Shown here: positions 1-64,000 of the stretch, in pieces | Position numbering within the stretch: the first letter of the stretch is position 1 | Layout: every line of letters starts with the position of its first letter | Sequence record: MH494197.1 | DNA: 64,000 nucleotides | Direction: 5' to 3' (one strand) | DNA from: Escherichia phage CMSTMSU | Notes under the pieces: model-generated | Told to the model about the DNA's origin: nothing | What the model saw: only the letters and a program-made list of their open reading frames with translations | Database searches by the model: none | Program-made: the position numbers and the translations under genes

Positions 1-356
1 ATTTGCACTGTGCATTAAATCACCTTTGTTTAAATTACAAAAGTACTGAAAACTGTTCTTAAAAGAATGTACTGATATTACAAAATCAAATTCCATCACT
101 CTTCCCTAGATTGAAATGATTACTAAAATTAGTTTCACCAGTTTTACACCATTTATCTATACATTCCCTGTGAATGCATTTAATTCTACGCTGGATTTCA
201 ACAATCTCTTCTAATGTACAGATGTACTTTTGTCAAATACTAATGACTCCTGAAATAGTGCAGCATCATCCATTAAGGTATAGTCCAGCATATCGGTTGC
301 TTTACAACTAAATCCAGTACCAAGATCCATTAAATAAAATTGTGAATTCCAGAACT

Positions 357-551
357 TTATAACCTTGCCCTTGTGTAGTTTAAATCACCTTTGTACAAAT
401 TACAACACGTAATCAACTCACCCGTGTACATCCATGTCCCTATACAAAATTCTTTATATTTTATTTCCATCTTAATCTCTACTGTAATTAATAAGGTAAA
501 CTCCAATATAAGGAGCACGTTGGGGCGGGGTATTTTTGTTTCAGGAAACAT
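357..551 (-). CDS. hypothetical small protein (weak)
   Basis: Track ORF on the dominant coding strand; 3' end overlaps a repeated promoter-like motif, so uncertain. Confidence 0.25.
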   Translation of the reverse strand: MFPETKIPRPNVLLILEFTLLITVEIKMEIKYKEFCIGTWMYTGELITCCNLYKGDLNYTRARL

Positions 552-869
552 GAACTGTACTCTGAAAACACATTTTAAAACTTTATATTAAACATATACC
601 TTAACATGTTTTTCAGCGAAAATTTTTTGACCCCAGCGGCCTGTGAAAATGAAACGTCTCTATTTATTCAGCCTAGAAAGCTTGATTTCTTCAATCCTTT
701 TCATCGCACAAAGCCTTCGACTCGTCCTCTCGTACATATTCAATACTCGCTGTAATGCATTATCTGTATTATCTGAACTGCAATCTGAACCAAATATGTA
801 TCCTTCAAAATCGAATCCATCATGAATTCAAAACCTTTCACACTAAAGCAATATACCACTTCCGGCTCT

Positions 870-1070
870 TCAAACGTAATCATAATTCCAATCTGTCCCA
901 TCTAACCTTCTAAGATATCTTGCGTAAATTATTTCGAAATATCTGTGCAACGAAATTACGGATTGCTCATAATCATCATTCCTGTACATTGTGCATGTAA
1001 GAAAATCATTTAAACCGTAATCTAAACTGCACTTGAACTTCTCCTTTGCAACATCTCTAAAATTATCCAT
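870..1070 (-). CDS. hypothetical protein
   Basis: Track ORF in co-directional minus-strand gene block. Confidence 0.4.
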   Translation of the reverse strand: MDNFRDVAKEKFKCSLDYGLNDFLTCTMYRNDDYEQSVISLHRYFEIIYARYLRRLDGTDWNYDYV

Positions 1071-1243
1071 AATATGTCCTCTGCACAGCGTAGGTGTACT
1101 GTGAACTCAGCACCGTTAATAGGTAATCTATATTGTAAGCACGATTTCCTCGTTGACTAGCACGACTAGAATAAAGAATATTATCCACATATGTATTGAA
1201 CTGTTCTTCAAATAACTCTTTCATCAGCACCCTTTAACAACCT

Positions 1244-1600
1244 TTAACAACCTTTAACAACTTTTGAAATGTAATCTTCTAATACACCAATGTTCTTTGT
1301 ATTCGTTCGAACTAAAAGATAACTTAAATTCTCGAACTCCTGAACATAATGCTTAACAGCGTACATGCATCGTAATTCAAAATCTGTATGAACCGTTTTG
1401 TACTGAAATAACATCTCTTCTGATGCATCTAAAAGCTCTGTAGCTTGTTCTGTACTGAACTTAAAGGGATTCTGTACTCCTGAACTAAAACACTTTTGTA
1501 CGTTCGTCTGGACACCCTGTGATAGATATAATCCTGTACTACCATCTTGTGTTGATATCGAATTGAAACCATTACTTGCAACCATTAAATCTGAACTCAA
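1244..1600 (-). CDS. hypothetical protein, FQ-motif family
   Basis: Contains SEEMLFQYKTVHTDFE, matching the ExxFQ-YSLVHD core shared by >15 ORFs. Confidence 0.5.
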   Translation of the reverse strand: MSSDLMVASNGFNSISTQDGSTGLYLSQGVQTNVQKCFSSGVQNPFKFSTEQATELLDASEEMLFQYKTVHTDFELRCMYAVKHYVQEFENLSYLLVRTNTKNIGVLEDYISKVVKGC

Positions 1601-1806
1601 TACAAATAATAATTTATCTTCCTTATGAATTAATAAATCTGACTTCAGGATTTTATTCCTGTACTGGTTATATCACCTATACTAAGATTGTCACTGAACT
1701 TCTCAGCGTTGTTCGCAATGCTCTGGACAAGATTTTTAATCTCTTAATGGCACTTCTGTCTTTTTCTAATGTATCTAATAAACTCATTGAACTCATTGTA
1801 CTTTCC

Positions 1807-2151
1807 TTACATATTTGTACCGAACAAAACGGAACTTTGAATACCATTAATCGACACTTCATGTACATATATATTTTGTCTGAATACCTGAAGCAATTGA
1901 ACTAAACTTTGTTGCATAATAATATGCATCGCTACATTATCAAAGGCCGTTTCGTATTGGAATCGTGCAGCTTCATCTTCTATTAAATTCGGAACTTGGA
2001 CTGGATTCTCAAAATTTGTCCTTGTACTGAACTGTACATCATTGTCCTGTACCTTAATACCATATGAATTATCATTGTTATCAACTACATCAAATTCAAT
2101 TAAACTACCATCTTTACTGACGTTCACTATATACACTGAAAATCTACTCAT
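1807..2151 (-). CDS. hypothetical protein, FQ-motif family
   Basis: EDEAARFQYETAFD motif. Confidence 0.5.
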   Translation of the reverse strand: MSRFSVYIVNVSKDGSLIEFDVVDNNDNSYGIKVQDNDVQFSTRTNFENPVQVPNLIEDEAARFQYETAFDNVAMHIIMQQSLVQLLQVFRQNIYVHEVSINGIQSSVLFGTNM

Positions 2152-2194
2152 AATCCTATTTCCTTTAAATCTTCCAAAAATGTTTCATAATCAC

Positions 2195-2464
2195 TTAAGG
2201 AAAAAAGATATCCGTATCGATGTTCGCATCTAATACATTATACAAATTCTGCATCTGTAACACATCAGGAGCATCAATCAATGATTGCTGGAAATAGGCA
2301 GCTTCATCTTCTAAAATATCCCTGAATGTTCTCTCTCGTACTCTGTGGTGTACTGAATTGAATATTGATTTCTCATCCTTAAGCATTGGTAGGTATCGAA
2401 TGTACATGTGTTCTCTTAGCTCAGGACTGATGGAACCCTGAACTGTAACACGTATTCGAAGCAC
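2195..2464 (-). CDS. hypothetical protein, FQ-motif family (possibly one frame-disrupted gene with 2416..2703)
   Basis: EDEAAYFQQSLIDAPD motif; 49-nt overlap with upstream ORF in another frame. Confidence 0.45.
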   Translation of the reverse strand: MLRIRVTVQGSISPELREHMYIRYLPMLKDEKSIFNSVHHRVRERTFRDILEDEAAYFQQSLIDAPDVLQMQNLYNVLDANIDTDIFFP

Positions 2465-2703
2465 ATAGCAACATCCTGAAGGTAATTGGCACTGTAATTA
2501 TTGCTGTAAACAATCTTATGACTTCTGAACTCATCATCATTTCTGAACCAATTGTCACCTACTTTGGTGTACTTATGACTAAGCAATCCACCCTCTAACG
2601 CTTTGATGATCTTCAAAATGTTGTGTGCAAATGCATATGATGTATTGTACTTGGCCTGATACATGTGTGCCTCATCTGCCTCATTTGGCGTTAAAATATT
2701 CAC
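2416..2703 (-). CDS. hypothetical protein
   Basis: Track ORF, minus-strand block. Confidence 0.4.
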   Translation of the reverse strand: MNILTPNEADEAHMYQAKYNTSYAFAHNILKIIKALEGGLLSHKYTKVGDNWFRNDDEFRSHKIVYSNNYSANYLQDVAMCFEYVLQFRVPSVLS

Positions 2704-2875
2704 TGAAATGATTATAACACAAAAGCACCACTATGTTAAGCACTCTGTTGTCAAAATCATCTTGTGATGCAGGATGCAAGGACGCATTGATGTTAAAATT
2801 CACTATATCATTGTGGAATTGGTATGTGAACAAATCAAACTTCGTATGCCTTTGTTTGATATCATAGGCGGTCAT
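2681..2875 (-). CDS. hypothetical protein
   Basis: Track ORF, abuts next ORF. Confidence 0.35.
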   Translation of the reverse strand: MTAYDIKQRHTKFDLFTYQFHNDIVNFNINASLHPASQDDFDNRVLNIVVLLCYNHFSEYFNAK

Positions 2876-2876
2876 A

Positions 2877-3080
2877 TTATATATTCAACCCTTTAACAAT
2901 GGAAATAAATTCTTTGTATACATTTTCAGGTAAAGCTTTACTACCATAAAGAATACTAAATTCAGGTAACATATCCGAAATCTCTTTCGCTAAATTTATT
3001 TCATCCCTGAACATTTGCACAGGCATGATATCCTGTACCAATGATAACTGAAAGAAAAATGATTCAATATCTTCATGCAC
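2877..3080 (-). CDS. hypothetical protein, FQ-motif family
   Basis: ESFFFQLSLVQD motif. Confidence 0.45.
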   Translation of the reverse strand: MHEDIESFFFQLSLVQDIMPVQMFRDEINLAKEISDMLPEFSILYGSKALPENVYKEFISIVKGLNI

Positions 3081-3236
3081 CTCTGAATTTAAATAAATCT
3101 CTTCTGGAAACTGGGCTGTACTGTAATAATAAAATACATCAATTCTTTTTCATTATTTTGTACAAGAGGTAAATTTCTTTCGTCTCTCTTATTAATATTT
3201 GTTTTCCATGACTCAATGTTATTCGGAATCCAAAAC

Positions 3237-3482
3237 TCATAAGGTGTCTTCTCCTGAAATATTATCCAGCTTCAATCCATAATATTCACCTTCTCCGTAC
3301 TTTTGCTTCAAAACAATACCTGTACTACTAATGTTTACAATGTACGTATCAACAATCCCTTCTGTGCTAAAAGGAATATTTAACTCTGAACCTTCAGGGT
3401 ACTTAGCATTGAATGCATCTAATGCTTTACTTAGCACTGGGATTGCACTGGTACTGTACTTCATTAATTGGTCTATGATCAT
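3237..3482 (-). CDS. hypothetical protein
   Basis: Track ORF; 4-nt overlap with the next gene suggests translational coupling. Confidence 0.45.
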   Translation of the reverse strand: MIIDQLMKYSTSAIPVLSKALDAFNAKYPEGSELNIPFSTEGIVDTYIVNISSTGIVLKQKYGEGEYYGLKLDNISGEDTL

Positions 3483-3853
3483 TTTAATTCTGTAATCACT
3501 GCATTTACTGCACTTGATGCAAATAAACTGATATTTGAACGATACATATCGTACACTGTACTTTCTTTCTTGTGCACAATGAAATCATAAAGATCAACGA
3601 ATGCAGGAATAATAATCTTGAATGATTTATTTGGGTACGTCCCAAAATCAACTGTACTCAATTTTGCAACGAGCATAACAACAAAGATTTCTTCTGGACT
3701 ATGCAATGTACTGTACTGAAAATATTCCTCAGCACTCATGGCACTTATTGCATTTATATCTTGTGTTTGTAATGTAATATTAAGATATTCAAAAATAGAA
3801 TAAAACTCTGATTTTGTTTGTATTTTGTATTTGTCAATTGGGGTATCTCTCAT
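3479..3853 (-). CDS. hypothetical protein, FQ-motif family
   Basis: SAEEYFQYSTLHSPEE motif; start/stop overlaps with neighbours. Confidence 0.5.
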   Translation of the reverse strand: MRDTPIDKYKIQTKSEFYSIFEYLNITLQTQDINAISAMSAEEYFQYSTLHSPEEIFVVMLVAKLSTVDFGTYPNKSFKIIIPAFVDLYDFIVHKKESTVYDMYRSNISLFASSAVNAVITELK

Positions 3854-4104
3854 GAACCATAAACGATCTTGTCCATAAAAGGAATGATTGAATTTGGGGA
3901 AGCCAGAAATACTTCTTCACTATCAATATCCTTTAACTCAATTTGCATACCGGATGAATTGGCAATAATTAATTCATTAAAAATATAATGAACCTTGTGT
4001 ACAATCTCTTGTACTGAATTGAAATCATCTGGTATTTTAAAATTTTCCATAGGTATCTCCTTAAAATGATTACACATTGTACCATGCATTTGTACTCGTG
4101 TCAA
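3850..4104 (-). CDS. hypothetical protein
   Basis: Track ORF with coupled stop/start overlap. Confidence 0.45.
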   Translation of the reverse strand: MTRVQMHGTMCNHFKEIPMENFKIPDDFNSVQEIVHKVHYIFNELIIANSSGMQIELKDIDSEEVFLASPNSIIPFMDKIVYGS

Positions 4105-4120
4105 ACAAAAAGCCCATATC

Positions 4121-4618
4121 TTACGATACAGGCATGTTTATTTGAATTTCATTGTACAAATCATCAATATATAGACATGAAAACGATAAACTTTCTTTAA
4201 CTATATTGTTGTGATAAAGCATTTTAAATGCAATATAGAAAAATAAATCAATATCATCATGTACTAAATTCTGCTGGAACCACCACTCTTCTGTTAAATC
4301 TTGTGCATTAAAATCATCAGGAACTACAATTGACGACATATCAGCATCTTCTTTGTACTCAAACCACATGTCGTCATTTGGATAACGTTCATGCTTCTCT
4401 GGGTAACAATTGCTGGGATTAAATGCTAAAATATAAAATGCCGTCGCAGAATGTTCTTTATTATAAAATGAATTATTCCACACCTGATACCTTTCACCAA
4501 CATCAAACTCTTTTGATACTGATGTTATTGCACATAATGTACGATATATTGTTTCTATTTTGTGAACAAATTTAAAGGCTGCATCTAAACTGAACTCTAA
4601 ATCAGACATGCGGTGCAT
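4121..4618 (-). CDS. hypothetical protein, FQ-motif family
   Basis: EEWWFQQNLVHDD motif. Confidence 0.5.
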   Translation of the reverse strand: MHRMSDLEFSLDAAFKFVHKIETIYRTLCAITSVSKEFDVGERYQVWNNSFYNKEHSATAFYILAFNPSNCYPEKHERYPNDDMWFEYKEDADMSSIVVPDDFNAQDLTEEWWFQQNLVHDDIDLFFYIAFKMLYHNNIVKESLSFSCLYIDDLYNEIQINMPVS

Positions 4619-4938
4619 AAAATTACCTCAACTAAAATAAGAACGGTATTGAATTCGAGGCAACCTTTGATACCTTGATTGTACATGTACTTTGCTACTA
4701 CATATTTCTGTACTAAATTATAATTATTAAATTCCTCAAAATTGTAATTTAGAATGAAATTTGTACTCAAAAATAACTTATGCATCTCTAATGCACTCTG
4801 ATAATATTTGTACAACTCACTGATATCAATACTTTGTAAATCACTTTGTTCATATGTATGATAAGGAATGGCGTCAATATCAATATTATTAAACCATTCT
4901 CTTAACTTATTAATATCAAATGTATTATTCAGCTTCAT
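4597..4938 (-). CDS. hypothetical protein
   Basis: Track ORF, minus-strand block. Confidence 0.45.
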   Translation of the reverse strand: MKLNNTFDINKLREWFNNIDIDAIPYHTYEQSDLQSIDISELYKYYQSALEMHKLFLSTNFILNYNFEEFNNYNLVQKYVVAKYMYNQGIKGCLEFNTVLILVEVILCTACLI

Positions 4939-5071
4939 AACTCAATACCTCCATTAAGCACTCATAAACACCATCAATCGCATAAGCACAAAACTGAAAT
5001 TAATTTTGTTATTCTTGTGTAATGGACTATCGTGTACTGTACTCAACATAACACTATAAAACAAAGAACGT

Positions 5072-5500
5072 TCATGTGTAAATAATGATTCCTGAAAAAT
5101 GCTTCCTCTGATTTAATTTTATTATATTCAATCGATTGATCATTAGAATAAAATGAATCTTGATTTGAATTGTACCATGTGTAATCCAAATCATTCTTTG
5201 ATATAACTGGTGTTGGATTAAACTGTAAAAGACTAATAACACTACGGGCATTTGGGGTATCAGGTGTATTGAATCGTTTATCAAAATGACTCGTGCACGC
5301 AATATGTGAATCAAAATCAGATGGTTTAAACCCCATGAATGCGTTAATGATTCTTGTATATGGTTTTTATTATGTGCTGCTTTCTGTACATTATATAAGG
5401 CTGCAACAATACAAGCTAACTTTTGTCCCATAAGGATTGCATTAGCGTAGGTGTACTGAATTTCATTGTACTCATTGCTTTCATTGTACTTCGAGATCAT
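5072..5500 (-). CDS. hypothetical protein (alternative frame 5043..5336 suggests frame disruption)
   Basis: Two overlapping same-strand ORFs in different frames. Confidence 0.35.
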   Translation of the reverse strand: MISKYNESNEYNEIQYTYANAILMGQKLACIVAALYNVQKAAHNKNHIQESLTHSWGLNHLILIHILRARVILINDSIHLIPQMPVVLLVFYSLIQHQLYQRMIWITHGTIQIKIHFILMINRLNIIKLNQRKHFSGIIIYT

Positions 5501-5690
5501 GGAACAGCCTCACTTTGCCTAACTCGTCATTGGATATTAATTCGTTAACAGCTTTTTGTATATTCTTTAATAATAGCACATCAAATCCTTTTGTGTCAAG
5601 CACACATTGCATTTGGAAGAATTCTTCTTCTGATAATGTATTAAAATCCACAAAATTGTCTAATATTACGTCATTATCCAAATGTGCCAT
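5481..5690 (-). CDS. hypothetical protein, FQ-motif family
   Basis: TLSEEEFFQMQCVLD; close paralog of 5818..6129. Confidence 0.55.
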   Translation of the reverse strand: MAHLDNDVILDNFVDFNTLSEEEFFQMQCVLDTKGFDVLLLKNIQKAVNELISNDELGKVRLFHDLEVQ

Positions 5691-5817
5691 GTGCCATGTA
5701 TTTCTTTCGAGCGTTTAATAAAATTCCATCCATCTGGATAATCGGGTTCTAATTCTACATATATCCCCGATACTGTATAAAGCATTTTATATATCATAAC
5801 TATTGTACTCATTGTTT

Positions 5818-6129
5818 TCACTGTACGTCGATGTCATAATACGCTCCTACCTCATAATCTTTCTTGCTTTGGAATTCATTAACGACTTTCTGTATATTTC
5901 TTAATGTTACCATGTCATGTCCGTACATGTCAACCACCAATTGCATTTGGAAAAATTCTTCTTCAGATAATGTATTAAAATCTATAAAATAATCCGTAAC
6001 AACCTGTGCGTCTAAATTTGCCATGTACCATTGATTGGTATCGACCTCTTTAACCAAATTCCATGCATCTGGATCGGATTCTAATTCTACATATATTAAT
6101 GTTAATGTATAAAGCATTTTATACTTCAT
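5818..6129 (-). CDS. hypothetical protein, FQ-motif family (starts MKYKMLY)
   Basis: TLSEEEFFQMQLVVD; part of a duplicated two-gene cassette. Confidence 0.55.
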   Translation of the reverse strand: MKYKMLYTLTLIYVELESDPDAWNLVKEVDTNQWYMANLDAQVVTDYFIDFNTLSEEEFFQMQLVVDMYGHDMVTLRNIQKVVNEFQSKKDYEVGAYYDIDVQ

Positions 6130-6463
6130 AACTATATCCTTGCATTAATAAATCATAAACGTTTGAAAGGTGCGGAATTTTGATATAAAATTTAAAACCC
6201 TTAATTAAAGGATTCGCGTACAATGAACTGAATAACTTTAGATAATGTATTTGACGAGGACTGTATAATAACGATTTCTGAAATAATTCAGCACTACAAT
6301 CTGAACTAATATCAATTAAATCAATTCGTGCTTCTACTTCATCATCTTGTTTCAAAACATAAAAGAAATAATCGTTTGTGTTGACCCACAAATACCCTTC
6401 ACTATTTTCGTATATAACAGGAGATGCTTGTTCTGGATTGCCTTGGCAAATGCTGCAAAACAA
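6119..6463 (-). CDS. hypothetical protein ending ...LLMQGYSYEV
   Basis: Paralog of 6700..7014 (identical C-terminus), SAELFQKSLLY motif. Confidence 0.5.
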   Translation of the reverse strand: MFCSICQGNPEQASPVIYENSEGYLWVNTNDYFFYVLKQDDEVEARIDLIDISSDCSAELFQKSLLYSPRQIHYLKLFSSLYANPLIKGFKFYIKIPHLSNVYDLLMQGYSYEV

Positions 6464-6699
6464 ACTTTTGCATTACTTTCATCTTTAAACATAAACGATA
6501 ATTTATCATATCTATCTTCTATGCGTAAATCACCTATAAAATGTACTTATGCATAGAATGATTATTCTTGAGCATAAGCATTACTGTACTAATCTTGTGT
6601 GCTAATAATTCTATCTCATTCATATATTATTACCTATTGATTGATACATCGTCATTGTCTTCTAATTCAACATAAATCATATCTTTTGTATAAAGCATT

Positions 6700-7014
6700 T
6701 TATACTTCATAACTATATCCTTGCATTAAAAGATCATAAGCAATATCAACTAATTCTAAACGAATGAAAAATTTTAAATTATCTTTCAATGGATTCAAAT
6801 GCATTGTACTAAACAACATAAGATACTTCATTTGATTTGTATTGTATATTAGGGATGTCTGGAATACTTCTGCTTCATTGTAAGGATCAATGAATTTTAT
6901 ACCTTCTTCACTGTAATCCGTTTTGGAATTCTGATATATAAAATAATCATCACCAGCATTGTACCACAAATAACCTTCAAAACTGGAATCAAATTCTGAA
7001 TTTTCATTTCGCAT
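6700..7014 (-). CDS. hypothetical protein ending ...LLMQGYSYEV
   Basis: Paralog of 6119..6463; followed by a truncated MKYKMLYT copy. Confidence 0.5.
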   Translation of the reverse strand: MRNENSEFDSSFEGYLWYNAGDDYFIYQNSKTDYSEEGIKFIDPYNEAEVFQTSLIYNTNQMKYLMLFSTMHLNPLKDNLKFFIRLELVDIAYDLLMQGYSYEV

Positions 7015-7259
7015 TAAAGGTGATACTGAAATTGGATTTGAACCAACTGTTGCACAAACCTCAATGAAAGCATCTTCATTTCCTTAACTTCTTCTTTGAT
7101 TTTATCATTGTACTGACCTGCAAAACCAGCTTTCACTTCCAAATATAAACTACTCCCAACTTTATTAATTCTTAAAAGGGAACTCTGTACTGTATTCGCA
7201 TTGTTCAGCACTAACGATATTGTGCAAATCTTATGTACCAATAACTCAATATCATTCAT
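7014..7259 (-). CDS. hypothetical protein
   Basis: Track ORF. Confidence 0.4.
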   Translation of the reverse strand: MNDIELLVHKICTISLVLNNANTVQSSLLRINKVGSSLYLEVKAGFAGQYNDKIKEEVKEMKMLSLRFVQQLVQIQFQYHL

Positions 7260-7270
7260 ATTGGTATTCC

Positions 7271-7486
7271 TTAATTTGGTGGATTTGGATGTAATAACTG
7301 ATCTATATAATTTAAATGTTCTATTGTAACTAATGAAAGATAATAATTGTAATTATCTATACCACCCTTTAAATGTATATTGTAATACATCTTGATACTT
7401 ACTAATAAAGAATCATTTAAATCATTTATTGCTTTTGTATTAACGGTTTTCATTAATGTTCTTCTCTTAAAAACGCTTAATGGCAC
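7271..7486 (-). CDS. hypothetical protein
   Basis: Track ORF. Confidence 0.4.
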   Translation of the reverse strand: MPLSVFKRRTLMKTVNTKAINDLNDSLLVSIKMYYNIHLKGGIDNYNYYLSLVTIEHLNYIDQLLHPNPPN

Positions 7487-7626
7487 AATCTAAATAAAAA
7501 TCATAATACATCATATCTCTATTCTTAACCCATACACAATAATCTGCATTAATATTTCTTAATAATATATTCATATTATAATCTTCACACCCTAATCGTG
7601 CCATTTAATAGGATACTCCGTTCCAT

Positions 7627-7839
7627 TTATTGTATAAGATATAATCCATCCGTAATGAATAGGATGATTTTTGTCTGAATCAGGAATAAAATATAAAGAT
7701 GTACTGGGTTATAACTGAATAAATCGTTGTTACCAATTGTAAAATGTGATAACTCAATCTTCCTTGTACCTGTACTTGGACGAAGAACATTCTTAACACC
7801 GAAGACTGTACCTTGATATTTCTCGGAAAATTCAAACAA
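7627..7839 (-). CDS. hypothetical protein
   Basis: Track ORF. Confidence 0.35.
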   Translation of the reverse strand: MFEFSEKYQGTVFGVKNVLRPSTGTRKIELSHFTIGNNDLFSYNPVHLYILFLIQTKIILFITDGLYLIQ

Positions 7840-7964
7840 TGCATCTGCAATTAAATCACGAAACTCCGCATGTATGGTTTCAAAAAATCTATATTACACG
7901 ATGTTTTAATATCCTTGAACTCCTTATATAAAGAGCTTCTTGTATTCAAAAGAAATATTACTTT

Positions 7965-8165
7965 TTAAGATCCTGAACTATTTCTGGATTCATATTCATT
8001 TATCTCATTCTGTAACTTAAGCATCAAAATTTGCATATTAATTTTTTGTACAAGGTGATTGAGAAATTTCTGTACTGTATCTTCTTGTTCTTTTGACCCA
8101 AGATAAAATAACATATTAAATTCCGATAACCTCAGAGCAAAATCTTCCTCTCCCCTCGTAAACAA
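7965..8165 (-). CDS. hypothetical protein, LGT-motif family
   Basis: LFYLGSKEQEDTVQKF resembles the LGTNYQE core. Confidence 0.45.
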   Translation of the reverse strand: MFTRGEEDFALRLSEFNMLFYLGSKEQEDTVQKFLNHLVQKINMQILMLKLQNEINEYESRNSSGS

Positions 8166-8199
8166 AAATCCCTGTACTTTGAAGCGTACAAATATTGGT

Positions 8200-8412
8200 T
8201 TACCTTTTTATACCTTTGGGTCTGCATTGTATCTCCTTTTTCAAACACCTTATTAGATTATCAACGTATTGGTCCTGTACTATTGTCCCTAGATAAAATA
8301 ATACATCGAACTCTGATAATTTTATATTGAAAGGATCTACATATACATCTTTAATAAACTCTTTGTACTTCAAAATATATGCATTAGGTAAATTCTTATA
8401 TATCGATTTCAA
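8200..8412 (-). CDS. hypothetical protein, LGT-motif family
   Basis: LFYLGTIVQDQYVDNLI. Confidence 0.45.
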   Translation of the reverse strand: MKSIYKNLPNAYILKYKEFIKDVYVDPFNIKLSEFDVLFYLGTIVQDQYVDNLIRCLKKEIQCRPKGIKR

Positions 8413-8626
8413 TGATCCTCCCTGACATACCTTGTATTAGCTTATCATACATATCTAGCATTACTTTTTGAATACTAATTAATACTGGCATCGTGCAAAT
8501 ATCAATGTCGTATATTAAGCTGTACTGGAATAATTCCTCTTCCTGCATTTGTACTAAATTAGGTAAAAGATAATTGTCTGCCTCTTCATCCGGTACTTGA
8601 ATGCATAACGCCATCCTTTTGTACAA
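8396..8626 (-). CDS. hypothetical protein, FQ-motif family
   Basis: EEELFQYSLIYD. Confidence 0.5.
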   Translation of the reverse strand: MYKRMALCIQVPDEEADNYLLPNLVQMQEEELFQYSLIYDIDICTMPVLISIQKVMLDMYDKLIQGMSGRIIEIDI

Positions 8627-8712
8627 AAGAATGTCAATATCACCTAACTCTTCTGCATAACCAAAAATACATATACTGATGTTTTTGCTATATTAAATTT
8701 CATATTCTTCTC

Positions 8713-9063
8713 TTATATGTGGAATTCACATACGTGTTGAACAAAATTCTTTGGAAGATGACAATGTGTAATCATCTGCTTTTGTACTTCCTTCATATCT
8801 TCGAATGTAAATCCTAAAGAATCATCATGTACTAACAAGTACTGAAACTCTTCTTCTTCAGAGATAGAACATAAATTCGGTACTGAAATTGTGTTTGTTT
8901 TTCTTGCACCTAATTTCCAATGAAAAGAATTATTGCATTTTCTGTACTCAAATATCTTCAACCCAGAACCTGTATTAAAATCAGCTACTACAATGTAACA
9001 TGAATTCTTACGTACAATACAATTGAACTTACGCATTATCTCCACCTCTCTCCGTCTGTACAA
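8713..9063 (-). CDS. hypothetical protein, FQ-motif family
   Basis: SISEEEEFQYLLVHDD. Confidence 0.5.
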   Translation of the reverse strand: MYRRREVEIMRKFNCIVRKNSCYIVVADFNTGSGLKIFEYRKCNNSFHWKLGARKTNTISVPNLCSISEEEEFQYLLVHDDSLGFTFEDMKEVQKQMITHCHLPKNFVQHVCEFHI

Positions 9064-9340
9064 GAGTACTGGTACGTTGTAGTTAGGGTAGGGACCATGT
9101 TTGTAATGGGCATATTATTAACAATAACGGTAACAGGCATAAGAATCGTCTCTTCTCTACTCTGTCCTGTCCTTGTGCAATTCATCTTTTGCATTTCATC
9201 GGACTCCATGAAATACAATACAAATGGTGCAATCCCAAGAACAATACACAAGACGATAAGGAAATTTAAAAATTCAACATAATTTTCTACCCTATGATTA
9301 ACGTACAGGTACTATATCAGTAATGAAAAGTACTGTCAAG

Positions 9341-9715
9341 CTAGTATTGCACTGTTCTAATGAAAGTACCTTTACTCATGGATTTAAGCTTATGAACCTC
9401 TTCCTGCATACCCTTAATTAACCCTAAAGGTATAGGTAAATCATGTACTAAGCTGTACTGAAAGTATTCTTCTTCAGATAAAGTACTAACATCTGGAATG
9501 CCAATTTTAGTTAGATAATCTTGATGTGTTGACCAATAAATTATATCTTCAGTACTATTGTACTCCCCATATACTGAACAATATTGATGAATATCTTTCC
9601 TGTACCCTTGAGCAATAAAGAACTTATCTACTGCATTACCAGCATTAATAGAATTCACTTCGATTGTCACAGTACTTGAGCTTGTTTTTCCTTTACTATG
9701 CATATTAATCCCCAA
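9341..9715 (-). CDS. hypothetical protein, FQ-motif family
   Basis: STLSEEEYFQYSLVHD. Confidence 0.5.
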   Translation of the reverse strand: MGINMHSKGKTSSSTVTIEVNSINAGNAVDKFFIAQGYRKDIHQYCSVYGEYNSTEDIIYWSTHQDYLTKIGIPDVSTLSEEEYFQYSLVHDLPIPLGLIKGMQEEVHKLKSMSKGTFIRTVQY

Positions 9716-9891
9716 ATTAGATATCGAACACTATCAGCTTGATAGTTAGTTCCTACTGTGTGTTTTAATATTAACTCATCTTTCAGTACTGAACATTCTG
9801 CATTAGATATAGGAAGAGAATTAATTCTTTGAATTTCTGGTCGCAAAATACCGCGAAGCTTGCGGTAATCTTCGTATGATAATATTTTCAT
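9667..9891 (-). CDS. hypothetical protein
   Basis: Track ORF. Confidence 0.4.
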   Translation of the reverse strand: MKILSYEDYRKLRGILRPEIQRINSLPISNAECSVLKDELILKHTVGTNYQADSVRYLIWGLICIVKEKQAQVL

Positions 9892-10238
9892 TGTTTAGTA
9901 CTCAATAATGTGTTCTTCATAATCACCATTAGGCTCTGTTTAGCTTCTTTCATTAGTACTATCATTTTATGTACTAATGGCATAGGAAATTCTAAATCCC
10001 ATACTAATGATTCTTGAAAGTATTCCTCTGGTGATAAAGTACTTAAATCTTTAATATCAACGTGCTTGTATATTTTATTTTCGTAATTAACAAATGATAT
10101 ATATAAATCATTAATATAAGAATCATACGTAATTGTGAATGGCTTACCCTTGTAGTCCATTACATCTCTACATAGACTACTTTTGATATATATATGTTCA
10201 TAGGATTTATATACCTTGAGTTGTATATTAGTTTTCAT
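9888..10238 (-). CDS. hypothetical protein, FQ-motif family
   Basis: STLSPEEYFQESLVWD. Confidence 0.5.
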   Translation of the reverse strand: MKTNIQLKVYKSYEHIYIKSSLCRDVMDYKGKPFTITYDSYINDLYISFVNYENKIYKHVDIKDLSTLSPEEYFQESLVWDLEFPMPLVHKMIVLMKEAKQSLMVIMKNTLLSTKQ

Positions 10239-10503
10239 ATTTCTCTTTATTAGATTGTGTGGTTTTATAGTGAATGAAATCTATTAATGTAATCAAGTAC
10301 AACGTCAAATAGTACTCTTGTTGATCTGTACCTAATGATACAAAGAACTTGTGCTCATAGATTAAAACCTGTTTCTCTTCAAATGGACATTTAATCCTCT
10401 GTATAGGCTTAAGTAAATGATAGTACTTATTAAATCTATGATACATTTCTAGTTCTGTCAGTACTTTCATATTAAACACGTACTCCATTAGCTGTAGCAT
10501 CAC
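10228..10503 (-). CDS. hypothetical protein, LGT-motif family
   Basis: LGTDQQEYYLTLYL. Confidence 0.45.
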   Translation of the reverse strand: MMLQLMEYVFNMKVLTELEMYHRFNKYYHLLKPIQRIKCPFEEKQVLIYEHKFFVSLGTDQQEYYLTLYLITLIDFIHYKTTQSNKEKYEN

Positions 10504-10693
10504 GTAAAGCTGTCAAATACTTCTGTACTGCTTGCTCTTGCTTATTTGTACCTAAAAGTATATACATCCATAATTCACTGTAATGTACATCTTCTGTATA
10601 AGGGTTGTTGTAACTTTTTGATAATATAGCATCAAATTCAGATGCATGAACCCTTGTGAACTTAAGAATATCTTGTTGTGTTATGATTCTCAT
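10472..10693 (-). CDS. hypothetical protein, LGT-motif family
   Basis: LLGTNKQEQAVQKYL. Confidence 0.45.
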   Translation of the reverse strand: MRIITQQDILKFTRVHASEFDAILSKSYNNPYTEDVHYSELWMYILLGTNKQEQAVQKYLTALRDATANGVRV

Positions 10694-10899
10694 ATTTTTC
10701 CTGTACTATCTGTATAAGAATACCTATGTGTGAATTAACAGTTCTCTCTTGATGCTGTGTTCCTAAGAGTGTCAGTACTATCATATCTGAACGCAAAAGA
10801 TTTTTTCAAGTTCACTTATATCAGTTCTTGAATCAAGTGCCATATATTTGTGATTATTCTTCCTGAATAGTGCCAAGTACTCTTGATTTGATATTTCCT

Positions 10900-11430
10900 T
10901 CATAGTTTATCCCTGATGCCATTTAAAAGTGCTCTAATATGTTCCTGTACGAATTTGTACTGACTGTCTGTTCCTAGAGTGAGTAGCAATCTTAAATCTG
11001 AACTTTTGATGTGATATTCTAAATCATTATTTGATTCTTGCATCAGTTTCTTAAAGGATGAGAAGTTTGCAGCCATTAGTTCAATGTATTCTGCTGTTCC
11101 TAGTGGTTTGTGTATTGGCTGTTTGTGCATTTTAATTTTATTACCCTTTGAGTGTATTAATGTAATTATACACATTGGCTTTTGATAGTTAGTTCCCAGT
11201 GTAGCTTGAACATAGATTTCATTTAACTTAATAATTTTATCAGTATCTGGTAGTTTTGATGTGTTAATGGCAAATAACTTCAAAACAGTCCATTTAAGAT
11301 TGTTAGGTATTCTTCGTCGGTAATGATTCGCATTTGCATTGGATAAACCTTTTAGTTCTTTGATGTAATCATTAATATTGCATTCTTGATAGTTAGTCCC
11401 TAGGGTAGCTTGAACATAGATTTCACTCAT
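10900..11430 (-). CDS. hypothetical protein with three LGT modules (fusion or read-through of tandem paralogs)
   Basis: ATLGTNYQ occurs twice plus LTLGTDSQYKFVQEHI. Confidence 0.4.
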   Translation of the reverse strand: MSEIYVQATLGTNYQECNINDYIKELKGLSNANANHYRRRIPNNLKWTVLKLFAINTSKLPDTDKIIKLNEIYVQATLGTNYQKPMCIITLIHSKGNKIKMHKQPIHKPLGTAEYIELMAANFSSFKKLMQESNNDLEYHIKSSDLRLLLTLGTDSQYKFVQEHIRALLNGIRDKL

Positions 11431-11533
11431 TAGAATATTTTTTCTTCATCAGGTAAATCTGTGGTCTTTGCTATATACAATTTTAGAATTAAACTACTTA
11501 ATAGTTCGTGGTATTCACTTGGTGAAAGGATTT

Positions 11534-11749
11534 TCATTTGCATGTTCTCAGTACAGATTCTTTAAGTTCATCGATGTAGTCCTCAACGAATTGCTCTTGG
11601 AAGTTAGTTCCAACATATAAAAGAACTCTTAAATCTGCTCTAAGTAACTCTTTTTCATCCTCATCTATATCAGACAATGTTATGTTTAAGAATTTACTTG
11701 TATTAAAGATTAACAATTCTGTTTGTTCACTGTGGTTTAAAATTTTCAT
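11534..11749 (-). CDS. hypothetical protein, LGT-motif family
   Basis: LLYVGTNFQEQFVEDYI. Confidence 0.5.
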   Translation of the reverse strand: MKILNHSEQTELLIFNTSKFLNITLSDIDEDEKELLRADLRVLLYVGTNFQEQFVEDYIDELKESVLRTCK

Positions 11750-11957
11750 AATCTCTTTTTGCTTTCCTCGACAGTAGGTACAAATACGATTCTTCGTATT
11801 GTGCTTGGAAGTTTGTGTTTAAGAGTCGAAACAACTTCTGTTCTTCTAGAACGAGTTGCTTATCTTCATAACAACGGTAGCGTATCAACTTTTTGTATTC
11901 GATGTTGATTACATCCATTACTATAAGCCCATGTTCATCATCTGTCAAGTGCTTCAT
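11727..11957 (-). CDS. hypothetical protein, LGT-motif family (variant)
   Basis: LLNTNFQAQYEESYL. Confidence 0.45.
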   Translation of the reverse strand: MKHLTDDEHGLIVMDVINIEYKKLIRYRCYEDKQLVLEEQKLFRLLNTNFQAQYEESYLYLLSRKAKRDYENFKPQ

Positions 11958-12162
11958 GCTTTTTTCTTTTCCTGATGTGTTTAGTTAAAAGGTATATTAG
12001 TTTTCTGATGTATTCTTCCTGATAGTTTGTTCCTAGGAGTGCAAGAAGTTTTGCTTCAACTAAAGCTAATTGACGTTCTTCGAATGTGTGTTCCAGTATG
12101 TACTTTGGGTTTGATTTTTAGATATTGCACTATTAGTTTTCATTACAATCTTATGATATTCA

Positions 12163-12420
12163 TTAACTGTTAGGATTTTTAAATTCTTGAGCATGTACCT
12201 TTTCCTTTATAGAGAATTTAAGATATCGAAGCATACTTTCAATGTAATACTCTTGTCTGTCAGTTCCAAGAAAGTACAGGAGTTGAATGTATAAAACTTC
12301 TGCACTCCTTTCGGCATGTGACTTGTTTGTGTCGTTTGGAAGTTGATTTGTAAGTTTTCTGGATTTAATTAATCGTTCTTTTAACTCATCGTCTGTTAAG
12401 TATATCATTTCATTTTGCAT
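12163..12420 (-). CDS. hypothetical protein, LGT-motif family
   Basis: FLGTDRQEYYIESML; N-terminus MQNEMIYLTDDEL shared with 12457..12645. Confidence 0.5.
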   Translation of the reverse strand: MQNEMIYLTDDELKERLIKSRKLTNQLPNDTNKSHAERSAEVLYIQLLYFLGTDRQEYYIESMLRYLKFSIKEKVHAQEFKNPNS

Positions 12421-12456
12421 TTACTTTTTCCATAATAGTAATTTTGAGATATTTAA

Positions 12457-12645
12457 TTATACGTTCAATGTGATACTTTGCCTATCAGTTCCAAGAAGGT
12501 ATGGTAATGACTGGAATAAAACTTCTGCACTCCTTTCTGCTGGGGTTTGGTTTGGGTCATTTGGAAGTTTATTTGTAAGTCTTTTGGATTTATCTAGTCT
12601 TTCTGTTAACTCATCATGTGTTAAGTATATCATTTCATTTTGCAT
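12457..12645 (-). CDS. hypothetical protein, LGT-motif family (C-terminus probably frame-disrupted)
   Basis: Near-identical N-terminus to 12163..12420, ends prematurely after LGTDRQ. Confidence 0.45.
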   Translation of the reverse strand: MQNEMIYLTHDELTERLDKSKRLTNKLPNDPNQTPAERSAEVLFQSLPYLLGTDRQSITLNV

Positions 12646-12881
12646 TTAATGTTCCTTACGTAAATTGTCTGGATTAAAAGTGAAATCCATTTTTCTACAT
12701 ATTGGTTTTGATACTGTGTGCCTAAAAGACTCTGCATTTTAAACTCTTCTTCGAGTGCATATCTCGTTTCTATAGTAAAGCTTAAATGACCATATTCTTT
12801 ATCGTATCTTCTCAGTGCTTCCCCAATTCTATCAAATCTTTCTGCTATTCTGATGTTATTAATTTTATTCATCGCATTCAT
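12630..12881 (-). CDS. hypothetical protein, LGT-motif family
   Basis: LLGTQYQNQYVEKWI. Confidence 0.5.
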   Translation of the reverse strand: MNAMNKINNIRIAERFDRIGEALRRYDKEYGHLSFTIETRYALEEEFKMQSLLGTQYQNQYVEKWISLLIQTIYVRNIKCKMK

Positions 12882-12966
12882 CGATCAGTACACCTTAGTG
12901 GACGGGTCATTTGATAAAAGTACAGCTTACCTTTGATTTCCAATAGTAACTCAGCAATTAATCGAT

Positions 12967-13155
12967 TTACTTCTGGCTCTTGATAGTTTGTCCTAACAAT
13001 GCACCCATCTTTAACTCACGCATCATAATCATTTTCTTACTGTGTTGAATTTCTGGGTTGTGATAGATTGTATTACGTTTGTGTGTAATTTTTGTCATAC
13101 GCTCGGTATATTCATCTTTACTTAAATTGATCATTTGCATGTTCATCAACCTCAC
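12967..13155 (-). CDS. hypothetical protein, LGT-motif family (variant)
   Basis: N-terminus MQMINLSK shared with 13563..13811. Confidence 0.45.
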   Translation of the reverse strand: MRLMNMQMINLSKDEYTERMTKITHKRNTIYHNPEIQHSKKMIMMRELKMGALLGQTIKSQK

Positions 13156-13562
13156 ATTTATTTTCGATACAAATCATTAGTTCTCTAAGATAGTTTTTAT
13201 CTTACCTTCCTGATGGTTCGTCCCGAAAGTTGCATAACTCTGCTTCTATCATTTTGATTCTTCTGGTGTCAGGTTTCAATCTTTTGTTATTGAAGATTTG
13301 AATCCTTATATCCCTTGATGCATTTAAACGTTTTGATATTCATGGAAAGATAAATTAATCATTTACTTTGTATCTCTCTCTTGAGGGCATCAATTAACAA
13401 CAGTACAGCATTCTCTTGATAGTTTGTTCCTAAGACTGAAAGCATCTTAATCTCATTTACTACGATCAACTTCTTTGAGCGTTCAATAATGTTACTATTA
13501 TAAACGGCGTTACGTGCTGGATAAGTTTTGCAAGACGATCATAATATTCATCTTTACTTAAA

Positions 13563-13811
13563 TTAATCATTTGCATTTCTCGTACATTTACTTAGTTTAC
13601 TCCCAATGTATTTCTTAAGTGTAATTATATATTCCTCTACATAATACTCCTGATAGTTAGTTCCTAAGAATGCACATAGCTTTGTCTCACGCTTCATAAT
13701 CATCTTATTTTCGTGTTTGTTTACTTCACCGAAATGGATTTCATTAAGTTTAGGTAAGATTTTTGCTTGGCGTTCTTTATATTCAGATTTACTTAAATTA
13801 ATCATTTGCAT
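13563..13811 (-). CDS. hypothetical protein, LGT-motif family
   Basis: FLGTNYQEYYVEEYI. Confidence 0.5.
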   Translation of the reverse strand: MQMINLSKSEYKERQAKILPKLNEIHFGEVNKHENKMIMKRETKLCAFLGTNYQEYYVEEYIITLKKYIGSKLSKCTRNAND

Positions 13812-14014
13812 TTACTTTGGATCTCCTTGACTAATGCATCAACCCACATGTCTATATACATTTGTTGATAGTTTGTCCCTATGAGTGCCCTGCATAGAGT
13901 TCAGCTATCATTGCATGTTTTAGGTTGGCAGGATGCTCTTATCAGATTGAATCTTTACTCTTCTGTTGGCACATGTTTTCAGGAGTCTGATGTATTCAAA
14001 GCCTTGTAATTTTC

Positions 14015-14230
14015 TCATTCTTTAGATATCACCTTGTTACGTAAGGCACTTAACAATACGTCAGTGTAGATGTTTTGATAGTTTGTTCCTACGAAAGCAC
14101 CCAACTTCATTTCAGCTATTATAACACATTTGTCCTCTTGTGCAATAGACTTGTCTAAAGAAATACTAACAACTTTCCTTCTTATAGCTTGTAATCTCCA
14201 ATGATACTGATACTCATTTAGGGTTATCAT
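14015..14230 (-). CDS. hypothetical protein, LGT-motif family
   Basis: FVGTNYQNIYTDVLL. Confidence 0.5.
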   Translation of the reverse strand: MITLNEYQYHWRLQAIRRKVVSISLDKSIAQEDKCVIIAEMKLGAFVGTNYQNIYTDVLLSALRNKVISKE

Positions 14231-14465
14231 TCTCTCGCCTCCATATCTCGGTTCTAATGTGTTGACATTGTGCTTCGATGAACATATCTATTGATTTGGC
14301 AATTGCGTTTTTATCTGTGCCAGTCATCAGTACAAGCATCTCGGCCTCACAGTGAAGTAAACGCATGATATCATAGGGTAATATTCCAGATACCGTGTCA
14401 TAGTGTTTCTGTGCCAGTGTCTGTAATAGTTTACAATACATTTTGTGATTTAGTCTGTGTCGCAT
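14214..14465 (-). CDS. hypothetical protein, LGT-motif family (variant)
   Basis: LMTGTDKNAIAKSIDMFIE. Confidence 0.45.
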   Translation of the reverse strand: MRHRLNHKMYCKLLQTLAQKHYDTVSGILPYDIMRLLHCEAEMLVLMTGTDKNAIAKSIDMFIEAQCQHIRTEIWRRENDNPK

Positions 14466-15587
14466 TGTTTATTCCATTCTTTTTGGCCCTCTGGGTTTTA
14501 TATTGGATTTGGTTTCTTAATGCTGATAAGTATCGTTGAATGAACAGATCTTGATAGTTTGTTCCAATGAATTTCATAAGATAAAGTTCACCGTTGATAA
14601 CATCCACTTCAGGTGCACCATATAAGGCATTGTTTTTCTAAGGGCATGGATTAAAGAGAATAGGGCAGTTTGATACTCAACTCCTGATAAAGTCTTCATG
14701 TTTTGTGAGCCAATAATCATCTAGTTTATCCTGTATAACATTCATTAATTGTTCGACATATTCTGTGCAAAACTTATCTTGATATTGAGTCCCATAAAGT
14801 ACAGCAACCATAGCTCATTAACTTTAGCTCGCATTTGGTTCCATGTAAGGCTGGGGTCATCGTAGACTATCCTTGCTATAGGGTTAGTTTACGGACTATA
14901 GTTTCATATTCATCTAGTGTTAAGTGTTTCATTTACATTTGTCCCTTATTAGATCAGTGAGGGCAACTATGTGTGCAACAACATACTCTTCCTGAAAGTT
15001 CGTCCCAGTACAGCCATCATGCGTATATCGGTGGTGTTTATCCTGTGTTCCCTTACACATAAACCTTCTGTGTGAGGAAGTGTAAAATATTTGTTTATTG
15101 CAGCAATGATAATTTTATTCTTCTCGGAATTACTTAAATGTTTCATAGTTTGCTCTTAATGTATTTCTGGAGTGCAATTATATACTCATTCAAGAAGTGC
15201 TCTGATAATCTGTGCCGAGGAATGCACCCAATAGTATATCATTTTCCAATACTAATGCTAAGTTCAAATCATCAGTCTCTTCATATACTATGAGAATTTC
15301 AAGTTGTCTGGCAGCGACGCGTTCGGTATATTGATTTGAGTTTGCAATGATATTCATAGTTTACTCTTTATGTAATTCTTGAGTGCAATTAAGTATTCCC
15401 CTACATAATACTCCTGAAAGTCTGTATCCAAAAATGCACCCATAAGTAAATCTTTTTCTAATACCCTTGATAAGTTAAGGTCTGCATTTGAAAGGTATAT
15501 AAGTAAGATTTCACCCTGTGCGGAATTGAAACGTTTCTTATATTCTTCTGGTGTTAAAAAATCATAGTTTACTCTTAATATCTTCTA

Positions 15588-15770
15588 TTAAAAATGAATC
15601 CAATCGTCAACATACTCTTCCTGATGGTTTGTGTTCAGTACAGCCAACATGCGGATCTCTGCTCTTGCAACTTGGATTTCAGTTTTAGAAAGGTCTTTGC
15701 TGATATCAAACATTAAGTCCATGTATTTCAAGATAAGACCGAATGATTGGGTTCGTGTTATAGTTTTCAT
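15588..15770 (-). CDS. hypothetical protein, LGT-motif family
   Basis: VLNTNHQEEYVDDWI. Confidence 0.45.
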   Translation of the reverse strand: MKTITRTQSFGLILKYMDLMFDISKDLSKTEIQVARAEIRMLAVLNTNHQEEYVDDWIHF

Positions 15771-15967
15771 TGTTTCCTCGTGGACAATATTTCATTTTTC
15801 AATGCATCCATATATTGAATCACCCATCTTCCCTGATAGCTTGTTCCCAATGTAATCAAAAGGTATAACTCAATTCGTTCTAAGTTTGTGTCTGTGTTAT
15901 AAATCTTTACCATGTTTTTACGTAACAGTTCTTGATAATCTTCTTTATTTAAAATACGCATTTTCAT
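15767..15967 (-). CDS. hypothetical protein, LGT-motif family
   Basis: TLGTSYQGRWVIQYM; 4-nt overlaps with neighbours. Confidence 0.5.
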   Translation of the reverse strand: MKMRILNKEDYQELLRKNMVKIYNTDTNLERIELYLLITLGTSYQGRWVIQYMDALKNEILSTRKQ

Positions 15968-16161
15968 AGTCTACCTTTTATGTCCCTTCGTAATTCTTGT
16001 AAGTATAGTTCGATATACTTTTCTTGATAGTTAGTTCCTATGAAAAGTTTCATAACCAATTCACGCTTATATGCAATACCACGGATATGTGACATATGTA
16101 GGATATATGCCATGTTGGATATGAGTGTGTGGTTGTGCTCTTCTTCAGTTAAAATACGCAT
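15964..16161 (-). CDS. hypothetical protein, LGT-motif family
   Basis: FIGTNYQEKYIELYL. Confidence 0.5.
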   Translation of the reverse strand: MRILTEEEHNHTLISNMAYILHMSHIRGIAYKRELVMKLFIGTNYQEKYIELYLQELRRDIKGRL

Positions 16162-16205
16162 AGGGACTCCATTAAAAATAATATCAATCCCATAATATAC
16201 GATTC

Positions 16206-16380
16206 ATATAAAAGTCAATAACATTTTATTCGTAATACCCTTTATCGAAGTCGCTAAGGTTACCCGCCCTTTAGCCCCTACGCATTTTGCCATAGTCCAA
16301 TCCTTTTATTCATAAAAGTCAAGGGATTACCTATGCATTTTTTAACGCTGAAGTTTAAAAATGCCTTGACTTTTTATGAT
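16206..16380. repeat. TCATAAAAGTCAA repeats (two direct, one inverted) in ORF-free region
   Basis: Copies at about 16206 and 16312 (direct) and 16365 (inverted TTGACTTTTTATGA). Confidence 0.45.
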
Positions 16381-16877
16381 TCAGTACTAAATCCTTTTAC
16401 GCATTAATCCTTCGTTACGCTTACGATTATCTGTGTATCCCCATAGTCCTGCCATACTTCCACGCCAGCCGTCGCCCGGTTAGTCGTGCTGTCATCTGCT
16501 TAATGGTCTTAGGCTTTAGTGGAACCTGTTGCAGTACTGTACGCATAGTATCATCGACGTTATCGTGTACGCCTGCAATAGTGCCTAGGACGCTGTATAC
16601 GTGTATAGAACATATGTATGCCCTCCTGATATAGTTAAGGCCGCTACAAGGCGGCCTATGATGTTTGGTGATGTGTAACGCTTACAGTCCTAAGATAGTG
16701 CGTGCTTCGTTACGTTCCGTGCACAGCTGCATGATGTGAGCAAGTAAGTCCTTGCTAATGTATCCGGTGTTCATAGCTTCACGAATAGATACATCATAAG
16801 CACCGAACCCGTGCGAACGATACGCACATCATTCAGGTTAGTATTATAGATACCGCCGAGATCAACGGCTTCGAATA

Positions 16878-17498
16878 CTACATCAACAGAATATTCATTG
16901 TTGCCATCGTGGAAGTTTTCCAGTGCAATAGTATTGGATACCGCCCAACGTTTGCAGTTTCAATGATGCGGCACTGTTCCGGTTGGATAGTGCCATTACT
17001 TACAGCGTACTCCAGTGCATCTTTACCAAAAGTCCGAGCCAGTACTAAAACGTCAGCGAAGGAAGTGATTGAGAAGGTCATGATAAAACTCCTTAATTTA
17101 GGAGGGAGAACCATTTCCTCTCTATGTAAAACATTATACATGAATCTAAGTACTATGCAAGTACTTTTACATTTTAATACCGGATTCAGGTAGCGGTGAG
17201 ATCCATATTCTGGATCGGTTTCGGTCCAGTACTGTAAATCGATAGTACCTTTCGCGTTAATCTTGTCTACCAGCTTATTCATCTTAGCGTATACTACGTC
17301 AGCATCGATGCGTTTAAAGCCAGTAGCTTTAGTGAAGTAGTAGTGATTTGCTTCACTATCATTAAGGATATACCGAGCACCGTTTGCCGTTTGTGCGATA
17401 ATGATTGAGTATTCTACGTTACGGTCGAGGCCGTCGATGAATACAGAGGAAACATTAGTACGGATGAAAGCTTTAACGATAGCGATTGAAGTAGTCAT
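16878..17498 (-). CDS. composite ORF: probably two frame-disrupted genes read through an embedded promoter/stem-loop cassette
   Basis: Conserved intergenic cassette (…ggagggagaaccatttcctctctatgtaaaacattatac…) lies inside the ORF at about 17090-17170. Confidence 0.3.
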   Translation of the reverse strand: MTTSIAIVKAFIRTNVSSVFIDGLDRNVEYSIIIAQTANGARYILNDSEANHYYFTKATGFKRIDADVVYAKMNKLVDKINAKGTIDLQYWTETDPEYGSHRYLNPVLKCKSTCIVLRFMYNVLHREEMVLPPKLRSFIMTFSITSFADVLVLARTFGKDALEYAVSNGTIQPEQCRIIETANVGRYPILLHWKTSTMATMNILLM

Positions 17499-18022
17499 TT
17501 TGAATCTCCTAACTTTGTGGGCCGTCGCACCATTGCCGCCCTACGAGATACATTATTGCAGTACTGATATACTTTGTCAATACTTTTTATTAATAGTTTT
17601 AGTTCCACCAGCAGATAGTTACTCACCGTTATTAACTATATATTTTGGATACACCTATGCACCCTGTGGGCTAGTTTTTGTCTATGCGTATATATAGCAG
17701 GACTGACCGAGTCAATCCCTTTTTATTCTTTTTGTTAGATGATTCTCCAATCATCAACGATCATGGTAAGATACCGAACCAGTGATTCGAGTGATTCGTG
17801 TTCTCGATAGTCTGCCGCTCCACCAGCGGTACAAGTACAGCCGATTAAGCCGTTTTGTAGTTCCGGATCTTTACGTCGATCTGGTTGGCTTTAGCTTCTT
17901 TCAGTACTTCAACCGGGCGAGAGCGATAGACATAATGTTTTACTCCAAACTATTGGCGGGAGAACTATTCCCCGCTCTATGTAAAACATTATACATTACT
18001 GGTTAGTACTGTCAAATAGTTT

Positions 18023-18280
18023 TTATGAAATATCTTCGATGTAGTCGGCCCATTTCATTTTTTCAGTACTGTCAATGGCTACCGGATTATTTGGATCAAA
18101 CCATTCACCATTACCGCAGTACATACCCACGGCTACGGTTTTATAGCCATCCCGGGCCGCACACCACGACATTGCACGATAGATATGGCCTTTAACTGGT
18201 TGCAGTACTGGTAACGTTTTATGGTCTTCTACGTAGGCCATAGCTTGTGGATTTACCCGATATTGTGTGAACTGTTCCAT
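18023..18280 (-). CDS. hypothetical protein (85 aa)
   Basis: Track ORF; TTGACA-N17 promoter-like motif just upstream at about 18300-18350. Confidence 0.5.
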   Translation of the reverse strand: MEQFTQYRVNPQAMAYVEDHKTLPVLQPVKGHIYRAMSWCAARDGYKTVAVGMYCGNGEWFDPNNPVAIDSTEKMKWADYIEDIS

Positions 18281-18716
18281 TATGTTTCCCCTTGTAGTTA
18301 GTAAAGTTATTACATCAGTACTATCAAGCTATGTCAATAGTACTGAAATAAAACTTTTAGATTAGATTATTGAGGCCGTCAATGGTAGACTCACTTTCTT
18401 CTTTCTCCCATTGTCGGTAGTACTTCCATGCTTCATGATAGGTGGCGATCAGTTCATCTTTTGATCCGGTTACATGCCAGTACTGAATCACGGTGAGCGG
18501 TGTTATAGATAGAATCGAATGATTTCTTCTCTTCTGCCGTTAGCTACTTCCCGCATCAGTTCATCAAAGTTAGCCATTTTATTACTCCTTTTAGTGGGGA
18601 GGATATCTCCCTATGCAAAACATTATACTTTGTTTTAGTTATTATGCAAGTACTTTTTCATATAAACATTAAATTCTACACCGCCGTAACCTTCCACGAT
18701 GATATGTTTTGCGTTA

Positions 18717-18902
18717 TCACGTTTGCACATAGTGAAACCATCGTTTACGTGTTTTGCATTTTCGGGCGACATCACCGATAGCGGCACATACGGCACTAAT
18801 AACAGTATTCCGCAAAGTACTGGTATCATTGGCGGTCATAGTAGTTTGCAGTACTACGTTGTCGTATACGTGTGCATTGATAGTGATTTCGATAGTGTTC
18901 AT
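18717..18902 (-). CDS. hypothetical protein
   Basis: Track ORF immediately downstream of a promoter cassette; overlapping frame 18635..18829 suggests a frameshift. Confidence 0.4.
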   Translation of the reverse strand: MNTIEITINAHVYDNVVLQTTMTANDTSTLRNTVISAVCAAIGDVARKCKTRKRWFHYVQT

Positions 18903-19233
18903 GGTGTATCTCGACTGGCGGGAGAACTATTCCCCGCTCTATGTAAAACATTATACGTTAATCTAACTACAATGCAAGTACTTTTAAATTTTATTTCCGA
19001 TATAGTCCGGTCTATTCTTTTCGGTCATACGCTTTGCTAATGTTTGCATATGGCTTATTGCTTGTAGTGTATCCTCTTCCGGGATGAATCGAGATAATCA
19101 GGATCATTCTTCACCTTGCAATGATTATGATAGCGTAGTACTGCCAGTACTTTTTAACTTCTTCTACTGTCATAATAAGTACCCACTTCGTTAGCTTTCA
19201 GGTTAGTATCAATCATCAGTGGATTTTTGTAGT

Positions 19234-19440
19234 TCACAAAACGAGTAGTTTTCTCGATAGCGAATCCCATATAATCCAGCTTACTAACAGTACATTCATT
19301 CTTAAAACTTCTTTCGCTGCATCGATGGCTGATTGCATGGATAACCGACCATCTAAATTAATGTTTCCAAATGATCCACCAGCAGAAGTAGGATTACCGT
19401 TCATATCTTTAATGATCATAGTAGCGGAGTAGCTGGACAT
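19234..19440 (-). CDS. hypothetical protein (C-terminus probably frame-disrupted)
   Basis: Starts right after cassette at about 19455-19530. Confidence 0.4.
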   Translation of the reverse strand: MSSYSATMIIKDMNGNPTSAGGSFGNINLDGRLSMQSAIDAAKEVLRMNVLLVSWIIWDSLSRKLLVL

Positions 19441-19454
19441 AATTTTGTTTCCTT

Positions 19455-19530
19455 TTATTGGTGTGGGAGAACTATTCTCCCTTGATGTAAACTATTATAC
19501 AGTACTGATATACTTTGTCAAATACTTTTA
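19455..19530 (-). promoter_or_regulatory. promoter + stem-loop cassette (copy)
   Basis: ttgacaaagtatatcagtactgtataatagtttacatcaaGGGAGAAtagTTCTCCC on the minus strand. Confidence 0.55.
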
Positions 19531-19621
19531 TTCGCCCATATAGATTAGATTATCATCGCCTACATAGGATCGCAAACGTTGATTTCTTCGCAGTACTTCG
19601 TGAATACATCGCCATAGTGAC

Positions 19622-19858
19622 CTAAACCACGATCCCAAAACCAGTTCCGTGACCTTCGCGGGTAAGGAACAGATCATGACCAGCTTGCTCATAACCGTAA
19701 TCAATAAACATACCGCGAACTACTTCCAGATCATTACCGTGTTTCTCAATGAAGCGAGAACATGCAATCACTGCCGCTTGATGGGCTTGCTCTGATAATT
19801 CATAATCTTCCGTAATCGCCGTTCTCATTGTGTACAGTACTGAATTGCATAGCTTCAA
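19622..19858 (-). CDS. hypothetical protein (fragment of a longer frame-disrupted gene, about 19560..19935)
   Basis: An upstream ATG with MSTTTNLARN… and a downstream extension …GFWDRGLGHYGD lie in other frames. Confidence 0.45.
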   Translation of the reverse strand: MKLCNSVLYTMRTAITEDYELSEQAHQAAVIACSRFIEKHGNDLEVVRGMFIDYGYEQAGHDLFLTREGHGTGFGIVV

Positions 19859-20339
19859 TGTAAGCTACAACCATTGCAGCATGATTTTTATCGTTAGTGA
19901 TGTTCCGAGCGAGATTAGTAGTAGTAGACATGATTTTATTCCTTTTAGTATCGGGGAGAACTATTCTCCCTTGATGTAAACTATTATACAGTACTAATAT
20001 ACTTTGTCAATACTTAATTACGTTTAAAATGATATGTGCCTTTATCATCCTGTACGCCCCATACTGATTTACCATCAACACCAGTGAAGCCGGATTGTAA
20101 TTCAATATGGAAACCATTATTATCAACTACAAAAACTTTTTATTTTCATCCCGATAACATTGATATTCTGAATCAACATTAAAGGCCGCATCATTCAGAA
20201 GATTAGAAGCGTAAATGCAAGTCATTGTAGTCATGATTTTATTCCTTATTGCCGTGGAACCGTTCCTCTCGATATAAAACATTATACTTGATTCTAAGTA
20301 TAATGCAAGTACTTTTTAAAATAGTTTTCAGTACTGAAT

Positions 20340-20440
20340 ACTTATATAATAGATACACTTCCGCACCCTATGGGTCAGTGAGTTATCTCTCAATGGATAT
20401 ATATAGCAAAGGACTGACCGAGTCAATCCCTTTTTAATCT
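20340..20440. repeat. ~90-bp repeated intergenic element (core GCACCCTATGGG…ending in hairpin + T-run)
   Basis: Near-identical copies at about 17642-17730, 23585-23665, 28068-28165; partial copies at 25866, 34322 and inverted at 32715. Confidence 0.55.
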
Positions 20441-20507
20441 TTTTATCGTGTTACCTTACTTGCTGCCACATCACGCTTTTTATAGTACTGATTCCAGATA
20501 TTGCTGG

Positions 20508-20825
20508 TTAAACCGTAATCAAGTACTTTAATAAGTCCATTACGATCCCGCCGATATTCTGTTTTCTGATATCTCTTATCGTTAGTGTTGATAATGTATC
20601 ATCGACGTGTTGTAGTGCATCAGCAAAGCGGTGCTGGCGTTCAATGGCATTACGTTTAATATTGTACTTTAATTCATTGCACGCGTTTACGTGCTTTACA
20701 CTGCCTTTACTTGCAGTACTCAACCGATCCATAACGATAAACATATTATCAGGATCGCATAAATGCATATGCACCTTTGCAAAGTACTGTTTCAACTGAG
20801 GGCGGTCATAGTCTAAAAATTCCAT
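20508..20825 (-). CDS. hypothetical protein (105 aa)
   Basis: Track ORF, minus-strand block. Confidence 0.5.
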   Translation of the reverse strand: MEFLDYDRPQLKQYFAKVHMHLCDPDNMFIVMDRLSTASKGSVKHVNACNELKYNIKRNAIERQHRFADALQHVDDTLSTLTIRDIRKQNIGGIVMDLLKYLITV

Positions 20826-20891
20826 ACCTTACATTCAGTTTCATTTTGTTCGACACCCGCATCACAATTCGCGACCTTAATCACTAACCGA

Positions 20892-21080
20892 TCATTTAAA
20901 GCGAAAACTATACGGGAAGATCCGCCCGATGATCTCCAGTCCAGCTAACCGACAAGCTGAAAGGATCTCTTTGTTGGTTTCCATTTCTGACAGTGTACGG
21001 ATGAATTTAGTATAATTACGCATTGCATGTTCTCCTTGAGTTAATGAAACTATATTACAGTACTTTACTATCAATGGCAA
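20892..21080 (-). CDS. hypothetical protein
   Basis: Track ORF. Confidence 0.4.
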   Translation of the reverse strand: MPLIVKYCNIVSLTQGEHAMRNYTKFIRTLSEMETNKEILSACRLAGLEIIGRIFPYSFRFK

Positions 21081-21296
21081 CTACTTTTTAACATTAACGG
21101 CGTGAATCACTTCCTTAGTGTTTTTAGTACTGAATACTTTCGCCGCTCCTTGTTCGACCGTGATACGATAGCGACCATTAACATCAACCATATTAATAAA
21201 GTCCGGCGTGCTGAATGGTGTTGTTTTGCATTTGAGTACTGTTAACAGTTCCACCAGCGATGTAGTTTCTTTGATACGTTTTTCTAAAGTAATCAT
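21081..21296 (-). CDS. hypothetical protein (71 aa)
   Basis: Track ORF, tightly abutting the neighbouring gene. Confidence 0.5.
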   Translation of the reverse strand: MITLEKRIKETTSLVELLTVLKCKTTPFSTPDFINMVDVNGRYRITVEQGAAKVFSTKNTKEVIHAVNVKK

Positions 21297-21434
21297 TTTG
21301 TTTCTCCCCGTGTTGGTATGTACATATAGTACTAAAACATTTGAGTACTGTCAATTAGATAATATTATATTTCTTAAAATAAAATGCGTCTTGTGTTGGT
21401 TGATACTCGATACCGTTACCGTTATTGACTTCAA

Positions 21435-21629
21435 CTAATAAACCTTTGTCAATAAGTTTTTAATAGTACGATACCCTTGTTGAAAATTGGTAAAATGTGA
21501 ATCATTACGAAAGGTATAACCGTGCTTAACTGCTTCATCAATAGTTTTCTTTTCGATTTTAGATAATTTCATTTTGTTTCTCCCGTGTTGGTATATGTAC
21601 ATAGTACTAAAACATTTGAGTACTGTCAA
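21435..21629 (-). CDS. hypothetical protein
   Basis: Track ORF; the likely start is the internal MKLSKIEKK. Confidence 0.4.
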   Translation of the reverse strand: MTVLKCFSTMYIYQHGRNKMKLSKIEKKTIDEAVKHGYTFRNDSHFTNFQQGYRTIKNLLTKVY

Positions 21630-22423
21630 CGTGATATTAGTTTTATTTTCTTATTGTATTGTTGATGCTCATAAAGGTTTATCTTTCCTGTGTTCTCGAT
21701 TACTATCCTGTTGTTAGTGTCCACATCGATTACACGCAGTTTCCGTTGCTTAACTTCCGGGTAATAGGTTACCATTAATAAACTCATTAGCAAGCTGTAC
21801 GGCCTTTGTGATGATTCTCTTCGGTGCTTTATAGTGTACCCGTAAGATGTTATCTTTATATAGTTGAACCTTAATCATTTTGTTTGTCCTATAAAAAGGC
21901 GGGAACTGATCCCGCCGTGTTGTTAGTACTGCAAGTTATTAGATAACCGGCGGCGTTTACTGTATACTGTTACACGATTACCCTTACGGTCGTGTCGGAT
22001 CTCTTTCTGGTTGCGAATCAGTTCACTTGGACGCTTAAGGTTTGCCGTGATCCGCGTGAGTCCATGCATTGGCATTTACCTGTACTTTGATATCAGAACC
22101 AGCGATAAACTCATCTTGTGCGTCAGTATTGCCGCCAGCATATCCGCTCGTTTTAGTTCTGCTGCTGTTAGTACTGGCTCAGGTGAATTCACAATATCAG
22201 AGATCTTTGAACTGTACGGCCCAGCGTTGGCCTTTCGGTGCATCTTTGCCCATGTCTTTAAATGCTGCTCCTTCCTCGCGTGCAACAATACGGGCAGCTT
22301 CACGGGTAGCGTAGAATTTAGTAATCATGGTATACATCCTATTAGTTAAGTTAGTACTACAAGTTAGAGTCTATTATAAAGTACTATCTGGGCAATGTCA
22401 AATAGTACTTTAAATGGATTCTA

Positions 22424-22624
22424 TTACATGTCTTTCTTACGTTTTACATCGTGGTAGCGAACTGTTATTTCTTTGTTGATCTCTTCCTCGATGCGGTGAA
22501 TAACTTTTTCTTTCGGGTTGAAACCTATAACGGTTTCTTTAATGATCTCAAGCCCGTGTATTCGCCTTGTGTACCGTAACCGTATGTAAAGGTTTCGTGT
22601 CCCGTGTCTTCCAGCGGTCGCCAA
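22424..22624 (-). CDS. C-terminal fragment of the preceding gene
   Basis: Overlapping same-strand ORF in a different frame. Confidence 0.35.
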   Translation of the reverse strand: MATAGRHGTRNLYIRLRYTRRIHGLEIIKETVIGFNPKEKVIHRIEEEINKEITVRYHDVKRKKDM

Positions 22625-22745
22625 TTAACGCAGACACGTAGCAAGAGTGGTAAGTATTGCCGTGTGAATCAGTCCACCGATTAACGTTAATGTCAAAGGA
22701 GGTTACAATTTTCAATTCTACTTTCTGGGCAAGGATCATAGCCAT
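22548..22745 (-). CDS. hypothetical protein with RWTDSHGNTYHSC motif (frame-disrupted; continues in 22424..22624)
   Basis: Motif shared with the gene at about 29.7-30.0 kb; starts after cassette 22765-22826. Confidence 0.4.
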   Translation of the reverse strand: MAMILAQKVELKIVTSFDINVNRWTDSHGNTYHSCYVSALIGDRWKTRDTKPLHTVTVHKANTRA

Positions 22746-22764
22746 TTTATTTCTCTCTTTTAGT

Positions 22765-22826
22765 TAGGAGGAACCATTCCCTCACTTGATGTAAACTATT
22801 ATACAGTACTAAGATACTTTGTCAAT
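22765..22826 (-). promoter_or_regulatory. sigma70-type promoter (TTGACA-N16-TATAAT) plus 5' stem-loop cassette
   Basis: Minus strand: TTGACA 22820-22825, TATAAT 22798-22803, then inverted repeat GGAGGAACC/GGTTCCTCC before the ATG. Confidence 0.6.
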
Positions 22827-22843
22827 ACTTATTTTTGGAAAGT

Positions 22844-23008
22844 TTACGCATTAATTCTACGCTTTCTTGTGAACGTTTTGCTACCGGCAAGCTGCATGGG
22901 TAGTAAACATTTTGTATAGTCTGACGCTTTGCCACCGAACCGAGCGGCACGTTCACGGGCACTTGGAACTAATACTATTTCTTTCTTGCAGATAGTGCAC
23001 TTAGCCAT
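22844..23008 (-). CDS. hypothetical small protein (54 aa, MAKCTICKKE…)
   Basis: Hand-translated; below the track cut-off; ATG directly after a promoter cassette. Confidence 0.4.
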   Translation of the reverse strand: MAKCTICKKEIVLVPSARERAARFGGKASDYTKCLLPMQLAGSKTFTRKRRINA

Positions 23009-23666
23009 TTTATTTCTCTCTCTTTGTTAGAGGGGAACCGTTTCCTCACTCGATGTAAACTATTATACAGTACTAAGATACTTTGTCAATACTTAATTAT
23101 TGTAAATGTCGTGAATAGTGATAAAGTTTTTACGACCGTAAACCTGCAAATCAATATCAATGTAGTGCTTATCTAGTACATCCTCGACGCTTAACGCGGT
23201 GTCGTGGATATCTTCGTAGAATTGAGTATCTACAATCTTGCTTAAGTCATCCGGCGTTAACTCATCGTTAAGCAGTTGAACCGCCGGATATCTGCTTCAC
23301 GTTTCCAGTCTTCCAGTTAGTAGTCAGTACTTGTTCGATTTCGTTAGCTGTCAGTAGAATCCGCATTTTTATGTTTCCTTATCAGTGGTTGATGTAAGTA
23401 TTATACTCGTTTACTTTCTATTGTCAAACTATTTTATCAGGGAGTTTTTCGTATGTCTTACTCGACTACTTAACGGGGTTACTTGTTTCGTTCCCCGTCC
23501 TGATGTAAAACATTATACTTGATTCTAAGTACAATGCAAGTACTTTTTAAAAATAGTTTTCAGTACTAGCCACCAGCAAACAATAGATACATTTATGCAC
23601 CCTGTGGGCTGATTTGTTTCTATGCGTATATAATAGCAAAGGACTGAATCCCTTATTCAATTATTT

Positions 23667-23816
23667 TTAAACTTCTTTCGGGTTGCGATAGGTGATAGCG
23701 TTCGGGTACATTTGTTTAATGTTATTCCATGCCCGGTTGACATTGTAACCACTTGATCGAATCAGTTGGTTACTACCGACACCTTGAAACACTACTTCGA
23801 ATAAGAATTCTTTCAT
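23667..23816 (-). CDS. hypothetical small protein (49 aa)
   Basis: Hand-translated; SD GAGGTGA 6 nt upstream of ATG. Confidence 0.45.
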   Translation of the reverse strand: MKEFLFEVVFQGVGSNQLIRSSGYNVNRAWNNIKQMYPNAITYRNPKEV

Positions 23817-24351
23817 GCTTTCACCTCGCGATCTGCTTTACCTTTACGCCGACATTACTAATTGTTCGCGTTGCCATAAGTCGAGTGATACAAAAGTTTT
23901 GCGGTATCACTTTTAGGATACTCGCCATTAGTACCTAACCGATAAAACAGATCTTTCAGTACTGATAATTCTACTTGGATCATTATACTTTCTCTTTGTT
24001 GGGAGGGAACTATTCTTCCGATATAAAACATTATACACTTTATTCAGTACAAGTACTTTTAATCTTTCAGCCAATGATCCTGAATGAATTTTTCACCGGA
24101 ACCTTGCTGCATTGATTGTAACAGACGTTCACGATGAGCGGCGGCGAATTGCTCAGTACTATGCGTTACACCGGTTGATATCTGGATTCACCATTGGGGC
24201 TGATGTATTGTACATCCCACGGTTTTTCGTTAGTATCAGACCATTTACGAACGATTAGTTGACCTTGCATTTTTCTTTCTCTTAGTGGGGAGAATCATTT
24301 CTCCCCTTCATGTAACTTATTATACAGTACTAGATTATCTTGTCAATAGTT

Positions 24352-24636
24352 TTATTCACCTTGTTTGAATTTAGTTTTCTCCATTGATTCCATGATTGCA
24401 ACCAATACGCCGTGGATCTCGCTTAACGCGGAATCACTAAAAGCATTAATGAATAGTCGATCATTCTCGCGAATATTTTTAATGTACTTTTCAGCAGTAG
24501 TTGCGAATTCATTCAACGGTAGATCAAATGCTTTATCCCATGATGGATGGCGTAATTGTAACAGTACTGGATTATCACGATCACGGGAAAACGTACCAGT
24601 GATGAAACATACGCCCGAATACTTTCGAACTGGCAA
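24352..24636 (-). CDS. hypothetical protein (94 aa)
   Basis: Track ORF. Confidence 0.45.
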   Translation of the reverse strand: MPVRKYSGVCFITGTFSRDRDNPVLLQLRHPSWDKAFDLPLNEFATTAEKYIKNIRENDRLFINAFSDSALSEIHGVLVAIMESMEKTKFKQGE

Positions 24637-24994
24637 CGGACTTCCTTTGTGATAGTAGTATGAATGTACATTTATTGTTATCCTCTATTAAATTAATATT
24701 ACAGTTTATGAATCAATTCTTTATCTAAGCGATAGCGTACATTATTAATAGTAACGGCATTGTTTTAATGCTACGCTGTACAGGTCCACCAGCAATAACA
24801 AATGTTGCTTTATTACCCCGAACAATGATAGCACTTCCGTGATTACCGAAATCATCTTGTACTAAAATACTTGATAAGTTTTCCATTTTATTTCTCTTAG
24901 TAGGGAAGATGTTTCCTTGATGTAAGTACTATAACAGTACTGAAAACTAATTGCAAGTACTATGATAAAATCATGATAGGATATTCACTATCGA

Positions 24995-25279
24995 TCAGTA
25001 CCTCGAATCCGAACCCTTCGTACCATTCTTTAAGATTAAAGGCGTTATCTTCTCCGTATCGCATTCTAAGATGATACAATCTGAATCATCAGCGGCATCG
25101 ATAAAGGCATTCATTAATTCGTTACCTTCACCATTGCCCCGACTATCAGGATCAACATAAAGAGAATCAATGAAAGCAACACGGTCATAATCAAGATCCG
25201 GTGCAATGATTCCACGTTTAACAAACCAGTACTGCAATTGTGCTACTTTGCTGTACCTGATAACCAGTGATCTCGCCAT
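24995..25279 (-). CDS. GNAT-family N-acetyltransferase, central fragment (full frame-disrupted gene about 24971..25313)
   Basis: VAFIDSLYVDPDSRGNGEGNELMNAF resembles the GNAT acetyl-CoA-binding motif A; …LKEWYEGFGFEV continues in another frame. Confidence 0.55.
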   Translation of the reverse strand: MARSLVIRYSKVAQLQYWFVKRGIIAPDLDYDRVAFIDSLYVDPDSRGNGEGNELMNAFIDAADDSDCIILECDTEKITPLILKNGTKGSDSRY

Positions 25280-25462
25280 TGTCAGTAGTACGCGTGATAT
25301 GTTGTATTCCCATGATTTCTATCCTCAGTTAAGATATAAAACATTATACACTATCTTTCAGTACTGTCAATTACTTTTATCTCATAGATCTATGCCAACA
25401 ATTACGCGGATCTCTTTAAAAGTACTATCATGATCCTCCGGCAAGTAATACAATACATGCAC

Positions 25463-25630
25463 CTATAACGGCCCGGCGTCGATTCTCAGGGATTTTACCG
25501 CCGCAGTCGAGGCAATGTACAGTGATTCTCTTTGTGCGTTAATTTGCTTTCTAGCGTGGTTAACGGCGGCCTGAATCACTGCGTTAATCTCGTCTTGTTC
25601 GGCCCCGTCTTTCGCGAATCCTACAGCCAT
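25463..25630 (-). CDS. hypothetical small protein (55 aa)
   Basis: Hand-translated; MAVGFAKDGAEQDEINAVIQAAVNHARKQINAQRESLYIASTAAVKSLRIDAGPL. Confidence 0.4.
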   Translation of the reverse strand: MAVGFAKDGAEQDEINAVIQAAVNHARKQINAQRESLYIASTAAVKSLRIDAGPL

Positions 25631-25962
25631 TATTTTAACCTCATTATAAAAATACTATAGTACTGTAATGCTACAATAATACTACTAGTGCTAATCTTAT
25701 TCAAACCACATGATACTACATATCCACCAGCATTACCACGGATAGTAACGCCTTTGTACTGTCTATATAAATTCAACTGCGTATATTGCCTTTGATCAAG
25801 AATTGATCAGAATTATACGCCTTATGCTAAATTGATCCAGTACTTTTGATCATTTATTGATCGATGTTATATAGTTACATTTGTGCACCCTATGGGTTAG
25901 TGACGTTCTCGTCTTGATGTAAGTATTATGCCAGTACTGGAGGATATTGTCAATAGATTATT

Positions 25963-26160
25963 TTAATTTTTTCTATCATTAATTAATGCTTTCAGTACTA
26001 TACTAATAACTTGCAATGATTCATCAATGACAATGAAATTATTCTCTTTCATTAGATGATAGTTACCATTGATTGTATATTCTAACGAGTACTGTTTACG
26101 TTTAATTTTTGATAATGTTTCTATTTGTTTTTGTACTGATTTCATGCTAATCATTGTCAA
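25963..26160 (-). CDS. hypothetical protein
   Basis: Track ORF. Confidence 0.4.
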   Translation of the reverse strand: MTMISMKSVQKQIETLSKIKRKQYSLEYTINGNYHLMKENNFIVIDESLQVISIVLKALINDRKN

Positions 26161-26258
26161 ACGTCCTGTAACGCATTCTAACGAGATAAACGGTTGAGTA
26201 CTGGCATTGTATAGGGTAATGATTAAAGCCCACCAGCGTTAACCAGTGGGCTATAATC

Positions 26259-26402
26259 TTACATCTTGCGGATAATCTTAACAGTATCTTTCACCGATTT
26301 ACCGTTTTGCTGACATTGCTCGATCATCGCGTATTGTTCTGCGGTCAGATCCTCGCCAGTTTTTGCCAGTACTGCGTCGATGAATGAATCCAGTGCGATC
26401 AT
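26259..26402 (-). CDS. hypothetical small protein (47 aa)
   Basis: Hand-translated; followed by hairpin AGCCCAC…GTGGGCT. Confidence 0.4.
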   Translation of the reverse strand: MIALDSFIDAVLAKTGEDLTAEQYAMIEQCQQNGKSVKDTVKIIRKM

Positions 26403-28067
26403 TTTGTTTCTCTCTTAGGTTAAGTTAACTACTGTTTATAAAACTTATTATACAGTACTATCAAACTATGTCAATAGTACTGGTAATATATTTTAGCGGT
26501 AGTCGTCGTATGCTTTATTCACGGCGAATATAACTTTCAAAGGCTTCGTCTACCGTTTCATACTCCCGAACATAATCACCATATGAAACTACATACATAC
26601 CTTTTGATCTTCAAACGTCATGATGATAGAATCCAGACCAACGATTTCAGTTTTTGCGATGATAGCCATTTTTAATTCCTTAGTAGTGTAGTTGATAAAA
26701 GTTATTATGTCAGTACTATCAAACTATGTCAATAGTACTGTGATAATATTTTAGTTAATGATAGTCAGTGTAAAATTGTAATCCCCTGCCCGTATAGTAC
26801 TTTATCGCCGAACGTTCCAACACGTTTCATATTGCAATAGATACCCATAACACTTTTACATCTTTGATATTCCGAACGCCAGTAATATCCTTGTTTAAAT
26901 GATCGTGATCAGAAAATAAAACTTGTTTTGCATTTTTCAGTACAGTGCAGATATTAGCCATTTTGTTTTCTCTTCTGTTAGTGGGGAGAAGTTTTTCTCC
27001 CTTGATGTAAACTATTATACAGTACTATAATCTATTGTCAAACTATTTTTTATATTATTCGAAATCTTCTGGACCGGACTGATAATCATCTTCACCGTAT
27101 GCACTTTCTAACCGCTCGCCAGTGCAATCATCAGTTAGTGAGTCATCCTCATAGTTCACGTCTACGCCAGTGATGTAAAACTGGCTATCGTCTGGATCAT
27201 TGAAATTAATTTTCTGGATGTTTACAATAACTGTATTGATGCCGTGACACCGCCATCAGCCGTTACAAAGTACTGATATTTTTCACAACCGCCTGAATTG
27301 AAACCGTAATTAATTTCGGCCCGACCATCACTTAAACGCAGTGTCTGAGCGATGATTTCATTTTCAAAGTTAGATTGAGCAATTGCAATAGTCATGATTT
27401 GTTTCTTATTATCAGGGAAACCGTTTCCCTTTCGATGTAAAACATTATACGCTTATCAGGAAGTAATGCAAGTACTATTTCACGTTAATTTCAAAGTACT
27501 GCTCTTTGATGTTTTCCTGTTGGTAAATCTCGTTTAATGCTTTAAGATCTAAAACCTGTTTACCTGCTGCCTGAATATACTTTTAAGAGTCGCTAACAGC
27601 TTCTCAGGCGTGTTTGTAGTCTTACGTGTTGGGATCTTATCGTGCCCCATAGCGTAGTACTGCTTACGTGCTATAGTACTGATAACACTGCGGTACGGTT
27701 CCATGATCAGCTTGTCTGTATTCGTCGCTATCCCCAAACTTCATACCGTGGATCGCAAAGGTCATCATCATGCGGTCGTTATCGCGGATATTGTGGGGCA
27801 GTCGGCAAGCTCGCGAGTCAGTGACATAGTGATCCCCACGTCGCCACCCAGCGGTAAAGGTCGGGCGATAAAGAAACCGTTAGGGAATACTTTCAGGAAG
27901 TTTTCTTGAACTGCTGCGACGAATTCGATGCTATTCATAATTCATTTCCTTAATTAGTGGGGAAGTTGTTTCCTCTTGATGTAAAACATTATACGCCTAT
28001 TGAGATAGTTTGCAAGTACTTTCTACAAATACTTTTAAAATAGTTTTCAGTACTCAATACTCATATA

Positions 28068-28165
28068 ATAGATACACTTATGCACCCTGTGGGCTAGTGA
28101 GCTATCTCTCAATGAATATATAATAGCAAAATGGCTGACCGAGTCAACCACTTTTTCATTTATTT
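28068..28165. repeat. ~90-bp repeated intergenic element (copy)
   Basis: atagatacacttatgcaccctgtgggctagtgagctatctctcaatgaatatataatagcaaaatggctgaccgagtcaacc. Confidence 0.55.
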
Positions 28166-28271
28166 TAGCTTTTAGAATCGCCGCCTTTCGCGTCATGCCT
28201 TGCTTGATGTATTCTGTACTTTCGCTTTACGTGCATTCGCTTTATTTGCTTTCGTAAACGCCGAACAACTT

Positions 28272-28529
28272 TTATAGTTTAAACCTGTTGGATTCATTTA
28301 AATCACCATAAAGAATAGATAGGTTACTAACAACGCCGCGATCAATGCACCGACCGAACTGTAATAAGCTAATGATCTCATTTTTAGCCTGAAAATAATG
28401 TTTAATTTGAGCGGCGGTCAGTGCACAATTACGCAGGAAGTTTTCTGTATAACTTTTGCGAGTACTGAAAGAGAATTGACCTTTGCTGCTGCCGATAGTA
28501 ACATCAAACCGAGCGTTGTATTGTTTCAT
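28272..28529 (-). CDS. hypothetical protein (85 aa, start MKQYNARF)
   Basis: Track ORF trimmed to the ATG that follows the promoter cassette (ggagaaacaaaATG). Confidence 0.45.
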   Translation of the reverse strand: MKQYNARFDVTIGSSKGQFSFSTRKSYTENFLRNCALTAAQIKHYFQAKNEIISLLQFGRCIDRGVVSNLSILYGDLNESNRFKL

Positions 28530-28544
28530 TTTGTTTCTCCTGTT

Positions 28545-28625
28545 ATTGGGGAGAATCATTTCTCCCTTCATGTAAAACATTATACAGTACTAAAACTAAT
28601 TGCAAGTACTATTTTTAGATTTACG
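28545..28625 (-). promoter_or_regulatory. promoter + stem-loop cassette (copy)
   Basis: …ttgcaattagttttagtactgtataatgttttacatgaaGGGAGAAatgaTTCTCCCC… followed by ATG 28529. Confidence 0.55.
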
Positions 28626-29691
28626 CAAACTTTCTACCATCTCAGGAGTAAGGTCTGCGGGTAGGAAACTACTTCATCAACGAAACGTAAAGGAATACCC
28701 CAGCGAAAGGTGAACGTGCTTTCTTAGTATTACTCTTTTTGATGCTTTCATTTCATATTCTTAATTAGTGGGGAGAATCATTTCTCCCTTCATGTAAAAC
28801 ATTATACGCGTTTAAAACTAATTGCAAGTACTATTTGAAAGTAAATGCTCATACGCTACATTAACTACGTTTTCAATAACCGACTGTACAGAAAGATCCC
28901 CACTTCCGGCTATAGTAGAAATCGCTTACAGTAGTGTCATCGTATGCAAATACTTTACCGTGACTGCATCAATCACATACATATTAACCTTTAAGATGTC
29001 GATCTTATCCTGTACAGTAAGCATATTAATTAACCTTTTAAGTACTGACTTAAGTAATCTTGTTGATCTTCGGTGATTGCAGCCATCTTCCCTAGTACTG
29101 GATTAATGATATAATCCCTGTAACGTCCTGTAACGCATTCTCAGGCGGTTTAACGGCTGGGGTAGCCATAGCCATTGCCGACTTGTTCGACGCTGTAACG
29201 CTCATAAAGGCGGCATTCTTCCGGTGTTAACATAGCATCAATGCGTTTCATTGGTTTAATGATGCTTTCGATCTCATTCAGTACTTGATTAACGTTCATG
29301 GTATAATCCCAATATAAGCGGCCTAAATCGACCGCTAACGATGTTTTGATTAATAGGTGTATGGTTGACGTTCAAACAATGATTGCACGTTGTACGCCCC
29401 GCTTATGGGCTTTGCTGGTAAATCAATTTTATATTGTTCACGCTTAAAGATAATAAAACGGCAATTGTTTTAACATCAAAATTGATTGAACGTTCCGAGT
29501 TTACCATCGTGCACAAATACAAGATAACCGCTCGCTACTTGTTTTGTAGTACTGGTTGCAACCATAGACCGCCGAACATGTGTACCTGCGTCGATTAAAG
29601 TACTGATATTTTTCATTTTACTATCCTCTTAAGTTGATTTAATTTCTTTCCCTATGCAGACACTGTACCAAAGTATCTGCATAAAGTAAAG

Positions 29692-29973
29692 CTAATTAAA
29701 GATCTTTTTACGTTTTACATCCTGTACAGTACAATGCAACGGGATAGACAAATCATTGCACAAACGATAGAGGGAGGTTTCATCAGTATTAAGCCCGTCT
29801 ACTGATTCCTTTAAGAGAGATAACGCCGTTTGTTGGTATGCATCTTCATAGCCATAAGTAAATGATTCAACCGCCAGATCATTCAAGCCGTTATCCAGTT
29901 CGACGCTTACATGACAAGAATGATGTATTGCCATATGAATCAGACCAACGTTTACCGTCAACATTGATTGCAC
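29692..29973 (-). CDS. hypothetical protein (fragment; paralog of 22548..22745)
   Basis: An upstream frame encodes …VDGKRWSDSYGNTS…, the same motif as the 22.6-kb gene. Confidence 0.4.
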   Translation of the reverse strand: MQSMLTVNVGLIHMAIHHSCHVSVELDNGLNDLAVESFTYGYEDAYQQTALSLLKESVDGLNTDETSLYRLCNDLSIPLHCTVQDVKRKKIFN

Positions 29974-30338
29974 GGATTGCAGCCGAAACGGTGTTAATGA
30001 TAGTTTTAGCCATTTTAGTATTCCTTAAATTAATATGTGTCGTCTTGATAAAATCTATTATGCCAGTACTATCAAACTATGTCAATAGTACTGTGATAAT
30101 ATTTTTACTTACTTTTTGCTTTCTTTATTGCTTCCACCGGTCGGCCCATTCTTTACCCCATACTTGTAAATTATAATGGTACTGGCAAAGTGCAACGCCC
30201 CGCTTTAAACCAGTAATAGATTTTTACCACATTGACAAGTTTTCATTTTAGTTTCCTTGTAGTGGGAGAACCATTTTCCCCTTGATGTAATGTATTATAC
30301 TTTATTCGATTTACTTTGCAAGTACTTTTTAATTTAAT

Positions 30339-30551
30339 TCATCCGTAAAGGATACGCTCAACGCCCAAATCAGTTAAACTAATCGACGGCACTTGATAGG
30401 TTTCAATGTATGCTACACTTGCCCACTGACCGAACTCATTAACGGCCGTATTCATTGCATTTTGCAATTCCACACCTTCCTTGTTGGTAATGACTGCAAC
30501 TACTTGTTCGTTGCCAGTAGTACCAGATACGCGAGTAATGATAATAGCCAT
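30339..30551 (-). CDS. hypothetical protein (70 aa)
   Basis: Track ORF directly downstream of a promoter cassette. Confidence 0.5.
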   Translation of the reverse strand: MAIIITRVSGTTGNEQVVAVITNKEGVELQNAMNTAVNEFGQWASVAYIETYQVPSISLTDLGVERILYG

Positions 30552-30619
30552 TTTTTAATTCCTATTCAGTAGTTGATGTATGTATTATGCCAGTACTTAA
30601 AACTATTGTCAAACTATTT

Positions 30620-30772
30620 TTAAAGTTTATCAATGATTGATGCCGTTTCATTGATAGTCTTGCCGTGTTTTGCACACGCGATAACTGCTTTAAATTCCTT
30701 TGATGACCAATCTTTCTTACTGCATACTGACATTACTTGTAAAGTAAAACAATCCAGTTCATAAGTATTCAT
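30620..30772 (-). CDS. hypothetical small protein (50 aa)
   Basis: Hand-translated; MNTYELDCFTLQVMSVCSKKDW…. Confidence 0.4.
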   Translation of the reverse strand: MNTYELDCFTLQVMSVCSKKDWSSKEFKAVIACAKHGKTINETASIIDKL

Positions 30773-30985
30773 CTTTATATCCTCAGTTAGTTAAGGTGTC
30801 TGCCTTGATGTAATTAATTATACGCTAATCTCTTAATCGTGCAAGTACTTTTATTACTTTTTGCAAAATACTTTAAACGCTCTCAATCGCATTACAACGA
30901 CCTTAACGCCACCAGCTAGGCAATGCATCAGATAATCAGTTTAAAGCGTTAGAATCGTTTCTAGGCGGTGCTGGTGGCGTAAACG

Positions 30986-31015
30986 ATAAAAAAAGCCCAC
31001 CGTTTAAGGTGGGCT
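30986..31015 (-). terminator. rho-independent terminator (minus strand)
   Basis: Minus-strand AGCCCACCttaaacGGTGGGCT followed by TTTTTTTAT; 13 nt after the stop of 31028..31261. Confidence 0.6.
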
Positions 31016-31027
31016 AGTGATTCAGTT

Positions 31028-31261
31028 TTATGCTTCAACTTTGCGATGAGCTTCGATCCATTCCTCGCGAGTCATACCACTGGAGTTAATCGCGTCCAGT
31101 ACTACCGCAATGCAGTTACCACGCACCGGAATCAGATATTCTTCCCGTTGTACTACCGCTACGCGTTCCTGAATCCATTTTTGGCTTTTACTTCTGGCTT
31201 GTCTTCCCATACTTAACCGCCGTGGCTTTTGTGCCATCTCTGTAACTACTTCCAGATCCAA
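31028..31261 (-). CDS. C-terminal part of the preceding gene
   Basis: Overlapping frame; ends 13 nt before terminator hairpin. Confidence 0.4.
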   Translation of the reverse strand: MDLEVVTEMAQKPRRLSMGRQARSKSQKWIQERVAVVQREEYLIPVRGNCIAVVLDAINSSGMTREEWIEAHRKVEA

Positions 31262-31406
31262 CTACTGCCGCCTGAATACTTTCGATTGTTGCTTGTAGTT
31301 CTGCTTCACGGGCCGCCTTTGCCGCTTCAATTTCTGCCGCTTTATTTGCTTGTAGTTCTTTCGCAGTACTGTAAGCGATGTTAAAATTATTGCGTACCGC
31401 TTTCAT
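31188..31406 (-). CDS. hypothetical protein, Ala/Glu-rich N-part (frame-disrupted; continues in 31028..31261)
   Basis: Overlapping same-strand ORFs; gene followed by a terminator. Confidence 0.4.
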   Translation of the reverse strand: MKAVRNNFNIAYSTAKELQANKAAEIEAAKAAREAELQATIESIQAAVVGSGSSYRDGTKATAVKYGKTSQK

Positions 31407-31691
31407 GGTATCGTTATCCAGTTCAGCCGGATCTCAGCCGCGACGTTAGTTTCATTTGCACCAGTGCTTTGATGAATGATTTTACATTAGCCATTTTATA
31501 AATCCTCAATTAAAGTTTAGTTTACGTTTATTAGTGTATCAAAGTTTTCTGACGTGTCCAGTTTTTCGTTCGACTTACTGGCGGTCTACTTAGTGCTCCC
31601 CGTCTTGATGTAATACATTCTACGCCTTTTTGCGGTAATGTCAACTACTTTCTTAAAACTATTTTCAAAGTATCTCAGTACTACGATACTA

Positions 31692-31717
31692 CAAAACAAA
31701 AAGCCCACCCGTGGGCT
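31692..31717 (-). terminator. rho-independent terminator (minus strand)
   Basis: Minus-strand AGCCCAC-GGGTGGGCT hairpin followed by TTTTTGTTTT. Confidence 0.5.
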
Positions 31718-31979
31718 GTATTAATCAGTAAGTAAAATATTAAACACTTTACCATTTAACGTTATTGGTGCACTGCTACCGTGCTCAAGATCCGTTAGTA
31801 TACCTGCAATCGCTTTATCATTGGCGACCTTTCCAGTGTCCAACAGTACGACAGTACTGATAAGATTAACGCTCGTTTCAATATCATAATGCACGGCGTT
31901 AAGGAGTTGTGTATACTGCTTTCGTTAAGTAAAACTATTCGTGCTGTCATGATGTACCCGTAGTATCTATCAACGGCAA

Positions 31980-32267
31980 TTAATAACGCCGGAATGCGTT
32001 ACTTTCAGTATCCATAACAGTGACCGAACCGCGTTTAGTACTTGCATCGTAATAAATTGTCGTGCTACCTTTTTCGTCTTCTTCATGGAACGGCCCGTTT
32101 TTAAATGCTTCTGGCTGGATCTCTAAATCCTTTAAAACAATCTCGCCAGTACTTTCATTGGTCATCGCTACAGTGCACTGAATGAATTTTTCACTACTTA
32201 CATCTAACGACGCATTAACAGCGAAAGAGGAAACAGATAAAGCCGTGGCGATGATTGCAATTTTCAT
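31980..32267 (-). CDS. small secreted/periplasmic protein with N-terminal signal peptide
   Basis: MKIAIIATALSVSSFAVNA-SLD: hydrophobic core plus AxA cleavage-like site. Confidence 0.55.
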   Translation of the reverse strand: MKIAIIATALSVSSFAVNASLDVSSEKFIQCTVAMTNESTGEIVLKDLEIQPEAFKNGPFHEEDEKGSTTIYYDASTKRGSVTVMDTESNAFRRY

Positions 32268-32677
32268 TTGATTATCCTTAGTTACGGGAACCGCTCTTGC
32301 GATGTAAAATATTATACAGTACTAAAAACTATTATCAAGTACTTTATGATTTTTATAAAACATTTCAGCAGTGATATTTTACCCGTTGGCTGTACTTTAT
32401 CCAGAATTTTTGATGTCCGGCCGTCCAAATGAATATGATCCGTAAACCGTAAACCAGTAGTTACCCTCAGTGTTTACATGTACAGCATAATAGGGAACGC
32501 CCGCGATTCATCACTAGTAAAGTGTGCTACCGTTCCGTTACATTCGCAGACGTTGATTTGATTTGTTCAAGCATTTTATTATTCCTTAGTTACCGTGGGA
32601 ACTGCTCCTATGCAAAACATTATACGCGTTTAAAACTAATTGCAAGTATTTTAATAAAAGTATTTGAAAAATAGTTG

Positions 32678-32706
32678 TTGACAAGTGCATCCAGTACTGG
32701 CATAAT
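32678..32706 (+). promoter_or_regulatory. plus-strand consensus promoter (TTGACA-N17-CATAAT)
   Basis: TTGACA 32678-32683, CATAAT 32701-32706; faces a terminator about 100 nt downstream. Confidence 0.4.
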
Positions 32707-32712
32707 TACTAC

Positions 32713-32815
32713 ATCAAGACGAAACAGTCACTAACCCACCGGGTGCATAGATCCGTCTATTAAATGATTCAGTACTGAAAAGTAACGGGAGTTATTATCT
32801 CCCCGTTGTTATTTT
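32713..32815 (+). ncRNA. candidate small RNA (promoter to terminator, about 100 nt)
   Basis: No ORF; ends with hairpin AACGGGAG-ttattat-CTCCCCGTT + T-run; contains the repeated GCACCCxxTGGG element in inverted orientation. Confidence 0.25.
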
Positions 32816-33029
32816 GTGGTATAAACAGAAGTCGCCTTTATTTGCTACGCCGCCAGTGTAACGCGAGGAATAGTCACCCGACTTCTGCTATTACCAGTGT
32901 ATCATCATTCAATTCGCGCAAACGGCTGGATCTTGTACGCCGATTTTGTCGGCATGTTCCCGCATAGATTTAACCAGTGCTTCCAGTTGGGAAAGAGTAG
33001 TGATATTAGCCATTGTATTTTCTCATTAC

Positions 33030-33100
33030 CGTGGAGAACCATTTCTCCCTTTGATGTAAAACATTATACAGTACTGAAAACTAATTGCAAGTACTTTTTA
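33030..33100 (-). promoter_or_regulatory. promoter + stem-loop cassette (copy)
   Basis: Same conserved TATAATGTTTTACATCaa + GGGAGAA/TTCTCC module. Confidence 0.5.
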
Positions 33101-34750
33101 ATATTGTTTGTCGTCGTCTTCCTCGATGAATTGACCGACGAAATGATCTACTTTCGCTTTGAGGCTTTTATAATCTTCTTCTACTTCCTTTAAACGTTCC
33201 GTAGTATTCCAGTGCCTCAACATATGCGGCCTCAGCCGTTTTCTCACGCATAGCTAAATTCATTCCACGCGTTTCATCAAATAGCCAAAACCATCGGTGC
33301 ATTCACTGATAGACAATGATTTGTTTAACACATTGTACTTTATTACTTTACTCATTAGATAACCTCAGTAAAGGCGGGAACTATTACCCGCCTCGATGTA
33401 AAGTATTATACGCTTTTAAACTTAGTTTGCAAGTACTTTTAAATTAATATTCGATTGATTCTACTACGCCATCAATAACATTGAATTGATACTCGTTTCA
33501 ATCAGTGCCGTAATGTTTTCCAGTAGTGAATTGATCCTCATATGCATTCTCTAAATCACGGTACAACTTGCGGGACAATTCACGAATAGTGTCAGTGAGT
33601 AGTTCCTCAAGCTCATTAACTAACGTTTTTGTTTTGCGGTTAAATCCAGTGTAAGCCGATTCAATGTACCCGCTTACAGTATTCTTGAGTAGTGGGAGTG
33701 CGAACGCTTTACACTCATCGCCAAACCATCTTCATTCAGCAAGTGACGGATTGAGCGATTAGTTAATGCTTTACCTTGCGTAAAACTTCACTGCGTCAAC
33801 GTGGTCAGTACTGATTGATGCACCGTCCCCGGGACCAAAAGCCACTGAATCGTAAATCAGCGTCATTAATGCCATATTCCGGTAGTACTGTTTCAGTATT
33901 CATTTCACTTTCAGAAAAATAATCATCGTTTAAGTTTTTTCACGTTCCCGAACCAGTTCGATAGCTGACGTTTGTTGTTCTGCGTTCAATTCAGAAAAAT
34001 CCATAACGAAAGTAGTAGTAGTGATAGTTTTCATTTTGTAACCCTCATTCAGTAGTTGATGTAAGTATTATACGCTTTAAAAACGTCAAACTATTTTATC
34101 AGGGAGTTTTGTGCCTATTCCTCGGCTACTTAACGGAAGTTACTTATTTGTTCCCCGTCCTGATGTAAAACATTATACGCCTTTAAACATAGTTTGCAAG
34201 TACTTTTAAAAATAGTTTTCAGTACTGAATATTAAAAAGTATTGACAGCATTATCAGTACTAATATAATTCCCATGACAACAGCTAACCCACGGTGCAAT
34301 TGTAACTGTAATAAACTTTTTCTAGATACACTTCCGCACCCTATGGGCTACGGCTTATCTGCCAATGAATACATTATGCCAGTACTGACAAAATAAGTCA
34401 ATACCGGCAATTGTAAAGATTTGTAAACTGCTTATACTGCAATCGCGTCCGTGCTATAATAATAATAAGTGCTATGGTGTGACTTACCTTTTATTTCAGT
34501 ACTGAATGAATCCGAACGATTTGCATATGATGTTAATTTAAAGTACTTTGATTTGTTGATACGTTACACCACAGATCCGCGTAAGTAGTTTTATTAGTGG
34601 TAGTATCTTTACGGTTTTAACTTCAGTCATATACATATTAGTCATTTTTATTACTCCGAGTTATAGGGGAACTATTCCCGCTCTCGATGTAAAACATTAT
34701 ACGCTTTTAAACTTAGTTTGCAAGTACTTTTATTCAAGTACTGCAATCTT

Positions 34751-34975
34751 TTAGTACGGTACACGGTCACGCGGTTGCTTTCGGTCGAGCTTTATTTCTA
34801 CCACTCGACGCGATACACTATCAGGACTTTTCAACGCCGCTAACCAGTACTGTAATGATCTGGCTGTACTACGCTTTACAATGGCCCAACGTTTACCACG
34901 TTCCGATTGTACGCCCATATCTTTAAACGTTGCCCGTCCGGCGTGCTGCGATCCGAGCTTGTTCACGCGTCGCAA
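34751..34975 (-). CDS. hypothetical basic protein
   Basis: Track ORF. Confidence 0.4.
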   Translation of the reverse strand: MRRVNKLGSQHAGRATFKDMGVQSERGKRWAIVKRSTARSLQYWLAALKSPDSVSRRVVEIKLDRKQPRDRVPY

Positions 34976-35348
34976 AATACTTAATATTCATGTTGTTCTT
35001 ATCGTTGGTGTATGAATAAACACTATTATAAAGTACTATCATCGTGCAATAGTACTTTAAATCTATTCTATTACATTCCAACCATTGCAGCACGGATCGA
35101 TAGTGCTATATTTGAATCCGTCCGGTGTTTTTCTTGTCCAGTCTGTTCTAAAAAATAACATCATATGACGGGCCGCATCATTGCGATTAGTGCTATCGTT
35201 AATAAAGTCCCAACTGGTATAATGATTCATCGTTATTAATCCAAAGGCTTACATTCCAATGAGTTTTGTTTTTGTGACCTAAGAACATTTTGATTTAGCC
35301 ATTTTTAATCTTATATAGTGGGGAACTATTTCACCCTGATGTAAAACA

Positions 35349-35576
35349 TTATACGCTTTTAAACTTAGTTTGCAACTTTATTAAACTTATTTGTAATTTT
35401 GCACTGTCAGCCCATACTGTGAAACGATGCATATTATCCCATGCATCTTGTTTTAAATTTAAACTGTGCAATTCCTCAGTAGTTGCTATCCCCATTGGCT
35501 TACTACACACCGCGAAATTTTTCTCCATGTACTGATAAACCATCGTTAAATCATTTGAGATCATTACATGGATCAT
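35349..35576 (-). CDS. hypothetical protein
   Basis: Track ORF. Confidence 0.4.
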   Translation of the reverse strand: MIHVMISNDLTMVYQYMEKNFAVCSKPMGIATTEELHSLNLKQDAWDNMHRFTVWADSAKLQISLIKLQTKFKSV

Positions 35577-36130
35577 TGAATCAGCTATGAAGTAGCGTAT
35601 TGTTCACGCACGGCAACGGTTCCCGATAAGCTGTAAATGTGAATTTTACAGTTTCAGCCGGAAGACCTTTCATTTCACGGAAGTTAACCGTGTTAAGCAT
35701 GATTTTATTGATTTGAGTCGCCATCGTTTTAATCTCTTAATGTAGCGGGAAGTGTTCCTGCCTCGATGTAAAACATTATACGCTTTTATCAGTATGCAAG
35801 TACTTTCTACAAATACTTTTAAAATAGTTTTCTCTATATAGGGAACTATTATTCAGTACTGCAACCATCCGTGGGAACTATCTTTCTATAGTAGTACTAT
35901 TATTCAGTACTGAATCAATCCACCAAATCATCCTGATACCCGTAAAACGGCCTCAGACGCATTCTAACGCATTAATACACCTAAGCTATACATTTGCACC
36001 ATTCCAATCTTGGCTGGGCCGTTTAAACGCGTTAAATTATTTTCAATTATTTTGTTTTAGCTATTGACTCAGTACTAAAAAGCGTATAATTACACATAGA
36101 CGCGAGAAAGGAAACCAGAGGGTGCGGAAT

Positions 36131-36644
36131 TACGCCCAAAATTCAAGATATAAAAAAAGGATACACCGCACCCTAGCAGGTTAACGCACTTTCTAGTACT
36201 GAAATATAGTAACATAGTCCGCTGATAGCAAGCAATTAAAACTTTTTCATCCGGTATTGCTTTATTTTTCCAGTACTGTATAATAGTTCCATCGTCGAGA
36301 AAGACTCAGCCCACCGTATAGTTACGCCCAAAATTCAGTACTGAAAATTTTAAAAATATCCGTCCGTGCGCGTTGTTCCCCCAGTTTATAAGATAATGAT
36401 TCCAGACTCCAGAACGGTTCATCCCACGCGGTAGGGGAACTATTGGAAAACAAAATAAAATTTTGATTTAGCCGTCTATACTTCCAGACGTGTAACCATC
36501 TAGCCGTTTAGCTGTCCAAACGTCAGCCATCCAGCCATCCAGAAATCTAGCCGTTTAGCCGTCCAGATGGATAGCCATTTCCAGACTTCTGAGGGCTAGA
36601 CATATCTACGTCCAAAATCCATCCGTGGTAACTACGCCCAAAAT
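36131..36644. repeat. dispersed 12-bp motif TACGCCCAAAAT (3 exact copies + 1 variant)
   Basis: Exact at 36131, 36323, 36633; variant TACGTCCAAAAT at 36607. Confidence 0.5.
36500..36566. repeat. direct repeats CTAGCCGTTTAGC(T/C)GTCCA x2
   Basis: Copies at about 36500 and 36548, with AGCCATCCAGCCATCCAG between them. Confidence 0.5.
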
Positions 36645-37380
36645 CCGTCAGTACTATACCATAGATCATCTTTGGAGTATTCAGTACTGCCATCAGCCCC
36701 TCACATGTTACCCTAGGAGGATGAAGATCACCGCGGTACTGAATACTGTTAGAGGGAATCCACCAGCTTGGTGGTATAATCGTTTAGATTAAAATCAGTA
36801 CTGACACCATTCTGTTAATATCAGTACTGTTATTGATTTTCATATGAGGTTCAAAAAGATGTACCCACCACAGGAGGAACTATCTTTTCTGTACTGTCTC
36901 ACAGGAGGTAGAGTAAATGAATCGTTCGCAACTCATCTCTATGTAGAACATTATACAGTACTGAATCATAATGTCAATAGCTTTCTTTCATTATTCAGTA
37001 CTGATATTCTTGAGAACTACCCGACTACAAACATCATTATATCCCACAAATCATAAACGTCCCAACGTAAATTTCAACTTTCGAAGATCCAACTTTATTT
37101 CATAGGTACTCCAAAATTTTAGGATCGAGATTTAGGATGGAGTACTAACCAACTTTTGCTGAGCTCTGGATATTAAGGTGAAAGTAATAATTCAGTAATT
37201 AATCATTGGTGATTACTTTTGATTACATTTGATGTAATTTGCAAAATGGAAAAGGAGCTTGAAACTAGTACGGCAGACTTCCTCTGCCTACTAGGTGCTG
37301 GTTTCATCTATCGGAGGGAAATGGATTAACCTTAGCAATACGTAACTGAATACGTTCTTGATTAAACGTGCACATTCCTG

Positions 37381-37410
37381 TACTCTATTACACTCTAGTA
37401 CACTCTAGTA
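37381..37410. repeat. tandem 10-bp direct repeats (TACTCTATTA / CACTCTAGTA x2)
   Basis: Three adjacent 10-bp units in an ORF-free region. Confidence 0.6.
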
Positions 37411-37429
37411 CTCAATACTGATCACTACA

Positions 37430-37488
37430 ATGATTATAAATGATTACTTAAATGTTTATATATGATTACTTATGACTACATATGATTA
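37430..37488. repeat. iteron array: six ATGATTA-like boxes at 10-12 bp spacing
   Basis: Boxes begin at 37430, 37440, 37452, 37462, 37472, 37482. Confidence 0.6.
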
Positions 37489-37816
37489 GGGTTTACTGGG
37501 AGAATCTAGTGATCGCATTTGTCCAGCTGAATTTTAACATATATAACATATGTTAAAGCCTGTCCAATGCTTCTGCGGAGCTTCTGTCTATATGTTGAAT
37601 TACTTCCTATATATAAGCATTAACATATAGTAGTACTGATTATGCTGTACATTCTCTTTAATATTATAAGGGTCTATAGCAATCTCGGTACATCTGTTAA
37701 ATGCATATCTATTAAATGCCAGTACTATTATAGATCTAATCCATGCTTGGTCAGTCGGTGGTAGTTTACTTATATAGTACTCTTTATAGTTTTTATGTTC
37801 TGCATAGTATACCTTA

Positions 37817-37996
37817 TTATTTCAAAGTACCATATAGTACTCTTAATAGGAAGTAGTACGTATTAGAGATATCATTACTAGTTAAAACAATCTTTGTACA
37901 CATATTAAATTCGTATTGAGTCATTGCTGGGATTAAATTGTTAACCCATGCTTGTTCGTTTTCTTTGAGTTTACTTATATAGAAGTCTTTATACAT
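37817..37996 (-). CDS. hypothetical protein, MYKEFY family (59 aa)
   Basis: Hand-translated MYKDFYISKLKENEQ…; below the track cut-off. Confidence 0.45.
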   Translation of the reverse strand: MYKDFYISKLKENEQAWVNNLIPAMTQYEFNMCTKIVLTSNDISNTYYFLLRVLYGTLK

Positions 37997-38228
37997 AGTA
38001 TTATCTCTATTAATATGATAGTACTAGTGTTAGTACTGAGCACAATTGTTCTTTATAGTTCTTAGGGTATATAGAATCTTTTATGCACTCATTGAAGTGC
38101 CATAGGTATAATCTTGGGTCGCATTCTTTATATATTTTACGCCATAGGTATATATCTTGGGTCGCATTCTTTATATATTTTTTACGGGGACGAATGTTAG
38201 TTTTCTTATATAGAAGTCTTTGTGTTCT

Positions 38229-38438
38229 TTATTCATATAGGAATAGTATACCTATGATGCCTGAGTACATGTTAGTACTGTTATTATTGGCGTTTGCGTT
38301 TAAAGTCATTTGAATACAATTGTTGTAGCATAATCTGCCGAAATATGTATCAGTACTTAAAGGTGCAGTAGTCCTTAGAAACATTTGTTCTGTGGGGCTG
38401 AGGTGTTTGGAGTAGAATTCTTTATGTTCATTATTCAT
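38229..38438 (-). CDS. hypothetical protein, MYKEFY family
   Basis: MNNEHKEFYSKHLSPTEQMFL…. Confidence 0.5.
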   Translation of the reverse strand: MNNEHKEFYSKHLSPTEQMFLRTTAPLSTDTYFGRLCYNNCIQMTLNANANNNSTNMYSGIIGILFLYE

Positions 38439-38634
38439 AGATATATAGGAGTGCCATTATGTTGGAGTATAGTTTATTGTTGTCATTTTCTTGCAGTGCT
38501 TGTATAGTACTACGTATACAGTTATTATAGCATATTTTTGTGAAATTATTTTGTAATTTCATTTTCATTGGTTTTGCTTTATAGAATGATTGTTTTGTGG
38601 GACTAAGATGATTTATGTAGAACTCTTTATACAT
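38431..38634 (-). CDS. hypothetical protein, MYKEFY family
   Basis: MYKEFYINHLSPTKQ…. Confidence 0.5.
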   Translation of the reverse strand: MYKEFYINHLSPTKQSFYKAKPMKMKLQNNFTKICYNNCIRSTIQALQENDNNKLYSNIMALLYIYE

Positions 38635-38651
38635 GTTAGTACCTTAGTGCT

Positions 38652-38837
38652 TTAGTGTCTGTATATAAGTAATAGTAAGAATACGTACTGCACCTGTTCA
38701 TCTTTAGTATTGAGTACTGTACGTATTGCGTCATTAAACAAAAATATAGTACTTGGGTCATTAGAATTTAAGGGGTTTACGGGGACGGCGTGTTTGTAGT
38801 TCCCTTTAACAAATTGTATATAGTATTCTCTATGCAT
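38652..38837 (-). CDS. hypothetical protein, MYKEFY family
   Basis: MHREYYIQF…. Confidence 0.5.
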   Translation of the reverse strand: MHREYYIQFVKGNYKHAVPVNPLNSNDPSTIFLFNDAIRTVLNTKDEQVQYVFLLLLIYRH

Positions 38838-38838
38838 A

Positions 38839-39027
38839 TCAGTACCTATATATTAGGGCGAGAATGTAGTACAGTTCATATGGAATGTAATTTGGGGTGA
38901 TAGCACACTGTGTATGGTAAATGAATTGTTGGGTATTTTTCTTATCCTTGATATCTATTGGGTTTAGTGGTATAAGCATTTGGGAGTTTAGTTCCAGATG
39001 GTTTAAGTAGAATTCTTTGTTATTCAT
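38839..39027 (-). CDS. hypothetical protein, MYKEFY family
   Basis: MNNKEFYLNHL…. Confidence 0.5.
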   Translation of the reverse strand: MNNKEFYLNHLELNSQMLIPLNPIDIKDKKNTQQFIYHTQCAITPNYIPYELYYILALIYRY

Positions 39028-39226
39028 AGAAGAATATTAGTCCCATTACGCCTGAGTACTGAATATTTTTGTTATTGTTTTCTAAAGCTTCTAGAGTAAT
39101 ACGTATACAATTATTAAAGCAATCTCTGGCGTGTGGTGTATCTAAACGTAAAGGTGATACACTCCTTAGAAACATTTGTTCTGATGCACTGAGGTGTTTG
39201 GTGTAGAATTCTTTCTGTTCGTTCAT
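39020..39226 (-). CDS. hypothetical protein, MYKEFY family
   Basis: MNEQKEFYTKHLSASEQMFL…. Confidence 0.5.
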   Translation of the reverse strand: MNEQKEFYTKHLSASEQMFLRSVSPLRLDTPHARDCFNNCIRITLEALENNNKNIQYSGVMGLIFFYE

Positions 39227-39236
39227 ATTGGCCTCT

Positions 39237-39425
39237 TTAGTACACGAAAGCTAGGTACAGTGTATGATACAGTACTCGATGATAGCTATCAAAATCTAGT
39301 ATACATGCTTTAGTGCACATAGTAAAGTACACTTTATCGTTTTGAGCATTGATACCGCGAGGTTTATCTAATAGATTAGTACTGAGGTACATTGGGAAAT
39401 ATTTTGTGTAGTATTCTTTATGCAT
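39237..39425 (-). CDS. hypothetical protein, MYKEFY family
   Basis: Track ORF 39237..39470 trimmed to the family-typical start MHKEYYTKYF. Confidence 0.45.
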   Translation of the reverse strand: MHKEYYTKYFPMYLSTNLLDKPRGINAQNDKVYFTMCTKACILDFDSYHRVLYHTLYLAFVY

Positions 39426-39807
39426 ATTAGTACCTGAATATAAGTAGGATAGTGTTATATAATTGGTCATAGCTACTACTATTTTCTATACTGCGTTCTA
39501 TGCAATTATTGAATCCCAGTACTGCCAAATCGTTATCCGGGGGACTTTATATCTGGCGTAGTGTTCAAATATACTGGGAGAAATTGTGTGTAGTATTCTT
39601 TGTGCATATTAGTACCTATATATTAGTAAAAGGATGTGATACAGTACTCGATTATAGTCTTCAATATATATCGAGGATTTAGTGCACTGAATGAAGTAGT
39701 CTTTTTCGTAGTTTTTTCTATACCCAATGGTTCTGTTGGTAGAAGGTGTTGGAGATACATTGGGAGTTTCTCTATGTAGTATTCTTTGTGGTTATTCATA
39801 TTATGTG

Positions 39808-39981
39808 TTATTTCGTGAAAACAAGGGTTAGTACTGCATAGTACAAGTCATACGTATCTTTAGGGTTAATAGCACCTTTAATACATTCTTTCATTACTTC
39901 ATTATAGATAATTTTAGTACTGAATGTATTGGATGTTACTATATCGGAATTAAGGTACGAGAGGTAGAATTCTTTATACAT
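39808..39981 (-). CDS. hypothetical protein, MYKEFY family
   Basis: Track ORF 39808..40044 trimmed to the internal MYKEFYLSYL start. Confidence 0.45.
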   Translation of the reverse strand: MYKEFYLSYLNSDIVTSNTFSTKIIYNEVMKECIKGAINPKDTYDLYYAVLTLVFTK

Positions 39982-41019
39982 AGTTTGAAATATACGTAAT
40001 GAGGTGATGAAATTTCTTATCAGTACTGATAAGTTCCTGTACATGTTTTGTTAGTTTGTACGCGTTTTATAGAGTCCGGATTATCGATTACAGTACTGTA
40101 CATGAATAGATCTTCTTCTGATAATTCTTTGCCGGTAATTCTTTGAGGAATTGCAGTACTGTATCAGTTTCGTTAGTACGTTGCTTTTGGAAGAAGTGCA
40201 TGTTATCGTGTATTTTTCTGAACCCATGCAGTACATATCTCCGATTTGGAATTGTGCAGTACTGATATCATGGGTGCTATTACAATTCCCGAAGAAGTAT
40301 ACATTCCCGAAAGATAGAATTATAGTGCACGGGATATTATCCATGTGTATATAGATAGATGCATTCTTTAGTGCTTTTGTGCTGGTATTAGTACTCAATA
40401 CTTTTAAATCAGTATTATAGATATTAATAAAAGCAAGAGCTATATTATTTTTCTTCAAGTACGATTTGAGGTTCTTAGATACGAGAACATTTCTGGATTT
40501 TTCTTTTTATTTCGTTTCTTTAGTATATTCGGGTGATACGTATAAGATGATGTAACTGATTCTGCTTGAATACTGTTGAGGTATTTAAAGTGCTTAAGGT
40601 ATTGTTTGCTGTGTGCATTAAGTTTCATTTGGTTTCCTTTATACAGATGCGAGTGCGAGGATTTCCCTGAAGGGATTATCTTTTGTTAGTGCGTGATGAA
40701 TGCAGCTATTGAGATTAATATTTTTAGTACTGTTAGTTGCCGTTGTAGTACTTCACGAAGGTGTCGTACATGAAACGGTCTTTAATGCTTATGTGTTCTA
40801 TATAGTATTCTTGCATATTATTCCTTACATAGAGATGAGTTTCAGTACATCAATATACATATAACGTTCAGATGACTGTACACGGGTAGTGATAATCTCA
40901 ATCGATATATTTTAATTCCATGTGCAGATGATTGATGGTGCTGAATAAATGAGTTGTGCATACTTTGTTCTATGTGGTTTAGTTTATTGAAGTAGTACTC
41001 AAAAGTGTTCATGTCTACC

Positions 41020-41199
41020 TTAGATTGAGATTAGTTTAAGTACTTCTCTGTATGTGTACTTTTCGTTTTGTGCTTCTACTGTACATGATAGTAGGTATCG
41101 TTTTTTATCTCTTTTGTTCCCGACTGTGTAGTACCTTTGGAATTTATTATAGTTGTATCTATCTTTGTGCTGGAGTTTATAGATATAGAATTCTTGCAT
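41020..41199 (-). CDS. hypothetical protein, MYKEFY-related family (59 aa)
   Basis: Hand-translated MQEFYIYKLQHKDRY…YREVLKLISI, paralog of 41208..41393. Confidence 0.45.
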   Translation of the reverse strand: MQEFYIYKLQHKDRYNYNKFQRYYTVGNKRDKKRYLLSCTVEAQNEKYTYREVLKLISI

Positions 41200-41207
41200 A
41201 GAGTACC

Positions 41208-41393
41208 TTAGATTGCTATCAGTTTCAGTACTTCAATATATGTGCGGTACTCTGCTTTAATTAAATTTGTACACACTGTAAGGGAATTTCTTTGTATAAG
41301 TTTATTGCCGCTTTTATACGCATTTCTCCACACATAGAGATGAGATCTTTCAGGCATAGATAGTTTATTTGTATAGTACTCAAATGTATTCAT
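41208..41393 (-). CDS. hypothetical protein, MYKEFY-related family
   Basis: MNTFEYYTNKLSMPERSH…YIEVLKLIAI. Confidence 0.5.
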   Translation of the reverse strand: MNTFEYYTNKLSMPERSHLYVWRNAYKSGNKLIQRNSLTVCTNLIKAEYRTYIEVLKLIAI

Positions 41394-41995
41394 ATATTAC
41401 CTCAAATAGAGATTAGTTTAAGTACTTCTCTGTATGTGTACTTTTCGTTTTGTGCATCTCTTGTGCTTGTATATAGGTATCCTCGACGATATTTGTTGCT
41501 CCCGTTCTTGTAGTTGAATTCGAACTTATTGTAGATGAATCTATCGCCGCTGTAATTTACTTAAGTACAATTCAATGCTCATAGTATTCTCTTTACATAT
41601 CAATAAGTTTCAGTACTGCTCTGTACGTGTACTTAGTTGTTAGTGCTTCTTTATAGCAATACAGAAGTAATGTTGTTTGTCTCTTATACTACCGCGTTTG
41701 TAGTACCATACATTGGAGTTGTGGGTGTACTTGTCCCTGTCGGATAGATTTTGGTAATAGTATAATATATGATTCATGGTAATGTAATTAGCCTTATTAT
41801 GTTAAAGTACTCGGTCCCCGTACACCTTGTAGAATATTATCAACTACATTTTCTTGGTGCAGGATTAATACATTCGGTGCGGTTCTTTTAAGGTTTTTAA
41901 AGTACTGTATTCTTGTTTAAGGATGAACTGTACATCTTTAGGGAGAATATCTAAGTAGTACTGGTGTATGTTCATAGTTTTCATATAGTACTCTT

Positions 41996-42181
41996 TTAGA
42001 ACTTAAAGATGAGGTTCATGATAGATAAGTACTTAGTTTCAGGAAATTGATGTTCTATTGCATAACGTGTCTCCAGTCTGAAGTCAAATTTATAAAAGGG
42101 ACTATTCATATCCATAGGTTCATTGGGAAATGAATCTCTGTATTGTTTGTGCAGCTTACTACAGTAGAATTCTTTATACAT
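41996..42181 (-). CDS. hypothetical protein, MYKEFY family
   Basis: MYKEFYCSKLHKQYRD…. Confidence 0.5.
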   Translation of the reverse strand: MYKEFYCSKLHKQYRDSFPNEPMDMNSPFYKFDFRLETRYAIEHQFPETKYLSIMNLIFKF

Positions 42182-42182
42182 A

Positions 42183-42395
42183 TTAGTGCTCGATTAAAAG
42201 GGTTAGGATGTAATAGTATTGCATACTTTCTACCCCTTGTACAGCATTTCTTATTTTATTATTCCTGTACGAGTTCAAGAGTTTAGGACAATGTTTGAAG
42301 TTTATATAATTATTTTGTGTATACAGTAGGCTTTCTCGTAGACCTTTTGTTGGTAGTGCATCGATGTAGTACTGTTCAATGTTCATAGTGTTCAT
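42183..42395 (-). CDS. hypothetical protein, MYKEFY-related family
   Basis: MNTMNIEQYYIDALPTKG…. Confidence 0.45.
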   Translation of the reverse strand: MNTMNIEQYYIDALPTKGLRESLLYTQNNYINFKHCPKLLNSYRNNKIRNAVQGVESMQYYYILTLLIEH

Positions 42396-42690
42396 AGAGC
42401 TACCAGTACTAAGATTTTTGATAATTGTTTGTTTCTATCCCGCAGATGTTGTTGTGTAAAATGCTCACTACAAGGGTATCAAGTGCATTGTTCAGCATAA
42501 GGTTACATCCAGTACTGTTATATTTTTTAGCTCAATTAGCCACGAACAATCCGCGAGAAATTTCCCGTACTCTAGTTCATTTAGCGTATTAATGTAGTAC
42601 TTAAGTGCATTTGTCATGTACAGTTCTCCTTATATTCCTTCTATAGTACATCAGTACTGAAAGGTTGTCAAGGGTTTTCTTTTTGGGGTA

Positions 42691-42719
42691 AATATGATAT
42701 AATGAATAAAGGAGGAAAT
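42691..42719 (+). promoter_or_regulatory. conserved 5' cassette of RCC1 array unit 1: extended -10 (TGATATAAT) + AAGGAGG
   Basis: TATAAT 42698-42703, AAGGAGG 42709-42715, ATG 42720. Confidence 0.5.
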
Positions 42720-42958
42720 ATGTTACCTTTTGTAAGAATGGTTAAGTACGGGAATATTGCACCAGTACCGAAAAAATAAAGAAAGTTATAGCAGGATATG
42801 ATAATTTATATGTACTATATGGTGATGGTTCGCTATATGGTTGTGGAATCAATAACTATCAACAGTTAAATATTGATGGAACTGCTACACAAAATAATTG
42901 GGTACTAATTACCAATGGTGTTAGTAATGCATGGGCTGGTGGATACAATATTTTATAT

Positions 42959-43645
42959 TTGAAAGAAGATAAATTTATAATGCACGGAACTAATGTCTCA
43001 TTAGGTTTAGGAAATACTACAATTCCATTAGGTGGAGTAGATGTAACTTCTTCATTCCCAGATATCTCTAATATTAAAATGATATCCATTGGTTTTGATT
43101 CAATGCACTATGTTAGTGCTGATGGTACAACTGTATATGGAAGAGGTATGAACACAAATGGTTCTGTTGGTTCAGGTAGTACTTACTCACAGAGTACTTT
43201 CACTTCAGTACTGAATAATGGAACTAATCAGGTTATTGATATATTTGGTAACGTTAATAATACAGTGCTTCTAACATCGAATGGTGAGCTTCGAGCATGT
43301 GGGACAAGTGCTTATGGTTCTATAGGAAATGAAACTGGTAAGTGGACATCGTTTGGTTTAAAATTATCTGGCACTAAAATAATGGGTGGTAATGGGTATA
43401 GTACGCTTGCATATACAAATTCGGGAATGTACCACTCAGGGTGGCAGTTAAATGGGGAACTAGGAAATGGTTTAGATACTAACGTACAGGTATATCCATT
43501 TCAATTTAACTCTAAAACGATAGATAGCAAGATAGATAAAATTGCCAAATCATCATCTGGGTCATATGTTAACATGTACTCAACAACAGAAGGAAAGATA
43601 TATACGACAGGTTCGTTTGGTAAAACGGGTCAACTACTGCATTGA
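42959..43645 (+). CDS. RCC1-like repeat protein, unit 1 body (leader ATG at 42720 in another frame)
   Basis: Leader MLPFVRMVKYGNIAPVPKK stops at an A6 homopolymer; body has GxNxxGxLGxG-type repeats. Confidence 0.5.
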   Translation: MKEDKFIMHGTNVSLGLGNTTIPLGGVDVTSSFPDISNIKMISIGFDSMHYVSADGTTVYGRGMNTNGSVGSGSTYSQSTFTSVLNNGTNQVIDIFGNVNNTVLLTSNGELRACGTSAYGSIGNETGKWTSFGLKLSGTKIMGGNGYSTLAYTNSGMYHSGWQLNGELGNGLDTNVQVYPFQFNSKTIDSKIDKIAKSSSGSYVNMYSTTEGKIYTTGSFGKTGQLLH

Positions 43646-43866
43646 ATTTGTTCACCAATACATTAACACTTATAAATTACAATCCAGATACCGCCTCGTT
43701 GTATACGTGCACAAACTTCAGTGTTGTGTATGATGGTAATGAAACTATTGCTGTAAGTGGTAGTCCTACATATGTACCGAGGGCGTTGCCGCTAATAGAT
43801 GGACTACAATTCCATTACCCAAGTAATACTATGCCAGTACTTGATGCTGGCTTTTCTTTTGATTAA
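43642..43866 (+). CDS. RCC1-like unit 1 C-terminal fragment
   Basis: Frame continues through the terminator hairpin, so probably frame-disrupted. Confidence 0.35.
   Translation: MNLFTNTLTLINYNPDTASLYTCTNFSVVYDGNETIAVSGSPTYVPRALPLIDGLQFHYPSNTMPVLDAGFSFD
43833..43860 (+). terminator. rho-independent terminator
   Basis: GCCAGTActtgaTGCTGGC hairpin + TTTTCTTTT. Confidence 0.6.
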
Positions 43867-43893
43867 ATATAGTATAATGAATAAGGAGGAATT

Positions 43894-44286
43894 ATGTTAC
43901 CTTTTGTTAGAATGTTTGATTATGGGAATATAATCGAAGTTAATAATATAAAGAAAAGTGTTGTTAGTTACACTCTTGAAATGTTTCTAATGCAAGATGG
44001 CACTGTATATGCACACGGTGAAGATTCAAACTATAATGCGGGTTTAAGTACACAGTTTGTATCGTTAGGAGCAGTTCAACAAATCACAACTGAAGTTGAT
44101 GACTTATGGTTAGGATCGTTTTCCGTTGTTATTAAAGGTGATAAAATATATGGTTCAGGTTCAACATATGCATTCACGAATTCTAATACTTTCCAACAAG
44201 GATATACTGACTGGGCTGTGTATTTCACTGGTATAGATGTTACCCAAATTAAAAAATGTTATGTGGTTATACAGCATTTATATTAA
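43894..44286 (+). CDS. RCC1-like repeat protein, unit 2 N-part with conserved leader
   Basis: TATAAT-AAGGAGG-ATG cassette; MLPFVRMFDYGN. Confidence 0.5.
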   Translation: MLPFVRMFDYGNIIEVNNIKKSVVSYTLEMFLMQDGTVYAHGEDSNYNAGLSTQFVSLGAVQQITTEVDDLWLGSFSVVIKGDKIYGSGSTYAFTNSNTFQQGYTDWAVYFTGIDVTQIKKCYVVIQHLY

Positions 44287-44795
44287 TGAAAGACGGAACA
44301 CTTTATGGAAGAGGATGGAATCGAAGTGGTACATTAGGTTTAGGACATAAAAATTATGTTTCAGCGTGGACTGTACTTGACACTAATGTGGATAATATAT
44401 TTGGCGGTTACCTTGGCGATACATTGTTTAAGATTAAAAACGATGGAACTGTATATGGTTCAGGTTCAAATAACAGCTTTCAAGTTAAAGCAACATCGGG
44501 TGATGCAACCACATTTGTTCCGTTGTTTGATGATATATCTTATGATATAAAATGCAGTTTTGTTTCTGGTGTTGGTTTTGTAATGATAACATCTGATAAT
44601 AAAATATATGCAACTGGAACTACTTTTGCTGGTAGTGGTGCACATAGTAAAGTTTTTGATGTTGGTTTTACTATAGGTGATATGAGTAATATATATCATC
44701 CTGATTCGTTGGACTATTCGACTAGTGTTGTATTTTTAATTAATGCAGATACAAACAAACTAATAGCAACTGGGCATACCCATTTACGGAAGTAG
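44256..44795 (+). CDS. RCC1-like repeat protein, unit 2 body
   Basis: YGRGWNRSGTLGLG and similar repeats. Confidence 0.5.
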   Translation: MLCGYTAFILMKDGTLYGRGWNRSGTLGLGHKNYVSAWTVLDTNVDNIFGGYLGDTLFKIKNDGTVYGSGSNNSFQVKATSGDATTFVPLFDDISYDIKCSFVSGVGFVMITSDNKIYATGTTFAGSGAHSKVFDVGFTIGDMSNIYHPDSLDYSTSVVFLINADTNKLIATGHTHLRK

Positions 44796-45024
44796 TTCAA
44801 GTTCCTTCCATATTTTACAGCATTTCAAGAATTCAATTTTACATCGTTCAATTCGAATACACGATATAGTGGGTCTTTATACTGGAATACATTTTACGAA
44901 GGTAATAATGTATGGATGAATGGATATAATCCTGAAAATACGGGTGGAAAGAATTTCTCATTGTGTTCAATACCGTTAGATACTATTATTACTAAGCAAA
45001 TTGATTTACCTTTTTGAATACTAT

Positions 45025-45053
45025 GCCAGTACTCAAGTACTGGCTTTTATTTT
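45025..45053 (+). terminator. rho-independent terminator
   Basis: GCCAGTACtcaaGTACTGGC + TTTTATTTT. Confidence 0.6.
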
Positions 45054-45087
45054 ATTAAATATAGTATAATGAATAAAGGAGGGAAAT

Positions 45088-45606
45088 ATGTTACCTTTTG
45101 CAAGAATGGTTAAGTACGGGAATAAACAGCCTATTCCTGAACCAGTTGAGTTCACTGATGTTTTACAGCAACATTATACTAATGCTATGTATCTACATAA
45201 GCCCACGAATACACTATACGGTTATGGTGGTAATAACTTGAGCCAATTAGGTCTAGGGAATCAATCGACAGTTTCTACTTTTACAGTACTGGCAACGCAC
45301 TGTGCAGCCTTTTGGTTAGGCGTTCATGGCTCATTGATGATTGACTTGGATAATAGAATATATTTCACAGGGAATACAGTAGCATTCCCCGATTATGGAG
45401 ATGCAACTCCAGTTAATGGTTATTTTAGAACATGGACTGATGTTACTGCCGCATTTGACAAAATAAATGTACACGCTAATTTAATCAAGAGTGTACATAT
45501 AGGTGAAAGTACTAGAATATTACTACACGATGGAAGAGTAGTTGTTTGTGGTAAAATGCAAATGCCGAATGTGGAACAGGTAACCAAAATCCCATACCAG
45601 TACTAA
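45088..45606 (+). CDS. RCC1-like repeat protein, unit 3 N-part with leader
   Basis: MLPFARMVKYGN; YGYGGNNLSQLGLGN. Confidence 0.5.
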   Translation: MLPFARMVKYGNKQPIPEPVEFTDVLQQHYTNAMYLHKPTNTLYGYGGNNLSQLGLGNQSTVSTFTVLATHCAAFWLGVHGSLMIDLDNRIYFTGNTVAFPDYGDATPVNGYFRTWTDVTAAFDKINVHANLIKSVHIGESTRILLHDGRVVVCGKMQMPNVEQVTKIPYQY

Positions 45607-45784
45607 CAGTTGTTACTGGTATGGGTGAAGTTCTCAATTGGCGTGTTCATTACAGGGTACGCACTATCTCAAAACAAATAAAGAAGCATGGTTTTGTGGT
45701 AAGGATAACTTTGGTGAAAGTGGTGCTGGGACTAGCTCATACGTTTTACTAATAAGTTAATACGATCCAACGTCGATTATATAA

Positions 45785-46273
45785 GTGCTACTTATGATGT
45801 TACGGTGGTTCACTGCCGGTAGGGTGTACTGGAGTGGTAGAAACAATTCTGGACAAGCTGGGAATGGTACTACTTCAACCACAAACCAATTAACTACAGT
45901 TCAGAATTCACAGGTTATAGTGAATATTAGTGATGGTTTCCTGTGTCCTAGTAATATGGGTAACTCAACAATTGGTGCACCTATGGCTCAATACCCATCA
46001 TATGTCAGAGTGCAGGCATCAATACATATGGTCAAGAAGGGACGGAAATACAACAGTAATTACTTCGTGGGGGCGTTTTCTTTAAGTGCGATACAGGGTG
46101 GATATGACAATGTTCTTATGGCATCCAAAGACTGGTCCAGAACAATAATTATAACTAAAGATTATAAATTATATGCATGTGGGGGCTTTAACGGTTCAGG
46201 TGGTAACTTACCGGATGGTACTTCCGTAATTAAAACATTAACATTAATGCCAACGCAGTTATGGCAATCATAG
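45785..46273 (+). CDS. RCC1-like repeat protein, unit 3 C-part
   Basis: WSGRNNSGQAGNG repeat. Confidence 0.45.
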   Translation: MLLMMLRWFTAGRVYWSGRNNSGQAGNGTTSTTNQLTTVQNSQVIVNISDGFLCPSNMGNSTIGAPMAQYPSYVRVQASIHMVKKGRKYNSNYFVGAFSLSAIQGGYDNVLMASKDWSRTIIITKDYKLYACGGFNGSGGNLPDGTSVIKTLTLMPTQLWQS

Positions 46274-46282
46274 GAGAAAATC

Positions 46283-47404
46283 ATGTTACCTTTTGTTAGA
46301 ATGTTTGATTATGGAAATGAAGCACCTGATCCTAGTTCGGGATTTCGAATAATAAGTACAGGAGACGCATTACTATTAATTACTAAGAGTGGTGATTTGT
46401 GGGTGCGTGGTTATAACCGTTATGGCAAGTTAGGTATAGGTAATAACACCACTACCTATGTACTTGATTGGACGAAGGTTAGAAGTGATGTAAAGTTTGC
46501 GTGTGGTAGTGGATTGGTAACAGTTATCTTTACTAAGGGTAATCGCATATTGTACTGTGGTGACAAATGGTTTGAAACGGGTGGTGTTGGTAGTGCACAG
46601 ATTTTCACATGGACAGATGTTACGCACCAATTTGGGGCAGTAGATTTGAGTACAGTAAGGGATATGAAAATGTCTTATTACACGATTGGATTATTGACTA
46701 CTAATAATCAATTATACGCTAAGGGATATGATAATAACCTATCATTTGGTGGGGTTAGTAATAAGGCGACTGCTGTGTTTATTGCGAATAATGTACAAGA
46801 GTTGTATACGAGTTTAGTTAGTACAATCTACGTTGATACAAGTGGTATATTACATCGTTGTGGCATGAGTGATAACGGTTCGTTGGGTAATAATGTTAAT
46901 TTAACTTCGTATCTAAGTTATTCACAGACTGGTATGACGATTAAGGACATTGGAATGATGACTACGAACACTGGGTTATTATATACTGATTCTAGTGCAC
47001 GCACGAGATATTTTATTGCTGGACAGAACTTGAATAAACAGATGGGTAATGCGGCGGCTGCGAGTGCCATTACGAGTACTTACACAGAGCTTTCTGGTAG
47101 TGTTGATAAGTTTTCTTCTTTATGGGCGAATGATGGGATATTGATGACATTTGCTGTGGGTAAGAACACTAATCAGTTATTTTATGCTGGGATGAATACT
47201 TTTCATGCGAGTGGTGGTGTATCTTCATATGCGGATACATATGAGTTAGTCCCGATGGTGTTTAATGACATACAGGAAGTGTTATGTGCACAGCGTTTAT
47301 CGGTGGTACATGATTCTACGAAGTGGTATTACTGTGGTGATGCTAATTCAATGTATGGTTTACCGGACGTAAGTACTTTTACTGAGTTACCGTTGCCCTT
47401 TTAA
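46283..47404 (+). CDS. RCC1-like beta-propeller repeat protein (intact, 373 aa)
   Basis: Leader MLPFVRMFDYGN; about seven ~50-aa repeats (e.g. WVRGYNRYGKLGIGN); stop immediately before a hairpin terminator. Confidence 0.7.
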   Translation: MLPFVRMFDYGNEAPDPSSGFRIISTGDALLLITKSGDLWVRGYNRYGKLGIGNNTTTYVLDWTKVRSDVKFACGSGLVTVIFTKGNRILYCGDKWFETGGVGSAQIFTWTDVTHQFGAVDLSTVRDMKMSYYTIGLLTTNNQLYAKGYDNNLSFGGVSNKATAVFIANNVQELYTSLVSTIYVDTSGILHRCGMSDNGSLGNNVNLTSYLSYSQTGMTIKDIGMMTTNTGLLYTDSSARTRYFIAGQNLNKQMGNAAAASAITSTYTELSGSVDKFSSLWANDGILMTFAVGKNTNQLFYAGMNTFHASGGVSSYADTYELVPMVFNDIQEVLCAQRLSVVHDSTKWYYCGDANSMYGLPDVSTFTELPLPF

Positions 47405-47411
47405 TAATAGG

Positions 47412-47440
47412 TCAGTACTGAAATATGTACTGGTATTTTT
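47412..47440 (+). terminator. rho-independent terminator
   Basis: CAGTACTGaaatatGTACTGG + TATTTTT. Confidence 0.5.
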
Positions 47441-47476
47441 GTAAATACTATATAATTTAATTACGGAGATTTTATT

Positions 47477-48049
47477 ATGTTACCTTTTGTTAGAATGTTT
47501 GATTATGGGAACGTCGTTGAGCGACCTGTGGGTACACGTTATACCTGTAGTGACTATAGTGCGACTTATAGTTTAATAAAGGATGGTGTGTTATATGTAT
47601 CTGGGATGAATAACTATTATCAGTTAGGTAATAACACTAACGTAACACGTTACAACGAGTGGTTAAAAGTTCCAGAGACTGATAGTGTTAAGTTTTGTAG
47701 TACTGGTTATAGTCAGACAATGTATATTACTAACAATGGGAGGATAATGATAGCTGGTGAAGATCCTACTTCCAGTGCGACGGCGGTAAGTGTTAAGGTA
47801 TGGACTGATATAACTTCTAGATTTAGTGCAGTTGATACAAAGAAGATTGTTTATATTTCAATAGAACGCTTTGGTGTAATGATGATCATGCAAGATGGTT
47901 CAGTATGGGCGTGTGGAGTTGATAATACTGGTTGGAGTGGGCAGGAAGTAAAACTGTTGGTTTCTTTACTTTCAGACAAATATACACCGGAAGTGCAGGA
48001 AGTGCAGTTGCTGGTACTGCTGGTACTGGTACTGCGAGAATTCTGTTAG
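47477..48049 (+). CDS. RCC1-like repeat protein, unit 5 N-part with leader
   Basis: MLPFVRMFDYGN; YVSGMNNYYQLGNN. Confidence 0.5.
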   Translation: MLPFVRMFDYGNVVERPVGTRYTCSDYSATYSLIKDGVLYVSGMNNYYQLGNNTNVTRYNEWLKVPETDSVKFCSTGYSQTMYITNNGRIMIAGEDPTSSATAVSVKVWTDITSRFSAVDTKKIVYISIERFGVMMIMQDGSVWACGVDNTGWSGQEVKLLVSLLSDKYTPEVQEVQLLVLLVLVLREFC

Positions 48050-48320
48050 CTAATGGAACAATCTTGTCCGCTGGTACTAATACATATCATCAATGTAATG
48101 CTAGTACTGATCCGGCTGTTCTAACATTCACTGAATCATTCCACGGGTTGATCCTTCATTGATATATCAAATCAAGATGTGTAATAACAACTGTATTATA
48201 TTTTGAGTGATAAGAGATATTACGGTACTGGCTGGGAAGTTTTGGTGCATTGGGTGATGGTGATATTACGGGTTCGAATAATAAATTCTATGCAGGTACA
48301 TTGTCAGTTGCTCCTAAAAC

Positions 48321-48653
48321 ATGCGTGCTTATATGTCGTATCTATGTAGTTCTTCTGGGGATTCTAGTATGTACATAGGCGATGATAATTTCATATACAC
48401 CTGCGGTTATCGTGGGAGGAACTTAATAAATGCCACTACAGATATTGGTACGTTCACGAAATGCATTCAAAGTGCACAAGGATACAAGAATGGACTTATA
48501 TATAGTGGGAATTATTGTGCTGTAGTTTTTGATCCAGATTTGGGTTCAGGAATGTCATATGCGGTTTCATCACCAAAATTGAATGCACCAGCACCACAGG
48601 CGAGTGTTCCAACATTGGGTATGAGTTCGTTACAAGCTATTATTTTACCATAA
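48321..48653 (+). CDS. RCC1-like unit 5 C-terminal fragment
   Basis: Ends just before terminator 48661-48690. Confidence 0.4.
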   Translation: MRAYMSYLCSSSGDSSMYIGDDNFIYTCGYRGRNLINATTDIGTFTKCIQSAQGYKNGLIYSGNYCAVVFDPDLGSGMSYAVSSPKLNAPAPQASVPTLGMSSLQAIILP

Positions 48654-48660
48654 CATTATA

Positions 48661-48690
48661 CCAGTACTGAAATATGTGCTGGTATTTTTT
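48661..48690 (+). terminator. rho-independent terminator
   Basis: CCAGTACtgaaatatGTGCTGG + TATTTTTTT. Confidence 0.5.
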
Positions 48691-48815
48691 TAAATACATT
48701 ATAATTATTATATGGAGATTTTAGTTATGTTACCTTTTGTAAGAATGTTTGATTATGGGAATACAGTGGCTGCTCCCACTGGTATAAAGGATTTCAAGCA
48801 AATGGAAGCCACTGT

Positions 48816-49211
48816 ATGGCACTAACATATAGTGGTGAGATGTGGGCTTATGGTACAAGTACAAGTGGATCAATGGGAACCGGATTCACGGTGGGTGCTG
48901 CTGATAAGGGTTGGTACAAGTCTAACATTAGTAATGTTAAATCATTCAGTTCTAATATGCAGACTAGCACAGTGGCTTTGACAAATGATGATAGAGTGCT
49001 AGTTTGTGGCTCAACTAGATTTGACAAATTCAGTACTCCAGATATTGCATCATCTAACCTTGATTGGTTGGATGTTACTGATCATATTCCACAGGAAGTT
49101 ATTGATGCTGGGATGAAGCAAGTTATTAACCACGTATATTATGTTGCCATTTTACTGAAAACAATCTATTATATAGTGTGGCATTATCTTTGGGTAATAC
49201 TAGTACTATAA
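48816..49211 (+). CDS. RCC1-like repeat protein, unit 6 fragment (leader ATG at 48726)
   Basis: Leader MLPFVRMFDYGNTVAAPTG… terminates early in a different frame. Confidence 0.45.
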   Translation: MALTYSGEMWAYGTSTSGSMGTGFTVGAADKGWYKSNISNVKSFSSNMQTSTVALTNDDRVLVCGSTRFDKFSTPDIASSNLDWLDVTDHIPQEVIDAGMKQVINHVYYVAILLKTIYYIVWHYLWVILVL

Positions 49212-49310
49212 TAGATAGAACATGGAGAAGAAATACATTTGGTGATATACAAGTTGAACGTGTTGTTTCGTTGACACAAACCCCAAGTGGTCCTTTGTGT
49301 ATAGTTCAAG

Positions 49311-50324
49311 ATGCAGACGGATACCAGTATGGTATTGGATATAATGGTAATAAGATTATTGATAATACTTCCACTAATTCATATTCTGTATATACCAAAA
49401 TGGGTACACTTCCTTACAATGAATTTGCCATATCGAATAGCGGGAAATTCAGTTCAGCGGTATTATCAGATGGGAGAAGTGTTTATAGTGGTACATTTCC
49501 AAAGTCATTCAATAATAGTTTTGGTTCATTTTGAAAGTTGGTGCGGTATCAGATACTGTGTTTGGTTTAGATGCAAAAATATGCGTGGTCAATATGGTCA
49601 AAATCAATTACCAATTGCGTCGGCTGATAACAATGCAAGTAATGGCGTTGTGAACCTTCGTAATGTTCCAGCGGGAACACAAACGAAAGACATTCGATTT
49701 ATATGCGGAAATGATGTAAAGAACGTTTATATCATATACACAAATGAAGACGGCATTAGCTCATTTTATGGATTGGGACCAAACTTTGATCAAAATTCCT
49801 CAACATATGCACAATTCGTCAAAGTGGATTTGCGGGGCATTATCAAATTAAGGAGAGAAATATGTTACCTTTTGTTAGATTGTTTGATTATGGGAATATC
49901 ACACGGTCCTAAAAATATAATTAAAGTTGGTGCTTCTACACAGGGTCAATTCTTATTGACAGATTCACATGATTTATATTACATAGGTAGAAATCAAGGT
50001 GGTGAATCTGGAAATGGAAATACCAACACAGTATCCTCATGGATATTAGTAAGTACAGATGTTTCTAATTTTTTCGTGGGTGATCGTACACTTGTTATTA
50101 TTAAAAATGATAATACGATATGGTCATCAGGTCAAACGTACTGGTTCACATCTTCCACAACTACTTCTTACAGTACTGTATTAGTTGATAGAACCAGTTG
50201 GTTTACCAATGCCATACCAGTAAGTGAAATTGCTGATATAGTATGTTCGTATGGTTTAATATTTGTACTTAGCACTAGTTCAGTACTCTATGGTGCAGGG
50301 CTAATGGATATCGTGGTGCTTTAG
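49311..50324 (+). CDS. composite ORF spanning units 6/7 (RCC1-like, frame-disrupted; internal leader ATG at 49862)
   Basis: Internal aaggagagaaatATGttaccttttgttaga leader in another frame. Confidence 0.4.
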   Translation: MQTDTSMVLDIMVIRLLIILPLIHILYIPKWVHFLTMNLPYRIAGNSVQRYYQMGEVFIVVHFQSHSIIVLVHFESWCGIRYCVWFRCKNMRGQYGQNQLPIASADNNASNGVVNLRNVPAGTQTKDIRFICGNDVKNVYIIYTNEDGISSFYGLGPNFDQNSSTYAQFVKVDLRGIIKLRREICYLLLDCLIMGISHGPKNIIKVGASTQGQFLLTDSHDLYYIGRNQGGESGNGNTNTVSSWILVSTDVSNFFVGDRTLVIIKNDNTIWSSGQTYWFTSSTTTSYSTVLVDRTSWFTNAIPVSEIADIVCSYGLIFVLSTSSVLYGAGLMDIVVL

Positions 50325-50966
50325 GTATTGGTTCATCATCAATTTACACATTAACTCAATGTGCTACTAATGTGCGTAAAGTAATGACGAATGCAAATGA
50401 CAGTATGTATATTACATTAGATAATAAGTTATATAGTTCTGGGTGGAATGACCGTGGATTACATGGCACAGGAACAGAACACAAGTTAACATTTGGGGAC
50501 TGCGTAGTTCTGGTGTAATAGATGCAGCTATTGGTGGACATACACTCAATTACTATAATGGTACATCATATTTCACATGTGGTACAACTCCAAACTTTCT
50601 TAGTTCAGATTCAACTACATTCAAAGCAGTTCCTGTAAGTACTTTACCTAATAATTCACCTTTGTTTATGACAAATTCAGAGGCAACAAGCACGGCTACG
50701 CAAATTATATTAACTAGTGCATATCAGAAAGGTATTGGAAACCGTGGTTTGGGATTAAACAATTCTCAAACGGTGCTATCTATAGTGCTGCTAATTTACA
50801 ATTACCTGTAGAAGTTAGTGAGATTAGTGATGTTGCTTTTAGTGACGGATTAACATCATTATTAACCAAAGACGGAATGTATATAGTACTGGATCGTATT
50901 ACGCCATTCCGTGCAAGTGCAGATGTTGCAGTCTTTACTAAAATTGATTTACCAAAATAACATAAT

Positions 50967-50993
50967 GCCAGTACTTGATACTGGCTTTTCTTT
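50967..50993 (+). terminator. rho-independent terminator
   Basis: GCCAGTActtgaTACTGGC + TTTTCTTT. Confidence 0.6.
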
Positions 50994-51028
50994 GGTTAAA
51001 TATAGTATAATGAATAAAGGAGGGAATT
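50994..51028 (+). promoter_or_regulatory. conserved 5' cassette (TAAATATAGTATAATGAATAAAGGAGG) of RCC1 unit 8
   Basis: Identical module upstream of at least 11 units, always between hairpin terminator and ATG. Confidence 0.5.
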
Positions 51029-52198
51029 ATGTTACCTTTTGCAAGAATGGTTAAGTACGGGAATATTGCACCTGTTCGCCCTGAAATAAAGAAATTGGAT
51101 GGTAGTCAATTACATGTCGGATTACTATATAGTACTGGTAATATGTATATGCGTGGTTCTGGTTCGAACTACAAGTTAGGTACAGGTGATGCTAGTGATG
51201 TATTAGATGGTTGGGTACATGTACCCTATGAAGTTGATGATTTTTGGGCGTGTGTGTCCGGTACATTAATAAAGACTAAAGACAATAAGTTATATTGTGC
51301 AGGACTATACATGGGTGGATATTTTGGTGCTAGTGGTTCATATGTTAACTGGACTGAAGTAACTTCATTATTTGTGGGTATTAACGTCTCACAAATAAAG
51401 AATATAGAATTTACATCAGCGAGTACTTCCGGTAGTACACTAATATTGATGTTAGATGGTAGTTTATATGGGTTCGGTATGAACAGTAGGTCGGAGTTAG
51501 GTGTTAATAACAAAGTCGTATCTCCTATTCTTATAGATACTGGGGTAAGTTCAATAGGAGCACATAAATTAGGTGGTTCATCGTTCCATTATATAAAAGA
51601 CGGTAAGTACTACAGATGTGGGACCGCGATTGGTAGTAATATAGGAAGTTCTTCTTTAACTACATTTACTGAATTGAGTATTGCTGATAATGTTATATCT
51701 ATGCAAATATTATTTGACAACGTACAGTTATTATGTTTTGGTAGTACTGGATATAGTATCTATATGGCTGGTTCTAATGATTATGGTGGAAGAGGTGTTG
51801 GTGGTAGTACTGTTTACACTACATTCAGGAAAATAGATCTTACTGGATTTGGTGTTGTTCCCAGTGAAATACTATTTGAAAATGCAGGGAATGGTTATGT
51901 TAATATATCAACTGATAGTACTGGCATATATACATGTGGTGGTGGTGCTGGTGTTAATGGTTTAGGTAGACCGAGTAATGTTATATCAAGTTCACAGTTG
52001 GGTTTGATTGAGTTCAGTACAGGATTATACCCAGCAAATATAAGTCGTGTATTTTCACAGAGTTCATCTTCTGTTATATATTGTATAGTTAATAATGAAT
52101 TGTACTGGGCTGGGAGTAATTCATATTTTACTGATCAAACTACAAATACTGGTACACAATTTTCATTTATTAAGATGAAGGATATGCCTTCTGCTTAG
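51029..52198 (+). CDS. RCC1-like beta-propeller repeat protein (intact, 389 aa)
   Basis: Leader MLPFARMVKYGN; preceded by terminator + TATAAT + AAGGAGG; stop directly before hairpin terminator. Confidence 0.7.
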   Translation: MLPFARMVKYGNIAPVRPEIKKLDGSQLHVGLLYSTGNMYMRGSGSNYKLGTGDASDVLDGWVHVPYEVDDFWACVSGTLIKTKDNKLYCAGLYMGGYFGASGSYVNWTEVTSLFVGINVSQIKNIEFTSASTSGSTLILMLDGSLYGFGMNSRSELGVNNKVVSPILIDTGVSSIGAHKLGGSSFHYIKDGKYYRCGTAIGSNIGSSSLTTFTELSIADNVISMQILFDNVQLLCFGSTGYSIYMAGSNDYGGRGVGGSTVYTTFRKIDLTGFGVVPSEILFENAGNGYVNISTDSTGIYTCGGGAGVNGLGRPSNVISSSQLGLIEFSTGLYPANISRVFSQSSSSVIYCIVNNELYWAGSNSYFTDQTTNTGTQFSFIKMKDMPSA

Positions 52199-52205
52199 AT
52201 TTTAT

Positions 52206-52233
52206 GCCAGTACTCTGTACTGGCATTTCTTTA
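52206..52233 (+). terminator. rho-independent terminator
   Basis: GCCAGTACtctGTACTGGC + ATTTCTTT. Confidence 0.6.
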
Positions 52234-52265
52234 TTAAATATAGTATAATGAATAAAGGAGGAAAT

Positions 52266-52760
52266 ATGTTACCTTTTGTAAGAATGTTTGATTATGGGAA
52301 TGAAGCACCTGTGCCAGTTGGTATAAAGATGGTAAAAGTTTTACAGAATAATGTGTTTATTTTATTAGAAGACGGAAGATTATATGGCAGAGGGCATAAT
52401 TTTTACTATCAATTAGGTACTGGTAGTAGTTCTCCTACTATAGTTGAAGAGTGGGTTTTATGTTTAACTGATGTAAAGGAATTTTGGACTACTGGTGATA
52501 CACAAGGAATATTAGTACGTAAAAATGATGGCACATGGTGGAGTACTGGTACTCAAATCTATCGTGGTGTTAATACTACTTATCGTGTATGGACAGAAAT
52601 ACTTGGTATTTTTAATGATGTGAATGACACATATAGTAAAATAGTTATAGGAAGCGGCGTTACATTATTATTAACAATAGATAATAAATTATATAAGATG
52701 GGTGACAATAACAACGGTGAAGTTTTACTGGGGCTGTTGGTCAAAGAGTATCAGTACTGA
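52266..52760 (+). CDS. RCC1-like repeat protein, unit 9 N-part
   Basis: Track ORF 52248 trimmed to the SD-supported ATG; YGRGHNFYYQLGTG. Confidence 0.5.
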   Translation: MLPFVRMFDYGNEAPVPVGIKMVKVLQNNVFILLEDGRLYGRGHNFYYQLGTGSSSPTIVEEWVLCLTDVKEFWTTGDTQGILVRKNDGTWWSTGTQIYRGVNTTYRVWTEILGIFNDVNDTYSKIVIGSGVTLLLTIDNKLYKMGDNNNGEVLLGLLVKEYQY

Positions 52761-52762
52761 CA

Positions 52763-53470
52763 TTGACACCAGAAGTTAATGTTAAAGATATTGGTGTAAC
52801 CGCGAATAATGCTTCATTTGTATTATACAATGATGGAACATTAAAGTACAGTGGGAATAAATCTAGTATTGGTTCGACTGGTACGACTAGTACAACTCCC
52901 ACATTGACTACTGTTACTACTGGAGTATTACAGATAAATTCGGAAAATGCATATAGTGCTAATTACGTATTAAAGAGTGATGGGCTATATGTATTCGGTT
53001 CACAAATAGATGGACAGTTGGGTGATGGCACTGATGGCACTATTAACAGTCTTAGAACAATCACAAAGATACCAGCTTCTAGTATTCCTAGTACTGCTAT
53101 TGATTACATAGGTGGTTCTAATTTTGAAGCACACGTTAGAGCAGGTGGTATATGGTATTTCGCTGGGCGTGGAAACGCTTCTGGAGATGGAATAACGAAC
53201 TCTAATGTTATTAAAACATGGCGTGCATGTACTAATATAACTGAACCAGTTCCATATGATAAAATGACACATGGTTATATGATAACATTCATGTTAAAAA
53301 CGGTGAATTATATGGTTCAGGGAATGGTGGTAGAACTGCTGGTATGGGTACAATTCCGTATGAAGAAGAAAATGCCGGAAATACAGGATTATTTAAAAAA
53401 TAGTTACACCGAGTTAAAATTAAAAGCCAGTACTCTGTACTGGCATTTCTTTGTATTAAATATAGTATAA
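52763..53470 (+). CDS. RCC1-like repeat protein, unit 9 C-part
   Basis: Separated from the N-part by a single stop; 3' end runs through the terminator. Confidence 0.45.
   Translation: MTPEVNVKDIGVTANNASFVLYNDGTLKYSGNKSSIGSTGTTSTTPTLTTVTTGVLQINSENAYSANYVLKSDGLYVFGSQIDGQLGDGTDGTINSLRTITKIPASSIPSTAIDYIGGSNFEAHVRAGGIWYFAGRGNASGDGITNSNVIKTWRACTNITEPVPYDKMTHGYMITFMLKTVNYMVQGMVVELLVWVQFRMKKKMPEIQDYLKNSYTELKLKASTLYWHFFVLNIV
53426..53453 (+). terminator. rho-independent terminator
   Basis: GCCAGTACtctGTACTGGC + ATTTCTTT. Confidence 0.6.
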
Positions 53471-53488
53471 TGAATAAAGGAGGGAATT

Positions 53489-53674
53489 ATGTTACCTTTT
53501 GCAAGAATGGTTAAGTACGGGAATATTGCACCAGTTCCGGTAGTTCCTACAATAAAAGATTTTAAGATTGGATTTTCACATGAAGTGTTATTGGACAGTG
53601 CAGGTGATGTATGGGGTATTGGATACAATACAGATGGGCAGTTGGCTTTTTGGATGCAAACACCAATTCATTAG
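53489..53674 (+). CDS. RCC1-like unit 10 leader fragment
   Basis: MLPFARMVKYGNIAPVPVV…GIGYNTDGQL. Confidence 0.4.
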   Translation: MLPFARMVKYGNIAPVPVVPTIKDFKIGFSHEVLLDSAGDVWGIGYNTDGQLAFWMQTPIH

Positions 53675-54306
53675 GTGCGTGGTCTAAGATATATACTGAT
53701 GTTCGATTAATTGGAGTTACTGCTAGATATACAGTGGTAGTTACTAATAATAATAGAATACTATACGCAGGAAATAACTTAATTTCTAGTACTACCACTC
53801 TTGGGTGGACCGATATAACTACCAGTATGGGTCCGGTTGCGGTGGATAGCATCGATGCATTATATTGTACAGAGGGTATGATGCATATTAAAACTTCAGA
53901 TGGTTCTTTATATGCATATGGTCGTAACATGAACGCAAACAGTGGTGTTACTGGTGGTGTTATTAGTGTTGCAACTAAGGTTAATTTGCCTTCTGCTGTA
54001 AATGACATGCGATATACGTTTAGTTATGGTTCAGTACTATGTAGATTGGATACGACTTCTATATACGCATGGGGACGAAACATAAATGGTGAATTAGGTC
54101 AGGGTAATGCAACAGCCATTGTTACTCCAAAACTATTGTCTGGTTCTTCTATTGCAATGGGTACTTCGTATAATGCTACTGCAATTGTTTCTGGTTCTGC
54201 ATTGTTGCTTACATGTGGTGGACAAAACAGTGGGCAGTTAGGTAATGGTATTACAACTGATGGTAATGTATACACCTTTGGTGTCAGGACATACCAGCGA
54301 TCTTAA
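53611..54306 (+). CDS. RCC1-like repeat protein, unit 10 body
   Basis: WGRNINGELGQGN, GGQNSGQLGNG repeats. Confidence 0.5.
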   Translation: MGYWIQYRWAVGFLDANTNSLGAWSKIYTDVRLIGVTARYTVVVTNNNRILYAGNNLISSTTTLGWTDITTSMGPVAVDSIDALYCTEGMMHIKTSDGSLYAYGRNMNANSGVTGGVISVATKVNLPSAVNDMRYTFSYGSVLCRLDTTSIYAWGRNINGELGQGNATAIVTPKLLSGSSIAMGTSYNATAIVSGSALLLTCGGQNSGQLGNGITTDGNVYTFGVRTYQRS

Positions 54307-54595
54307 TACAATAAGAAGTCCAGTGGATTGCAGTACAACGTACACCTCTGCATTTATGAGTCCAGATGGTATATATTACACTGGTGCTAACCGAAGTATG
54401 TTTGGTGGTATTAGTGGTGGTGCTACCGTTGGAATATATACTAAATGTAGTGATTTACCAATAACATATTCTAATATAATTCAGTGGAGTAGTGGTACTA
54501 TTGGTGGTGCTATATGTAGTAGTACAGAGTTATACCAATGTGGTATAGGTAGATACATTGCTGGTGATGGTGCGAGCACAACCGTATGGATTTAG
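54245..54595 (+). CDS. RCC1-like unit 10 C-terminal fragment
   Basis: Overlapping frame of the same unit. Confidence 0.4.
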   Translation: MVLQLMVMYTPLVSGHTSDLNTIRSPVDCSTTYTSAFMSPDGIYYTGANRSMFGGISGGATVGIYTKCSDLPITYSNIIQWSSGTIGGAICSSTELYQCGIGRYIAGDGASTTVWI

Positions 54596-54632
54596 GAAGA
54601 CACCATTACCTTGGGATACTTATTGACATTAC

Positions 54633-54660
54633 GCCAGTACTTGATACTGGCTTTTCTTTT
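54633..54660 (+). terminator. rho-independent terminator
   Basis: GCCAGTActtgaTACTGGC + TTTTCTTTT. Confidence 0.6.
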
Positions 54661-54695
54661 GATTAAATATAGTATAATGAATAAAGGAGGGAATT

Positions 54696-55604
54696 ATGTT
54701 ACCTTTTGTTAGAATGTTTGATTATGGGAATATCACACCTGAACCTCTTCAAATTAAGAAAATAATACCAACTGATACTGAGGTTGTTGTACTTTATACC
54801 GACGGTCAACTATACGCACGAGGCAGTAATAGTTATGGGAAGTTTGGTAGAGGAAATAATAATGCAGTAAGGTCGTGGACATTAATTAGAGAAAATGTCA
54901 AAGATTGCTGGATGACACAAGGAACTTTGTTAGTTCAAGATAAGGACTTAAATTATTTTTATTGTGGATATGGTAGTCATATTGGTTTAGAAACTAGTAC
55001 TACATCATTTTTAAGTTATAACCAATATATTGAAAATTTGTACACACAAAGTTCAGGTACTTCAATTAAACAGATGTATGCAGGTACTACTTGGTTTACT
55101 TTCTTAATGGATAATAATACAATATGGAGTACTGGTTGGAGTGGGGCTAGACAATTCGCTGATGGTACTGGTAGTACTCAACAAATAACAGATGGATCAT
55201 TTGTAAAAGCTGTCACGCCTAATGTTGATATTGCACGAATACAGTCAACAAATAGCTGTGTAATGTTTTATGATACACAAAATAATTTATATATTGGTGG
55301 TAGTACATCAGGTATAAGTACTACTGATACATGGACTCCATACAATCAATATACTTTATATCAGCCAAGTACAACATATACAAAAACATTACAATATGTT
55401 GTATGTACAATTGGTGCAGTCAGTGCTTTAGTGGAGAATCCAAGTACAGGAGCACGTCAGTTCCTAGTGGGTGGGAACGCCAATAATGGGGCATGGGGTA
55501 ATAACACTACGTCTAGTACAGCACGAGCAGTATTAGGAAATAATAGTACAACCTTACCACCGTACTTTGTATTCAATTCATACTGGATACCCAGCACAAT
55601 CTAG
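54696..55604 (+). CDS. RCC1-like repeat protein, unit 11 (302 aa fragment)
   Basis: Leader MLPFVRMFDYGN; YARGSNSYGKFGRGN. Confidence 0.55.
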   Translation: MLPFVRMFDYGNITPEPLQIKKIIPTDTEVVVLYTDGQLYARGSNSYGKFGRGNNNAVRSWTLIRENVKDCWMTQGTLLVQDKDLNYFYCGYGSHIGLETSTTSFLSYNQYIENLYTQSSGTSIKQMYAGTTWFTFLMDNNTIWSTGWSGARQFADGTGSTQQITDGSFVKAVTPNVDIARIQSTNSCVMFYDTQNNLYIGGSTSGISTTDTWTPYNQYTLYQPSTTYTKTLQYVVCTIGAVSALVENPSTGARQFLVGGNANNGAWGNNTTSSTARAVLGNNSTTLPPYFVFNSYWIPSTI

Positions 55605-55884
55605 TATACTAGTTACGAGTTCTGGTGTATATGCAACAGGTTTAAATGCGAGTAGTTATGCTGGTTCATTGGGTGTTGGTTCTAATGTTACCATTGGTAA
55701 ATTTACTGCATGTCCATTGCCGTCAGAAATAACATATTCTATGTATGATAAAATAAAAATATATCGAGGGTCGTTACGTACTTTCCTAACTGCTGATATG
55801 AAAAATATATATTCAACCGGAACTTATGATGATGGTGGTCCTAGTACAAATAGATATGTACTGGATACACCTAGACAATTGTAA
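55567..55884 (+). CDS. RCC1-like unit 11 C-terminal fragment
   Basis: Ends before terminator 55889-55916. Confidence 0.45.
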   Translation: MYSIHTGYPAQSSILVTSSGVYATGLNASSYAGSLGVGSNVTIGKFTACPLPSEITYSMYDKIKIYRGSLRTFLTADMKNIYSTGTYDDGGPSTNRYVLDTPRQL

Positions 55885-55888
55885 AAAA

Positions 55889-55916
55889 GCCAGTATCAAG
55901 TACTGGCTTTTCTTTG
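55889..55916 (+). terminator. rho-independent terminator
   Basis: GCCAGTAtcaaGTACTGGC + TTTTCTTT. Confidence 0.6.
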
Positions 55917-55948
55917 TTAAATATAGTATAATGAATAAAGGAGGAATT

Positions 55949-56164
55949 ATGTTACCTTTTGCTAGAATGGTTAAGTACGGGAATAAAATTGAATATAAGC
56001 CACATGGTGAACAATTAATCACGACAATAGGAACAACACAATTTACAGTTCCTGCTGGCGTTACCGAAATATCAGTATGTGTTATTTCGCCGGTGGTCAA
56101 CGTGGTGCTGGCGGCGGCTTATCGTGGCGTAATAATATTCCGGTTTCTGGTGGTGAGTACTTAA
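55949..56164 (+). CDS. leader-bearing N-part of unit 12 (same MLPFARMVKYGN leader, non-RCC1 body)
   Basis: Track ORF 55826 trimmed to the SD-supported ATG; …TTIGTTQFTVPAGVTEISVCVIS. Confidence 0.45.
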   Translation: MLPFARMVKYGNKIEYKPHGEQLITTIGTTQFTVPAGVTEISVCVISPVVNVVLAAAYRGVIIFRFLVVST

Positions 56165-56683
56165 GTGTTTCTCTTACATCCCAACACTACTACAGCAGTT
56201 GAAAACGGTTTATATCGTGGAACTGAAAAACTATGTGTTAGCTTCACTGGTGCATATACGGTTGGTGGACTAGGTGGAAAAGCTGCTAACGCTATTAATG
56301 ATGGTGGTGGTAATGGTGGCAACACTGGTTTAAGTGGTGGTGCAGTCATTGGTGGTGGTGCTGGTGGCTACACTGGTAAAGGTGGTAACGGAAATGCAAT
56401 CACTGGTGAAAATGGTGCTGGGGGCGGCGGTGGTGGTGGTGCATTCTATAATACCTCGTTCATTGGTACGGGTGGTGGTACTGGTATCATTGTTCAAGGT
56501 GCTAATGGTATTGGTGGTAGCTACGATGGTTCATATAATGGTGGTGCTGGTAGTGGTGGTGCTGGTAATAGGTATGGTGGTGGTGGTAGTATATGGGATA
56601 ATTCTTCTTATACGGCGGCTGGTGGTGGTGCTGTGCGAATAATATGGGGACGTGGGAGATATTATCCTAATAATTCAGTCTAA
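56165..56683 (+). CDS. glycine-rich domain protein (C-part of unit 12)
   Basis: Long GGxGGxG tracts (GGGAGGYTGKGGNGNAITGENGAGGGGGGG…); ends at the terminator. Confidence 0.5.
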   Translation: MFLLHPNTTTAVENGLYRGTEKLCVSFTGAYTVGGLGGKAANAINDGGGNGGNTGLSGGAVIGGGAGGYTGKGGNGNAITGENGAGGGGGGGAFYNTSFIGTGGGTGIIVQGANGIGGSYDGSYNGGAGSGGAGNRYGGGGSIWDNSSYTAAGGGAVRIIWGRGRYYPNNSV

Positions 56684-56690
56684 AATATAG

Positions 56691-56716
56691 GCCAGTACTT
56701 GATACTGGCTTTTCTT
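56691..56716 (+). terminator. rho-independent terminator
   Basis: GCCAGTActtgaTACTGGC + TTTTCTTT. Confidence 0.6.
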
Positions 56717-56752
56717 TGAATTAAATATAGTATAATGAATAAAGGAGGAAAT

Positions 56753-57907
56753 ATGTTACCTTTTGTTAGAATGTTTGATTACGGGAATATTGCACCTGAA
56801 GCTCCAAAGATAAAGAAAGTACTGTGCGGTCTTGATAATTTGTACGTCCTCTATGACGATGGCTCACTTTATGGTTGTGGGGTTAATTCGTATTTTCAGT
56901 TAAACGTTACAAATACAGCAACAAGAAATACTTGGATATTAATTTCAGAAGGTGTTACTGATGCATGGGCTGGGGCGTACAATATTCTTTATATCAAGGG
57001 TGAAGAATTCATAATGCATGGAGTTACCACACAATTAGGCACAGGAAATACTATGATTCCGTTGGGTGGTTTGAATGTTACTTCTTCATTTCCACATATA
57101 TCTAATATTAAAATGATATCAATCGGTGCAGATACAATGCACTACGTTGATGCTAGTGGTTCGATTGTTTATGGTAGAGGCATGAATGGTAACTATTCAC
57201 TCGGTGGTGGGTATTCCACGGCTCAGAGTACTTTTGTTTCAGTTATTAATACCGGAGCTAATACAGTCCTTGATATATTGGGTACACAGAATAACACATT
57301 AATATTAACATCAAATGGTGAACTTCTCGGTTGTGGGAGTAGTGAGTATGGCTCACTTGGCGTAAGTCAAGGACAGTATACTACACTAGTAAGCAGGTTA
57401 ACCAGTGTTAAACTGTTTGGTGGTAACAGTACTGGTACTCTTGCTTATTCAGCCAGCAATATATACAACGCAGGTTGGCAGTATGTTGGTCAACTTGGTA
57501 ACGGTATTACAACGAACACACTAGTATATCCATTTGCATTTAACTCCACTACTATTGATAGTAACATACATAAAATATCAAAATCAAGTACATCTTCACG
57601 TGTTAATATGTACGCAACAACCGAAGGAAAGATATATAGTACTGGTGAATTTGGTAGAAATGGTTCTGGTGGTAGTTTGAGTAGATTCACCAATACACTA
57701 ACTTTAGATAATTACAACCCAGAAAAATCAGCATTATACACATGTGCACATTTTAGTATAGTATTTGATGGTAATAATCAAATTTATGCTTGTGGTTCTT
57801 TTTGTATGTGCGTTCTATTACCACGAACTCATGGTCTGCAATTACAATGCCGAAATGATACTATAAAACTATGCCAGTACTTGATGCTGGCATTTCTTTT
57901 GTATTAA
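56753..57907 (+). CDS. RCC1-like beta-propeller repeat protein, unit 13 (near-intact; extreme C-terminus probably frame-disrupted)
   Basis: Track ORF 56735 trimmed to the SD-supported ATG; close paralog of unit 1; ORF reads through the terminator hairpin. Confidence 0.6.
   Translation: MLPFVRMFDYGNIAPEAPKIKKVLCGLDNLYVLYDDGSLYGCGVNSYFQLNVTNTATRNTWILISEGVTDAWAGAYNILYIKGEEFIMHGVTTQLGTGNTMIPLGGLNVTSSFPHISNIKMISIGADTMHYVDASGSIVYGRGMNGNYSLGGGYSTAQSTFVSVINTGANTVLDILGTQNNTLILTSNGELLGCGSSEYGSLGVSQGQYTTLVSRLTSVKLFGGNSTGTLAYSASNIYNAGWQYVGQLGNGITTNTLVYPFAFNSTTIDSNIHKISKSSTSSRVNMYATTEGKIYSTGEFGRNGSGGSLSRFTNTLTLDNYNPEKSALYTCAHFSIVFDGNNQIYACGSFCMCVLLPRTHGLQLQCRNDTIKLCQYLMLAFLLY
57873..57900 (+). terminator. 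rho-independent terminator
   Basis: GCCAGTActtgaTGCTGGC + ATTTCTTTT. Confidence 0.55.
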
Positions 57908-58305
57908 ATATAGTATAATGAATAAAGGAGGAAAATATGTTACCTTTTGCAAGAATGGTTAAGTACGGAAATAAAAGACCATCTAATAATATCAAAAGAT
58001 TTCATGTACAACCAATAACAGTGTTTTGGTGCTCACCGAAAGTGGAGATTTGTATGGTTTTGGATTCAATTCAGGTGGTGAACTTGGCACTGGTGCAAAA
58101 CTAGTGTTACTTCAGTTATTCAAATTGACACTGGAGTTGATGATGTATGGGGTGGTAGTCTATGTGCAATGTACAGAAAAGGCGATGAATTCTTTGGCAG
58201 CGGGACGGTTCTTATTATGGTTCAAGTGCTGTTAACTCAACCACATTTGTAAATGTAACACACATATTCCAAGATATAGATATTCTTAATATTAAGAAAA
58301 TTAAA

Positions 58306-59070
58306 ATGACAACAGGTTTGTTTATATTAATGCAAAACGGCAACTTATATGGATGTGGGGTAAACACCAATTGTCAATTTGGTACTGGTGAGGCAGTGAA
58401 TTTTCGTTATCCTATAGCTACATTAACACAAACGGATGTTGTTGATTTTGATATTTTAGGAAACTCTAGTATAATATTAAAGACCGATGGGTACATGTAC
58501 AGTGCGGGTGATAATGGTCGTGGACAACTTGGTAGTTCTACTGCAACCACACTTCTGGTATATACACAAATTAGTAAATTTCCAAACGTAACCAATTTGG
58601 ATCTGTTCGGACACTCACAAGTTACTTCATTATTCAAAGATAGTGATGGTAAAACGTGGTTGAGTGGTAATAGTTATGGTATTGATTACCCAGTAGTAGC
58701 TACAACATTATTCAGTAAAGAAGCACCAGTACCTGAAGGTACATTTCGTTTTATCAACACAAGGGCAGGGTCAAATACACCAATAATATGTACACCCACT
58801 GGGTATTATGTTGCTGGTACTAACCCTTATGGTGCATATGGTATAGGTACGAATGTAACTCTGACAACATTCACAAGAATGGATTCTATGGATAGATACA
58901 TATCTGATTATAATAATGTTCCTGTTTTCGATGGATGTTTCTATGGGACATATTTTGCAGTTGGGGAACGTCTGTTTGGTGCAGGTAATGGTAATACTGG
59001 TAATGTTCCGGATATACTGGATCACAGCGTAACTATGTGGAAATTAATTATAAAAATAATTAAACCTTAA
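58306..59070 (+). CDS. RCC1-like repeat protein, unit 14 body (leader ATG at 57937)
   Basis: YGCGVNTNCQFGTG, GDNGRGQLGSS repeats. Confidence 0.5.
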   Translation: MTTGLFILMQNGNLYGCGVNTNCQFGTGEAVNFRYPIATLTQTDVVDFDILGNSSIILKTDGYMYSAGDNGRGQLGSSTATTLLVYTQISKFPNVTNLDLFGHSQVTSLFKDSDGKTWLSGNSYGIDYPVVATTLFSKEAPVPEGTFRFINTRAGSNTPIICTPTGYYVAGTNPYGAYGIGTNVTLTTFTRMDSMDRYISDYNNVPVFDGCFYGTYFAVGERLFGAGNGNTGNVPDILDHSVTMWKLIIKIIKP

Positions 59071-59076
59071 TACTAT

Positions 59077-59103
59077 GCCAGTACTTGATACTGGCTTTTC
59101 TTT
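59077..59103 (+). terminator. rho-independent terminator
   Basis: GCCAGTActtgaTACTGGC + TTTTCTTT. Confidence 0.6.
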
Positions 59104-59435
59104 GGTTAAATATAGTATAAAGAATAAAGGAGGGAATTATGTTACCTTTTGCTAGAATGGTTAAGTACGGGAATACTATACCCAAACCCGCTGGTGTGAA
59201 GAAAATTAGTACTTCCATTAATCACGTTGGGATGTTATTCGATAATGGAAATTTATATCTACGTGGGGTGGTGGTGAGTATAAGTTAGGAAATGACAGTA
59301 CTGGATTCGTACAGAATGGTTGGGTTAAGTGTCCATATAGCGTTGCTGATGTTTGGTGCTTCACTTACGCGACAATTATACTTACTACAAGTGGTGAATT
59401 ATACTTAGCTGGACAATTGGGTTATGTTGGTGTAG

Positions 59436-59849
59436 TTGCAGCGAGCGTACGGATGGACTAATATTACATCTAATTTATCCTCAATACCTGCACTTAGTAC
59501 TATACAAAACATAGCTTATACTGAGACTACAATTTACAATGGTGCTATATTAATTTTGTTAAGCAACGGGGACTTATATGGTATAGGTCGTAATGGTGGT
59601 GGTGTATTAGGCGTTTCTGGAATCCAATCAACTGCACTTAAGATTGACACAGGTGTTACTTTAATTGCTGGCACAGACCGTTCAGCGGCGTTACATTATG
59701 TGAAAAATGGTCAATACTACAGATGTGGGAATAATTCTCGCTACAACCTAGGAACAAGCTCTTCTGTTTTATCTACATTTACGGTAAGTACAGATATCAC
59801 AGGAACCGTACTGGGATTGCATGTACTACAAATGCGACTTCAGTACTGA
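59436..59849 (+). CDS. RCC1-like repeat protein, unit 15 fragment (leader ATG at 59139)
   Basis: YGIGRNGGGVLGVSG. Confidence 0.45.
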   Translation: MQRAYGWTNITSNLSSIPALSTIQNIAYTETTIYNGAILILLSNGDLYGIGRNGGGVLGVSGIQSTALKIDTGVTLIAGTDRSAALHYVKNGQYYRCGNNSRYNLGTSSSVLSTFTVSTDITGTVLGLHVLQMRLQY

Positions 59850-59872
59850 CATCATATAATGGTACTATTAGA

Positions 59873-60205
59873 GTGTATAGTGCTGGGACGAATACCGATT
59901 ATACGTTAGGTATTGGTTATGGAGATACCAGTATAATAATGAGTCCATTTAGTGCTACACCTCCAATTTATGGTATTGTACCAGATGCGGCATCACTGAA
60001 TAATTCTTGTATTAATTCTAATATGATTGCGATGACACAGGGTGGTAAATTGTATACATGTGGTAATGGTGTTGCTCTTGGTAGAGAAATCACTGCATCG
60101 ACACCTAGAACGGCGTACTATCCAGTACTATTTGAGGATTCAAATACTGCACTTGATGTTAATGCTTTTGCAGTGCAGGGGGTTCCGGTGTGTTATACGC
60201 ATTAG
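59873..60205 (+). CDS. RCC1-like unit 15 C-terminal fragment
   Basis: Same unit, different frame. Confidence 0.4.
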   Translation: MYSAGTNTDYTLGIGYGDTSIIMSPFSATPPIYGIVPDAASLNNSCINSNMIAMTQGGKLYTCGNGVALGREITASTPRTAYYPVLFEDSNTALDVNAFAVQGVPVCYTH

Positions 60206-60317
60206 TGGGGGCAAATGAGGTTTACTGGTGTGGTAGTGGTTCTATGTTCCGGAACAGAGTGCAGGTACACAACAAGTTAAAATGAAGAAAATGATTTTAC
60301 CAGAATAGGAGGAAAAT

Positions 60318-60773
60318 ATGTTACCTTTTGCAAGAATGGTTAAGTACGGGAATATAAAAGTAAAGAGTACTATCCAAAAAGTTATCCTTGGTGGTGGTGG
60401 TCAATGTGTGGTAACATTACTCAGTGATGGTAGAGTGTATGGACGTGGATACAATACAACATATGGGTTGGGTACTGGTACAACAACATTCGTAAGTGAT
60501 TGGGTATTAATGGGCGATAATATTGTTGATATCCATTCAAATGGTGTTACTGGCACATTCCTTATTACCAAAGAAAATAGAATTTTGTATTCTGGTTTTG
60601 CGACACCAATCAATGGCACAACATCACATTATACACGTTTCACTGATTTAACATCAACTGTATTTGCTGCGGTGGATGTTAGTAATATTAAAACAATTAC
60701 GGGAAATGGTAATGTTACAATGGTTCTTTTGAATGATGGTTCACTTTATGGGAGTGCAAATACAGGGTTATAG
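60318..60773 (+). CDS. RCC1-like repeat protein, unit 16 N-part with leader
   Basis: MLPFARMVKYGN; YGRGYNTTYGLGTG. Confidence 0.5.
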   Translation: MLPFARMVKYGNIKVKSTIQKVILGGGGQCVVTLLSDGRVYGRGYNTTYGLGTGTTTFVSDWVLMGDNIVDIHSNGVTGTFLITKENRILYSGFATPINGTTSHYTRFTDLTSTVFAAVDVSNIKTITGNGNVTMVLLNDGSLYGSANTGL

Positions 60774-60882
60774 GTAATGGTAGTAACGTTGCATTATCAA
60801 CACAAACATATGTGACTAATGATGTGCGTGATGTGAAAACATATCCATCAATGAACACTATAACAAAAATAATAATCAAATA

Positions 60883-61449
60883 TTGGCTAGTGGTATTTTA
60901 TACCAAGGCGTGAACGGTACAAATTCATCAATAAACACGTCTTCATATACATTACTGTACACATTACCGAGTTCTGATTGTTTTCAATTTGCATTTGATA
61001 CATATACATTTGGATATGTTGACCCTAGTACTAACACTTCTTATATAAGAGGTATACCAATAAATGGTTCATTAGGTAATGGCGTTACTAATAATACAGC
61101 AGTTACAACATGGGTTACTAAAGTTTGGAATACACCAATTGATAGTTCTATACCTAATAAATCATATACAACTAACCATGTCTCCTTGTTCAATGATGGA
61201 AACTTATGGACAACTGGTGCATCTAGTGTCGGCTATTCCAATGGTACAAATAGCACAACAGCTAATACATGGACCAGTTCATCTAATTTACCATTCAACA
61301 CTAATAACATAACAGACTATGCTTTTGGTGGTAGTATTACTGTGGTGGTAATCGACTATAGGACTATGTACATACTAGCTAACAACGCCATTGCTGGTAC
61401 TGCTACGACAACTTATAAATTTGAGCCATATAATTCTCCACCAGTTTAA
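60883..61449 (+). CDS. RCC1-like unit 16 C-part
   Basis: Ends right before the bidirectional hairpin at 61456-61474. Confidence 0.45.
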   Translation: MASGILYQGVNGTNSSINTSSYTLLYTLPSSDCFQFAFDTYTFGYVDPSTNTSYIRGIPINGSLGNGVTNNTAVTTWVTKVWNTPIDSSIPNKSYTTNHVSLFNDGNLWTTGASSVGYSNGTNSTTANTWTSSSNLPFNTNNITDYAFGGSITVVVIDYRTMYILANNAIAGTATTTYKFEPYNSPPV

Positions 61450-61455
61450 TATAAT

Positions 61456-61481
61456 GCCAGTACTATGTACTGGCTTTCTTT
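61456..61481 (+). terminator. terminator hairpin between convergent genes
   Basis: GCCAGTACtatGTACTGGC + TTTCTTT; minus gene 61480..61857 ends on the other side. Confidence 0.55.
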
Positions 61482-61857
61482 ACATATTATATAATGTGAA
61501 TGCTGTCACTTTACCAGTTGTTGTTAGTTCATTATAAAGATACTCCAATATTCTCGCACACTCTAAGTATATCTCGATATCATCATGAATAAGTGAGTAC
61601 TGAAATAGCTGTTCTTCAGATAATTTGTATTGACTTCCTTTTAATGAATTGAGAATATCTTTCACATCATCAAGTACTGGGTAAAGTACGAAATCTTCAT
61701 CATATTTTGAAGCAATAAATTCAAATCCACCACCATCAGTACTAGATATACCAATCAGTACTTTATCAACCAAGTTAATGTTTATATAACGGTTGTGATT
61801 TGGGTGAATTGAAATCTCAAACATACGAGTACTGTTACAATCAACATCAATATACAA
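61480..61857 (-). CDS. hypothetical protein, FQ-motif family
   Basis: LSEEQLFQYSLIHDDIEIYL; isolated family member inside the RCC1 array. Confidence 0.5.
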   Translation of the reverse strand: MYIDVDCNSTRMFEISIHPNHNRYININLVDKVLIGISSTDGGGFEFIASKYDEDFVLYPVLDDVKDILNSLKGSQYKLSEEQLFQYSLIHDDIEIYLECARILEYLYNELTTTGKVTAFTLYNM

Positions 61858-61903
61858 ATATACATCGTTGAATTTATAAGTTAAGCAACCGTACTCAAGA
61901 AAA

Positions 61904-62128
61904 TCAGAGCAAATAATTGATGAGTTTTTCTCGTCTCTGCGTAATGCATCTTGATATTCTTTTCACGCATAAGTAATTCGAACTTTGCACTAAACTTGCC
62001 ACCAGTAAGATAATTAGTATTAGGACGTTTGTAACTTGCAACTGGTCGGTGGGATGATGTAAAGTATTTTTTGTGAATCGTTTCTGTTTAGTGAAATATT
62101 CTTGATAGAACTTACTTCTTTTATTCAT
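61904..62128 (-). CDS. hypothetical protein (possibly frame-disrupted)
   Basis: Track ORF co-directional with 61480..61857. Confidence 0.35.
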   Translation of the reverse strand: MNKRSKFYQEYFTKQKRFTKNTLHHPTDQLQVTNVLILIILLVASLVQSSNYLCVKRISRCITQRREKLINYLL

Positions 62129-62342
62129 GAGTACCTCAATTAAATCGCTGTAAAATTGTACATTATAAAATGATTAAATAAAGTATAACACAAGGAGATT
62201 TTATCATGTTACCTTTCGTATTGTTATTTGATTATGGGAACGAAAAACAAGAAAGTTCTTATGATGTTAGTGTATATGGAAACAATAACTACATTTTAAA
62301 TAAACAAACTGGAAACCTTTTTGCATCCGGTGCTGCGCATTC

Positions 62343-62945
62343 ATGGGTGATAACACAGTTAAGTATTATATTACCCAAATAGAATCAAATGTTCATAGCT
62401 GTGAGATAGGTTTCCTATCATCATGGATAATTAAGAAGGACAAAACTGTTTTCATTTTAGGAAACAAAAGCAGTATTGGATTAACTGATTCGACAACATC
62501 ATGGTTCGAAATTACAAACTTATTTTCTGCTGTTCCTGAAATATGGGACAACCTATTTGAATGTAAAGTTCAATTGGGATATAACTGCATACGTGTTATG
62601 ACACCACTAGGATCAATATATGCGATTGGTACAAACACTTATGGTGCATTGGGTACTGGTACTACATCCTCATCCACTTCGTTCGTTAAAAGTGGTGCTG
62701 TGGATGCTGTACGCATGGAATCAACAGAACGTTCAGTGTTCTATCAAAACAGTTCTGGACAATGGTTTGGATGTGGTGATAACACATATGGTATACTAGG
62801 TCTAGGAACTACCGCTAGTCGTGTAAACTCATACACCGCACCAGTATGGACTAATGCAGAAGCTGTTAGCTTCTCTAACCGTGGATCATATACAGCCTCA
62901 ATGGTACTCTATACTCATGTGGTGACAAAGTTAATGGTCAGCTAG
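62343..62945 (+). CDS. RCC1-like repeat protein, unit 17 body (leader ATG at 62208, MLPFVLLFDYGN)
   Basis: YGALGTGTTSS, YGILGLGTTAS repeats. Confidence 0.45.
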   Translation: MGDNTVKYYITQIESNVHSCEIGFLSSWIIKKDKTVFILGNKSSIGLTDSTTSWFEITNLFSAVPEIWDNLFECKVQLGYNCIRVMTPLGSIYAIGTNTYGALGTGTTSSSTSFVKSGAVDAVRMESTERSVFYQNSSGQWFGCGDNTYGILGLGTTASRVNSYTAPVWTNAEAVSFSNRGSYTASMVLYTHVVTKLMVS

Positions 62946-63312
62946 GGATGGATATACACAAAGCATAGACGCTGCCGAGCACACCATACACCATAGGAAC
63001 CGCATTCCAAATTGGTAAGGCAATAACATCAGCTACACAAGCATCAGCCAACGTATTCATTGGTAAAGATAATAAGTTCTATGGTACTGGTAGTATTGCT
63101 GCTGGTATAAATGGTAGTACTAGTGCTGCATTAAGTAAAGTTACTGCGTTATCAGCATCACTACCACCTGACATTACATACAATGATATTATATCATTTA
63201 ATACAGGGACCGTAACTTTTATTCAAGCAAAGGACAACTATATTATGTTGGTAGAAGAACTTACATAGATAATAGTTCAGACGTTACCACACAGTTCAGT
63301 GTAATTGGTGGA

Positions 63313-63729
63313 TTAGATAATTAAAATTAATCCAGTACTATTATAGTACTGGATTTTTATTATAACATACGTTTTTACGAATAGTATTGTGGATATTTTT
63401 AAGTAGTTCACACCTTTACACAACCCATAAAATACACCAGCACATACACCAAATGCAGGTATCATACATGCAAACATCGTTATCAATTCCCACATCTCCA
63501 TACCATCTTGATTCGGTCCAAGGTCAAAGATAACAACCAAAACCAAACCTGTGATACTTAGCATATAATATGCCATGAAGATAATAAAAGAAACAATACC
63601 AACATCAGAGCGAACTGAATTTAGCATATTATATACTGGGGTTACACAGAAGTAATACAATAACCAAATCAAAGAACCTAAACTAAACACAATAATAGTA
63701 ATGATTGAAAATATTTCACGATAACTCAT
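63313..63729 (-). CDS. multi-pass membrane protein
   Basis: Several ~20-aa hydrophobic segments. Confidence 0.5.
   Translation of the reverse strand: MSYREIFSIITIIVFSLGSLIWLLYYFCVTPVYNMLNSVRSDVGIVSFIIFMAYYMLSITGLVLVVIFDLGPNQDGMEMWELITMFACMIPAFGVCAGVFYGLCKGVNYLKISTILFVKTYVIIKIQYYNSTGLILII
63331..63358 (+). terminator. terminator hairpin at end of RCC1 array
   Basis: TCCAGTACTattatAGTACTGGA + TTTTTAT. Confidence 0.5.
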
Positions 63730-63730
63730 T

Positions 63731-63931
63731 TTAGTCCCTCGTACCTAAACGATCATGGATTTCGGAAATCTTATGATACAACCACGCCATCAACTCAACT
63801 GATGCACAGAGAATAACCACACACAGTGTTAGTGAACATATCATAATACCAAATGTTATAAAATTCAAACTCGATGTTAATAATGCAACCAGCATTAGAA
63901 TAAAACCAAAATTGAATGCTATACTCAACAC
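63731..63931 (-). CDS. small membrane protein
   Basis: Two hydrophobic helices in 66 aa; abuts the next gene. Confidence 0.45.
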   Translation of the reverse strand: MLSIAFNFGFILMLVALLTSSLNFITFGIMICSLTLCVVILCASVELMAWLYHKISEIHDRLGTRD

Positions 63932-64000
63932 AGTATATGCTGGACTATATCTCCTTTGTATTACATCATATATATTTGATAATGGTCGCTTATGGAAGTA

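Follow-up and report, generated by a model that had tools for sequence, protein, structure and literature searches.

We analysed a window of 64,000 nt from the genome of Escherichia phage CMSTMSU (MH494197.1) and found that it contains a family of small-protein genes, here termed the FQ-helix family, all of them on the minus strand: 16 members at 86-10238, a 17th that is cut by the edge of the window, and one distant copy. A preliminary description of this DNA had reported at least 16 motif-bearing ORFs at 85-10238 and a distant copy at 61480..61857 within an RCC1 array; both were recovered where it had placed them, and the true extent of the distant copy reaches to 62128. For the cut 17th member, only the first 32 codons (1..96, minus strand) lie in the window, as seen from the translation and from a 118-aa orthologue in phage WPEC5 (tblastn), and the rest of the gene, including the motif, lies past the window edge.

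With 97% identity to phage WPEC5, the window belongs to a jumbo coliphage of the Asteriusvirus type. Relative to both WPEC5 and fEgEco12, single-base deletions in the window far outnumber insertions (24 vs 2 in window 1-8217) and often fall in homopolymer runs, and many of the window's ORFs are therefore artificially split. Frameshifts break 10 of the 16 block members as well as the distant copy. The protein sizes of 65-165 aa given in the preliminary description thus hold only in part, being partly an artefact of these frameshifts; intact orthologues are 103-216 aa long. The practical lesson is that the single-base deletion bias makes the ORF map of this window unreliable.

The members that are intact in the window, all on the minus strand, are those at 1807..2151 (EDEAARFQYETAFD, 114 aa, the weakest member), 4121..4618 (TEEWWFQQNLVHD, 165 aa), 5818..6129 (LSEEEFFQMQLVVD, 103 aa), 8713..9036 (SEEEEFQYLLVHD, 107 aa) and 9341..9703 (120 aa). 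In the last of these, residues 75-88, encoded at 9440..9481 on the minus strand, provide an example of the motif, LSEEEYFQYSLVHD. The member at 9888..10238 (minus strand; SPEEYFQESLVWD, about 114 aa) has a C-terminus unlike that of its relatives because of an indel near 9936.

The frameshifted members, likewise on the minus strand, have intact relatives. The member at 86..470 (about 125 aa, motif DDAALFQESLVFD) occupies three reading frames in the window and has intact homologues P0021 and P0013. Three frames also make up the window copies at 1244..1796 (EEMLFQYKTVHTD; orthologue 184 aa) and 6119..6623 (CSAELFQKSLLYS; orthologue 168 aa), and two frames those at 5481..5812 (LSEEEFFQMQCVLD; orthologue 113 aa) and 6700..7259 (NEAEVFQTSLIYN; orthologue 186 aa). 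The copy at 2195..2664 (EDEAAYFQQSLID; orthologue 172 aa) is frameshifted, with a deletion near 2201 that removes its C-terminal 16 residues; that at 2877..3482 (DIESFFFQLSLVQD; orthologue 202 aa) is disrupted by compensating indels at about 3146 and about 3250; that at 3479..4050 (SAEEYFQYSTLHS; orthologue 191 aa) is frameshifted; and that at 8396..8704 (QEEELFQYSLIYD; orthologue 103 aa) is frameshifted at its N-terminus. At 4928..5500 the window copy is broken into four, and a frameshift at the motif makes its motif ORF read SEEAFFRNHYLH; the 189-aa orthologue has SEEAFFQESLF. The distant member (61480..62128, minus strand; LSEEQLFQYSLIHD) is flanked by opposite-strand RCC1-type genes and is split in the window into 61480-61857 and 61904-62128. 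Its intact orthologue, fEgEco12 g581, is a protein of 216 aa with a basic N-terminal extension.

We found many more copies in related genomes: at least 44 members over about 29 kb (27.2-56.3 kb) in fEgEco12, at least 41 in 121Q (by iterated profile) and at least 25 in the Erwinia jumbo phage Hallingskeid. Within the window the earlier count of at least 16 ORFs holds, but the 16 members of the block are only the proximal end of a larger array. fEgEco12 and 121Q, whose genomes are about 80% identical at the nucleotide level, share most copies as one-to-one orthologues, and a single-query-confirmed search of viral contigs for related loci returned only phage 121Q. In these coliphages the family takes up about 20 kb (5.7%) of the non-redundant genome.

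Profile comparisons show that these ORFs constitute a single homologous multigene family that is restricted to this phage lineage. In a leave-one-out test, each member and its close paralogs were set aside, the remaining sequences were made into a profile, and the member's score was compared with those of 1000 composition-matched shuffles of itself. Sixteen of 18 members outscored the best of their own shuffles, member 1807-2151 narrowly (12.0 vs 10.5 bits). The two failures were 2877-3482, whose best shuffle outscored it, and one member outside the window; the former has no support from this test alone and was included by the iterated profile. With composition controlled in this way, acidic low-complexity bias, which the preliminary description had named as the finding that would undo the family, does not explain it. 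The alignment and profile search that it had also proposed supported the family: an iterated profile run on fEgEco12 recruited 44 ORFs and not a single shuffled or reversed decoy. An exhaustive profile search of 1.84 billion proteins returned 75 clusters, all of 89-216 aa, and the same core was present in all 47 of the clusters whose sequences were inspected. Within a 52-sequence alignment the F and Q of the motif are invariant, and three acidic residues are kept across paralogues that are otherwise about 20% identical. The profiles align across most of a domain of about 100 aa, in which the FQ pair stands a median of 51 residues from the C-terminus. The notion of a short core embedded in variable scaffolds is thus misleading, as the whole domain is homologous and the proteins represent one divergent domain family.

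The genes of the array are under purifying selection. The median dN/dS was 0.25 over 37 orthologue pairs (fEgEco12/121Q), with all pairs below 0.5, and by region it was lowest in the motif (0.16 vs 0.26-0.29 in the flanks); no positive selection was found by dN/dS at the whole-gene or regional level. Codons at the invariant residues vary synonymously (for F, 27 TTT and 17 TTC; for Q, 27 CAG and 17 CAA), which rules out a DNA-level element as the origin of the motif. These data also bear on a broader alternative, that the ORFs resemble one another not through protein homology but through a repeat or recombination signal in the DNA, or by chance because their sequence is acidic and of low complexity. 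Two recombinants, the chimera P0011 and the fusion P0001, have their crossover in the motif shared by two adjacent close paralogues, which speaks for this alternative. However, the conserved residues are encoded by freely varying synonymous codons, dN/dS stays far under 1, the iterated profile rejected all shuffled and reversed decoys, and the homology spans about 100 residues. As the main explanation this alternative is refuted by the leave-one-out, iterated-profile and codon data, and we give it a negligible probability.

AlphaFold2 models of two proteins, the 103-aa orthologue of 8396..8704 and the 120-aa member 9341..9703, agree on a fold of five beta strands, two helices and a C-terminal strand; the better model has a pLDDT of 75 and a pTM of 0.66. 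In both, the motif forms a short alpha helix that is the most confident part of the model (pLDDT 91-95, vs means of 66-75), and in the 120-aa member this helix spans residues 77-86 (pLDDT 93-95). The sheet is only moderately confident (pLDDT 58-71). The models predict that each protein is a single alpha+beta domain in which the five strands form a meander sheet of variable sequence, and that the 'S-E-E-E-x-F-Q-x-S-L-V-x-D' core is the first of the two helices, with an S/T/D/N cap and the acidic residues in its first turn. Indeed, the residue that precedes the acidic run is mainly S, T, D or N, which are typical helix N-cap residues. By helical periodicity the F, L and V (or I) of the motif should face the core of the domain, and helix 2 contains another Q, nearly invariant, which is the probable partner of the invariant Q of the motif. 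Structure prediction, which the preliminary description had suggested as a check on the motif, thus returned a conserved helix in both models. That description had seen in the motif either an interaction element or a fold-nucleating one; the structural reading is the one that gains support, from the top pLDDT of the helix, the N-cap pattern and the lowest dN/dS, and we predict that the motif is mainly a conserved structural core of the domain.

The same conservation could be read differently, with the acidic-aromatic helix exposed as the site at which all paralogues dock to one common protein (a host protease, RNA polymerase or a phage hub protein, for example) and the variable sheet selecting different cargo, by analogy with F-box and SOCS-box proteins. 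The strict invariance of F and Q, the retention of three acidic residues among paralogues of such low identity, and the concentration of purifying selection at the motif would all fit a shared docking surface, and an invariant polar Q is unusual at a purely structural position. Nevertheless, AlphaFold2 places the helix inside the fold at its highest confidence, the pre-acidic residue varies as a helix N-cap does, and F, L and V fall on one face of the helix by periodicity, like a core-facing stripe. We consider docking of this kind unlikely. It is highly improbable, in our assessment, that the FQ core is instead a processing site, cut by a Gln-specific protease (3C/TEV-like) or by a phage head-maturation protease. 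The TEV-type consensus is E-x-x-Y-x-Q followed by G or S, and members with EEEYFQ match this pattern by eye; yet such proteases need a small residue after Q, whereas most members have a bulky or charged one there (Y, E, Q, L, M, N, H, K or T), with G in 2 of the 44 fEgEco12 members, the site would lie within a confidently predicted helix, and the proteins are absent from the phAPEC6 virion proteome.

Nine members compared with Pfam-A gave no match above the gathering score (best 18.7 bits vs a cut-off of 22.9, in an unrelated N-terminal region), four members gave no match near the cut-off in NCBIfam, and the 52-sequence profile matched no PDB chain at E values up to 10. With Foldseek against BFVD, the only significant matches were to proteins of phages of this clade that resemble family members (slurp01, PBECO4 and RaK2). 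No convincing fold match was found for the FQ-helix domain; the sheet-plus-helix platform folds (the MHC class I-like platform, the p32/Mam33 acidic proteins and the polo-box) are among the closest candidate systems. A PHROG scan of ten members placed all of them in groups of 'unknown function' (phrog_30243, 28680, 31297, 30978, 34516, 19795, 13866, 34359, 33987, 12674 and 22855; E values from 4e-07 to 1e-107), with weak cross-matches between groups. PHROGs thus spread the family over at least 10 unrelated-looking groups, with no record of the domain and motif that these have in common; a literature search likewise found no description of the family. Two candidate relatives were rejected. The SUKH / SMI1-KNR4 immunity arrays share with this one only the tandem arrangement of small alpha+beta proteins, and no such Pfam family was matched at E values up to 1. 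The interleaved 'LGTNYQ' small-protein family, which has 'LSxEEY'-like strings in common with the FQ-helix family, gave an hhalign probability of 0.5% over one aligned column.

The genomic position of the array offers clues to its expression. The window is colinear with fEgEco12 positions 37693 down to 175; the ends of that genome are restriction-verified and carry a terminal repeat of 20,993 bp (PMC13070987). Genes g01-g185 of fEgEco12 are all directed inward from the left end, and the array consists of tandem genes in a tightly packed same-strand train that begins about 6 kb inward of the 21-kb left terminal repeat. The family (27.2-56.3 kb) therefore lies outside the repeat (fEgEco12 1-20,993). 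The coding strand has 5 near-consensus sigma-70 promoter matches (at least 11/12 positions), where shuffles give 0.8 +/- 0.9, and the opposite strand has none; this enrichment holds only for near-consensus coding-strand matches, as promoters counted overall are no more frequent than expected by chance. RNA-seq of PA5oct, a distant relative, shows early transcription for most genes of its terminal repeat, and that phage is dependent on host polymerase (PMC7318152); the authors of the CBB study suspected early host-takeover genes in a comparable ORF block (CBB_390-546) that adjoins the terminal repeat (PMC5259590). None of the 62 proteins in the phAPEC6 virion proteome is numbered gp4xx; the part of the array that matches window 1-12000 corresponds to gp444-gp466. 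Low-abundance packaged proteins are still possible despite absence from one virion proteome.

With about even confidence, from genomic context and by analogy with these systems, we propose that the family comprises diversified, intracellular small binding proteins that would be expressed early and serve host takeover or anti-defence. The array proteins would be synthesised early by host RNA polymerase and would stay inside the cell, not packaged in virions; the variable sheet surface would give each paralogue its own target, a host factor or defence protein to be neutralised or redirected. Because the family lies outside the terminal repeat, it can be likened to T5 pre-early genes and PA5oct repeat genes only indirectly. 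The gene-wide dN/dS of about 0.25 speaks against binders of this type, as it carries no sign of the arms race expected for many anti-defence proteins. The acidity of the proteins raises the further idea that they are nucleic-acid mimics like Ocr or ArdA, which might act as decoys that absorb host DNA-binding defence enzymes. The proteins have a median pI of 4.8 and a median net charge of -8.5, with extremes to -30, and the genomic setting resembles an early region. Still, we see only a slim chance of such mimicry: neither sequence nor fold comparisons linked the proteins to Ocr, ArdA or other known mimics, 2 of the 44 fEgEco12 members are basic (pI 8.6 and 9.1), and one generic function poorly explains more than 40 individually conserved copies.

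A bolder form of the proposal that these are diversified binders, decidedly unlikely as we judge it, would make the array a set of more than 40 single-domain binders, built on a fold without recognisable relative, each of which disables a different host protein of immunity or housekeeping, with the invariant FQ helix coupling all of them to a shared effector (e.g. a protease). If true, this repertoire with its shared effector would constitute a modular counter-defence system whose logic is like that of F-box families. The family is named by no curated database and explained by no structure, and once its members are recognised as a single domain family, the more than 40 'hypothetical proteins' of each genome become one question that can be tackled. 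Screens for expression, toxicity and interaction thereby have a well-defined target, and the family may be a source of new host-takeover or anti-defence proteins in phages under development for therapy.

Several known systems resemble this array. The T5 pre-early genes, the SPO1 terminal-redundancy module, the PA5oct repeat and the CBB_390-546 block likewise consist of many small genes of unknown function in a row on one strand, within or beside a long direct terminal repeat. Those early blocks consist mostly of unrelated genes, however, whereas the more than 40 genes that take up about 20 kb here all belong to one domain family; and T5-like pre-early genes sit inside the direct terminal repeat that enters first, whereas the FQ-helix array sits just outside it. 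The ankyrin or BTB families of poxviruses and giant viruses, and the gene 'accordions' of poxviruses, which are viral multigene families that expanded for host interaction, likewise comprise tens of tandem small-domain paralogues near a genome end, and the likeness extends to a conserved core with variable surfaces. Unlike those families, the FQ-helix array has no known repeat or domain type, and its one-to-one fEgEco12/121Q orthologues, its purifying selection and its presence in an Erwinia phage indicate that it is not a recent amplification.

A pattern search combined with the ORF list found the EExFQ core of these small acidic proteins, hereafter the FQ family, in 16 minus-strand genes (window 86-10238) and in one further copy at 61480, the positions given by the preliminary description. 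A 17th gene, at 1-96, is truncated by the window edge. That description held that the family would dissolve if no significant relationship survived control for acidic low-complexity bias. We ran this control by leave-one-out: a profile was built from all members except the one under test and its close paralogues, and that member and 1000 shuffles of it were then scored with the profile. We found that 16 of 18 members exceeded all of their own shuffles, with E-values of 4e-13 to 0.011 (database size 1000); the weakest of these, 1807-2151, did so by a narrow margin (12.0 versus 10.5 bits), and member 2877-3482 failed the test. Similarly, an iterated profile search of the related jumbo coliphage fEgEco12 converged on 44 ORFs and rejected every shuffled or reversed decoy. 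From these results, we are nearly certain that the FQ family is real and homologous.

The sizes of the proteins required revision. The window's first 12 kb matches Asteriusvirus-group Escherichia jumbo phages, the best being WPEC5 (97.2% identity, full length); the matching records total 35 (31 Escherichia and 4 Salmonella phages). Relative to WPEC5, the indels in window 1-12000 are nearly all single-base deletions in the window, often within runs of A, T, C or G. Comparison with fEgEco12 gave 24 one-base deletions and 2 insertions over window 1-8217, and 110 and 8, respectively, over 14917-27480. This deletion excess, measured over window 1-37164 against two independent relatives, looks like uncorrected long-read sequencing error, and ORF calls are unreliable throughout the window. 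Where the window has 2-4 ORF pieces, intact long genes are annotated in WPEC5, fEgEco12, 121Q and phAPEC6. The lengths of 65-165 aa proposed previously are thus partly artefacts: the true lengths are 103-202 aa, and 216 aa for the distant copy.

The family is also much larger than the copies in the window. The fEgEco12 array extends from 27.2 to 56.3 kb and holds at least 44 members, which sum to 20,073 nt, or 5.7% of the non-redundant genome; 121Q has 41 members, and the final 33 kb of the Erwinia phage Hallingskeid record contain at least 25. In both the Hallingskeid and fEgEco12 arrays, short members lie towards one end and long members towards the other. Interspersed among the recognised members (fEgEco12 41859-59819) are several genes of 115-282 aa in which a degenerate core, such as EEQCFQLSC, EENEFQNNT, EAALMQLST or SIEFFQYEC, occupies the expected place; they score only weakly (hhalign probability 2-6%), and may be further members that would bring the family to more than 50 copies. 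When 1.84 billion representative proteins were searched exhaustively by profile, 75 clusters were returned, each of 89-216 aa. The 47 of these that were read gave a sharper consensus of roughly P-D-L-S-x-L-S-E-E-E-x-F-Q-x-S-L-V-W-D ... I-Q, and many of the shorter proteins terminate in V-(Q/E)-Y.

Among 37 reciprocal-best orthologue pairs between fEgEco12 and 121Q, the median dN/dS was 0.25 and every value fell below 0.5, indicating that the copies are old, individually retained and constrained. These values rule out recent amplification, and the same pairs gave no gene-wide signal of positive selection. Pooled by region, dN/dS was lowest at the core motif (0.16), with 0.29 for the part preceding it and 0.26 for the part that follows. 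Because the synonymous codons used for F, Q and E match general usage of the genes, the target of conservation is the protein and not the DNA. Two family proteins from related phages preserve a record of exchange: P0011 combines two adjacent paralogues in a clean chimera whose crossover falls within their shared LFQESLVFDKKY stretch, and in P0001 (242 aa) these two genes, whose equivalents lie at window 1-470, are fused head to tail. Together, these proteins show that neighbouring close copies do recombine at the motif.

To the motif itself the preliminary description had assigned either an interaction or a fold-nucleating role. AlphaFold2 models of a 103-aa member (20 sequences; mean pLDDT 66) and a 120-aa member (52 sequences; pLDDT 75, pTM 0.66) both show a beta meander followed by two helices and, at the C-terminus, a short strand; the better, 120-aa model has five strands in its meander and the other has four. 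The motif forms helix 1 (EEEYFQYSLV, residues 77-86), the most confident segment of the model (pLDDT 93-95). The residue preceding the acidic run is chiefly S, T, D or N, which are classic helix N-cap residues, and acidic residues in a first helix turn favour the helix dipole. Helix 2 contains another, nearly invariant Q. From the helical periodicity, we propose that F, L and V would be buried and that the two Q residues would be in contact. The motif is quite probably a structural helix, and of the two roles the fold-nucleating one is better supported. A second conserved feature, V/I-x-V/I-(Q/E)-Y, had escaped the earlier description: in an alignment of short members it is the exact C-terminus of many (~100-125 aa), and it forms the final beta strand of the predicted model.

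The window aligns colinearly, in reverse, with fEgEco12 from 37,693 down to 175. The ends of fEgEco12 are restriction-verified, with a direct terminal repeat of 20,993 bp (PMC13070987). The window therefore comprises a left unique region (~1-16,260), one copy of the terminal repeat (~16,260-37,340), the counterpart of fEgEco12's left physical end (~37,340) and, beyond it, a right-hand unique end with RCC1-type genes on the other strand. A GC-skew switch near 38000 lies close to that physical end. The ~21-kb repeat is present as a single collapsed copy (~16260-37340).

Genes g01 to g185 of fEgEco12 all point inward from the left end, the repeat being followed directly by ~30 tightly packed genes of the LGTNYQ family and then by the FQ array; gaps within the repeat are very roughly 50-250 bp, and the downstream arrays overlap tightly. 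In the window, the LGTNYQ tandem family occupies 10228-~16200, with interleaved copies at 7965-8412 and 9667-9891. Its proteins (65-87 aa; median dN/dS 0.33) have an 'LGTNYQE' core and an N-terminal 'LSxxEY', and by profile comparison are unrelated to the FQ family. Near-consensus sigma-70 matches numbered 5 on the coding strand, where 0.8 +/- 0.9 were expected, and 0 on the other. A near-consensus sigma-70 promoter (4104-4076, minus; TTGACA-17-TACAAT with an upstream TG) directly follows a terminator-like hairpin (4133-4112, minus) where a gap separates two family genes; this arrangement suggests that two transcription units meet within the array. A strong promoter-like site (9339-9311, minus) precedes an 81-aa non-family protein inside the array (9036-9316, minus), which has a hydrophobic N-terminal segment, LNFLIVLCIVLGIAPFVLYF.

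These phages depend on the RNA polymerase of the host together with a sigma factor that they encode themselves (PMC11895373). For their relative PA5oct, early transcription is documented for most genes of the terminal repeat (PMC7318152), and the authors of the CBB study suspected early host-takeover genes in a comparable ORF block beside that phage's terminal repeat (PMC5259590). None of the 62 proteins in the phAPEC6 virion proteome falls in the gp4xx range, where the array portion matching window 1-12000 is encoded. FQ proteins are acidic (median pI 4.8). Taken as a whole, these observations favour early, intracellular, non-structural proteins, and we have moderate confidence that they are made early and absent from virions. 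Our best guess is a diversified set of small binders that would serve host takeover or counter-defence; a host-directed binding role we put forward tentatively, at less than even odds. We regard the family as a moderately interesting target for experiments.

The distant copy (window 61480-62128; 331.6-332.3 kb in fEgEco12, ~21 kb inside the right terminal repeat) lies on the strand opposite to its flanking RCC1-type genes. It carries a basic, lysine-/arginine-rich N-terminal extension of ~95 residues (61904-62128) that array members do not have, and this composition hints at a different localisation or at nucleic-acid contact. The RCC1-type genes (~38000-63000, plus) have probable phAPEC6 counterparts, matched by product names and gene numbering, that are annotated 'DNA condensation protein'; unlike the FQ family, seven such proteins (gp003, 005, 007, 009, 549 and 551 among them) occur in the phAPEC6 virion proteome.

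Pfam and NCBIfam contained no family above cut-off for the FQ proteins, a PDB sequence-profile search returned zero matches, and Foldseek against the PDB gave no match at an E of 0.001. The family is likewise unmentioned in the literature found on these phages. Among viral models, Foldseek picked out a protein of Klebsiella phage RaK2 as similar. PHROGs spreads the FQ proteins over at least 10 separate groups, each labelled unknown function. The FQ proteins are a genuine, large paralogous family, so far unnamed.

Follow-up and report, generated by a model that had tools for sequence, protein, structure and literature searches.

The palindrome AGTACT is over-represented throughout a clade of jumbo phages and may be the recognition word of a phage-encoded protein

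The window, i.e., the whole stretch of 64,000 nucleotides that we analyzed (Escherichia phage CMSTMSU, MH494197.1), is part of the genome of an E. coli jumbo phage of Asteriusvirus type (121Q/PBECO4/G17 group). Mapping to G17 locates the equivalent of that phage's direct terminal repeat; terminal repeats of 20,668 and 20,993 bp have been published for Sharanji and fEgEco12 (PMC11895373, PMC13070987). The repeat is an early region of tiny, hypothetical genes on the - strand, each with a near-consensus sigma-70 promoter. T4-type recombination and replication genes are present in the phage, and genuine E. coli Chi sites cluster in the terminal repeat and share an orientation there, which suggests that end processing matters to this genome. 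The regions that we refer to when describing the hexamer AGTACT are as follows (no strand is assigned).

16257..37350: equivalent of the G17 direct terminal repeat (~20.7 kb), with the physical left end of G17 mapping to 16257
16383..63350: main AGTACT-rich span, with 241 copies in promoters, terminators, all three coding frames and other non-coding DNA
8838..10881: small cluster of 15 AGTACT copies mixed with TGTACT, between oppositely oriented TGTACT blocks
35799..37002: non-coding DNA at the terminal repeat's inner end, with 14 AGTACT, 9 of them being CAGTACTG

The initial annotation described the palindrome as over-represented throughout. Most of 16.4-64 kb is indeed dense, with 5-11 copies per kb as far as 43 kb, 2-6 per kb from 45 kb onwards and the highest density in the terminal-repeat early region, but there is a single site in 1-8.8 kb and none in 10.9-16.4 kb, on either side of the 15 sites in 8.8-10.9 kb. 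A dense intergenic run of about 15 copies had also been claimed near 35.8-36.9 kb, and we counted 14 in 35.8-37.0 kb. Many of these are ATTAT(T/A)CAGTACTGAAT modules, which occur in both orientations and are interspersed with other iterated words; the G17 counterpart of this stretch (19.0-20.9 kb) is without CDS.

The over-representation itself is real, and it is stronger than was first stated. The window has 257 copies of AGTACT, while dinucleotide-preserving shuffles give an expectation of 20.8 +/- 4.5 and a maximum of 31, and the extended form CAGTACTG occurs 53 times where 0.97 copies are expected. AGTACT, GTACTG and CAGTAC head the ranking of the window's hexamers by enrichment. When counts are compared with a Markov background, AGTACT is enriched at orders 0-3, with observed-to-expected ratios of 11.9 (orders 0-1), 5.4 (order 2) and 2.5 (order 3); the ratio of 1.2 at order 4 shows merely that the signal is carried by the hexamer's own 5-mers. 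Over 16.3-64 kb, the ratio is ~15.

To allow for repeated promoter, terminator and cassette copies, we clustered the sites by their flanks (40 nt, at least 60% identity). The 257 sites form 191 clusters, 176 of which are singletons, and the biggest families have 41 and 10 members. Counting each cluster once still leaves ~9 times the expected number, so the enrichment outlives the removal of repeated promoter, terminator and cassette copies, contrary to the refuting outcome named in the initial annotation. Information in the flanks is confined to position +/-1, where G has a frequency of 46% against a background of 17.5%, which implies that the element is 6-8 bp long. Its relaxed form is W-GTAC-W.

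By location, 122 sites are coding, 42 are in promoters, 16 are in terminator hairpins and 77 are in other non-coding DNA. Approximately 35 near-consensus sigma-70 promoters lie in 16.3-37 kb, and ~31 early promoters carry AGTACT at fixed offsets from the -35 and -10 hexamers. Two such promoters and two terminators serve as examples.

33063..33095, - strand: early promoter containing two sites at a distance of 20 bp, AGTAC-TTGCAA-ttagttttc-AGTACT-g-TATAAT
26447..26481, - strand: early promoter with consensus hexamers, AGTACT-a-TTGACA-tagtttgat-AGTACT-g-TATAAT
45025..45044, + strand: terminator-type hairpin GCCAGTACTCAAGTACTGGC followed by a T run, from a family located 3' of RCC1-like paralogous genes
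63329..63355, + strand: hairpin AATCCAGTACTATTATAGTACTGGATT followed by a T run, whose stem is two AGTACT copies

In the promoter at 26447..26481, AGTACT flanks the -35 as well as the -10. A peak in AGTACT spacing at 19-24 bp is seen in the early zone only. The reported placements in promoter spacers and at cassette ends are borne out: the spacer AGTACTgTATAAT is found in ~19 promoters, and the cassette end 'tgcaagtact' corresponds to AGTACTTGCAA, found in 7. It may be that the word is merely tolerated in promoter spacers and regulates nothing there. Terminator stems of the form GCCAGTAC...GTACTGGC were found as well, and this family is real and small. The RCC1-associated terminators are present in 8 of 8 G17 terminators after RCC1-like genes, the G17 homologue of the 63329..63355 terminator is at 40211-40232, and the stem-loops of the early region include one with the -35 inside its stem. 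We rejected intrinsic terminators as the class to which the sites belong, as a G+C-rich inverted repeat with a T run was found for only 16 of the 257. The suggestion that AGTACT is simply a shared terminator stem is thus insufficient.

The early modules resemble the PeSLs of T4-like phages (PMC2839356, PMC4122927), in which near-consensus sigma-70 promoters and stem-loops flank small variable ORFs, and indel breakpoints between relatives fall at the promoter/stem-loop modules. Early promoters and stem-loops also surround small variable ORFs in this phage, and a comparison of two relatives gives 12 promoter-side homology breakpoints, of which 6 are at most 7 bp from the AGTACT adjoining the -35, versus ~15% by chance. 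However, PeSLs have been described without an iterated palindrome, whereas here AGTACT sits in the modules at fixed offsets and is found far outside them too. The proposal of a recombination hotspot that assembles cassettes therefore finds weak local support in these early-region breakpoints, but it leaves the sites in core genes unexplained. The DUS/USS of Neisseria and Haemophilus are similarly over-represented short words that often form terminator stems as inverted pairs. They differ in being non-palindromic uptake signals of competent bacteria; the phage has no uptake process, and most AGTACT copies are single and intragenic.

These observations raise the question of whether the enrichment is a by-product of repeated regulatory modules, i.e., early promoters, terminators and duplicated cassettes. 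The promoter and hairpin sites and the two large flank families would fit this account. However, the promoter and terminator families hold just 58 of the 257 sites, and the independent contexts, singletons and coding sites enumerated above fall outside its reach. Data from relatives extend the argument: AGTACT is enriched in core genes of three other genera. The whole genome of TH47 has 909 AGTACT, with enrichment in each 5 kb bin, and its top octamer is CAGTACTG (203 copies, 55-fold). Across a relative's whole 350 kb genome, more than 90% of which is transcribed coding sequence, AGTACT occurs at ~2 to 3 per kb, rising to 6 to 8 per kb over the ~21 kb terminal-repeat early region, and coding DNA (2.1-3.0 per kb) is no different in density from non-coding DNA (2.0-2.2 per kb). 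A genome-wide search of the relative for an AGTACT peak at gene starts or stops found none, and spacing there is Poisson (CV 0.91-1.04). The equality of coding and non-coding DNA, together with the independent contexts and the synonymous shuffles described next, refutes module copying as a complete explanation, and we regard it as highly improbable.

An explanation at the level of proteins or codons, in which frequent Ser-Thr dipeptides are written with preferred AGT and ACT codons, is barely credible. It is true that frame 0 (AGT-ACT) is the commonest, with 330 of 654 sites, that Ser and Thr are most often encoded by AGT and ACT, and that Ser-Thr dipeptides are somewhat over-represented (57 vs 36), with 23 of the 57 in window ORFs written as AGTACT. 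However, AGTACT is 3.6-fold above within-gene synonymous shuffles: in 221 long genes, 454 copies were observed vs 125 expected (z=34), which makes it the top hexamer, and synonymous sites of window ORFs gave 31 vs 11.6. Moreover, the word is found in every reading frame and just as densely in non-coding DNA, and its strongest enrichment is in promoter regions, which are non-coding. It is more probable that AGTACT produced the codon bias than the reverse.

The sites are also conserved above background. Between the window and TH47, 88% of AGTACT sites are conserved vs 69% of all hexamers (z ~5.7), a level that resembles that of -35 and -10 hexamers. In polB, each phage compared has 7 AGTACT, 3 of them at identical codons, which suggests that density is kept while individual sites turn over. 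This conservation bears on the idea that the sites are functionless products of a neutral mutational or repair bias, e.g., biased gene conversion or a methyltransferase-linked mismatch correction of very-short-patch type; such a bias is one of the proposals made for the cyanobacterial palindrome HIP1. The Poisson-like, position-independent distribution, the presence of a methyltransferase and a balance between sites gained (28) and sites lost (23) among relatives are in its favor. However, conservation is well above background, no single-mismatch neighbor of AGTACT is depleted (the deamination neighbors AGTATT and AATACT are at 1.00 and 0.93 of the codon-shuffled expectation), and we saw no favored mutational path into the word. 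A neutral bias therefore appears unlikely.

A related word behaves differently. The 16 kb preceding the terminal repeat bears the variant TGTACT on one strand, and its orientation flips at ~10 kb independently of transcription direction.

68..8948, + strand: strand-polar block with ~50 TGTACT and ~14 TGTACA on the + strand
11550..15642, - strand: opposite strand-polar block, with 9 consecutive AGTACA on the + strand, i.e., TGTACT on the - strand

The strictly polar zones are 0-8.8 kb and 11.5-16 kb; AGTACT itself, being palindromic, has no polarity. The + strand has 54 TGTACT in the first 10 kb. The first block has zero AGTACA on the + strand and a single AGTACT, its genes are on the - strand, and its TGTACT copies are spread evenly (12/17/16 over the frames, 11 intergenic). 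TH47 has a matching run at 72.5-80.5 kb. The second block has the local consensus CAGTACAGC and no AGTACT, and its genes are still on the - strand according to the G17 annotation. A model in which the word is a symmetric binding site does not predict these blocks.

The blocks speak for a Chi-like or replication signal addressed to the enzymes with which the phage processes its DNA, either gp46/47-UvsX in recombination-dependent replication or a primase-helicase. The palindrome would then serve enzymes arriving from either side, and the one-stranded form would be used wherever they travel in one fixed direction. TGTACT is strictly one-stranded over 9 kb and then flips while gene orientation stays constant, a polarity at the level of DNA, as when Chi or KOPS converge on a point. 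Like Chi (GCTGGTGG) in E. coli and like KOPS, AGTACT is an over-represented oligomer embedded in coding sequence by codon choice. The phage's T4-type genes, the arrangement of genuine Chi in the terminal repeat and the cassette breakpoints close to AGTACT also fit. AGTACT itself differs from these signals in being palindromic and non-polar, and true Chi is separately present. Against such a signal, the terminal repeat, which is nearest the physical ends, has the palindrome rather than the polar form; spacing is irregular, whereas use by a primase might favor regularity; and a strict polar block was looked for in RaK2 and not seen. Furthermore, gp46/47 and UvsX are not known to have a sequence-specific step. 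We consider it rather unlikely.

The blocks weigh as well on a functional element in RNA, AGUACU, acting in processing, stability or antitermination, since a DNA palindrome places this word in each transcript from either strand. Such an orientation-proof word would suit a genome that is mostly transcribed, and paired copies do form terminator stems. However, non-coding density equals coding density, many sites are inside promoters and hence upstream of transcription starts, and the sense strand reads AGTACA in one polar block and TGTACT in the other under the same transcription direction. An RNA element is, in our estimation, quite improbable.

AGTACT, extended to CAGTACTG, is a hallmark of the entire 'Rak2-like' clade of jumbo T4-type phages. 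It is iterated in relatives that infect Klebsiella, Erwinia and Xanthomonas, namely RaK2 (Alcyoneusvirus; 92 vs 13.7 expected), pEa_SNUABM_50 (Eneladusvirus; 52 vs 8.6) and XaC1 (116 vs 10.4), and it is enriched in core genes of these three other genera. We found no earlier report of AGTACT iteration in the literature.

This host range argues against a site for a host protein (SlmA, or LexA/TrpR-type half-sites) that the phage manipulates or titrates. The SlmA site is GTGAGTACTCAC, whose core is AGTACT, and CAGTA/TACTG resemble LexA half-sites. However, the G that SlmA requires at -1 is the rarest flank (20 of 257, 8%); with the folded frequency of G 5'/C 3' of AGTACT within the 12-mer at 8%, we rejected an SlmA-binding site. 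No spacing peak was found at the 18 bp needed for a LexA box, and the Xanthomonas phage is equally enriched. A host-protein site is thus very unlikely.

The word is also out of keeping with how the genome treats palindromes. Eighteen of the 64 hexamer palindromes have zero copies. CTGCAG (65 expected), CAGCTG (54) and GGTACC (42) are absent, which makes a tolerated and amplified AGTACT exceptional. ScaI and Eco255I recognize AGTACT and TatI recognizes WGTACW, which are identical to the phage word, and, as is typical of type II recognition, the element ends sharply at 6 bp. However, phages normally avoid restriction sites, and here AGTACT is enriched 12-fold while many other sites are avoided.

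The closest analogue is HIP1 (GCGATCGC), which is likewise a short palindrome with massive genome-wide over-representation within and between genes, conserved as one word across a clade, and of still debated function. AGTACT resembles it in many-fold over-representation, in similar coding and non-coding density, in independence of gene boundaries and in extent over a clade (Asteriusvirus, Alcyoneusvirus, Eneladusvirus and XaC1). HIP1 differs in belonging to a cellular lineage, while AGTACT belongs to a virus clade, is AT-rich (CAGTACTG) and denser (2-8 per kb), and occurs in a genome otherwise purged of palindromes and having a strand-polar variant block. In the known case, HIP1 overlaps methyltransferase target sites.

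One Dam-family methyltransferase gene (PF05869, E=3.5e-33) is present in the phage, with orthologues across the clade; because the gene is clade-conserved, its co-occurrence with AGTACT is trivial. We found no solved relative of the protein. Characterized members of the Dam-type family are GATC-specific or non-specific. In Dam GATC clusters (the pac hexamers of phage P1, oriC/SeqA), a short palindromic methylation word is also locally clustered and regulatory or self-marking, and the phage likewise has an orphan Dam-family gene; in those systems, however, GATC is not globally enriched. Methylation by itself leaves the enrichment of a site unexplained. A sister phage is reported to carry at least one other DNA methyltransferase, which is HaeIII-like (PMC11895373).

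Given these considerations, we tentatively favor, with less than even confidence, the hypothesis that AGTACT is a selected recognition word of a conserved, sequence-specific protein encoded by the phage. The initial annotation had suggested that a phage or host protein might bind or modify DNA at this word; this is the best surviving option, and we narrow it to a putative phage-encoded reader, as the same word is enriched in relatives that infect three other host genera. The short, sharp-edged element (the hexamer and one flanking base) leads us to suspect a reader of restriction/modification type, and the clade-wide orphan N6-adenine methyltransferase of the Dam family is a concrete candidate. 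Selection on the DNA itself would hold AGTACT at ~2 to 3 per kb genome-wide and maintain the higher density, 6 to 8 per kb, of the early region. Since a sample of host DNA has 3 AGTACT in 50 kb and phage DNA is 40 to 130 times denser, the reader would find nearly all of its targets in phage DNA, so that its action on AGTACT could constitute a self-label on the phage genome. Occupancy or methylation of the copies beside the -35 and -10 could, in addition, switch early transcription.

AGTACT occurs 257 times in the window, against 20.8 ± 4.5 occurrences expected from dinucleotide-preserving shuffles. The strong over-representation asserted in the initial annotation is therefore borne out, and it holds at Markov orders 0 to 3 (observed/expected ratios of 11.9 at orders 0-1, 5.4 at order 2 and 2.5 at order 3); the ratio falls to 1.2 at order 4 because the palindrome's own 5-mers hold the signal. 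The three most enriched hexamers are AGTACT, GTACTG and CAGTAC, and when the 64 palindromic hexamers are ranked, AGTACT stands alone at 11.9-fold. Its extended octamer form, CAGTACTG (contrast oligonucleotide, CAGTTCTG), is present 53 times versus 0.97 expected. Since the flanks carry information at position ±1 alone (G 46% versus 17.5% background; C 8%), the element is 6-8 bp long and sharp-edged.

One explanation is that the word hitch-hikes on repeated sequences. However, the enrichment did not vanish once repeats were collapsed: clustering of 40 nt of flank per site leaves 191 independent contexts, 176 of them singletons, the two large families having 41 (promoters) and 10 (terminators) members. 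Repeat hitch-hiking is rejected by this clustering, and we consider it highly improbable. The contexts comprise 122 coding, 42 promoter, 16 terminator-hairpin and 77 other non-coding sites. The proposal that AGTACT is simply the shared stem of a terminator family thus fails as a whole explanation, as promoter and terminator copies together are a minority.

The window's relatives, identified by megablast, are Escherichia coli jumbo myoviruses of the Asteriusvirus group, of ~350 kb (121Q, PBECO4, G17, TH47, fEgEco12 and others); no record matched the window over its full length, and identities are 83-98%. These are distant T4-type phages: among the products of one relative are a family B DNA polymerase, a gp46-like ATPase, a tail sheath and a gp5-like hub-lysozyme, and the annotation of the relative RaK2 includes a gp61/gp41 primase-helicase, UvsX and UvsW. 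In TH47 (MT446416), an assembled relative of 350 kb, AGTACT occurs 909 times and every 5 kb bin is enriched, so the enrichment is a genome-wide trait. Its density is ~2/kb in structural and replication genes and 6-8/kb in the terminal-repeat (early) zone, and CAGTACTG is the most enriched octamer (203 copies, 55-fold). Outside the early zone, coding (2.1-3.0/kb) and non-coding (2.0-2.2/kb) densities are the same, no enrichment is seen at gene starts, stops or intergenic DNA, and spacing is not regular but Poisson (CV 0.91-1.04).

Protein sequence or codon usage might also be thought to generate the word; in the window's ORFs, 23 of 57 Ser-Thr dipeptides are written AGT-ACT. However, synonymous-codon shuffles give only 11.6 ± 2.9 copies in these ORFs versus the 31 observed, and within-gene shuffles of 221 long TH47 genes give 125 versus 454 (z=34), making AGTACT the top hexamer by far. 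Moreover, coding copies in TH47 use all three frames (330/111/213). The shuffles, frame use and non-coding distribution reject a protein or codon effect, which is the least probable explanation we list, at close to negligible.

Phage genomes are a textbook case of palindrome avoidance, and many restriction sites are missing altogether from this one. The window lacks 18 of the 64 palindromic hexamers entirely and contains just 3 copies of GCGC versus 64 expected. Similarly, CTGCAG, CAGCTG and GGTACC are absent from 210 kb of TH47 genes, where codon shuffles expect 65, 54 and 42. The amplification of AGTACT, the ScaI/Eco255I recognition word, is the opposite of this purging trend. Separately, TAAATA and TATTTA are among the most depleted hexamers on the sense strand of long TH47 genes (0.37 and 0.19 of codon-shuffled expectation), consistent with these genes avoiding ATAAATA, the T4-like late promoter that has been reported in the clade (PMC5259590).

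The G17 record is linear with a direct terminal repeat of 20,668 bp. In window coordinates, the physical left end of G17 lies at 16,257 and the end of the repeat at ~37,350. Published terminal repeats are 20,668 bp (Sharanji) and 20,993 bp (fEgEco12) (PMC11895373, PMC13070987). From this mapping, the window consists of the following parts.

0-16.26 kb, genes on the - strand: final 16 kb of unique sequence (G17 mapping)
16.26-37.35 kb: one terminal-repeat copy (G17 mapping)
37.35-43 kb, - strand: further small genes
45-60 kb, + strand: array of RCC1-like paralogues

Relatives' annotations call the RCC1-like genes (45000-60000, +) "regulator of chromosome condensation" or "DNA condensation protein". 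Each is followed by an AGTACT-stem terminator of its own, and the array varies strongly in copy number and order among relatives, with patchy 30-60% coverage. The terminal-repeat zone (16000-38000) matched 226 phage records by megablast, including Campylobacter (13), Klebsiella, Enterobacter, Acinetobacter, Justusliebigvirus and Phapecoctavirus phages at 60-90% identity; a short stretch somewhere in the zone therefore also occurs in these unrelated phages, and is perhaps a mobile gene or regulatory module. No tRNA genes or known RNA families were found in the ORF-poor 16-38 kb.

AGTACT is nearly absent from 0-8.8 and 10.9-16.4 kb, occurs at 5-11/kb in 16.4-43 kb and at 2-6/kb beyond. The initial annotation's "throughout" thus applies from 16.4 kb onward, but not to these two sparse stretches. 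There, other members of the word family W-GTAC-W appear on one strand. In 0-8.8 kb, the + strand carries ~50 copies of TGTACT (54 if the first 10 kb are counted) and the - strand none, TGTACA is likewise raised (~14) and AGTACT occurs once. A mixed stretch (8.8-10.9 kb) is followed by 9 consecutive AGTACA on the + strand (TGTACT on the -) at 11.5-15.6 kb, a block without AGTACT. The solid AGTACT run then starts ~130 bp within the terminal repeat. TH47 has the same polar pattern at 72.5-86 kb. We saw no interconversion of TGTACT and AGTACT between relatives. RaK2 lacks a strict polar run, having a dense AGTACT early-type zone and then a block biased to sense-strand AGTACA, so the pure polar block appears genus-specific.

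The polar-block genes are all on the - strand, and polar sites are even over all frames and intergenic DNA. The flip in orientation therefore belongs to the DNA rather than to transcription. A Chi-like or replication-linked signal offers the best account of these blocks, although as an explanation of AGTACT we judge it unlikely. An element acting at the RNA level is a poorer prospect still. GC and AT skews shift at ~10 kb, from GC ~-0.2 and AT ~0 to GC ~0 and AT ~-0.2. Genes in the TGTACT blocks matched only PHROG families of unknown function and no Pfam family. The following ORFs match just the C-terminal half of PHROG profiles (e.g., residues 84-199 of 200) and may be split, truncated or mis-started.

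1244-1600, - strand
3479-3853, - strand
6700-7014, - strand

The terminal-repeat zone carries ~35 near-consensus sigma-70 promoters on the - strand, many being perfect TTGACA-N16-TATAAT. The consensus of this early family is aAGTAtTTGACAaagtatnttAGTACTgTATAATagTTTACATCaagg, and AGTACT is built into it in three ways.

Immediately upstream of the -10 hexamer: ~19 early promoters
Overlapping the -35 as AGTAC-TTGCAA: 7 early promoters
Right after the -35 as TTGAC-AGTACT: ~5 early promoters

Helical phasing of AGTACT is confined to this family, and a 19-24 bp peak in pair spacings occurs only in the terminal-repeat zone. Among terminators, all 8 of those following RCC1-like genes in G17 are built as GCCAGTAC-loop-GTACTGGC-T run; those of the terminal repeat belong to other families. 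One family, AAAAAGGGATTGACTCCGGTCAGTCCCTTTGCTATTATA, has a -35-like TTGACT within its stem and TATTAT 17 nt downstream, and is a composite terminator-promoter of the PeSL kind.

G17, locus L002: 1461-1482, 4213-4234, 7482-7503 and others, AAAAAGGGATTGACTCCGGTCAGTCCCTTTGCTATTATA terminators
Window: e.g., 28128-28154, AAAAAGGGATTGACTCCGGTCAGTCCCTTTGCTATTATA terminator

PeSL cassettes of T4-like phages, whose promoter/stem-loop architecture mediates modular shuffling, match the early region, but the PeSL papers describe no such palindrome (PMC4122927). When the window is compared with TH47, half of the promoter-side homology breakpoints (6 of 12) lie at most 7 bp from a -35-adjacent AGTACT (chance ~15%). 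AGTACT is absent from the terminal-repeat cut sites (G17 left end AGGTTACCCGCCC...; repeat end ...GCCTACT).

Several further features were observed in this zone. Directly past the repeat boundary, ATCAGTACTGAATCAT occurs twice, 50 bp apart (window 37350-37430; G17 20669-20750). The inner repeat end (35500-37400) includes ~1.9 kb without ORFs of at least 60 aa, and G17 has no annotated CDS at 19.0-20.9 kb. This region contains four copies of TTACGCCCAAAATTCA, TCCAGNC/TAGCCGTT repeats (36467-36573), ATTATNCAGTACTGAAT modules (-10 hexamer plus motif) in both orientations and promoter-like + strand sites at ~36066 and ~36258; Rfam at gathering thresholds returned nothing. It could be an origin, a packaging site, an injection-stop region or a small-RNA source. 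The E. coli Chi sequence (GCTGGTGG) is concentrated in the terminal-repeat zone, with 10 - strand copies at 17605-36767 (~0.05 expected), the orientation in which RecBCD recognises them on its way inward from the physical left end (16257). Their flanks are unrelated, and 2 of the 10 lie within terminator stems. Further + strand copies are at 30970, 42935, 56360 and 56618, and the Chi-like words CTGGTG, TGGTGG and GCTGGT are enriched too in Erwinia and Klebsiella relatives and in codon-shuffle tests.

AGTACT sites are unusually conserved: 88% (166/188) of those in the window are kept in TH47, whereas hexamers as a whole reach 69% in these alignments (z ~5.7); the AGTACT figure resembles those of TTGACA (87%) and TATAAT (80%). 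Gains (28) and losses (23) between relatives are balanced, without a preferred substitution path. A neutral repair or conversion drive could in principle amplify a word. However, no single-mismatch neighbour of AGTACT is depleted (AGTATT and AATACT, which deamination would produce, reach 1.00 and 0.93 of codon-shuffled expectation), which argues against a very-short-patch-type drive, as does the lack of a directional path; we regard such a drive as rather improbable. In polB, TH47 and an Erwinia phage (75% amino-acid identity) have 7 sites each, 3 at identical codons, so individual sites come and go but their density is kept.

AGTACT is likewise enriched in pEa_SNUABM_50 of Erwinia (Eneladusvirus), with 52 copies versus 8.6 in 27 kb of core genes; in RaK2 of Klebsiella (Alcyoneusvirus), with 92 versus 13.7 and a 59-fold excess of CAGTACTG; and in XaC1 of Xanthomonas, with 116 versus 10.4 in 30 kb and CAGTACTG as the top palindromic octamer. 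A 50 kb sample of E. coli K-12 contains 3 copies (0.06/kb), and phage DNA carries the word at 40-130 times the density of this sample. Given the variety of hosts, the reader of the word would be phage-encoded or universal cellular machinery. A site for a host factor is very improbable: an E. coli-specific factor is disfavoured by the enrichment in the Xanthomonas phage, and identity with SlmA or LexA sites is rejected on flanks and spacings that do not fit.

AGTACT is thus a clade-wide iterated palindrome that is selectively maintained at the DNA level and is also built into early promoters and one terminator family. Our leading but tentative reading, well short of certain, is that a conserved protein encoded by the phage would recognise the word and bind or modify DNA, the word serving as a self-label of phage DNA; occupancy or methylation in early promoters could gate transcription. 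Probability beyond the explanations discussed here belongs to something we have not considered.

When the ORFs of TH47 were screened for motifs, a single DNA methyltransferase emerged. It is 174 aa long, has an NPPY motif, matches PF05869 (Dam; E=3.5e-33) and falls just below the cut-off of TIGR01712, phage N6-adenine methyltransferase. Sharanji is listed with a HaeIII-like methylase and another methyltransferase (PMC11895373); our screen picked up neither. Orthologues of the 174-aa protein occur clade-wide, always with a cytidylyltransferase gene nearby, at these identities.

Asteriusvirus: 83-100%
Klebsiella and Salmonella relatives: 66-69%
Xanthomonas phages: 43-49%
Eneladusvirus: 42.5%

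This pattern fits a candidate orphan enzyme whose specificity is conserved and whose role is of the housekeeping type, as for Dam or CcrM. However, its distribution tracks the clade and does not discriminate, and we found no solved relative from which specificity could be inferred by homology.

Ten ordinary restriction enzymes cut fEgEco12 DNA as predicted (PMC11895373, PMC13070987), so this DNA is not globally hypermodified. A broader and more doubtful proposal, which we nonetheless consider possible, is that Rak2-like jumbo phages use a genome-wide CAGTACTG "address label" instead of hypermodification. Its reader might be a conserved phage enzyme, for instance an orphan GTAC-type adenine methyltransferase, or a word-binding partner, and reading it would tell phage DNA from host DNA and time early transcription. 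One-strand TGTACT in the last 16 kb before the terminal repeat would then mark a directional step: fork convergence, end processing or packaging.

Among known systems, cyanobacterial HIP1 comes closest: it shares over-representation, coding/non-coding indifference and clade conservation; Chi, KOPS and DUS/USS share single features. We found no report of the palindrome in full-text searches or in the CBB, Sharanji, fEgEco12 and PeSL papers, which is not proof of novelty, as many subscription journals are outside this coverage.

ScaI digestion and methylation calling are immediate assays. AGTACT also provides a simple metagenome signature of the clade, and engineers of these therapy-candidate phages have to be aware that its site density is under selection. 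A palindrome amplified ~10-fold, with the same word across Escherichia, Klebsiella, Erwinia and Xanthomonas phages, implies a conserved sequence-reading function in poorly understood 350 kb phages in which >80% of genes are without known function. If AGTACT is truly a self-label, it would explain how self and host are distinguished by large phages whose DNA is unmodified, and provide a tractable system for the long-unresolved role of highly iterated palindromes. If the joint label proposal is true, it would mark the first case of a functional iterated-palindrome system in a virus and offer a model for HIP-type elements that is amenable to experiment.

Follow-up and report, generated by a model that had tools for sequence, protein, structure and literature searches.

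An old array of tandem paralogs with duplication scars and a conserved gene junction in an Asteriusvirus-like jumbo coliphage

Introduction

Does a long exact repeat between neighbouring paralogs mean that they were duplicated recently? The question is raised by a row of small genes in the record of Escherichia phage CMSTMSU (MH494197.1), of which we analysed a stretch of 64,000 nucleotides, hereafter the window. According to the initial annotation, a cassette of two genes at positions 5481-7014 was duplicated in situ not long ago, and the copies are now falling apart through truncation and frameshift. In favour of that reading are the paralogs lying in tandem on one strand, an exact repeat of 43 bp, a truncated partner open reading frame (ORF) and several broken ORFs. 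We propose another, which we consider probable and the best explanation of the locus as a whole: an old paralog array with real duplication scars, in which a conserved junction serves as crossover point, represented here by an error-rich assembly.

Results and discussion

An array of AB and C genes on one strand

The window belongs to an Asteriusvirus-like jumbo coliphage of the 121Q/PBECO4 type. Its best nucleotide matches are fEgEco12, WPEC5 and EC.P1, each at 98.3%, and positions 5000-8000 are matched by 33 phage records, all of Escherichia or Salmonella jumbo phages of the 121Q/PBECO4 group (Asteriusvirus). In fEgEco12 the region lies at the left end of the record, among more than 110 consecutive small genes of one strand, nearly all of them hypothetical.

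The locus forms a single array on the minus strand, with the transcription order AB2, C2' (a stump), AB1, C1, AB0' (a stump), C0, AB0 and g101. Here 'AB' designates the genes of phrog_19795, present in three copies (AB2, AB1 and AB0), and 'C' those of phrog_33987, present as two full copies and one 26-codon stump; all of them are arranged head to tail in the same orientation. AB2 (6700..7259, 186 aa) matches phrog_19795 over its full length (E=1e-49), and both AB1 (6119..6623, 168 aa, E=5.5e-33) and AB0 (4925..5500, 189 aa in relatives, E=4e-56) cover the whole profile. Among the C genes, C1 (5818..6129, 103 aa) is intact and matches phrog_33987 with E=7e-41, while C0 (5481..5797, E=4e-54) is a 121Q-type paralog of 108-113 aa in relatives, 79% identical in amino acids to 121Q gp350. 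The C2' stump (6630..6710) consists of the first ~21 codons of C followed by spacer and is still recognized by the C profile (E=1e-8). Downstream of AB0 lies its partner, a g101 homolog (4597..4938, minus strand, 113 aa, phrog_36216) with the same overlapping start: AB0 ends in …LMEVLSYEAE and a stop, which overlaps the ATGAAG start of the next gene in the manner of AB and C. Further downstream, a g103 homolog (3482..4104, minus strand, frameshifted in the window) is the fourth AB-family gene, more distantly related (AB profile E=5e-22), and the ph0011 homolog aligns with the AB family as well.

The elements on which the initial annotation was built are all found in the sequence: the ORFs 6119..6463 and 6700..7014 ending in LLMQGYSYEV, the ORF 5818..6129 starting MKYKMLYT, the 26-codon ORF 6630..6710, which is indeed the truncated remnant of a C gene, and the ORF 5481..5690. 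The 42-mer that it quoted as a repeated junction occurs at 6107 and 6688, within an exact repeat of 43 bp, and the diverged third copy is present at 5775-5801. The third AB paralog (4925-5500) and a second joint (5787-5837) did not figure in that annotation.

Broken reading frames and the quality of the assembly

Several of these ORFs are only parts of genes. Between 4900 and 7300, comparison with six close relatives reveals seven single-nucleotide deletions unique to the window, versus four unique substitutions. The deletions split four genes, each of which is single and intact in the six relatives. AB2 is divided into the ORFs 7014..7259 and 6700..7014 by a deletion at ~7081-7084, AB1 is broken into three pieces by deletions at ~6537-6542 and 6444-6447, C0 is divided into 5666..5821 and 5481..5690 at ~5708-5710, and AB0 is broken into three pieces at ~5363-5369, 5094-5100 and 4989-4994. 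Uninterrupted AB2 genes of 186 aa are found in fEgEco12, WPEC5, WPEC3, J, EC.P1, Turkey3 and Ecwhy_1, the last of which is an UNVERIFIED record. The two '…SYEV' ORFs, first taken for whole genes, are thus the 3' parts of genes of 168-186 aa that also cover 6534..6623 and 7014..7259. Likewise, the ORF 5481..5690 was rightly recognized as a paralog of 5818..6129 (C profile E=2e-39), but it is partial, representing the C-terminal two thirds of C0.

The same bias is seen on a larger scale: over 37.3 kb aligned with fEgEco12, the window lacks 304 single bases and has 33 extra ones, often in homopolymers. About one frameshift per 120 bp would be incompatible with a viable phage, and from their number and direction we infer that the frameshifts of the window are deletion-biased sequencing errors of the assembly. 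The apparent pseudogenes of the window would then be mostly assembly errors, which bears on every ORF-based finding made from it.

An assembly so rich in errors might also have produced the tandem arrangement itself, through misassembled repeats. This explanation can practically be dismissed: six relatives, each sequenced independently, have the arrangement with their reading frames intact, the unit carrying AB1 recurs in seven further phages, and an assembler would not be misled by a repeat as short as 43 bp.

A conserved stop/start overlap explains the 43-bp repeat

The exact repeat (6106-6148 and 6687-6729; no match in 100 shuffles) coincides with two gene junctions on the minus strand. At 6687..6729 the stop of AB2 overlaps the start of the C stump (ATGAAGTATAA), with a Shine-Dalgarno sequence, AAGGA, 7 nt upstream; at 6106..6148 the stop of AB1 and the start of C1 are combined in the same way. 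The repeated sequence, TTAATGCAAGGATATAGTTATGAAGTATAAAATG…, encodes both the conserved C-terminus of AB (LMQGYSYEV and stop) and the conserved N-terminus of C (MKYKM.YT). Its end, …AAGGATATAGTTATGAAGTATAA, contains an 11-nt stop/start overlap, so that the AAGGA preceding the C ATG lies inside the upstream gene. The third copy (5775..5801, minus strand) is partial and diverged; of the AB end no more than 15 nt remain, and the Shine-Dalgarno sequence AAGGA has been lost.

The core of this junction is alike in every AB-to-C junction of the 13 phages that we examined, including phages with a single junction, where free synonymous variation in the core is not seen. The overlap of AB0 with g101 consists of the same AGTTATGAAG as that of AB with C. 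Of the nine invariant residues within the last 14 columns of the AB alignment, eight are always encoded by the same codon, versus 18 of 43 elsewhere (Fisher p=0.024, a modest excess in an AT-biased genome), suggesting that the constraint acts partly at the nucleotide level. The 43-bp identity reflects a genus-wide conserved stop/start overlap and ribosome-binding site and does not date the duplication. An upstream stop overlapping a downstream start, with the Shine-Dalgarno sequence within the upstream gene, is the arrangement expected of translationally coupled overlapping genes, and the junction may be kept by such coupling together with the conserved protein termini.

Other signals were sought at the junction. 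A 10-bp AU hairpin is not significant when compared with shuffled sequences (z = -0.55 and +0.24), and PBECO4-type alleles cannot form two of its base pairs. A promoter and terminator scan returned no promoter-like site across 6106-6148 or 6687-6729 and no terminator-like sites; weak 9/12 promoter matches lie just downstream of the junction copies, inside C. Scanning IMG/VR for the junction yielded 121Q itself as the sole match.

Could the identity instead be upheld mainly by ectopic gene conversion between junction copies of the same genome, rather than by functional constraint? In the window as in slurp01, the two 43-nt repeats flanking the AB1 unit are exact copies of each other, yet their sequence differs between the two genomes. 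In addition, a CT[T/G] polymorphism affects both junction copies, all four combinations occurring among close relatives, a pattern that hints at exchange between the copies. However, the core is equally well kept in the single-junction phages 121Q, PBECO4, A4 and UE-S1, where inter-copy conversion is impossible, and the junction encodes conserved protein termini, a Shine-Dalgarno sequence and the overlap. Conversion as the main cause is therefore unlikely in our opinion. More generally, a long exact repeat between paralogs can signal a conserved gene junction or recombination point rather than a young duplication.

The copies are old

Self-comparison of the locus, which should reveal extended identity beyond the junction if the duplication were recent, finds none: outside the junction, the two AB units align at only ~50-68% nucleotide identity. 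AB1 and AB2 share 59% of nucleotides and 44% of amino acids over aligned codons, AB0 is ~47-48% identical in nucleotides to either of them, and C1 and C0 share 73% of nucleotides and 59% of amino acids. Tandem Repeats Finder reports nothing at the locus, since the copies are too diverged. At identical residues the paralogs share 66-75% of codons, moderately above the 52-55% expected from codon usage. Neighbour-joining trees place AB1 beside the sole AB of phage A4 and outside a clade formed by AB2 and the alleles of 121Q, PBECO4 and UE-S1; C0 groups with the sole C of 121Q, and the stump is of the C type found in A4, PBECO4 and UE-S1. By these sequence comparisons the copies are old, as diverged as the deepest alleles of the genus.

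Two duplication joints with different boundaries

The extra copies end in two recognizable joints. In joint 1 (6624..6649, minus strand), an ATG microhomology (6647-6649) links codon ~21 of C to a 23-nt segment (6624-6646) corresponding in sequence to the 3' end of a PBECO4/UE-S1-type g095 gene, which is normally upstream of AB; AB1 then follows. The C2' stump matches the 5' end of the A4/PBECO4-type C (…KDMIYVELE…), not C1; a frameshift reduces it to 14 codons in slurp01, so that it is not conserved as an ORF. Both facts identify it as a scar rather than a conserved small gene, and the presence of the same joint in slurp01 points to a single origin. Joint 2 (5787..5837, minus strand) is a fusion ORF of 16 codons, MTSTYSENNEYNSYDI and a stop, in which a 2-nt microhomology, AT, connects the first 12 codons of AB0 with the final 15 nt of an AB gene (…SYEV and stop in relatives); C0 follows. 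Repeat D13 (5465-5500 and 5802-5837, 86%) supports the AB0 origin of this joint. Joint 1 is common to 13 genomes in two backgrounds, and joint 2 to seven.

The boundaries of the duplicated units differ: the first event involved AB with the first ~21 codons of C, the second the last 15 nt of AB, the whole of C and the first 12 codons of AB0. Comparison of the sequences thus indicates that two separate tandem events, with microhomology joints of 2-3 nt, gave the extra AB and the extra C, and the notion of one duplicated two-gene cassette does not hold. The C stump and the 16-codon AB0'/AB fusion ORF are the only genuine scars at the locus, and they are duplication joints, not stages of progressive decay.

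What, then, remains of a recent duplication in decay? The tandem paralogs did come from duplication-type rearrangements, but 'recent' has to be abandoned given their 59% (AB) and 73% (C) nucleotide identity and the spread of both joints. The stump is moreover a different C allele from the full C downstream of AB1, the junction is no less conserved in single-copy phages, and the frameshifts belong to the window assembly with its 304 missing bases. We regard the original reading as very improbable.

A more serious competitor, to which we give somewhat less than an even chance, is that the tandem copies were never identical within one genome. Diverged alleles of two co-infecting phages would have been set side by side by unequal or illegitimate recombination, possibly much later than the divergence itself. 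Each type indeed exists elsewhere on its own: the AB1 type is the only AB of phage A4 (89% nucleotide and 81% amino-acid identity), the C0 type is the only C of 121Q (79% in amino acids), and A4 and PBECO4 have a full C of the stump type. AB and C alleles also occur in many combinations, and slurp01 amounts to PBECO4 plus the unit. On the other hand, both sides of joint 1 are PBECO4-like, which is what a simple duplication in situ would produce. An ancient duplication with differential loss of copies yields the same allele distribution, and an old duplication fits the AB tree equally well.

Copy number varies, probably through recombination at the junction

Comparison with related phages, proposed in the initial annotation as a check on copy number, shows that it varies and that all four possible architectures exist. 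Both extra copies are present in the window, fEgEco12, WPEC5, WPEC3, J, EC.P1 and Turkey3, the extra AB only in slurp01 and six others, the extra C only in Ecwhy_1, and neither in 121Q, PBECO4 and others. The AB1 unit is thus found in 13 of the 33 records, in two diverged backgrounds, and the C0 unit in seven. It is a 581-bp unit made of the C stump and AB1, flanked by the junction as direct repeat, and in both backgrounds, genomes that are otherwise nearly identical either have or lack it. When the sequence between the two 43-bp repeats is removed in silico, the window becomes collinear with Ecwhy_1 (97.7% identity over 2005 bp); removing the unit likewise makes slurp01 collinear with PBECO4. 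Ecwhy_1 was considered as ancestor of the window arrangement by in-situ duplication and was rejected, since the stump is of a different C allele from C1.

The junction is also where alleles change partners. Identity between the AB1-to-C segment of slurp01 and the AB1-to-C1 segment of the window is 97% upstream of the junction and 66-75% downstream; between PBECO4 and 121Q it drops from 98.7% to 64-74% at the same place, and between AB1-to-C of slurp01 and AB-to-C of PBECO4 it rises from 76% to 100%. AB2 adjoins three different C types, as does AB1. The AB1 genes of fEgEco12 and slurp01 are 97.8% identical in nucleotides, whereas the flanks of these two phages are only 69-88% identical and those of slurp01 are 97-100% identical to PBECO4. 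Loss alone is therefore insufficient, and the unit or AB1 must have moved between backgrounds at least once.

The copy number is thus still changing. In this limited sense the process can be called 'ongoing', with continued gain or loss of the unit, but it would proceed by recombination at the conserved junction, not by fresh duplication followed by decay. The junction would provide the homology for homologous recombination, by which AB and C alleles are reassorted and the unit is removed from some genomes and introduced into others. A stronger version is that the junction is a portable recombination site and the 581-bp unit a small mobile cassette, which would be cut out of one genome, perhaps in circular form, and enter another Asteriusvirus genome at its single junction. 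We hold this to be a tentative idea, with the odds rather against it; if true, it would account for the near identity of AB1 across otherwise dissimilar backgrounds. Recombination at the conserved junction would in any case be a clean illustration from nature of how, with only ~45-80 bp of homology, jumbo phages change both the number of copies of small accessory genes and the way in which their alleles are combined.

Comparison with known phage rearrangements

Phage tandem duplications arise by unequal or illegitimate recombination at short homologies, as in the T4 rII duplications. The AB/C locus resembles them in its head-to-tail copies, its novel joints with 2-3 nt of microhomology, the truncated gene at the joint and the loss by recombination between copies. 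It differs in that its copies are old or allelic (59-73% nucleotide identity), leaving only the ~43-80-bp junction as recombination homology.

Another parallel is the modular shuffling mediated by PeSLs (promoter-early stem-loops) in the hyperplastic regions of T4-type phages, for which excision as mini-circles and re-insertion were proposed and physically shown (Arbiol et al. 2010, PMC2839356; Comeau et al. 2014, PMC4122927). The AB/C locus has in common with them short conserved repeats around small genes without known function, and a unit, bordered by direct repeats, that some genomes have and others lack. In both cases, the stretches that closely related phages have gained, lost or replaced terminate at the repeats. 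However, the AB/C repeat consists of the stop and start regions of two overlapping coding genes, together with a ribosome-binding site, not of an intergenic promoter and stem-loop: it has no sigma-70 consensus promoter, no terminator or attenuator stem-loop and no intergenic position upstream of ORFans. From what the genomes reveal, the junction seems to play the part of a recombination linker, as PeSLs do, without being a PeSL itself. A mobile AB1 unit, if it exists, would be the coding-sequence counterpart of the PeSL mini-circle mechanism.

Possible role of the AB and C proteins

The literature offered us nothing on the AB/C gene family or on duplications in Asteriusvirus. A Pfam search with AB and C gave sub-threshold noise only, with no family, and a word-indexed protein search found matches only in Asteriusvirus-type relatives. 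An exhaustive profile search of 1.84 billion representative proteins returned 16 matches, all unnamed small proteins, and the fold matches of AB in BFVD are all uncharacterised proteins of RaK2-, GAP32- and SP27-type phages. AB (phrog_19795) and C (phrog_33987) are thus confined to the Asteriusvirus group, with fold-level relatives only among uncharacterised proteins of RaK2-like jumbo phages. The locus is comparable in this respect to the lineage-specific multigene families of these phages (RaK2, GAP32, SP27, 121Q), and AB resembles several of their uncharacterised proteins in fold.

Are AB and C themselves related? A helix motif, (S/T)EEE[FY]FQ, is common to AB, C and several neighbouring ORFs, and the predicted secondary structures of AB and C follow a similar order. 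We do not call them homologous, as hhalign supports a 20-column motif alone, with a probability of 55%. Our working view, based on their position, dispensability and allelic diversity, is that the AB and C proteins may be dispensable, fast-evolving accessory proteins acting on the host. The four natural architectures constitute ready-made strains for probing these orphan proteins.

Single-base differences and gene calls

Over the part of the window that aligns with the close relative fEgEco12 (window 1-37700; 37.3 kb), the window assembly lacks 304 single bases and carries 33 extra ones relative to that phage. Truncated genes, pseudogenes and frameshifts are calls based on open reading frames (ORFs) from the window, and a comparison with relatives is needed before any of them is accepted.

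Gene content of the array holding AB and C

In Turkey3 (locus L003, 3759-4088), a gene of about 330 bp, missing in the other phages of the window's clade, lies immediately upstream of AB2, a gene of the AB family (phrog_19795); the 3' end of this extra gene is similar to the gene that precedes AB in phage A4 (locus L006, 2144-2494). AB0 itself (window 4925-5500) has counterparts in WPEC3 (L011, 3627-4220) and J (L012, 3627-4202) that share 75% and 65% amino acid identity, respectively, with the fEgEco12 protein, the flanking genes on both sides being 96-100% identical. Judged by these identities, AB0 in WPEC3 and J is a one-gene allele replacement in otherwise near-identical phages.

A stretch of 170 bp at window 8214-8383 is absent from fEgEco12 and leaves the window with a pair of neighbouring diverged paralogs (ORFs 7965..8165 and 8200..8412), both displaying the motif LSEF[ND][MV]LFYLG. 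Going by the number of genes, WPEC5, J and Ecwhy_1 also have the additional small gene, and WPEC3 and EC.P1 do not. It is a further presence/absence polymorphism within the array that holds AB and its downstream partner C (phrog_33987).

Many small minus-strand ORFs between window positions 200 and 10300 share a helix motif, (S/T)EEE[FYW]FQ..L..D; examples are 4121..4618, 8396..8626, 8713..9063, 9344-9730, 9891-10280 and 2198-2497. These motif-bearing ORFs match the AB and C profiles weakly (E of about 1e-3 to 1e-2), and they may constitute a superfamily occupying this part of the genome.

Other small-gene regions and short repeats

At about 10400-16600 of the window (21091-27280 in the fEgEco12 record), some 28 fEgEco12 genes, g057-g084, all hypothetical, follow one another in unbroken succession; they encode 65-85 amino acids and overlap mostly by 4 nucleotides. 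Small paralogs appear to form a far bigger tandem array here. In this interval Tandem Repeats Finder reported no repeats, so any copies there would be divergent.

Few of the approximately 110 small genes of fEgEco12 are named. The named ones (L014, the fEgEco12 record, 5284-5583, 11479-11736, 11800-12156 and 16161-16745) are annotated in the record as protein spackle, DksA-like zinc-finger protein, GNAT acetyltransferase and serine/threonine kinase, names that fit a region of host-takeover or accessory genes.

Tandem Repeats Finder detected short repeats at window 37419-37488 and 38099-38181, with units of 22 nucleotides in two to three copies and of 43 nucleotides in two copies (97%). They lie near window position 37.7 kb, approximately where the window extends beyond the first base of fEgEco12's linear record, and may be connected with the genome end or with the way in which records are opened.

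Follow-up and report, generated by a model that had tools for sequence, protein, structure and literature searches.

A 64,000-nucleotide stretch of the Escherichia phage CMSTMSU record MH494197.1 (hereafter the window) carries 27 consecutive head-to-tail genes of a single protein family on its minus strand, at 10228..16161 and with transcription running from 16161 to 10228. The best explanation, and in our judgment a probable one, is that this paralogous tandem operon encodes an early, co-expressed repertoire of mini-proteins that bind host or defence proteins. By its best DNA matches, all to Asteriusvirus phages, the window derives from a jumbo coliphage of that genus (PBECO4/121Q-type). All 27 genes belong to PHROG 4148, a family of unknown function, and the six members tested matched its 74-position profile end to end (E 1e-14 to 4e-25). 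The PHROG entry describes the same family without function, structure, or genomic context; its tandem-operon architecture, fold, and orthology structure are described here.

Extent and Membership of the Array

Units were delimited by mapping the window onto the intact array of the relative fEgEco12, which raised the earlier estimate of about 25 copies to 27, with a unit period of 198–264 nt; 12 units are intact as sequenced, and deletions of 1–2 nt interrupt the other 15. At the promoter end, unit 1 (15964..16161; core motif FIGTNYQE, 65 aa) and unit 2 (15767..15967; TLGTSYQG, 66 aa) are intact, and a 1-nt deletion breaks the frame in each of units 3 (15562..15770; VLNTNHQE), 4 (15354..15565; FLDTDFQV, as in the relative), 5 (15143..15357; FLGTDYQ), and 6 (14929..15146; VLGTNFQE). 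Two 1-nt deletions are found in unit 7 (14677..14932; FMGTQYQD), unit 8 (14450..14720, start coordinate approximate; FIGTNYQD), and unit 11 (13802..14018; LIGTNYQQ), which surround the intact unit 9 (14214..14465; MTGTDKNA, 83 aa), by alignment the most divergent member, and unit 10 (14015..14230; FVGTNYQN, 71 aa). The protein used for modeling comes from the intact unit 12 (13563..13811; FLGTNYQE, 82 aa). Unit 13 (13359..13570; VLGTNYQE) is broken by a 1-nt deletion, unit 14 (13118..13362; FLGTNHQE) by deletions summing to 4 nt, and unit 15 (12878..13140; FLGTNYQE) by a 1-nt deletion within the motif codons. Intact unit 16 (12630..12881; LLGTQYQN, 83 aa) is followed by unit 17 (12410..12633; LLGTDRQE), with a frame-breaking 1-nt deletion, by intact unit 18 (12163..12420; FLGTDRQE, 85 aa), and by unit 19 (11954..12194; LLGTNYQE), with two 1-nt deletions. 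Units 20 (11727..11957; LLNTNFQA, 76 aa) and 21 (11534..11749; YVGTNFQE, 71 aa) are intact, the former with a conserved promoter-like consensus match (TTGACA-N17-TATAGT, 11948–11920, minus strand). Unit 22 (11303..11537; TLGTNYQE) has two 1-nt deletions, and unit 23 (11100..11339; TLGTNYQ) has three plus a 9-nt in-frame difference. Unit 24 (10900..11130; TLGTDSQY, 76 aa) is in frame, unit 25 (10690..10903; LLGTQHQE) has two 1-nt deletions, and units 26 (10472..10693; LLGTNKQE, 73 aa) and 27 (10228..10479; SLGTDQQE, about 83 aa) are intact. Unit 27, the final contiguous one, overlaps the following gene, a member of a different family.

A hidden Markov model (HMM) built from the members also located the array and matched minus-strand fragments only, spanning 7965 to 16203; a search of the whole 64 kb gave no other match at E<0.01 outside that span. 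Three further members lie outside the array on the same strand. The earlier note had listed the two at 7965..8412 and overlooked the third, an intact 74-aa gene (TVGTNYQA, 9667..9891) amid genes of the second family. Of the two listed, that at 8200..8412 (YLGTIVQD, 70 aa) represents a divergent subfamily and matches the family profile solely over the part from helix 2 through the motif to helix 3; its neighbor at 7965..8215 (YLG(S/T)KEQE) belongs to the same subfamily and has a 1-nt deletion.

Frame Breaks and Sequencing Errors

The earlier note described copies that appear frame-broken, and the breaks are indeed present in the record. They consist of 1–2-nt deletions, mostly in homopolymer runs, and every array copy checked in the accurately sequenced fEgEco12 and vB_Ec-M-J is intact. 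Against two relatives, the array has lost single bases at about 25 places and gained none. Over 18 kb within and outside the array there are 79 deletions and 2 insertions, and at positions 45–50 kb of the window 16 and 1; the deletion excess is also seen against three further contigs. The 40:1 bias reaches noncoding DNA, terminal-repeat genes, and virion genes of ~380 aa located 30 kb away. The CMSTMSU sequence is a MinION/Albacore/Canu draft (PMC6256653). Because the bias is window-wide and the relatives' copies are intact, we read the breaks as artifacts of the record: judged by sequence comparison, the 15 broken copies reflect homopolymer-type deletion errors in a long-read assembly that was left unpolished, and have no biological meaning. 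The absence of an intact ORF from 15 of 27 units in the window as given would also suit a decaying array with many pseudogenes, which we regard as very improbable given the size and homopolymer context of the breaks, their absence from the relatives compared, the reach of the bias beyond the array, the probable MinION source, and purifying selection on the orthologs.

Conservation at the Protein Level

The proposal that the units form a paralogous protein family was borne out by synonymous variation in one frame and by an ortholog dN/dS of 0.37–0.39 (pooled; orthologs collinear). Aligned over their full length, the paralogs need almost no gaps; T never varies, and Q and L hardly do. The termini had been called divergent; this holds for the C-terminal tails, to which the differences are limited, but not for the N terminus, which has the conserved pattern M-x-x-L-x-x-x-E-Y.

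A DNA repeat read in mixed frames had been named as the finding that would overturn the protein reading; it could be, for example, an array of binding sites or recombination signals with incidental ORFs. The 16-nt motif CTTGATAGTTTGTYCC does recur at the unit period, with 13 occurrences at ≤2 mismatches on a single strand from 9738 to 16038 (0.05 expected from shuffles), and the motif's Asn and Tyr codons are fixed as AAC TAT. Against this, Tandem Repeats Finder detected no array, most unit pairs have no detectable DNA similarity beyond the motif, and the frame is always the same, while synonymous codons replace one another at Gly, Thr, Leu, Gln, and Glu (all four Gly codons, six Leu, three Thr, and two Gln at conserved positions). 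With dN/dS below 1, full-length protein homology, a confident predicted fold, and distant arrays that retain the amino acids G-T-x-x-Q without the DNA motif, we give a DNA-level origin almost no credence. Still, the motif Asn is AAC in 17 of 17 copies, whereas AAC accounts for about 40% of Asn codons in the rest of these genes, and within Asteriusvirus N, Y, and E are conserved beyond the strict needs of a helix-capping box; for these two reasons the motif may also be under an RNA- or DNA-level constraint or form a shared binding patch.

Predicted Fold

Structure prediction, a check that had been suggested, gave a confident AlphaFold model for unit 12 (pLDDT 93.9), a three-helix bundle with helices at residues 8–27, 33–47, and 54–80 and an N-terminal residue bridged to the LGT segment. 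In the model helix 3 is N-capped by the invariant G-T-x-x-Q, and therefore the motif appears structural: by this prediction, the LGTNYQE core marks the fold and is no active site. The products are soluble, hydrophilic throughout, and about 8–10 kDa, with pI from 4.4 to 10.0 and charge from −7 to +10. Sequence and structure searches found no characterized relative by sequence or fold.

Evolution of the Paralogs

Across five phages the genes fall into 30 orthogroups, of which 14 are strictly 1:1. Members of one orthogroup share 82% identity and members of different orthogroups about 20%; array paralogs are about 27–37% identical and the closest ≤62%, and 16 paralog-specific positions are conserved among orthologs. 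On these comparisons the paralogs are old and retained under purifying selection, without recent amplification. The suggestion of rapid evolution is apt by comparison with the neighboring terminal-repeat genes (dN 0.174 vs. 0.024) but not overall, as selection is purifying and the 1:1 orthogroups are ancient.

Phages carry between 22 and 31 copies, and single units appear dispensable. fEgEco12 has an extra 215-nt unit between units 6 and 7 that is absent from the window and vB_Ec-M-J; the indel is unit-precise, with its breakpoint in the junction aaATGAAA, and recombination at this 8-nt stop/start junction would add or remove single units. Tandem copies number 23 in phage A4, 31 in PBECO4, 30 in phAPEC6, and 15 per contig in two metagenomic relatives; Klebsiella phage KP13-7 (Alcyoneusvirus) has about nine scattered ones. 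The family and its tandem arrangement thus recur in other RaK2-clade jumbo phages as here, but outside Asteriusvirus the motif is reduced to G-T-x-x-Q and unit-by-unit orthology is mostly lost.

Operon Layout and Timing

In relatives, neighboring genes overlap at every one of the 27 junctions, at 15 in the form ATGA, leaving no intergenic space, and most gene starts have a Shine–Dalgarno-like sequence; in the window, GGAG (16167..16170, minus strand) lies 5 nt ahead of the unit 1 ATG. The array promoter, called by consensus match, comprises TTGACT (−35, 16213..16218) and TATTAT (−10, 16192..16197) on the minus strand. fEgEco12 and vB_Ec-M-J share the conserved form TTGACT-N16-TATTAT, and PBECO4 and phAPEC6 have variant −10 hexamers; in the window, a 1-nt deletion at 16209 has shortened the spacer to 15 nt. 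In a generic scan, promoter-like sites were no more frequent across the window than expected; strict sigma70 matches in five relatives were split between the coding and the other strand as 10:0, 10:0, 16:0, 8:0, and 11:0. The next strong sigma70-type promoter (TTGACA-N17-TG-TATAGT, 9311..9339, minus strand), conserved in four relatives, sits where the first true intergenic gap opens downstream of the array and probably marks the end of the transcription unit begun at 16218. In the relatives the array genes make up the first 6 kb behind the promoter of a single polycistronic unit, as they would here.

The array promoter lies just outside the terminal repeat, about 40 bp from its inner boundary, which was mapped to 16257 from fEgEco12 position 20,993 and the vB_Ec-M-J repeat_region annotation; the window above 16257 corresponds to the repeat. 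The direct terminal repeat of fEgEco12 is 20,993 bp (PMC13070987), and its first array gene, at 21,091, starts about 100 bp past the boundary, with vB_Ec-M-J alike. Each terminal-repeat gene has a consensus sigma70 promoter, and in PA5oct, a distant clade member, terminal-repeat genes are early by RNA-seq (PMC7318152). The description of an early-type region is plausible from the upstream sigma70-type promoter, the adjacency to the terminal repeat, the absence of the products from virions, and the PA5oct analogy; host RNA polymerase would transcribe the operon early, and the encoded proteins would be made together.

Function of the Array Proteins

The virion evidence comes from phAPEC6, where gp467c–489c are missing from the 62 proteins detected by mass spectrometry, in which a 4.7-kDa protein was found. 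Small products, genes near the genome end, and the RCC1-like "DNA condensation" paralog families of this phage, which are virion components, could indicate internal or virion proteins packaged and injected with the DNA; given the proteome and a sigma70 promoter context that fits early rather than late genes, we consider this highly doubtful.

An unlikely alternative is that the paralogs are subunits of one early hetero-oligomeric scaffold, filament, or cage whose stoichiometry is fixed by coupling. The overlapping junctions imply coupled, roughly equimolar synthesis, and tight translational coupling would suit one complex too; helical bundles commonly pack together, and L-G-T-N-Y-Q-E forms a conserved patch across the family. 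An obligate complex is nevertheless hard to reconcile with a copy number that varies among close phages and with the precise loss of single units; the phAPEC6 virion has no array products, and a tethered tandem model scored a pTM of 0.49, its confidence under the monomer's, although this is a weak test limited to a homodimer. We similarly doubt that the proteins regulate the phage program by binding DNA or RNA polymerase as anti-sigma or appropriator factors. They are small, all-helical, and presumably early, lie beside a promoter-dense region, and include several basic members (pI 9–10); yet the top structural matches of the model are not helix-turn-helix domains, the helices are long (15–27 residues), the charge spread is wide, and it is implausible that one fold would supply about 30 distinct regulators.

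A repertoire of binders appears the most likely reading because the paralogs are old and retained, helices 1–2 of each bear residues that its orthologs conserve and other paralogs lack, and their pI values range so widely. The products would be made together early and act as nonenzymatic binders, each sequestering or modulating a different host or antiphage-defence protein during takeover.

Comparison with Known Systems

The genes SPO1 gp37–gp60, the T5 pre-early genes, and those of Twort-like terminal repeats form clusters of about 20–25 tiny early genes in phages with long terminal redundancy; they have host-sigma promoters, and their nonenzymatic proteins subvert host machinery. The likeness lies in dense tiny genes in or beside the redundancy. 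Those genes, however, are mostly mutually unrelated, are located within the repeat, and are often driven by promoters of their own, whereas the array consists of about 27 paralogs of a single fold outside the repeat, with one promoter and every junction overlapping; sequence and fold homology between the two is lacking. Among large eukaryotic DNA viruses, the ASFV families MGF110/360/505 and poxvirus terminal families are likewise same-orientation tandem paralogs near termini with isolate-variable copy number, located in an accessory, faster-evolving zone. The resemblance is in tandem paralogs of variable number by terminal repeats; the proteins are unrelated, the genes of those families are monocistronic and the array predicted to be polycistronic, the array has no recent "accordion" amplification, and experiments tie those families to host range and immune evasion, whereas a host link here is inferred. 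Comparison of sequence and structure revealed no detectable similarity between array proteins and small helical phage binders or anti-CRISPR proteins. T4 AsiA and antidefence and anti-CRISPR proteins are early, noncatalytic proteins of 60–90 aa that bind a host protein, and the array proteins resemble such "monkey-wrench" binders in size class, in having no catalytic motifs, and, presumably, in early expression; those are encoded by single genes or mixed loci, whereas the array represents a 30-member family.

Extent and Genomic Setting of the Array

The best DNA matches of the array region were Asteriusvirus (PBECO4/121Q-type) jumbo coliphages of ~350–380 kb, Escherichia phage fEgEco12 being 97% and vB_Ec-M-J ~94% identical. 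In these two phages, the counterparts are annotated as an unbroken one-strand run of genes for 65- to 87-aa "hypothetical proteins," and the run starts ~100 bp past the inner end of a ~21-kb direct terminal repeat. In fEgEco12, PhageTerm and restriction mapping confirmed a repeat length of 20,993 bp (PMC13070987), and the array opens with a gene at record position 21,091; in vB_Ec-M-J, the repeat covers 1–21,525, with the first array gene from 21,624. Coordinate mapping places the inner boundary of the repeat at window position 16257. The GC content is 0.31–0.35 in the array and steps to 0.41 beyond it.

The unit map was made by carrying 28 fEgEco12 genes over to the window via base-level alignment. 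This gave 27 units on the minus strand at 10228–16161, 12 intact and 15 interrupted, and corrects the count of an array that the earlier note, made from the sequence alone, had put at about 25 copies; one fEgEco12 unit has no counterpart in the window or in vB_Ec-M-J. The two further members noted at 7965–8215 and 8200–8412 were found again, and a third, at 9667–9891, had been overlooked. HMMs built from the members matched minus-strand fragments only, from 7965 to 16203, and the claimed recurrence of the DNA motif for the LGTNYQE core held, with 13 single-strand occurrences at ≤2 mismatches against 0.05 expected. The profile of PHROG 4148, labeled "unknown function," matched six of six members over profile positions 1–71 of 74 (E values from 1.2e-14 to 4.3e-25).

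Several neighboring features were observed. A second tandem paralog family lies directly downstream on the minus strand (8396–10238), interleaved with the outlying LGTNYQE members; its four copies of 76–124 aa share the invariant core E-x-F-Q-x-x-L-x-x-D ("LSEEEYFQYSLVHD"), with phrog_13866 as the top PHROG match, and an hhalign probability of 0.7% indicates that the two families are unrelated. Phage A4 (locus L005, 14001–14819) and a metagenomic relative (L004, 1269–2102) carry a 277-aa gene where the terminal-repeat-type genes give way to the array, and Klebsiella phage KP13-7 carries it in the equivalent place (L006, 13992–14813); the window and fEgEco12 do not have it. As its C-terminal part is weakly similar to "endonuclease" genes of other Asteriusviruses, the 277-aa gene is possibly a mobile insertion. 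The GC skew changes sign at ~37000–38000, where minus-strand genes give way to plus-strand genes, and by arithmetic this switch falls where the terminal repeat has its outer end, the physical end of the genome having been joined there in the assembly. No Rfam match was found in 7–19 kb of the window, and no tRNAs were found.

Conservation at the Protein Level

The 29 members align nearly gap-free at a mean identity of ~27%, and in the core T never varies and Q and L hardly do. The termini had been described as divergent, which is incorrect for the N terminus, where M-x-x-L-x-x-x-E-Y is conserved across the alignment. The conserved residues are encoded in a single frame by varying synonymous codons (all four for Gly; ACA, ACT, and ACG for Thr; six for Leu; CAA and CAG for Gln), and the orthologs of fEgEco12, vB_Ec-M-J, and A4 follow one another in the same order, their pooled dN/dS being 0.37–0.39. 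Alignment, synonymous variation, and dN/dS thus identify a real protein family and not a DNA-level repeat read in mixed frames. A tandem DNA repeat or satellite was rejected, as Tandem Repeats Finder reported no array of the unit period; the repeat search recovered only a motif of 16–50 nt and a few neighboring unit pairs at 69–73% DNA similarity.

Within the motif, two codons are nearly fixed. For Asn, the codon is AAC in all 17 copies of fEgEco12 and in 12 of the 13 of A4, compared with ~40% of the Asn codons in the remainder of these genes, and Tyr is always TAT (16/16), while the flanking Gly, Thr, and Gln codons are variable (e.g., window 13649–13664). Because the neighboring codons vary freely, this fixation does not reflect gene conversion; a possible cause is a constraint on translational accuracy or at the nucleic acid level.

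The named homologs were, without exception, hypothetical proteins from phages of the Asteriusvirus type or from E. coli assemblies that contain such phages, and when 1.84 billion cluster representatives were searched exhaustively with the profile, only 88 were found. KP13-7, an Alcyoneusvirus, has ~9 scattered members, and two metagenomic contigs have a 15-member array each. Pfam contained no family match: DUF7237 was hit by only one of the 29 members, with a best score of 14.3 bits (E 0.05; gathering threshold, 27 bits), a chance match. A 269-aa "fusion" member, P0082, covers two genes of the phage EC.P1 annotation and probably results from faulty gene calling. In the type species, PBECO4 (NC_027364.1, record 125.5–131.9 kb), RefSeq has 17 CDS for 29 consecutive HMM units, indicating that the array is underannotated and ~12 of the 29 units were missed.

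Frame Breaks Are Sequencing Errors

Some copies had been read as frame-broken. The breaks are present in the record but artifactual: compared with both fEgEco12 and vB_Ec-M-J, all prove to be short deletions, which with few exceptions remove a single base and lie mostly within runs of T4–7, A5–7, C3–5, or G3, and the array has no one-base insertion relative to those two phages. Across the 18 kb alignable to fEgEco12, measured at 4209–22430, we counted 79 one-base deletions and 2 insertions, the deletion density being 2.7–8.7 per kb and the array, the noncoding leader, and the terminal-repeat genes all being affected. Thirty kilobases away, at 45017–49899, the ratio of deletions to insertions is 16:1 against phage Turkey3 and genes of ~380 aa are broken, and the same bias was seen against three more independent contigs. 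NCBI lists a protein identical to unit 12 under phage CMSTMSU, on a 386-kb contig. The CMSTMSU genome is a MinION R9.4/Albacore/Canu draft for which no polishing step is described (PMC6256653), and given the window-wide excess of deletions, this unpolished draft is the probable source of the breaks. An array of pseudogenes was rejected on the same grounds, the breaks being window-wide, mostly homopolymer deletions and absent from the relatives compared. With roughly three to nine one-base deletions per kb against accurately sequenced relatives, ORF-based readings are unreliable anywhere in the window.

At ~42000–52000 on the plus strand, a further array of paralogs, with at least six consecutive RCC1-like genes of ~370–400 aa, is fragmented by one-base deletions of the same kind. 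Their counterparts in relatives are labeled "regulator of chromosome condensation" or "DNA condensation protein," and like-annotated phAPEC6 proteins are virion components (gp003–010, gp549–551).

Age, Selection, and Copy Number

The units of five genomes formed 30 orthogroups, of which 14 were strictly 1:1:1:1:1 and four more were present in four genomes. Identity is 82% inside orthogroups and ~20% between them, and the closest paralogs within a genome are at most 62% identical (median ~37%), which excludes a recently amplified "accordion." The unit by which fEgEco12 and the window differ corresponds to a precise indel of 215 nt that breaks within aaATGAAA, the 8-nt stop/start junction. Together, the orthogroups, the paralog divergence, and the precise indel indicate an old, stably inherited array with occasional unit-precise gain and loss. 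Sixteen positions, mainly in helices 1 and 2, are paralog specific but conserved among orthologs, and the exposed positions of helix 3 are the most variable inside orthogroups. The units of the metagenomic and Klebsiella lineages differ from those of Asteriusvirus roughly as much as paralogs do, a distance at which independent expansion beyond the genus and saturation look alike.

The family had been called rapidly evolving. This stands relative to the terminal-repeat genes: for the same genome pair, dN is 0.174 in the array and 0.024 in the adjacent repeat genes (whose dN/dS is 0.16). It does not stand for selection, which is purifying on net. Downstream of the array, the small genes resemble it (dN/dS 0.46), and with the contrast in dN, this points to a fast-evolving accessory zone that starts at the repeat boundary. 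The tandem family itself is real, ancient, and under purifying selection.

Operon Structure and Expression

None of the 27 junctions in fEgEco12 leaves a gap: 15 are ATGA overlaps, the others are overlaps of 8–40 nt, and an SD-like sequence precedes most starts. The first gene is preceded by TTGACT-N16-TATTAT and then GGAG-N5-ATG; the promoter-like element is kept in fEgEco12 and vB_Ec-M-J, and PBECO4 and phAPEC6 have variant −10 hexamers. The putative upstream σ70-type promoter of the window is at 16218–16192 (minus strand), its spacer shortened by a sequencing deletion. A generic promoter scan of the window, which gave no excess over shuffles, missed it for that reason. Strict matches to the σ70 consensus in five relatives were on the coding strand only: they are dense in the terminal repeat, at about one per small gene and often in the perfect form TTGACA-N16-TGTATAAT, and sparse in the 6-kb array, which has the upstream promoter and one conserved site within unit 20 (11727–11957, minus strand). 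The next match after the array, at 9339–9311 (minus strand), lies in the first real intergenic gap.

The repeat genes were seen to be organized in sharp contrast to the single-promoter array of overlapping genes. In the repeat-equivalent part of the window (16257–22430) and in loci L001, L002 (fEgEco12), L005 (A4), L007 (PBECO4), and L008, they stand 60–100 bp apart, and many have their own near-perfect σ70 promoter (TTGACA-N16-TGTATAAT), often inside a shared 28-mer, TTGACAAAGTATnTnAGTACTGTATAAT, on the coding strand only. At ~16290–16325 on the minus strand (12550–12585 in L002), a second copy of TTGACTTTTAT is enclosed by the arms of an 8-bp inverted repeat, AATCCCTT-N15-AAGGGATT; the element lies ~40–70 nt inside the mapped boundary of the terminal repeat and possibly marks a boundary or has a regulatory role.

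The literature on Asteriusvirus and RaK2/GAP32 paralogs, on transcriptomes, and on the PHROG identifier yielded no description of the array, no expression data, and no transcriptome for the genus; in PA5oct, a distant member of the clade, most terminal-repeat genes are early by RNA-seq. We infer with fair confidence that expression of the array is early, driven by the host RNA polymerase, and coupled. That the products are virion or internal proteins was rejected, as the phAPEC6 orthologs gp467c–489c are not among the 62 virion proteins of purified particles (Table 1, PMC7247149); the products are nonvirion.

Predicted Fold and Role of the Motif

AlphaFold2 with the paralog alignment gave a confident model of a three-helix bundle (pLDDT 93.9, pTM 0.78), with helices at 8–27, 33–47, and 54–80 and residue 4 bridged to residue 51. 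By the modeled helix boundaries, LGT forms a strand and loop before helix 3, with T as the N-cap and Q at N3 in a capping box. Distant arrays keep G-T-x-x-Q only, N and Y varying, and this retention, read on the model, assigns the motif a structural role. A profile search of PDB sequences found no relative, and Foldseek against the PDB found no informative one (E > 2); structure matches in BFVD were to the same family only. A helix-turn-helix DNA-binding domain was rejected, the model having no structural match to such folds.

Functional Interpretation

The proteins are hydrophilic, range in pI from 4.4 to 10.0, and contain no catalytic signatures. Together with the paralog-specific conserved surfaces, the diverse charges, the dispensability of units, and a position like that of takeover modules and terminal multigene families, this tentatively suggests that each paralog binds a different host or defense target. 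The main live rival is that the paralogs assemble into hetero-oligomers, which is favored by their translational coupling but disfavored by the variation in copy number; an AlphaFold model of a tethered dimer (pTM 0.49), a weak test, lent self-association no support. Binding of different targets has a more specific form, which we consider rather improbable: as a germline-encoded library, the array could supply ~30 diversified mini-binders on one minimal three-helix scaffold, which would be made together within minutes of infection. In one version, every member would neutralize a different host hub or antiphage defense protein; in another, the shared L-G-T-N-Y-Q-E patch would dock on one common host machine and helices 1 and 2 would recruit different targets.

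In jumbo phages, the majority of genes lack a known function (83% in phAPEC6), and here one ancient, individually conserved family accounts for ~5% of all genes in a phage of 350 kb, packed into a single, probably early, operon. The array is a natural experiment in the diversification of one minimal fold. If the proteins bind host or defense proteins, they are ~30 small soluble candidates for tests of antidefense, host takeover, and host range, from phages being considered for therapy of APEC, UPEC, and O157 strains. The sequences are already public and clustered as a PHROG; the literature covered contained no account of the array, of the fold, or of how the operon is built.

In position, the array resembles both takeover modules and terminal multigene families. 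Like takeover modules of the SPO1/T5 type, which lie in or beside the terminal redundancy, it is a cluster of small genes, in its case adjacent to the repeat and outside it. Like multigene families, it consists of many tandem paralogs in the same orientation beside a terminal repeat (27 units, ~100 bp off the boundary) and varies among isolates, from 22–23 copies in A4 to 31 in PBECO4 across six genomes. Either version of the library, if true, would give phages a parallel to the terminal multigene families that giant eukaryotic viruses carry, and the array would be rich in new antidefense proteins. Among early accessory clusters and viral multigene families, the array is unusual in that ~30 paralogs sharing one minimal fold are joined in one coupled operon.
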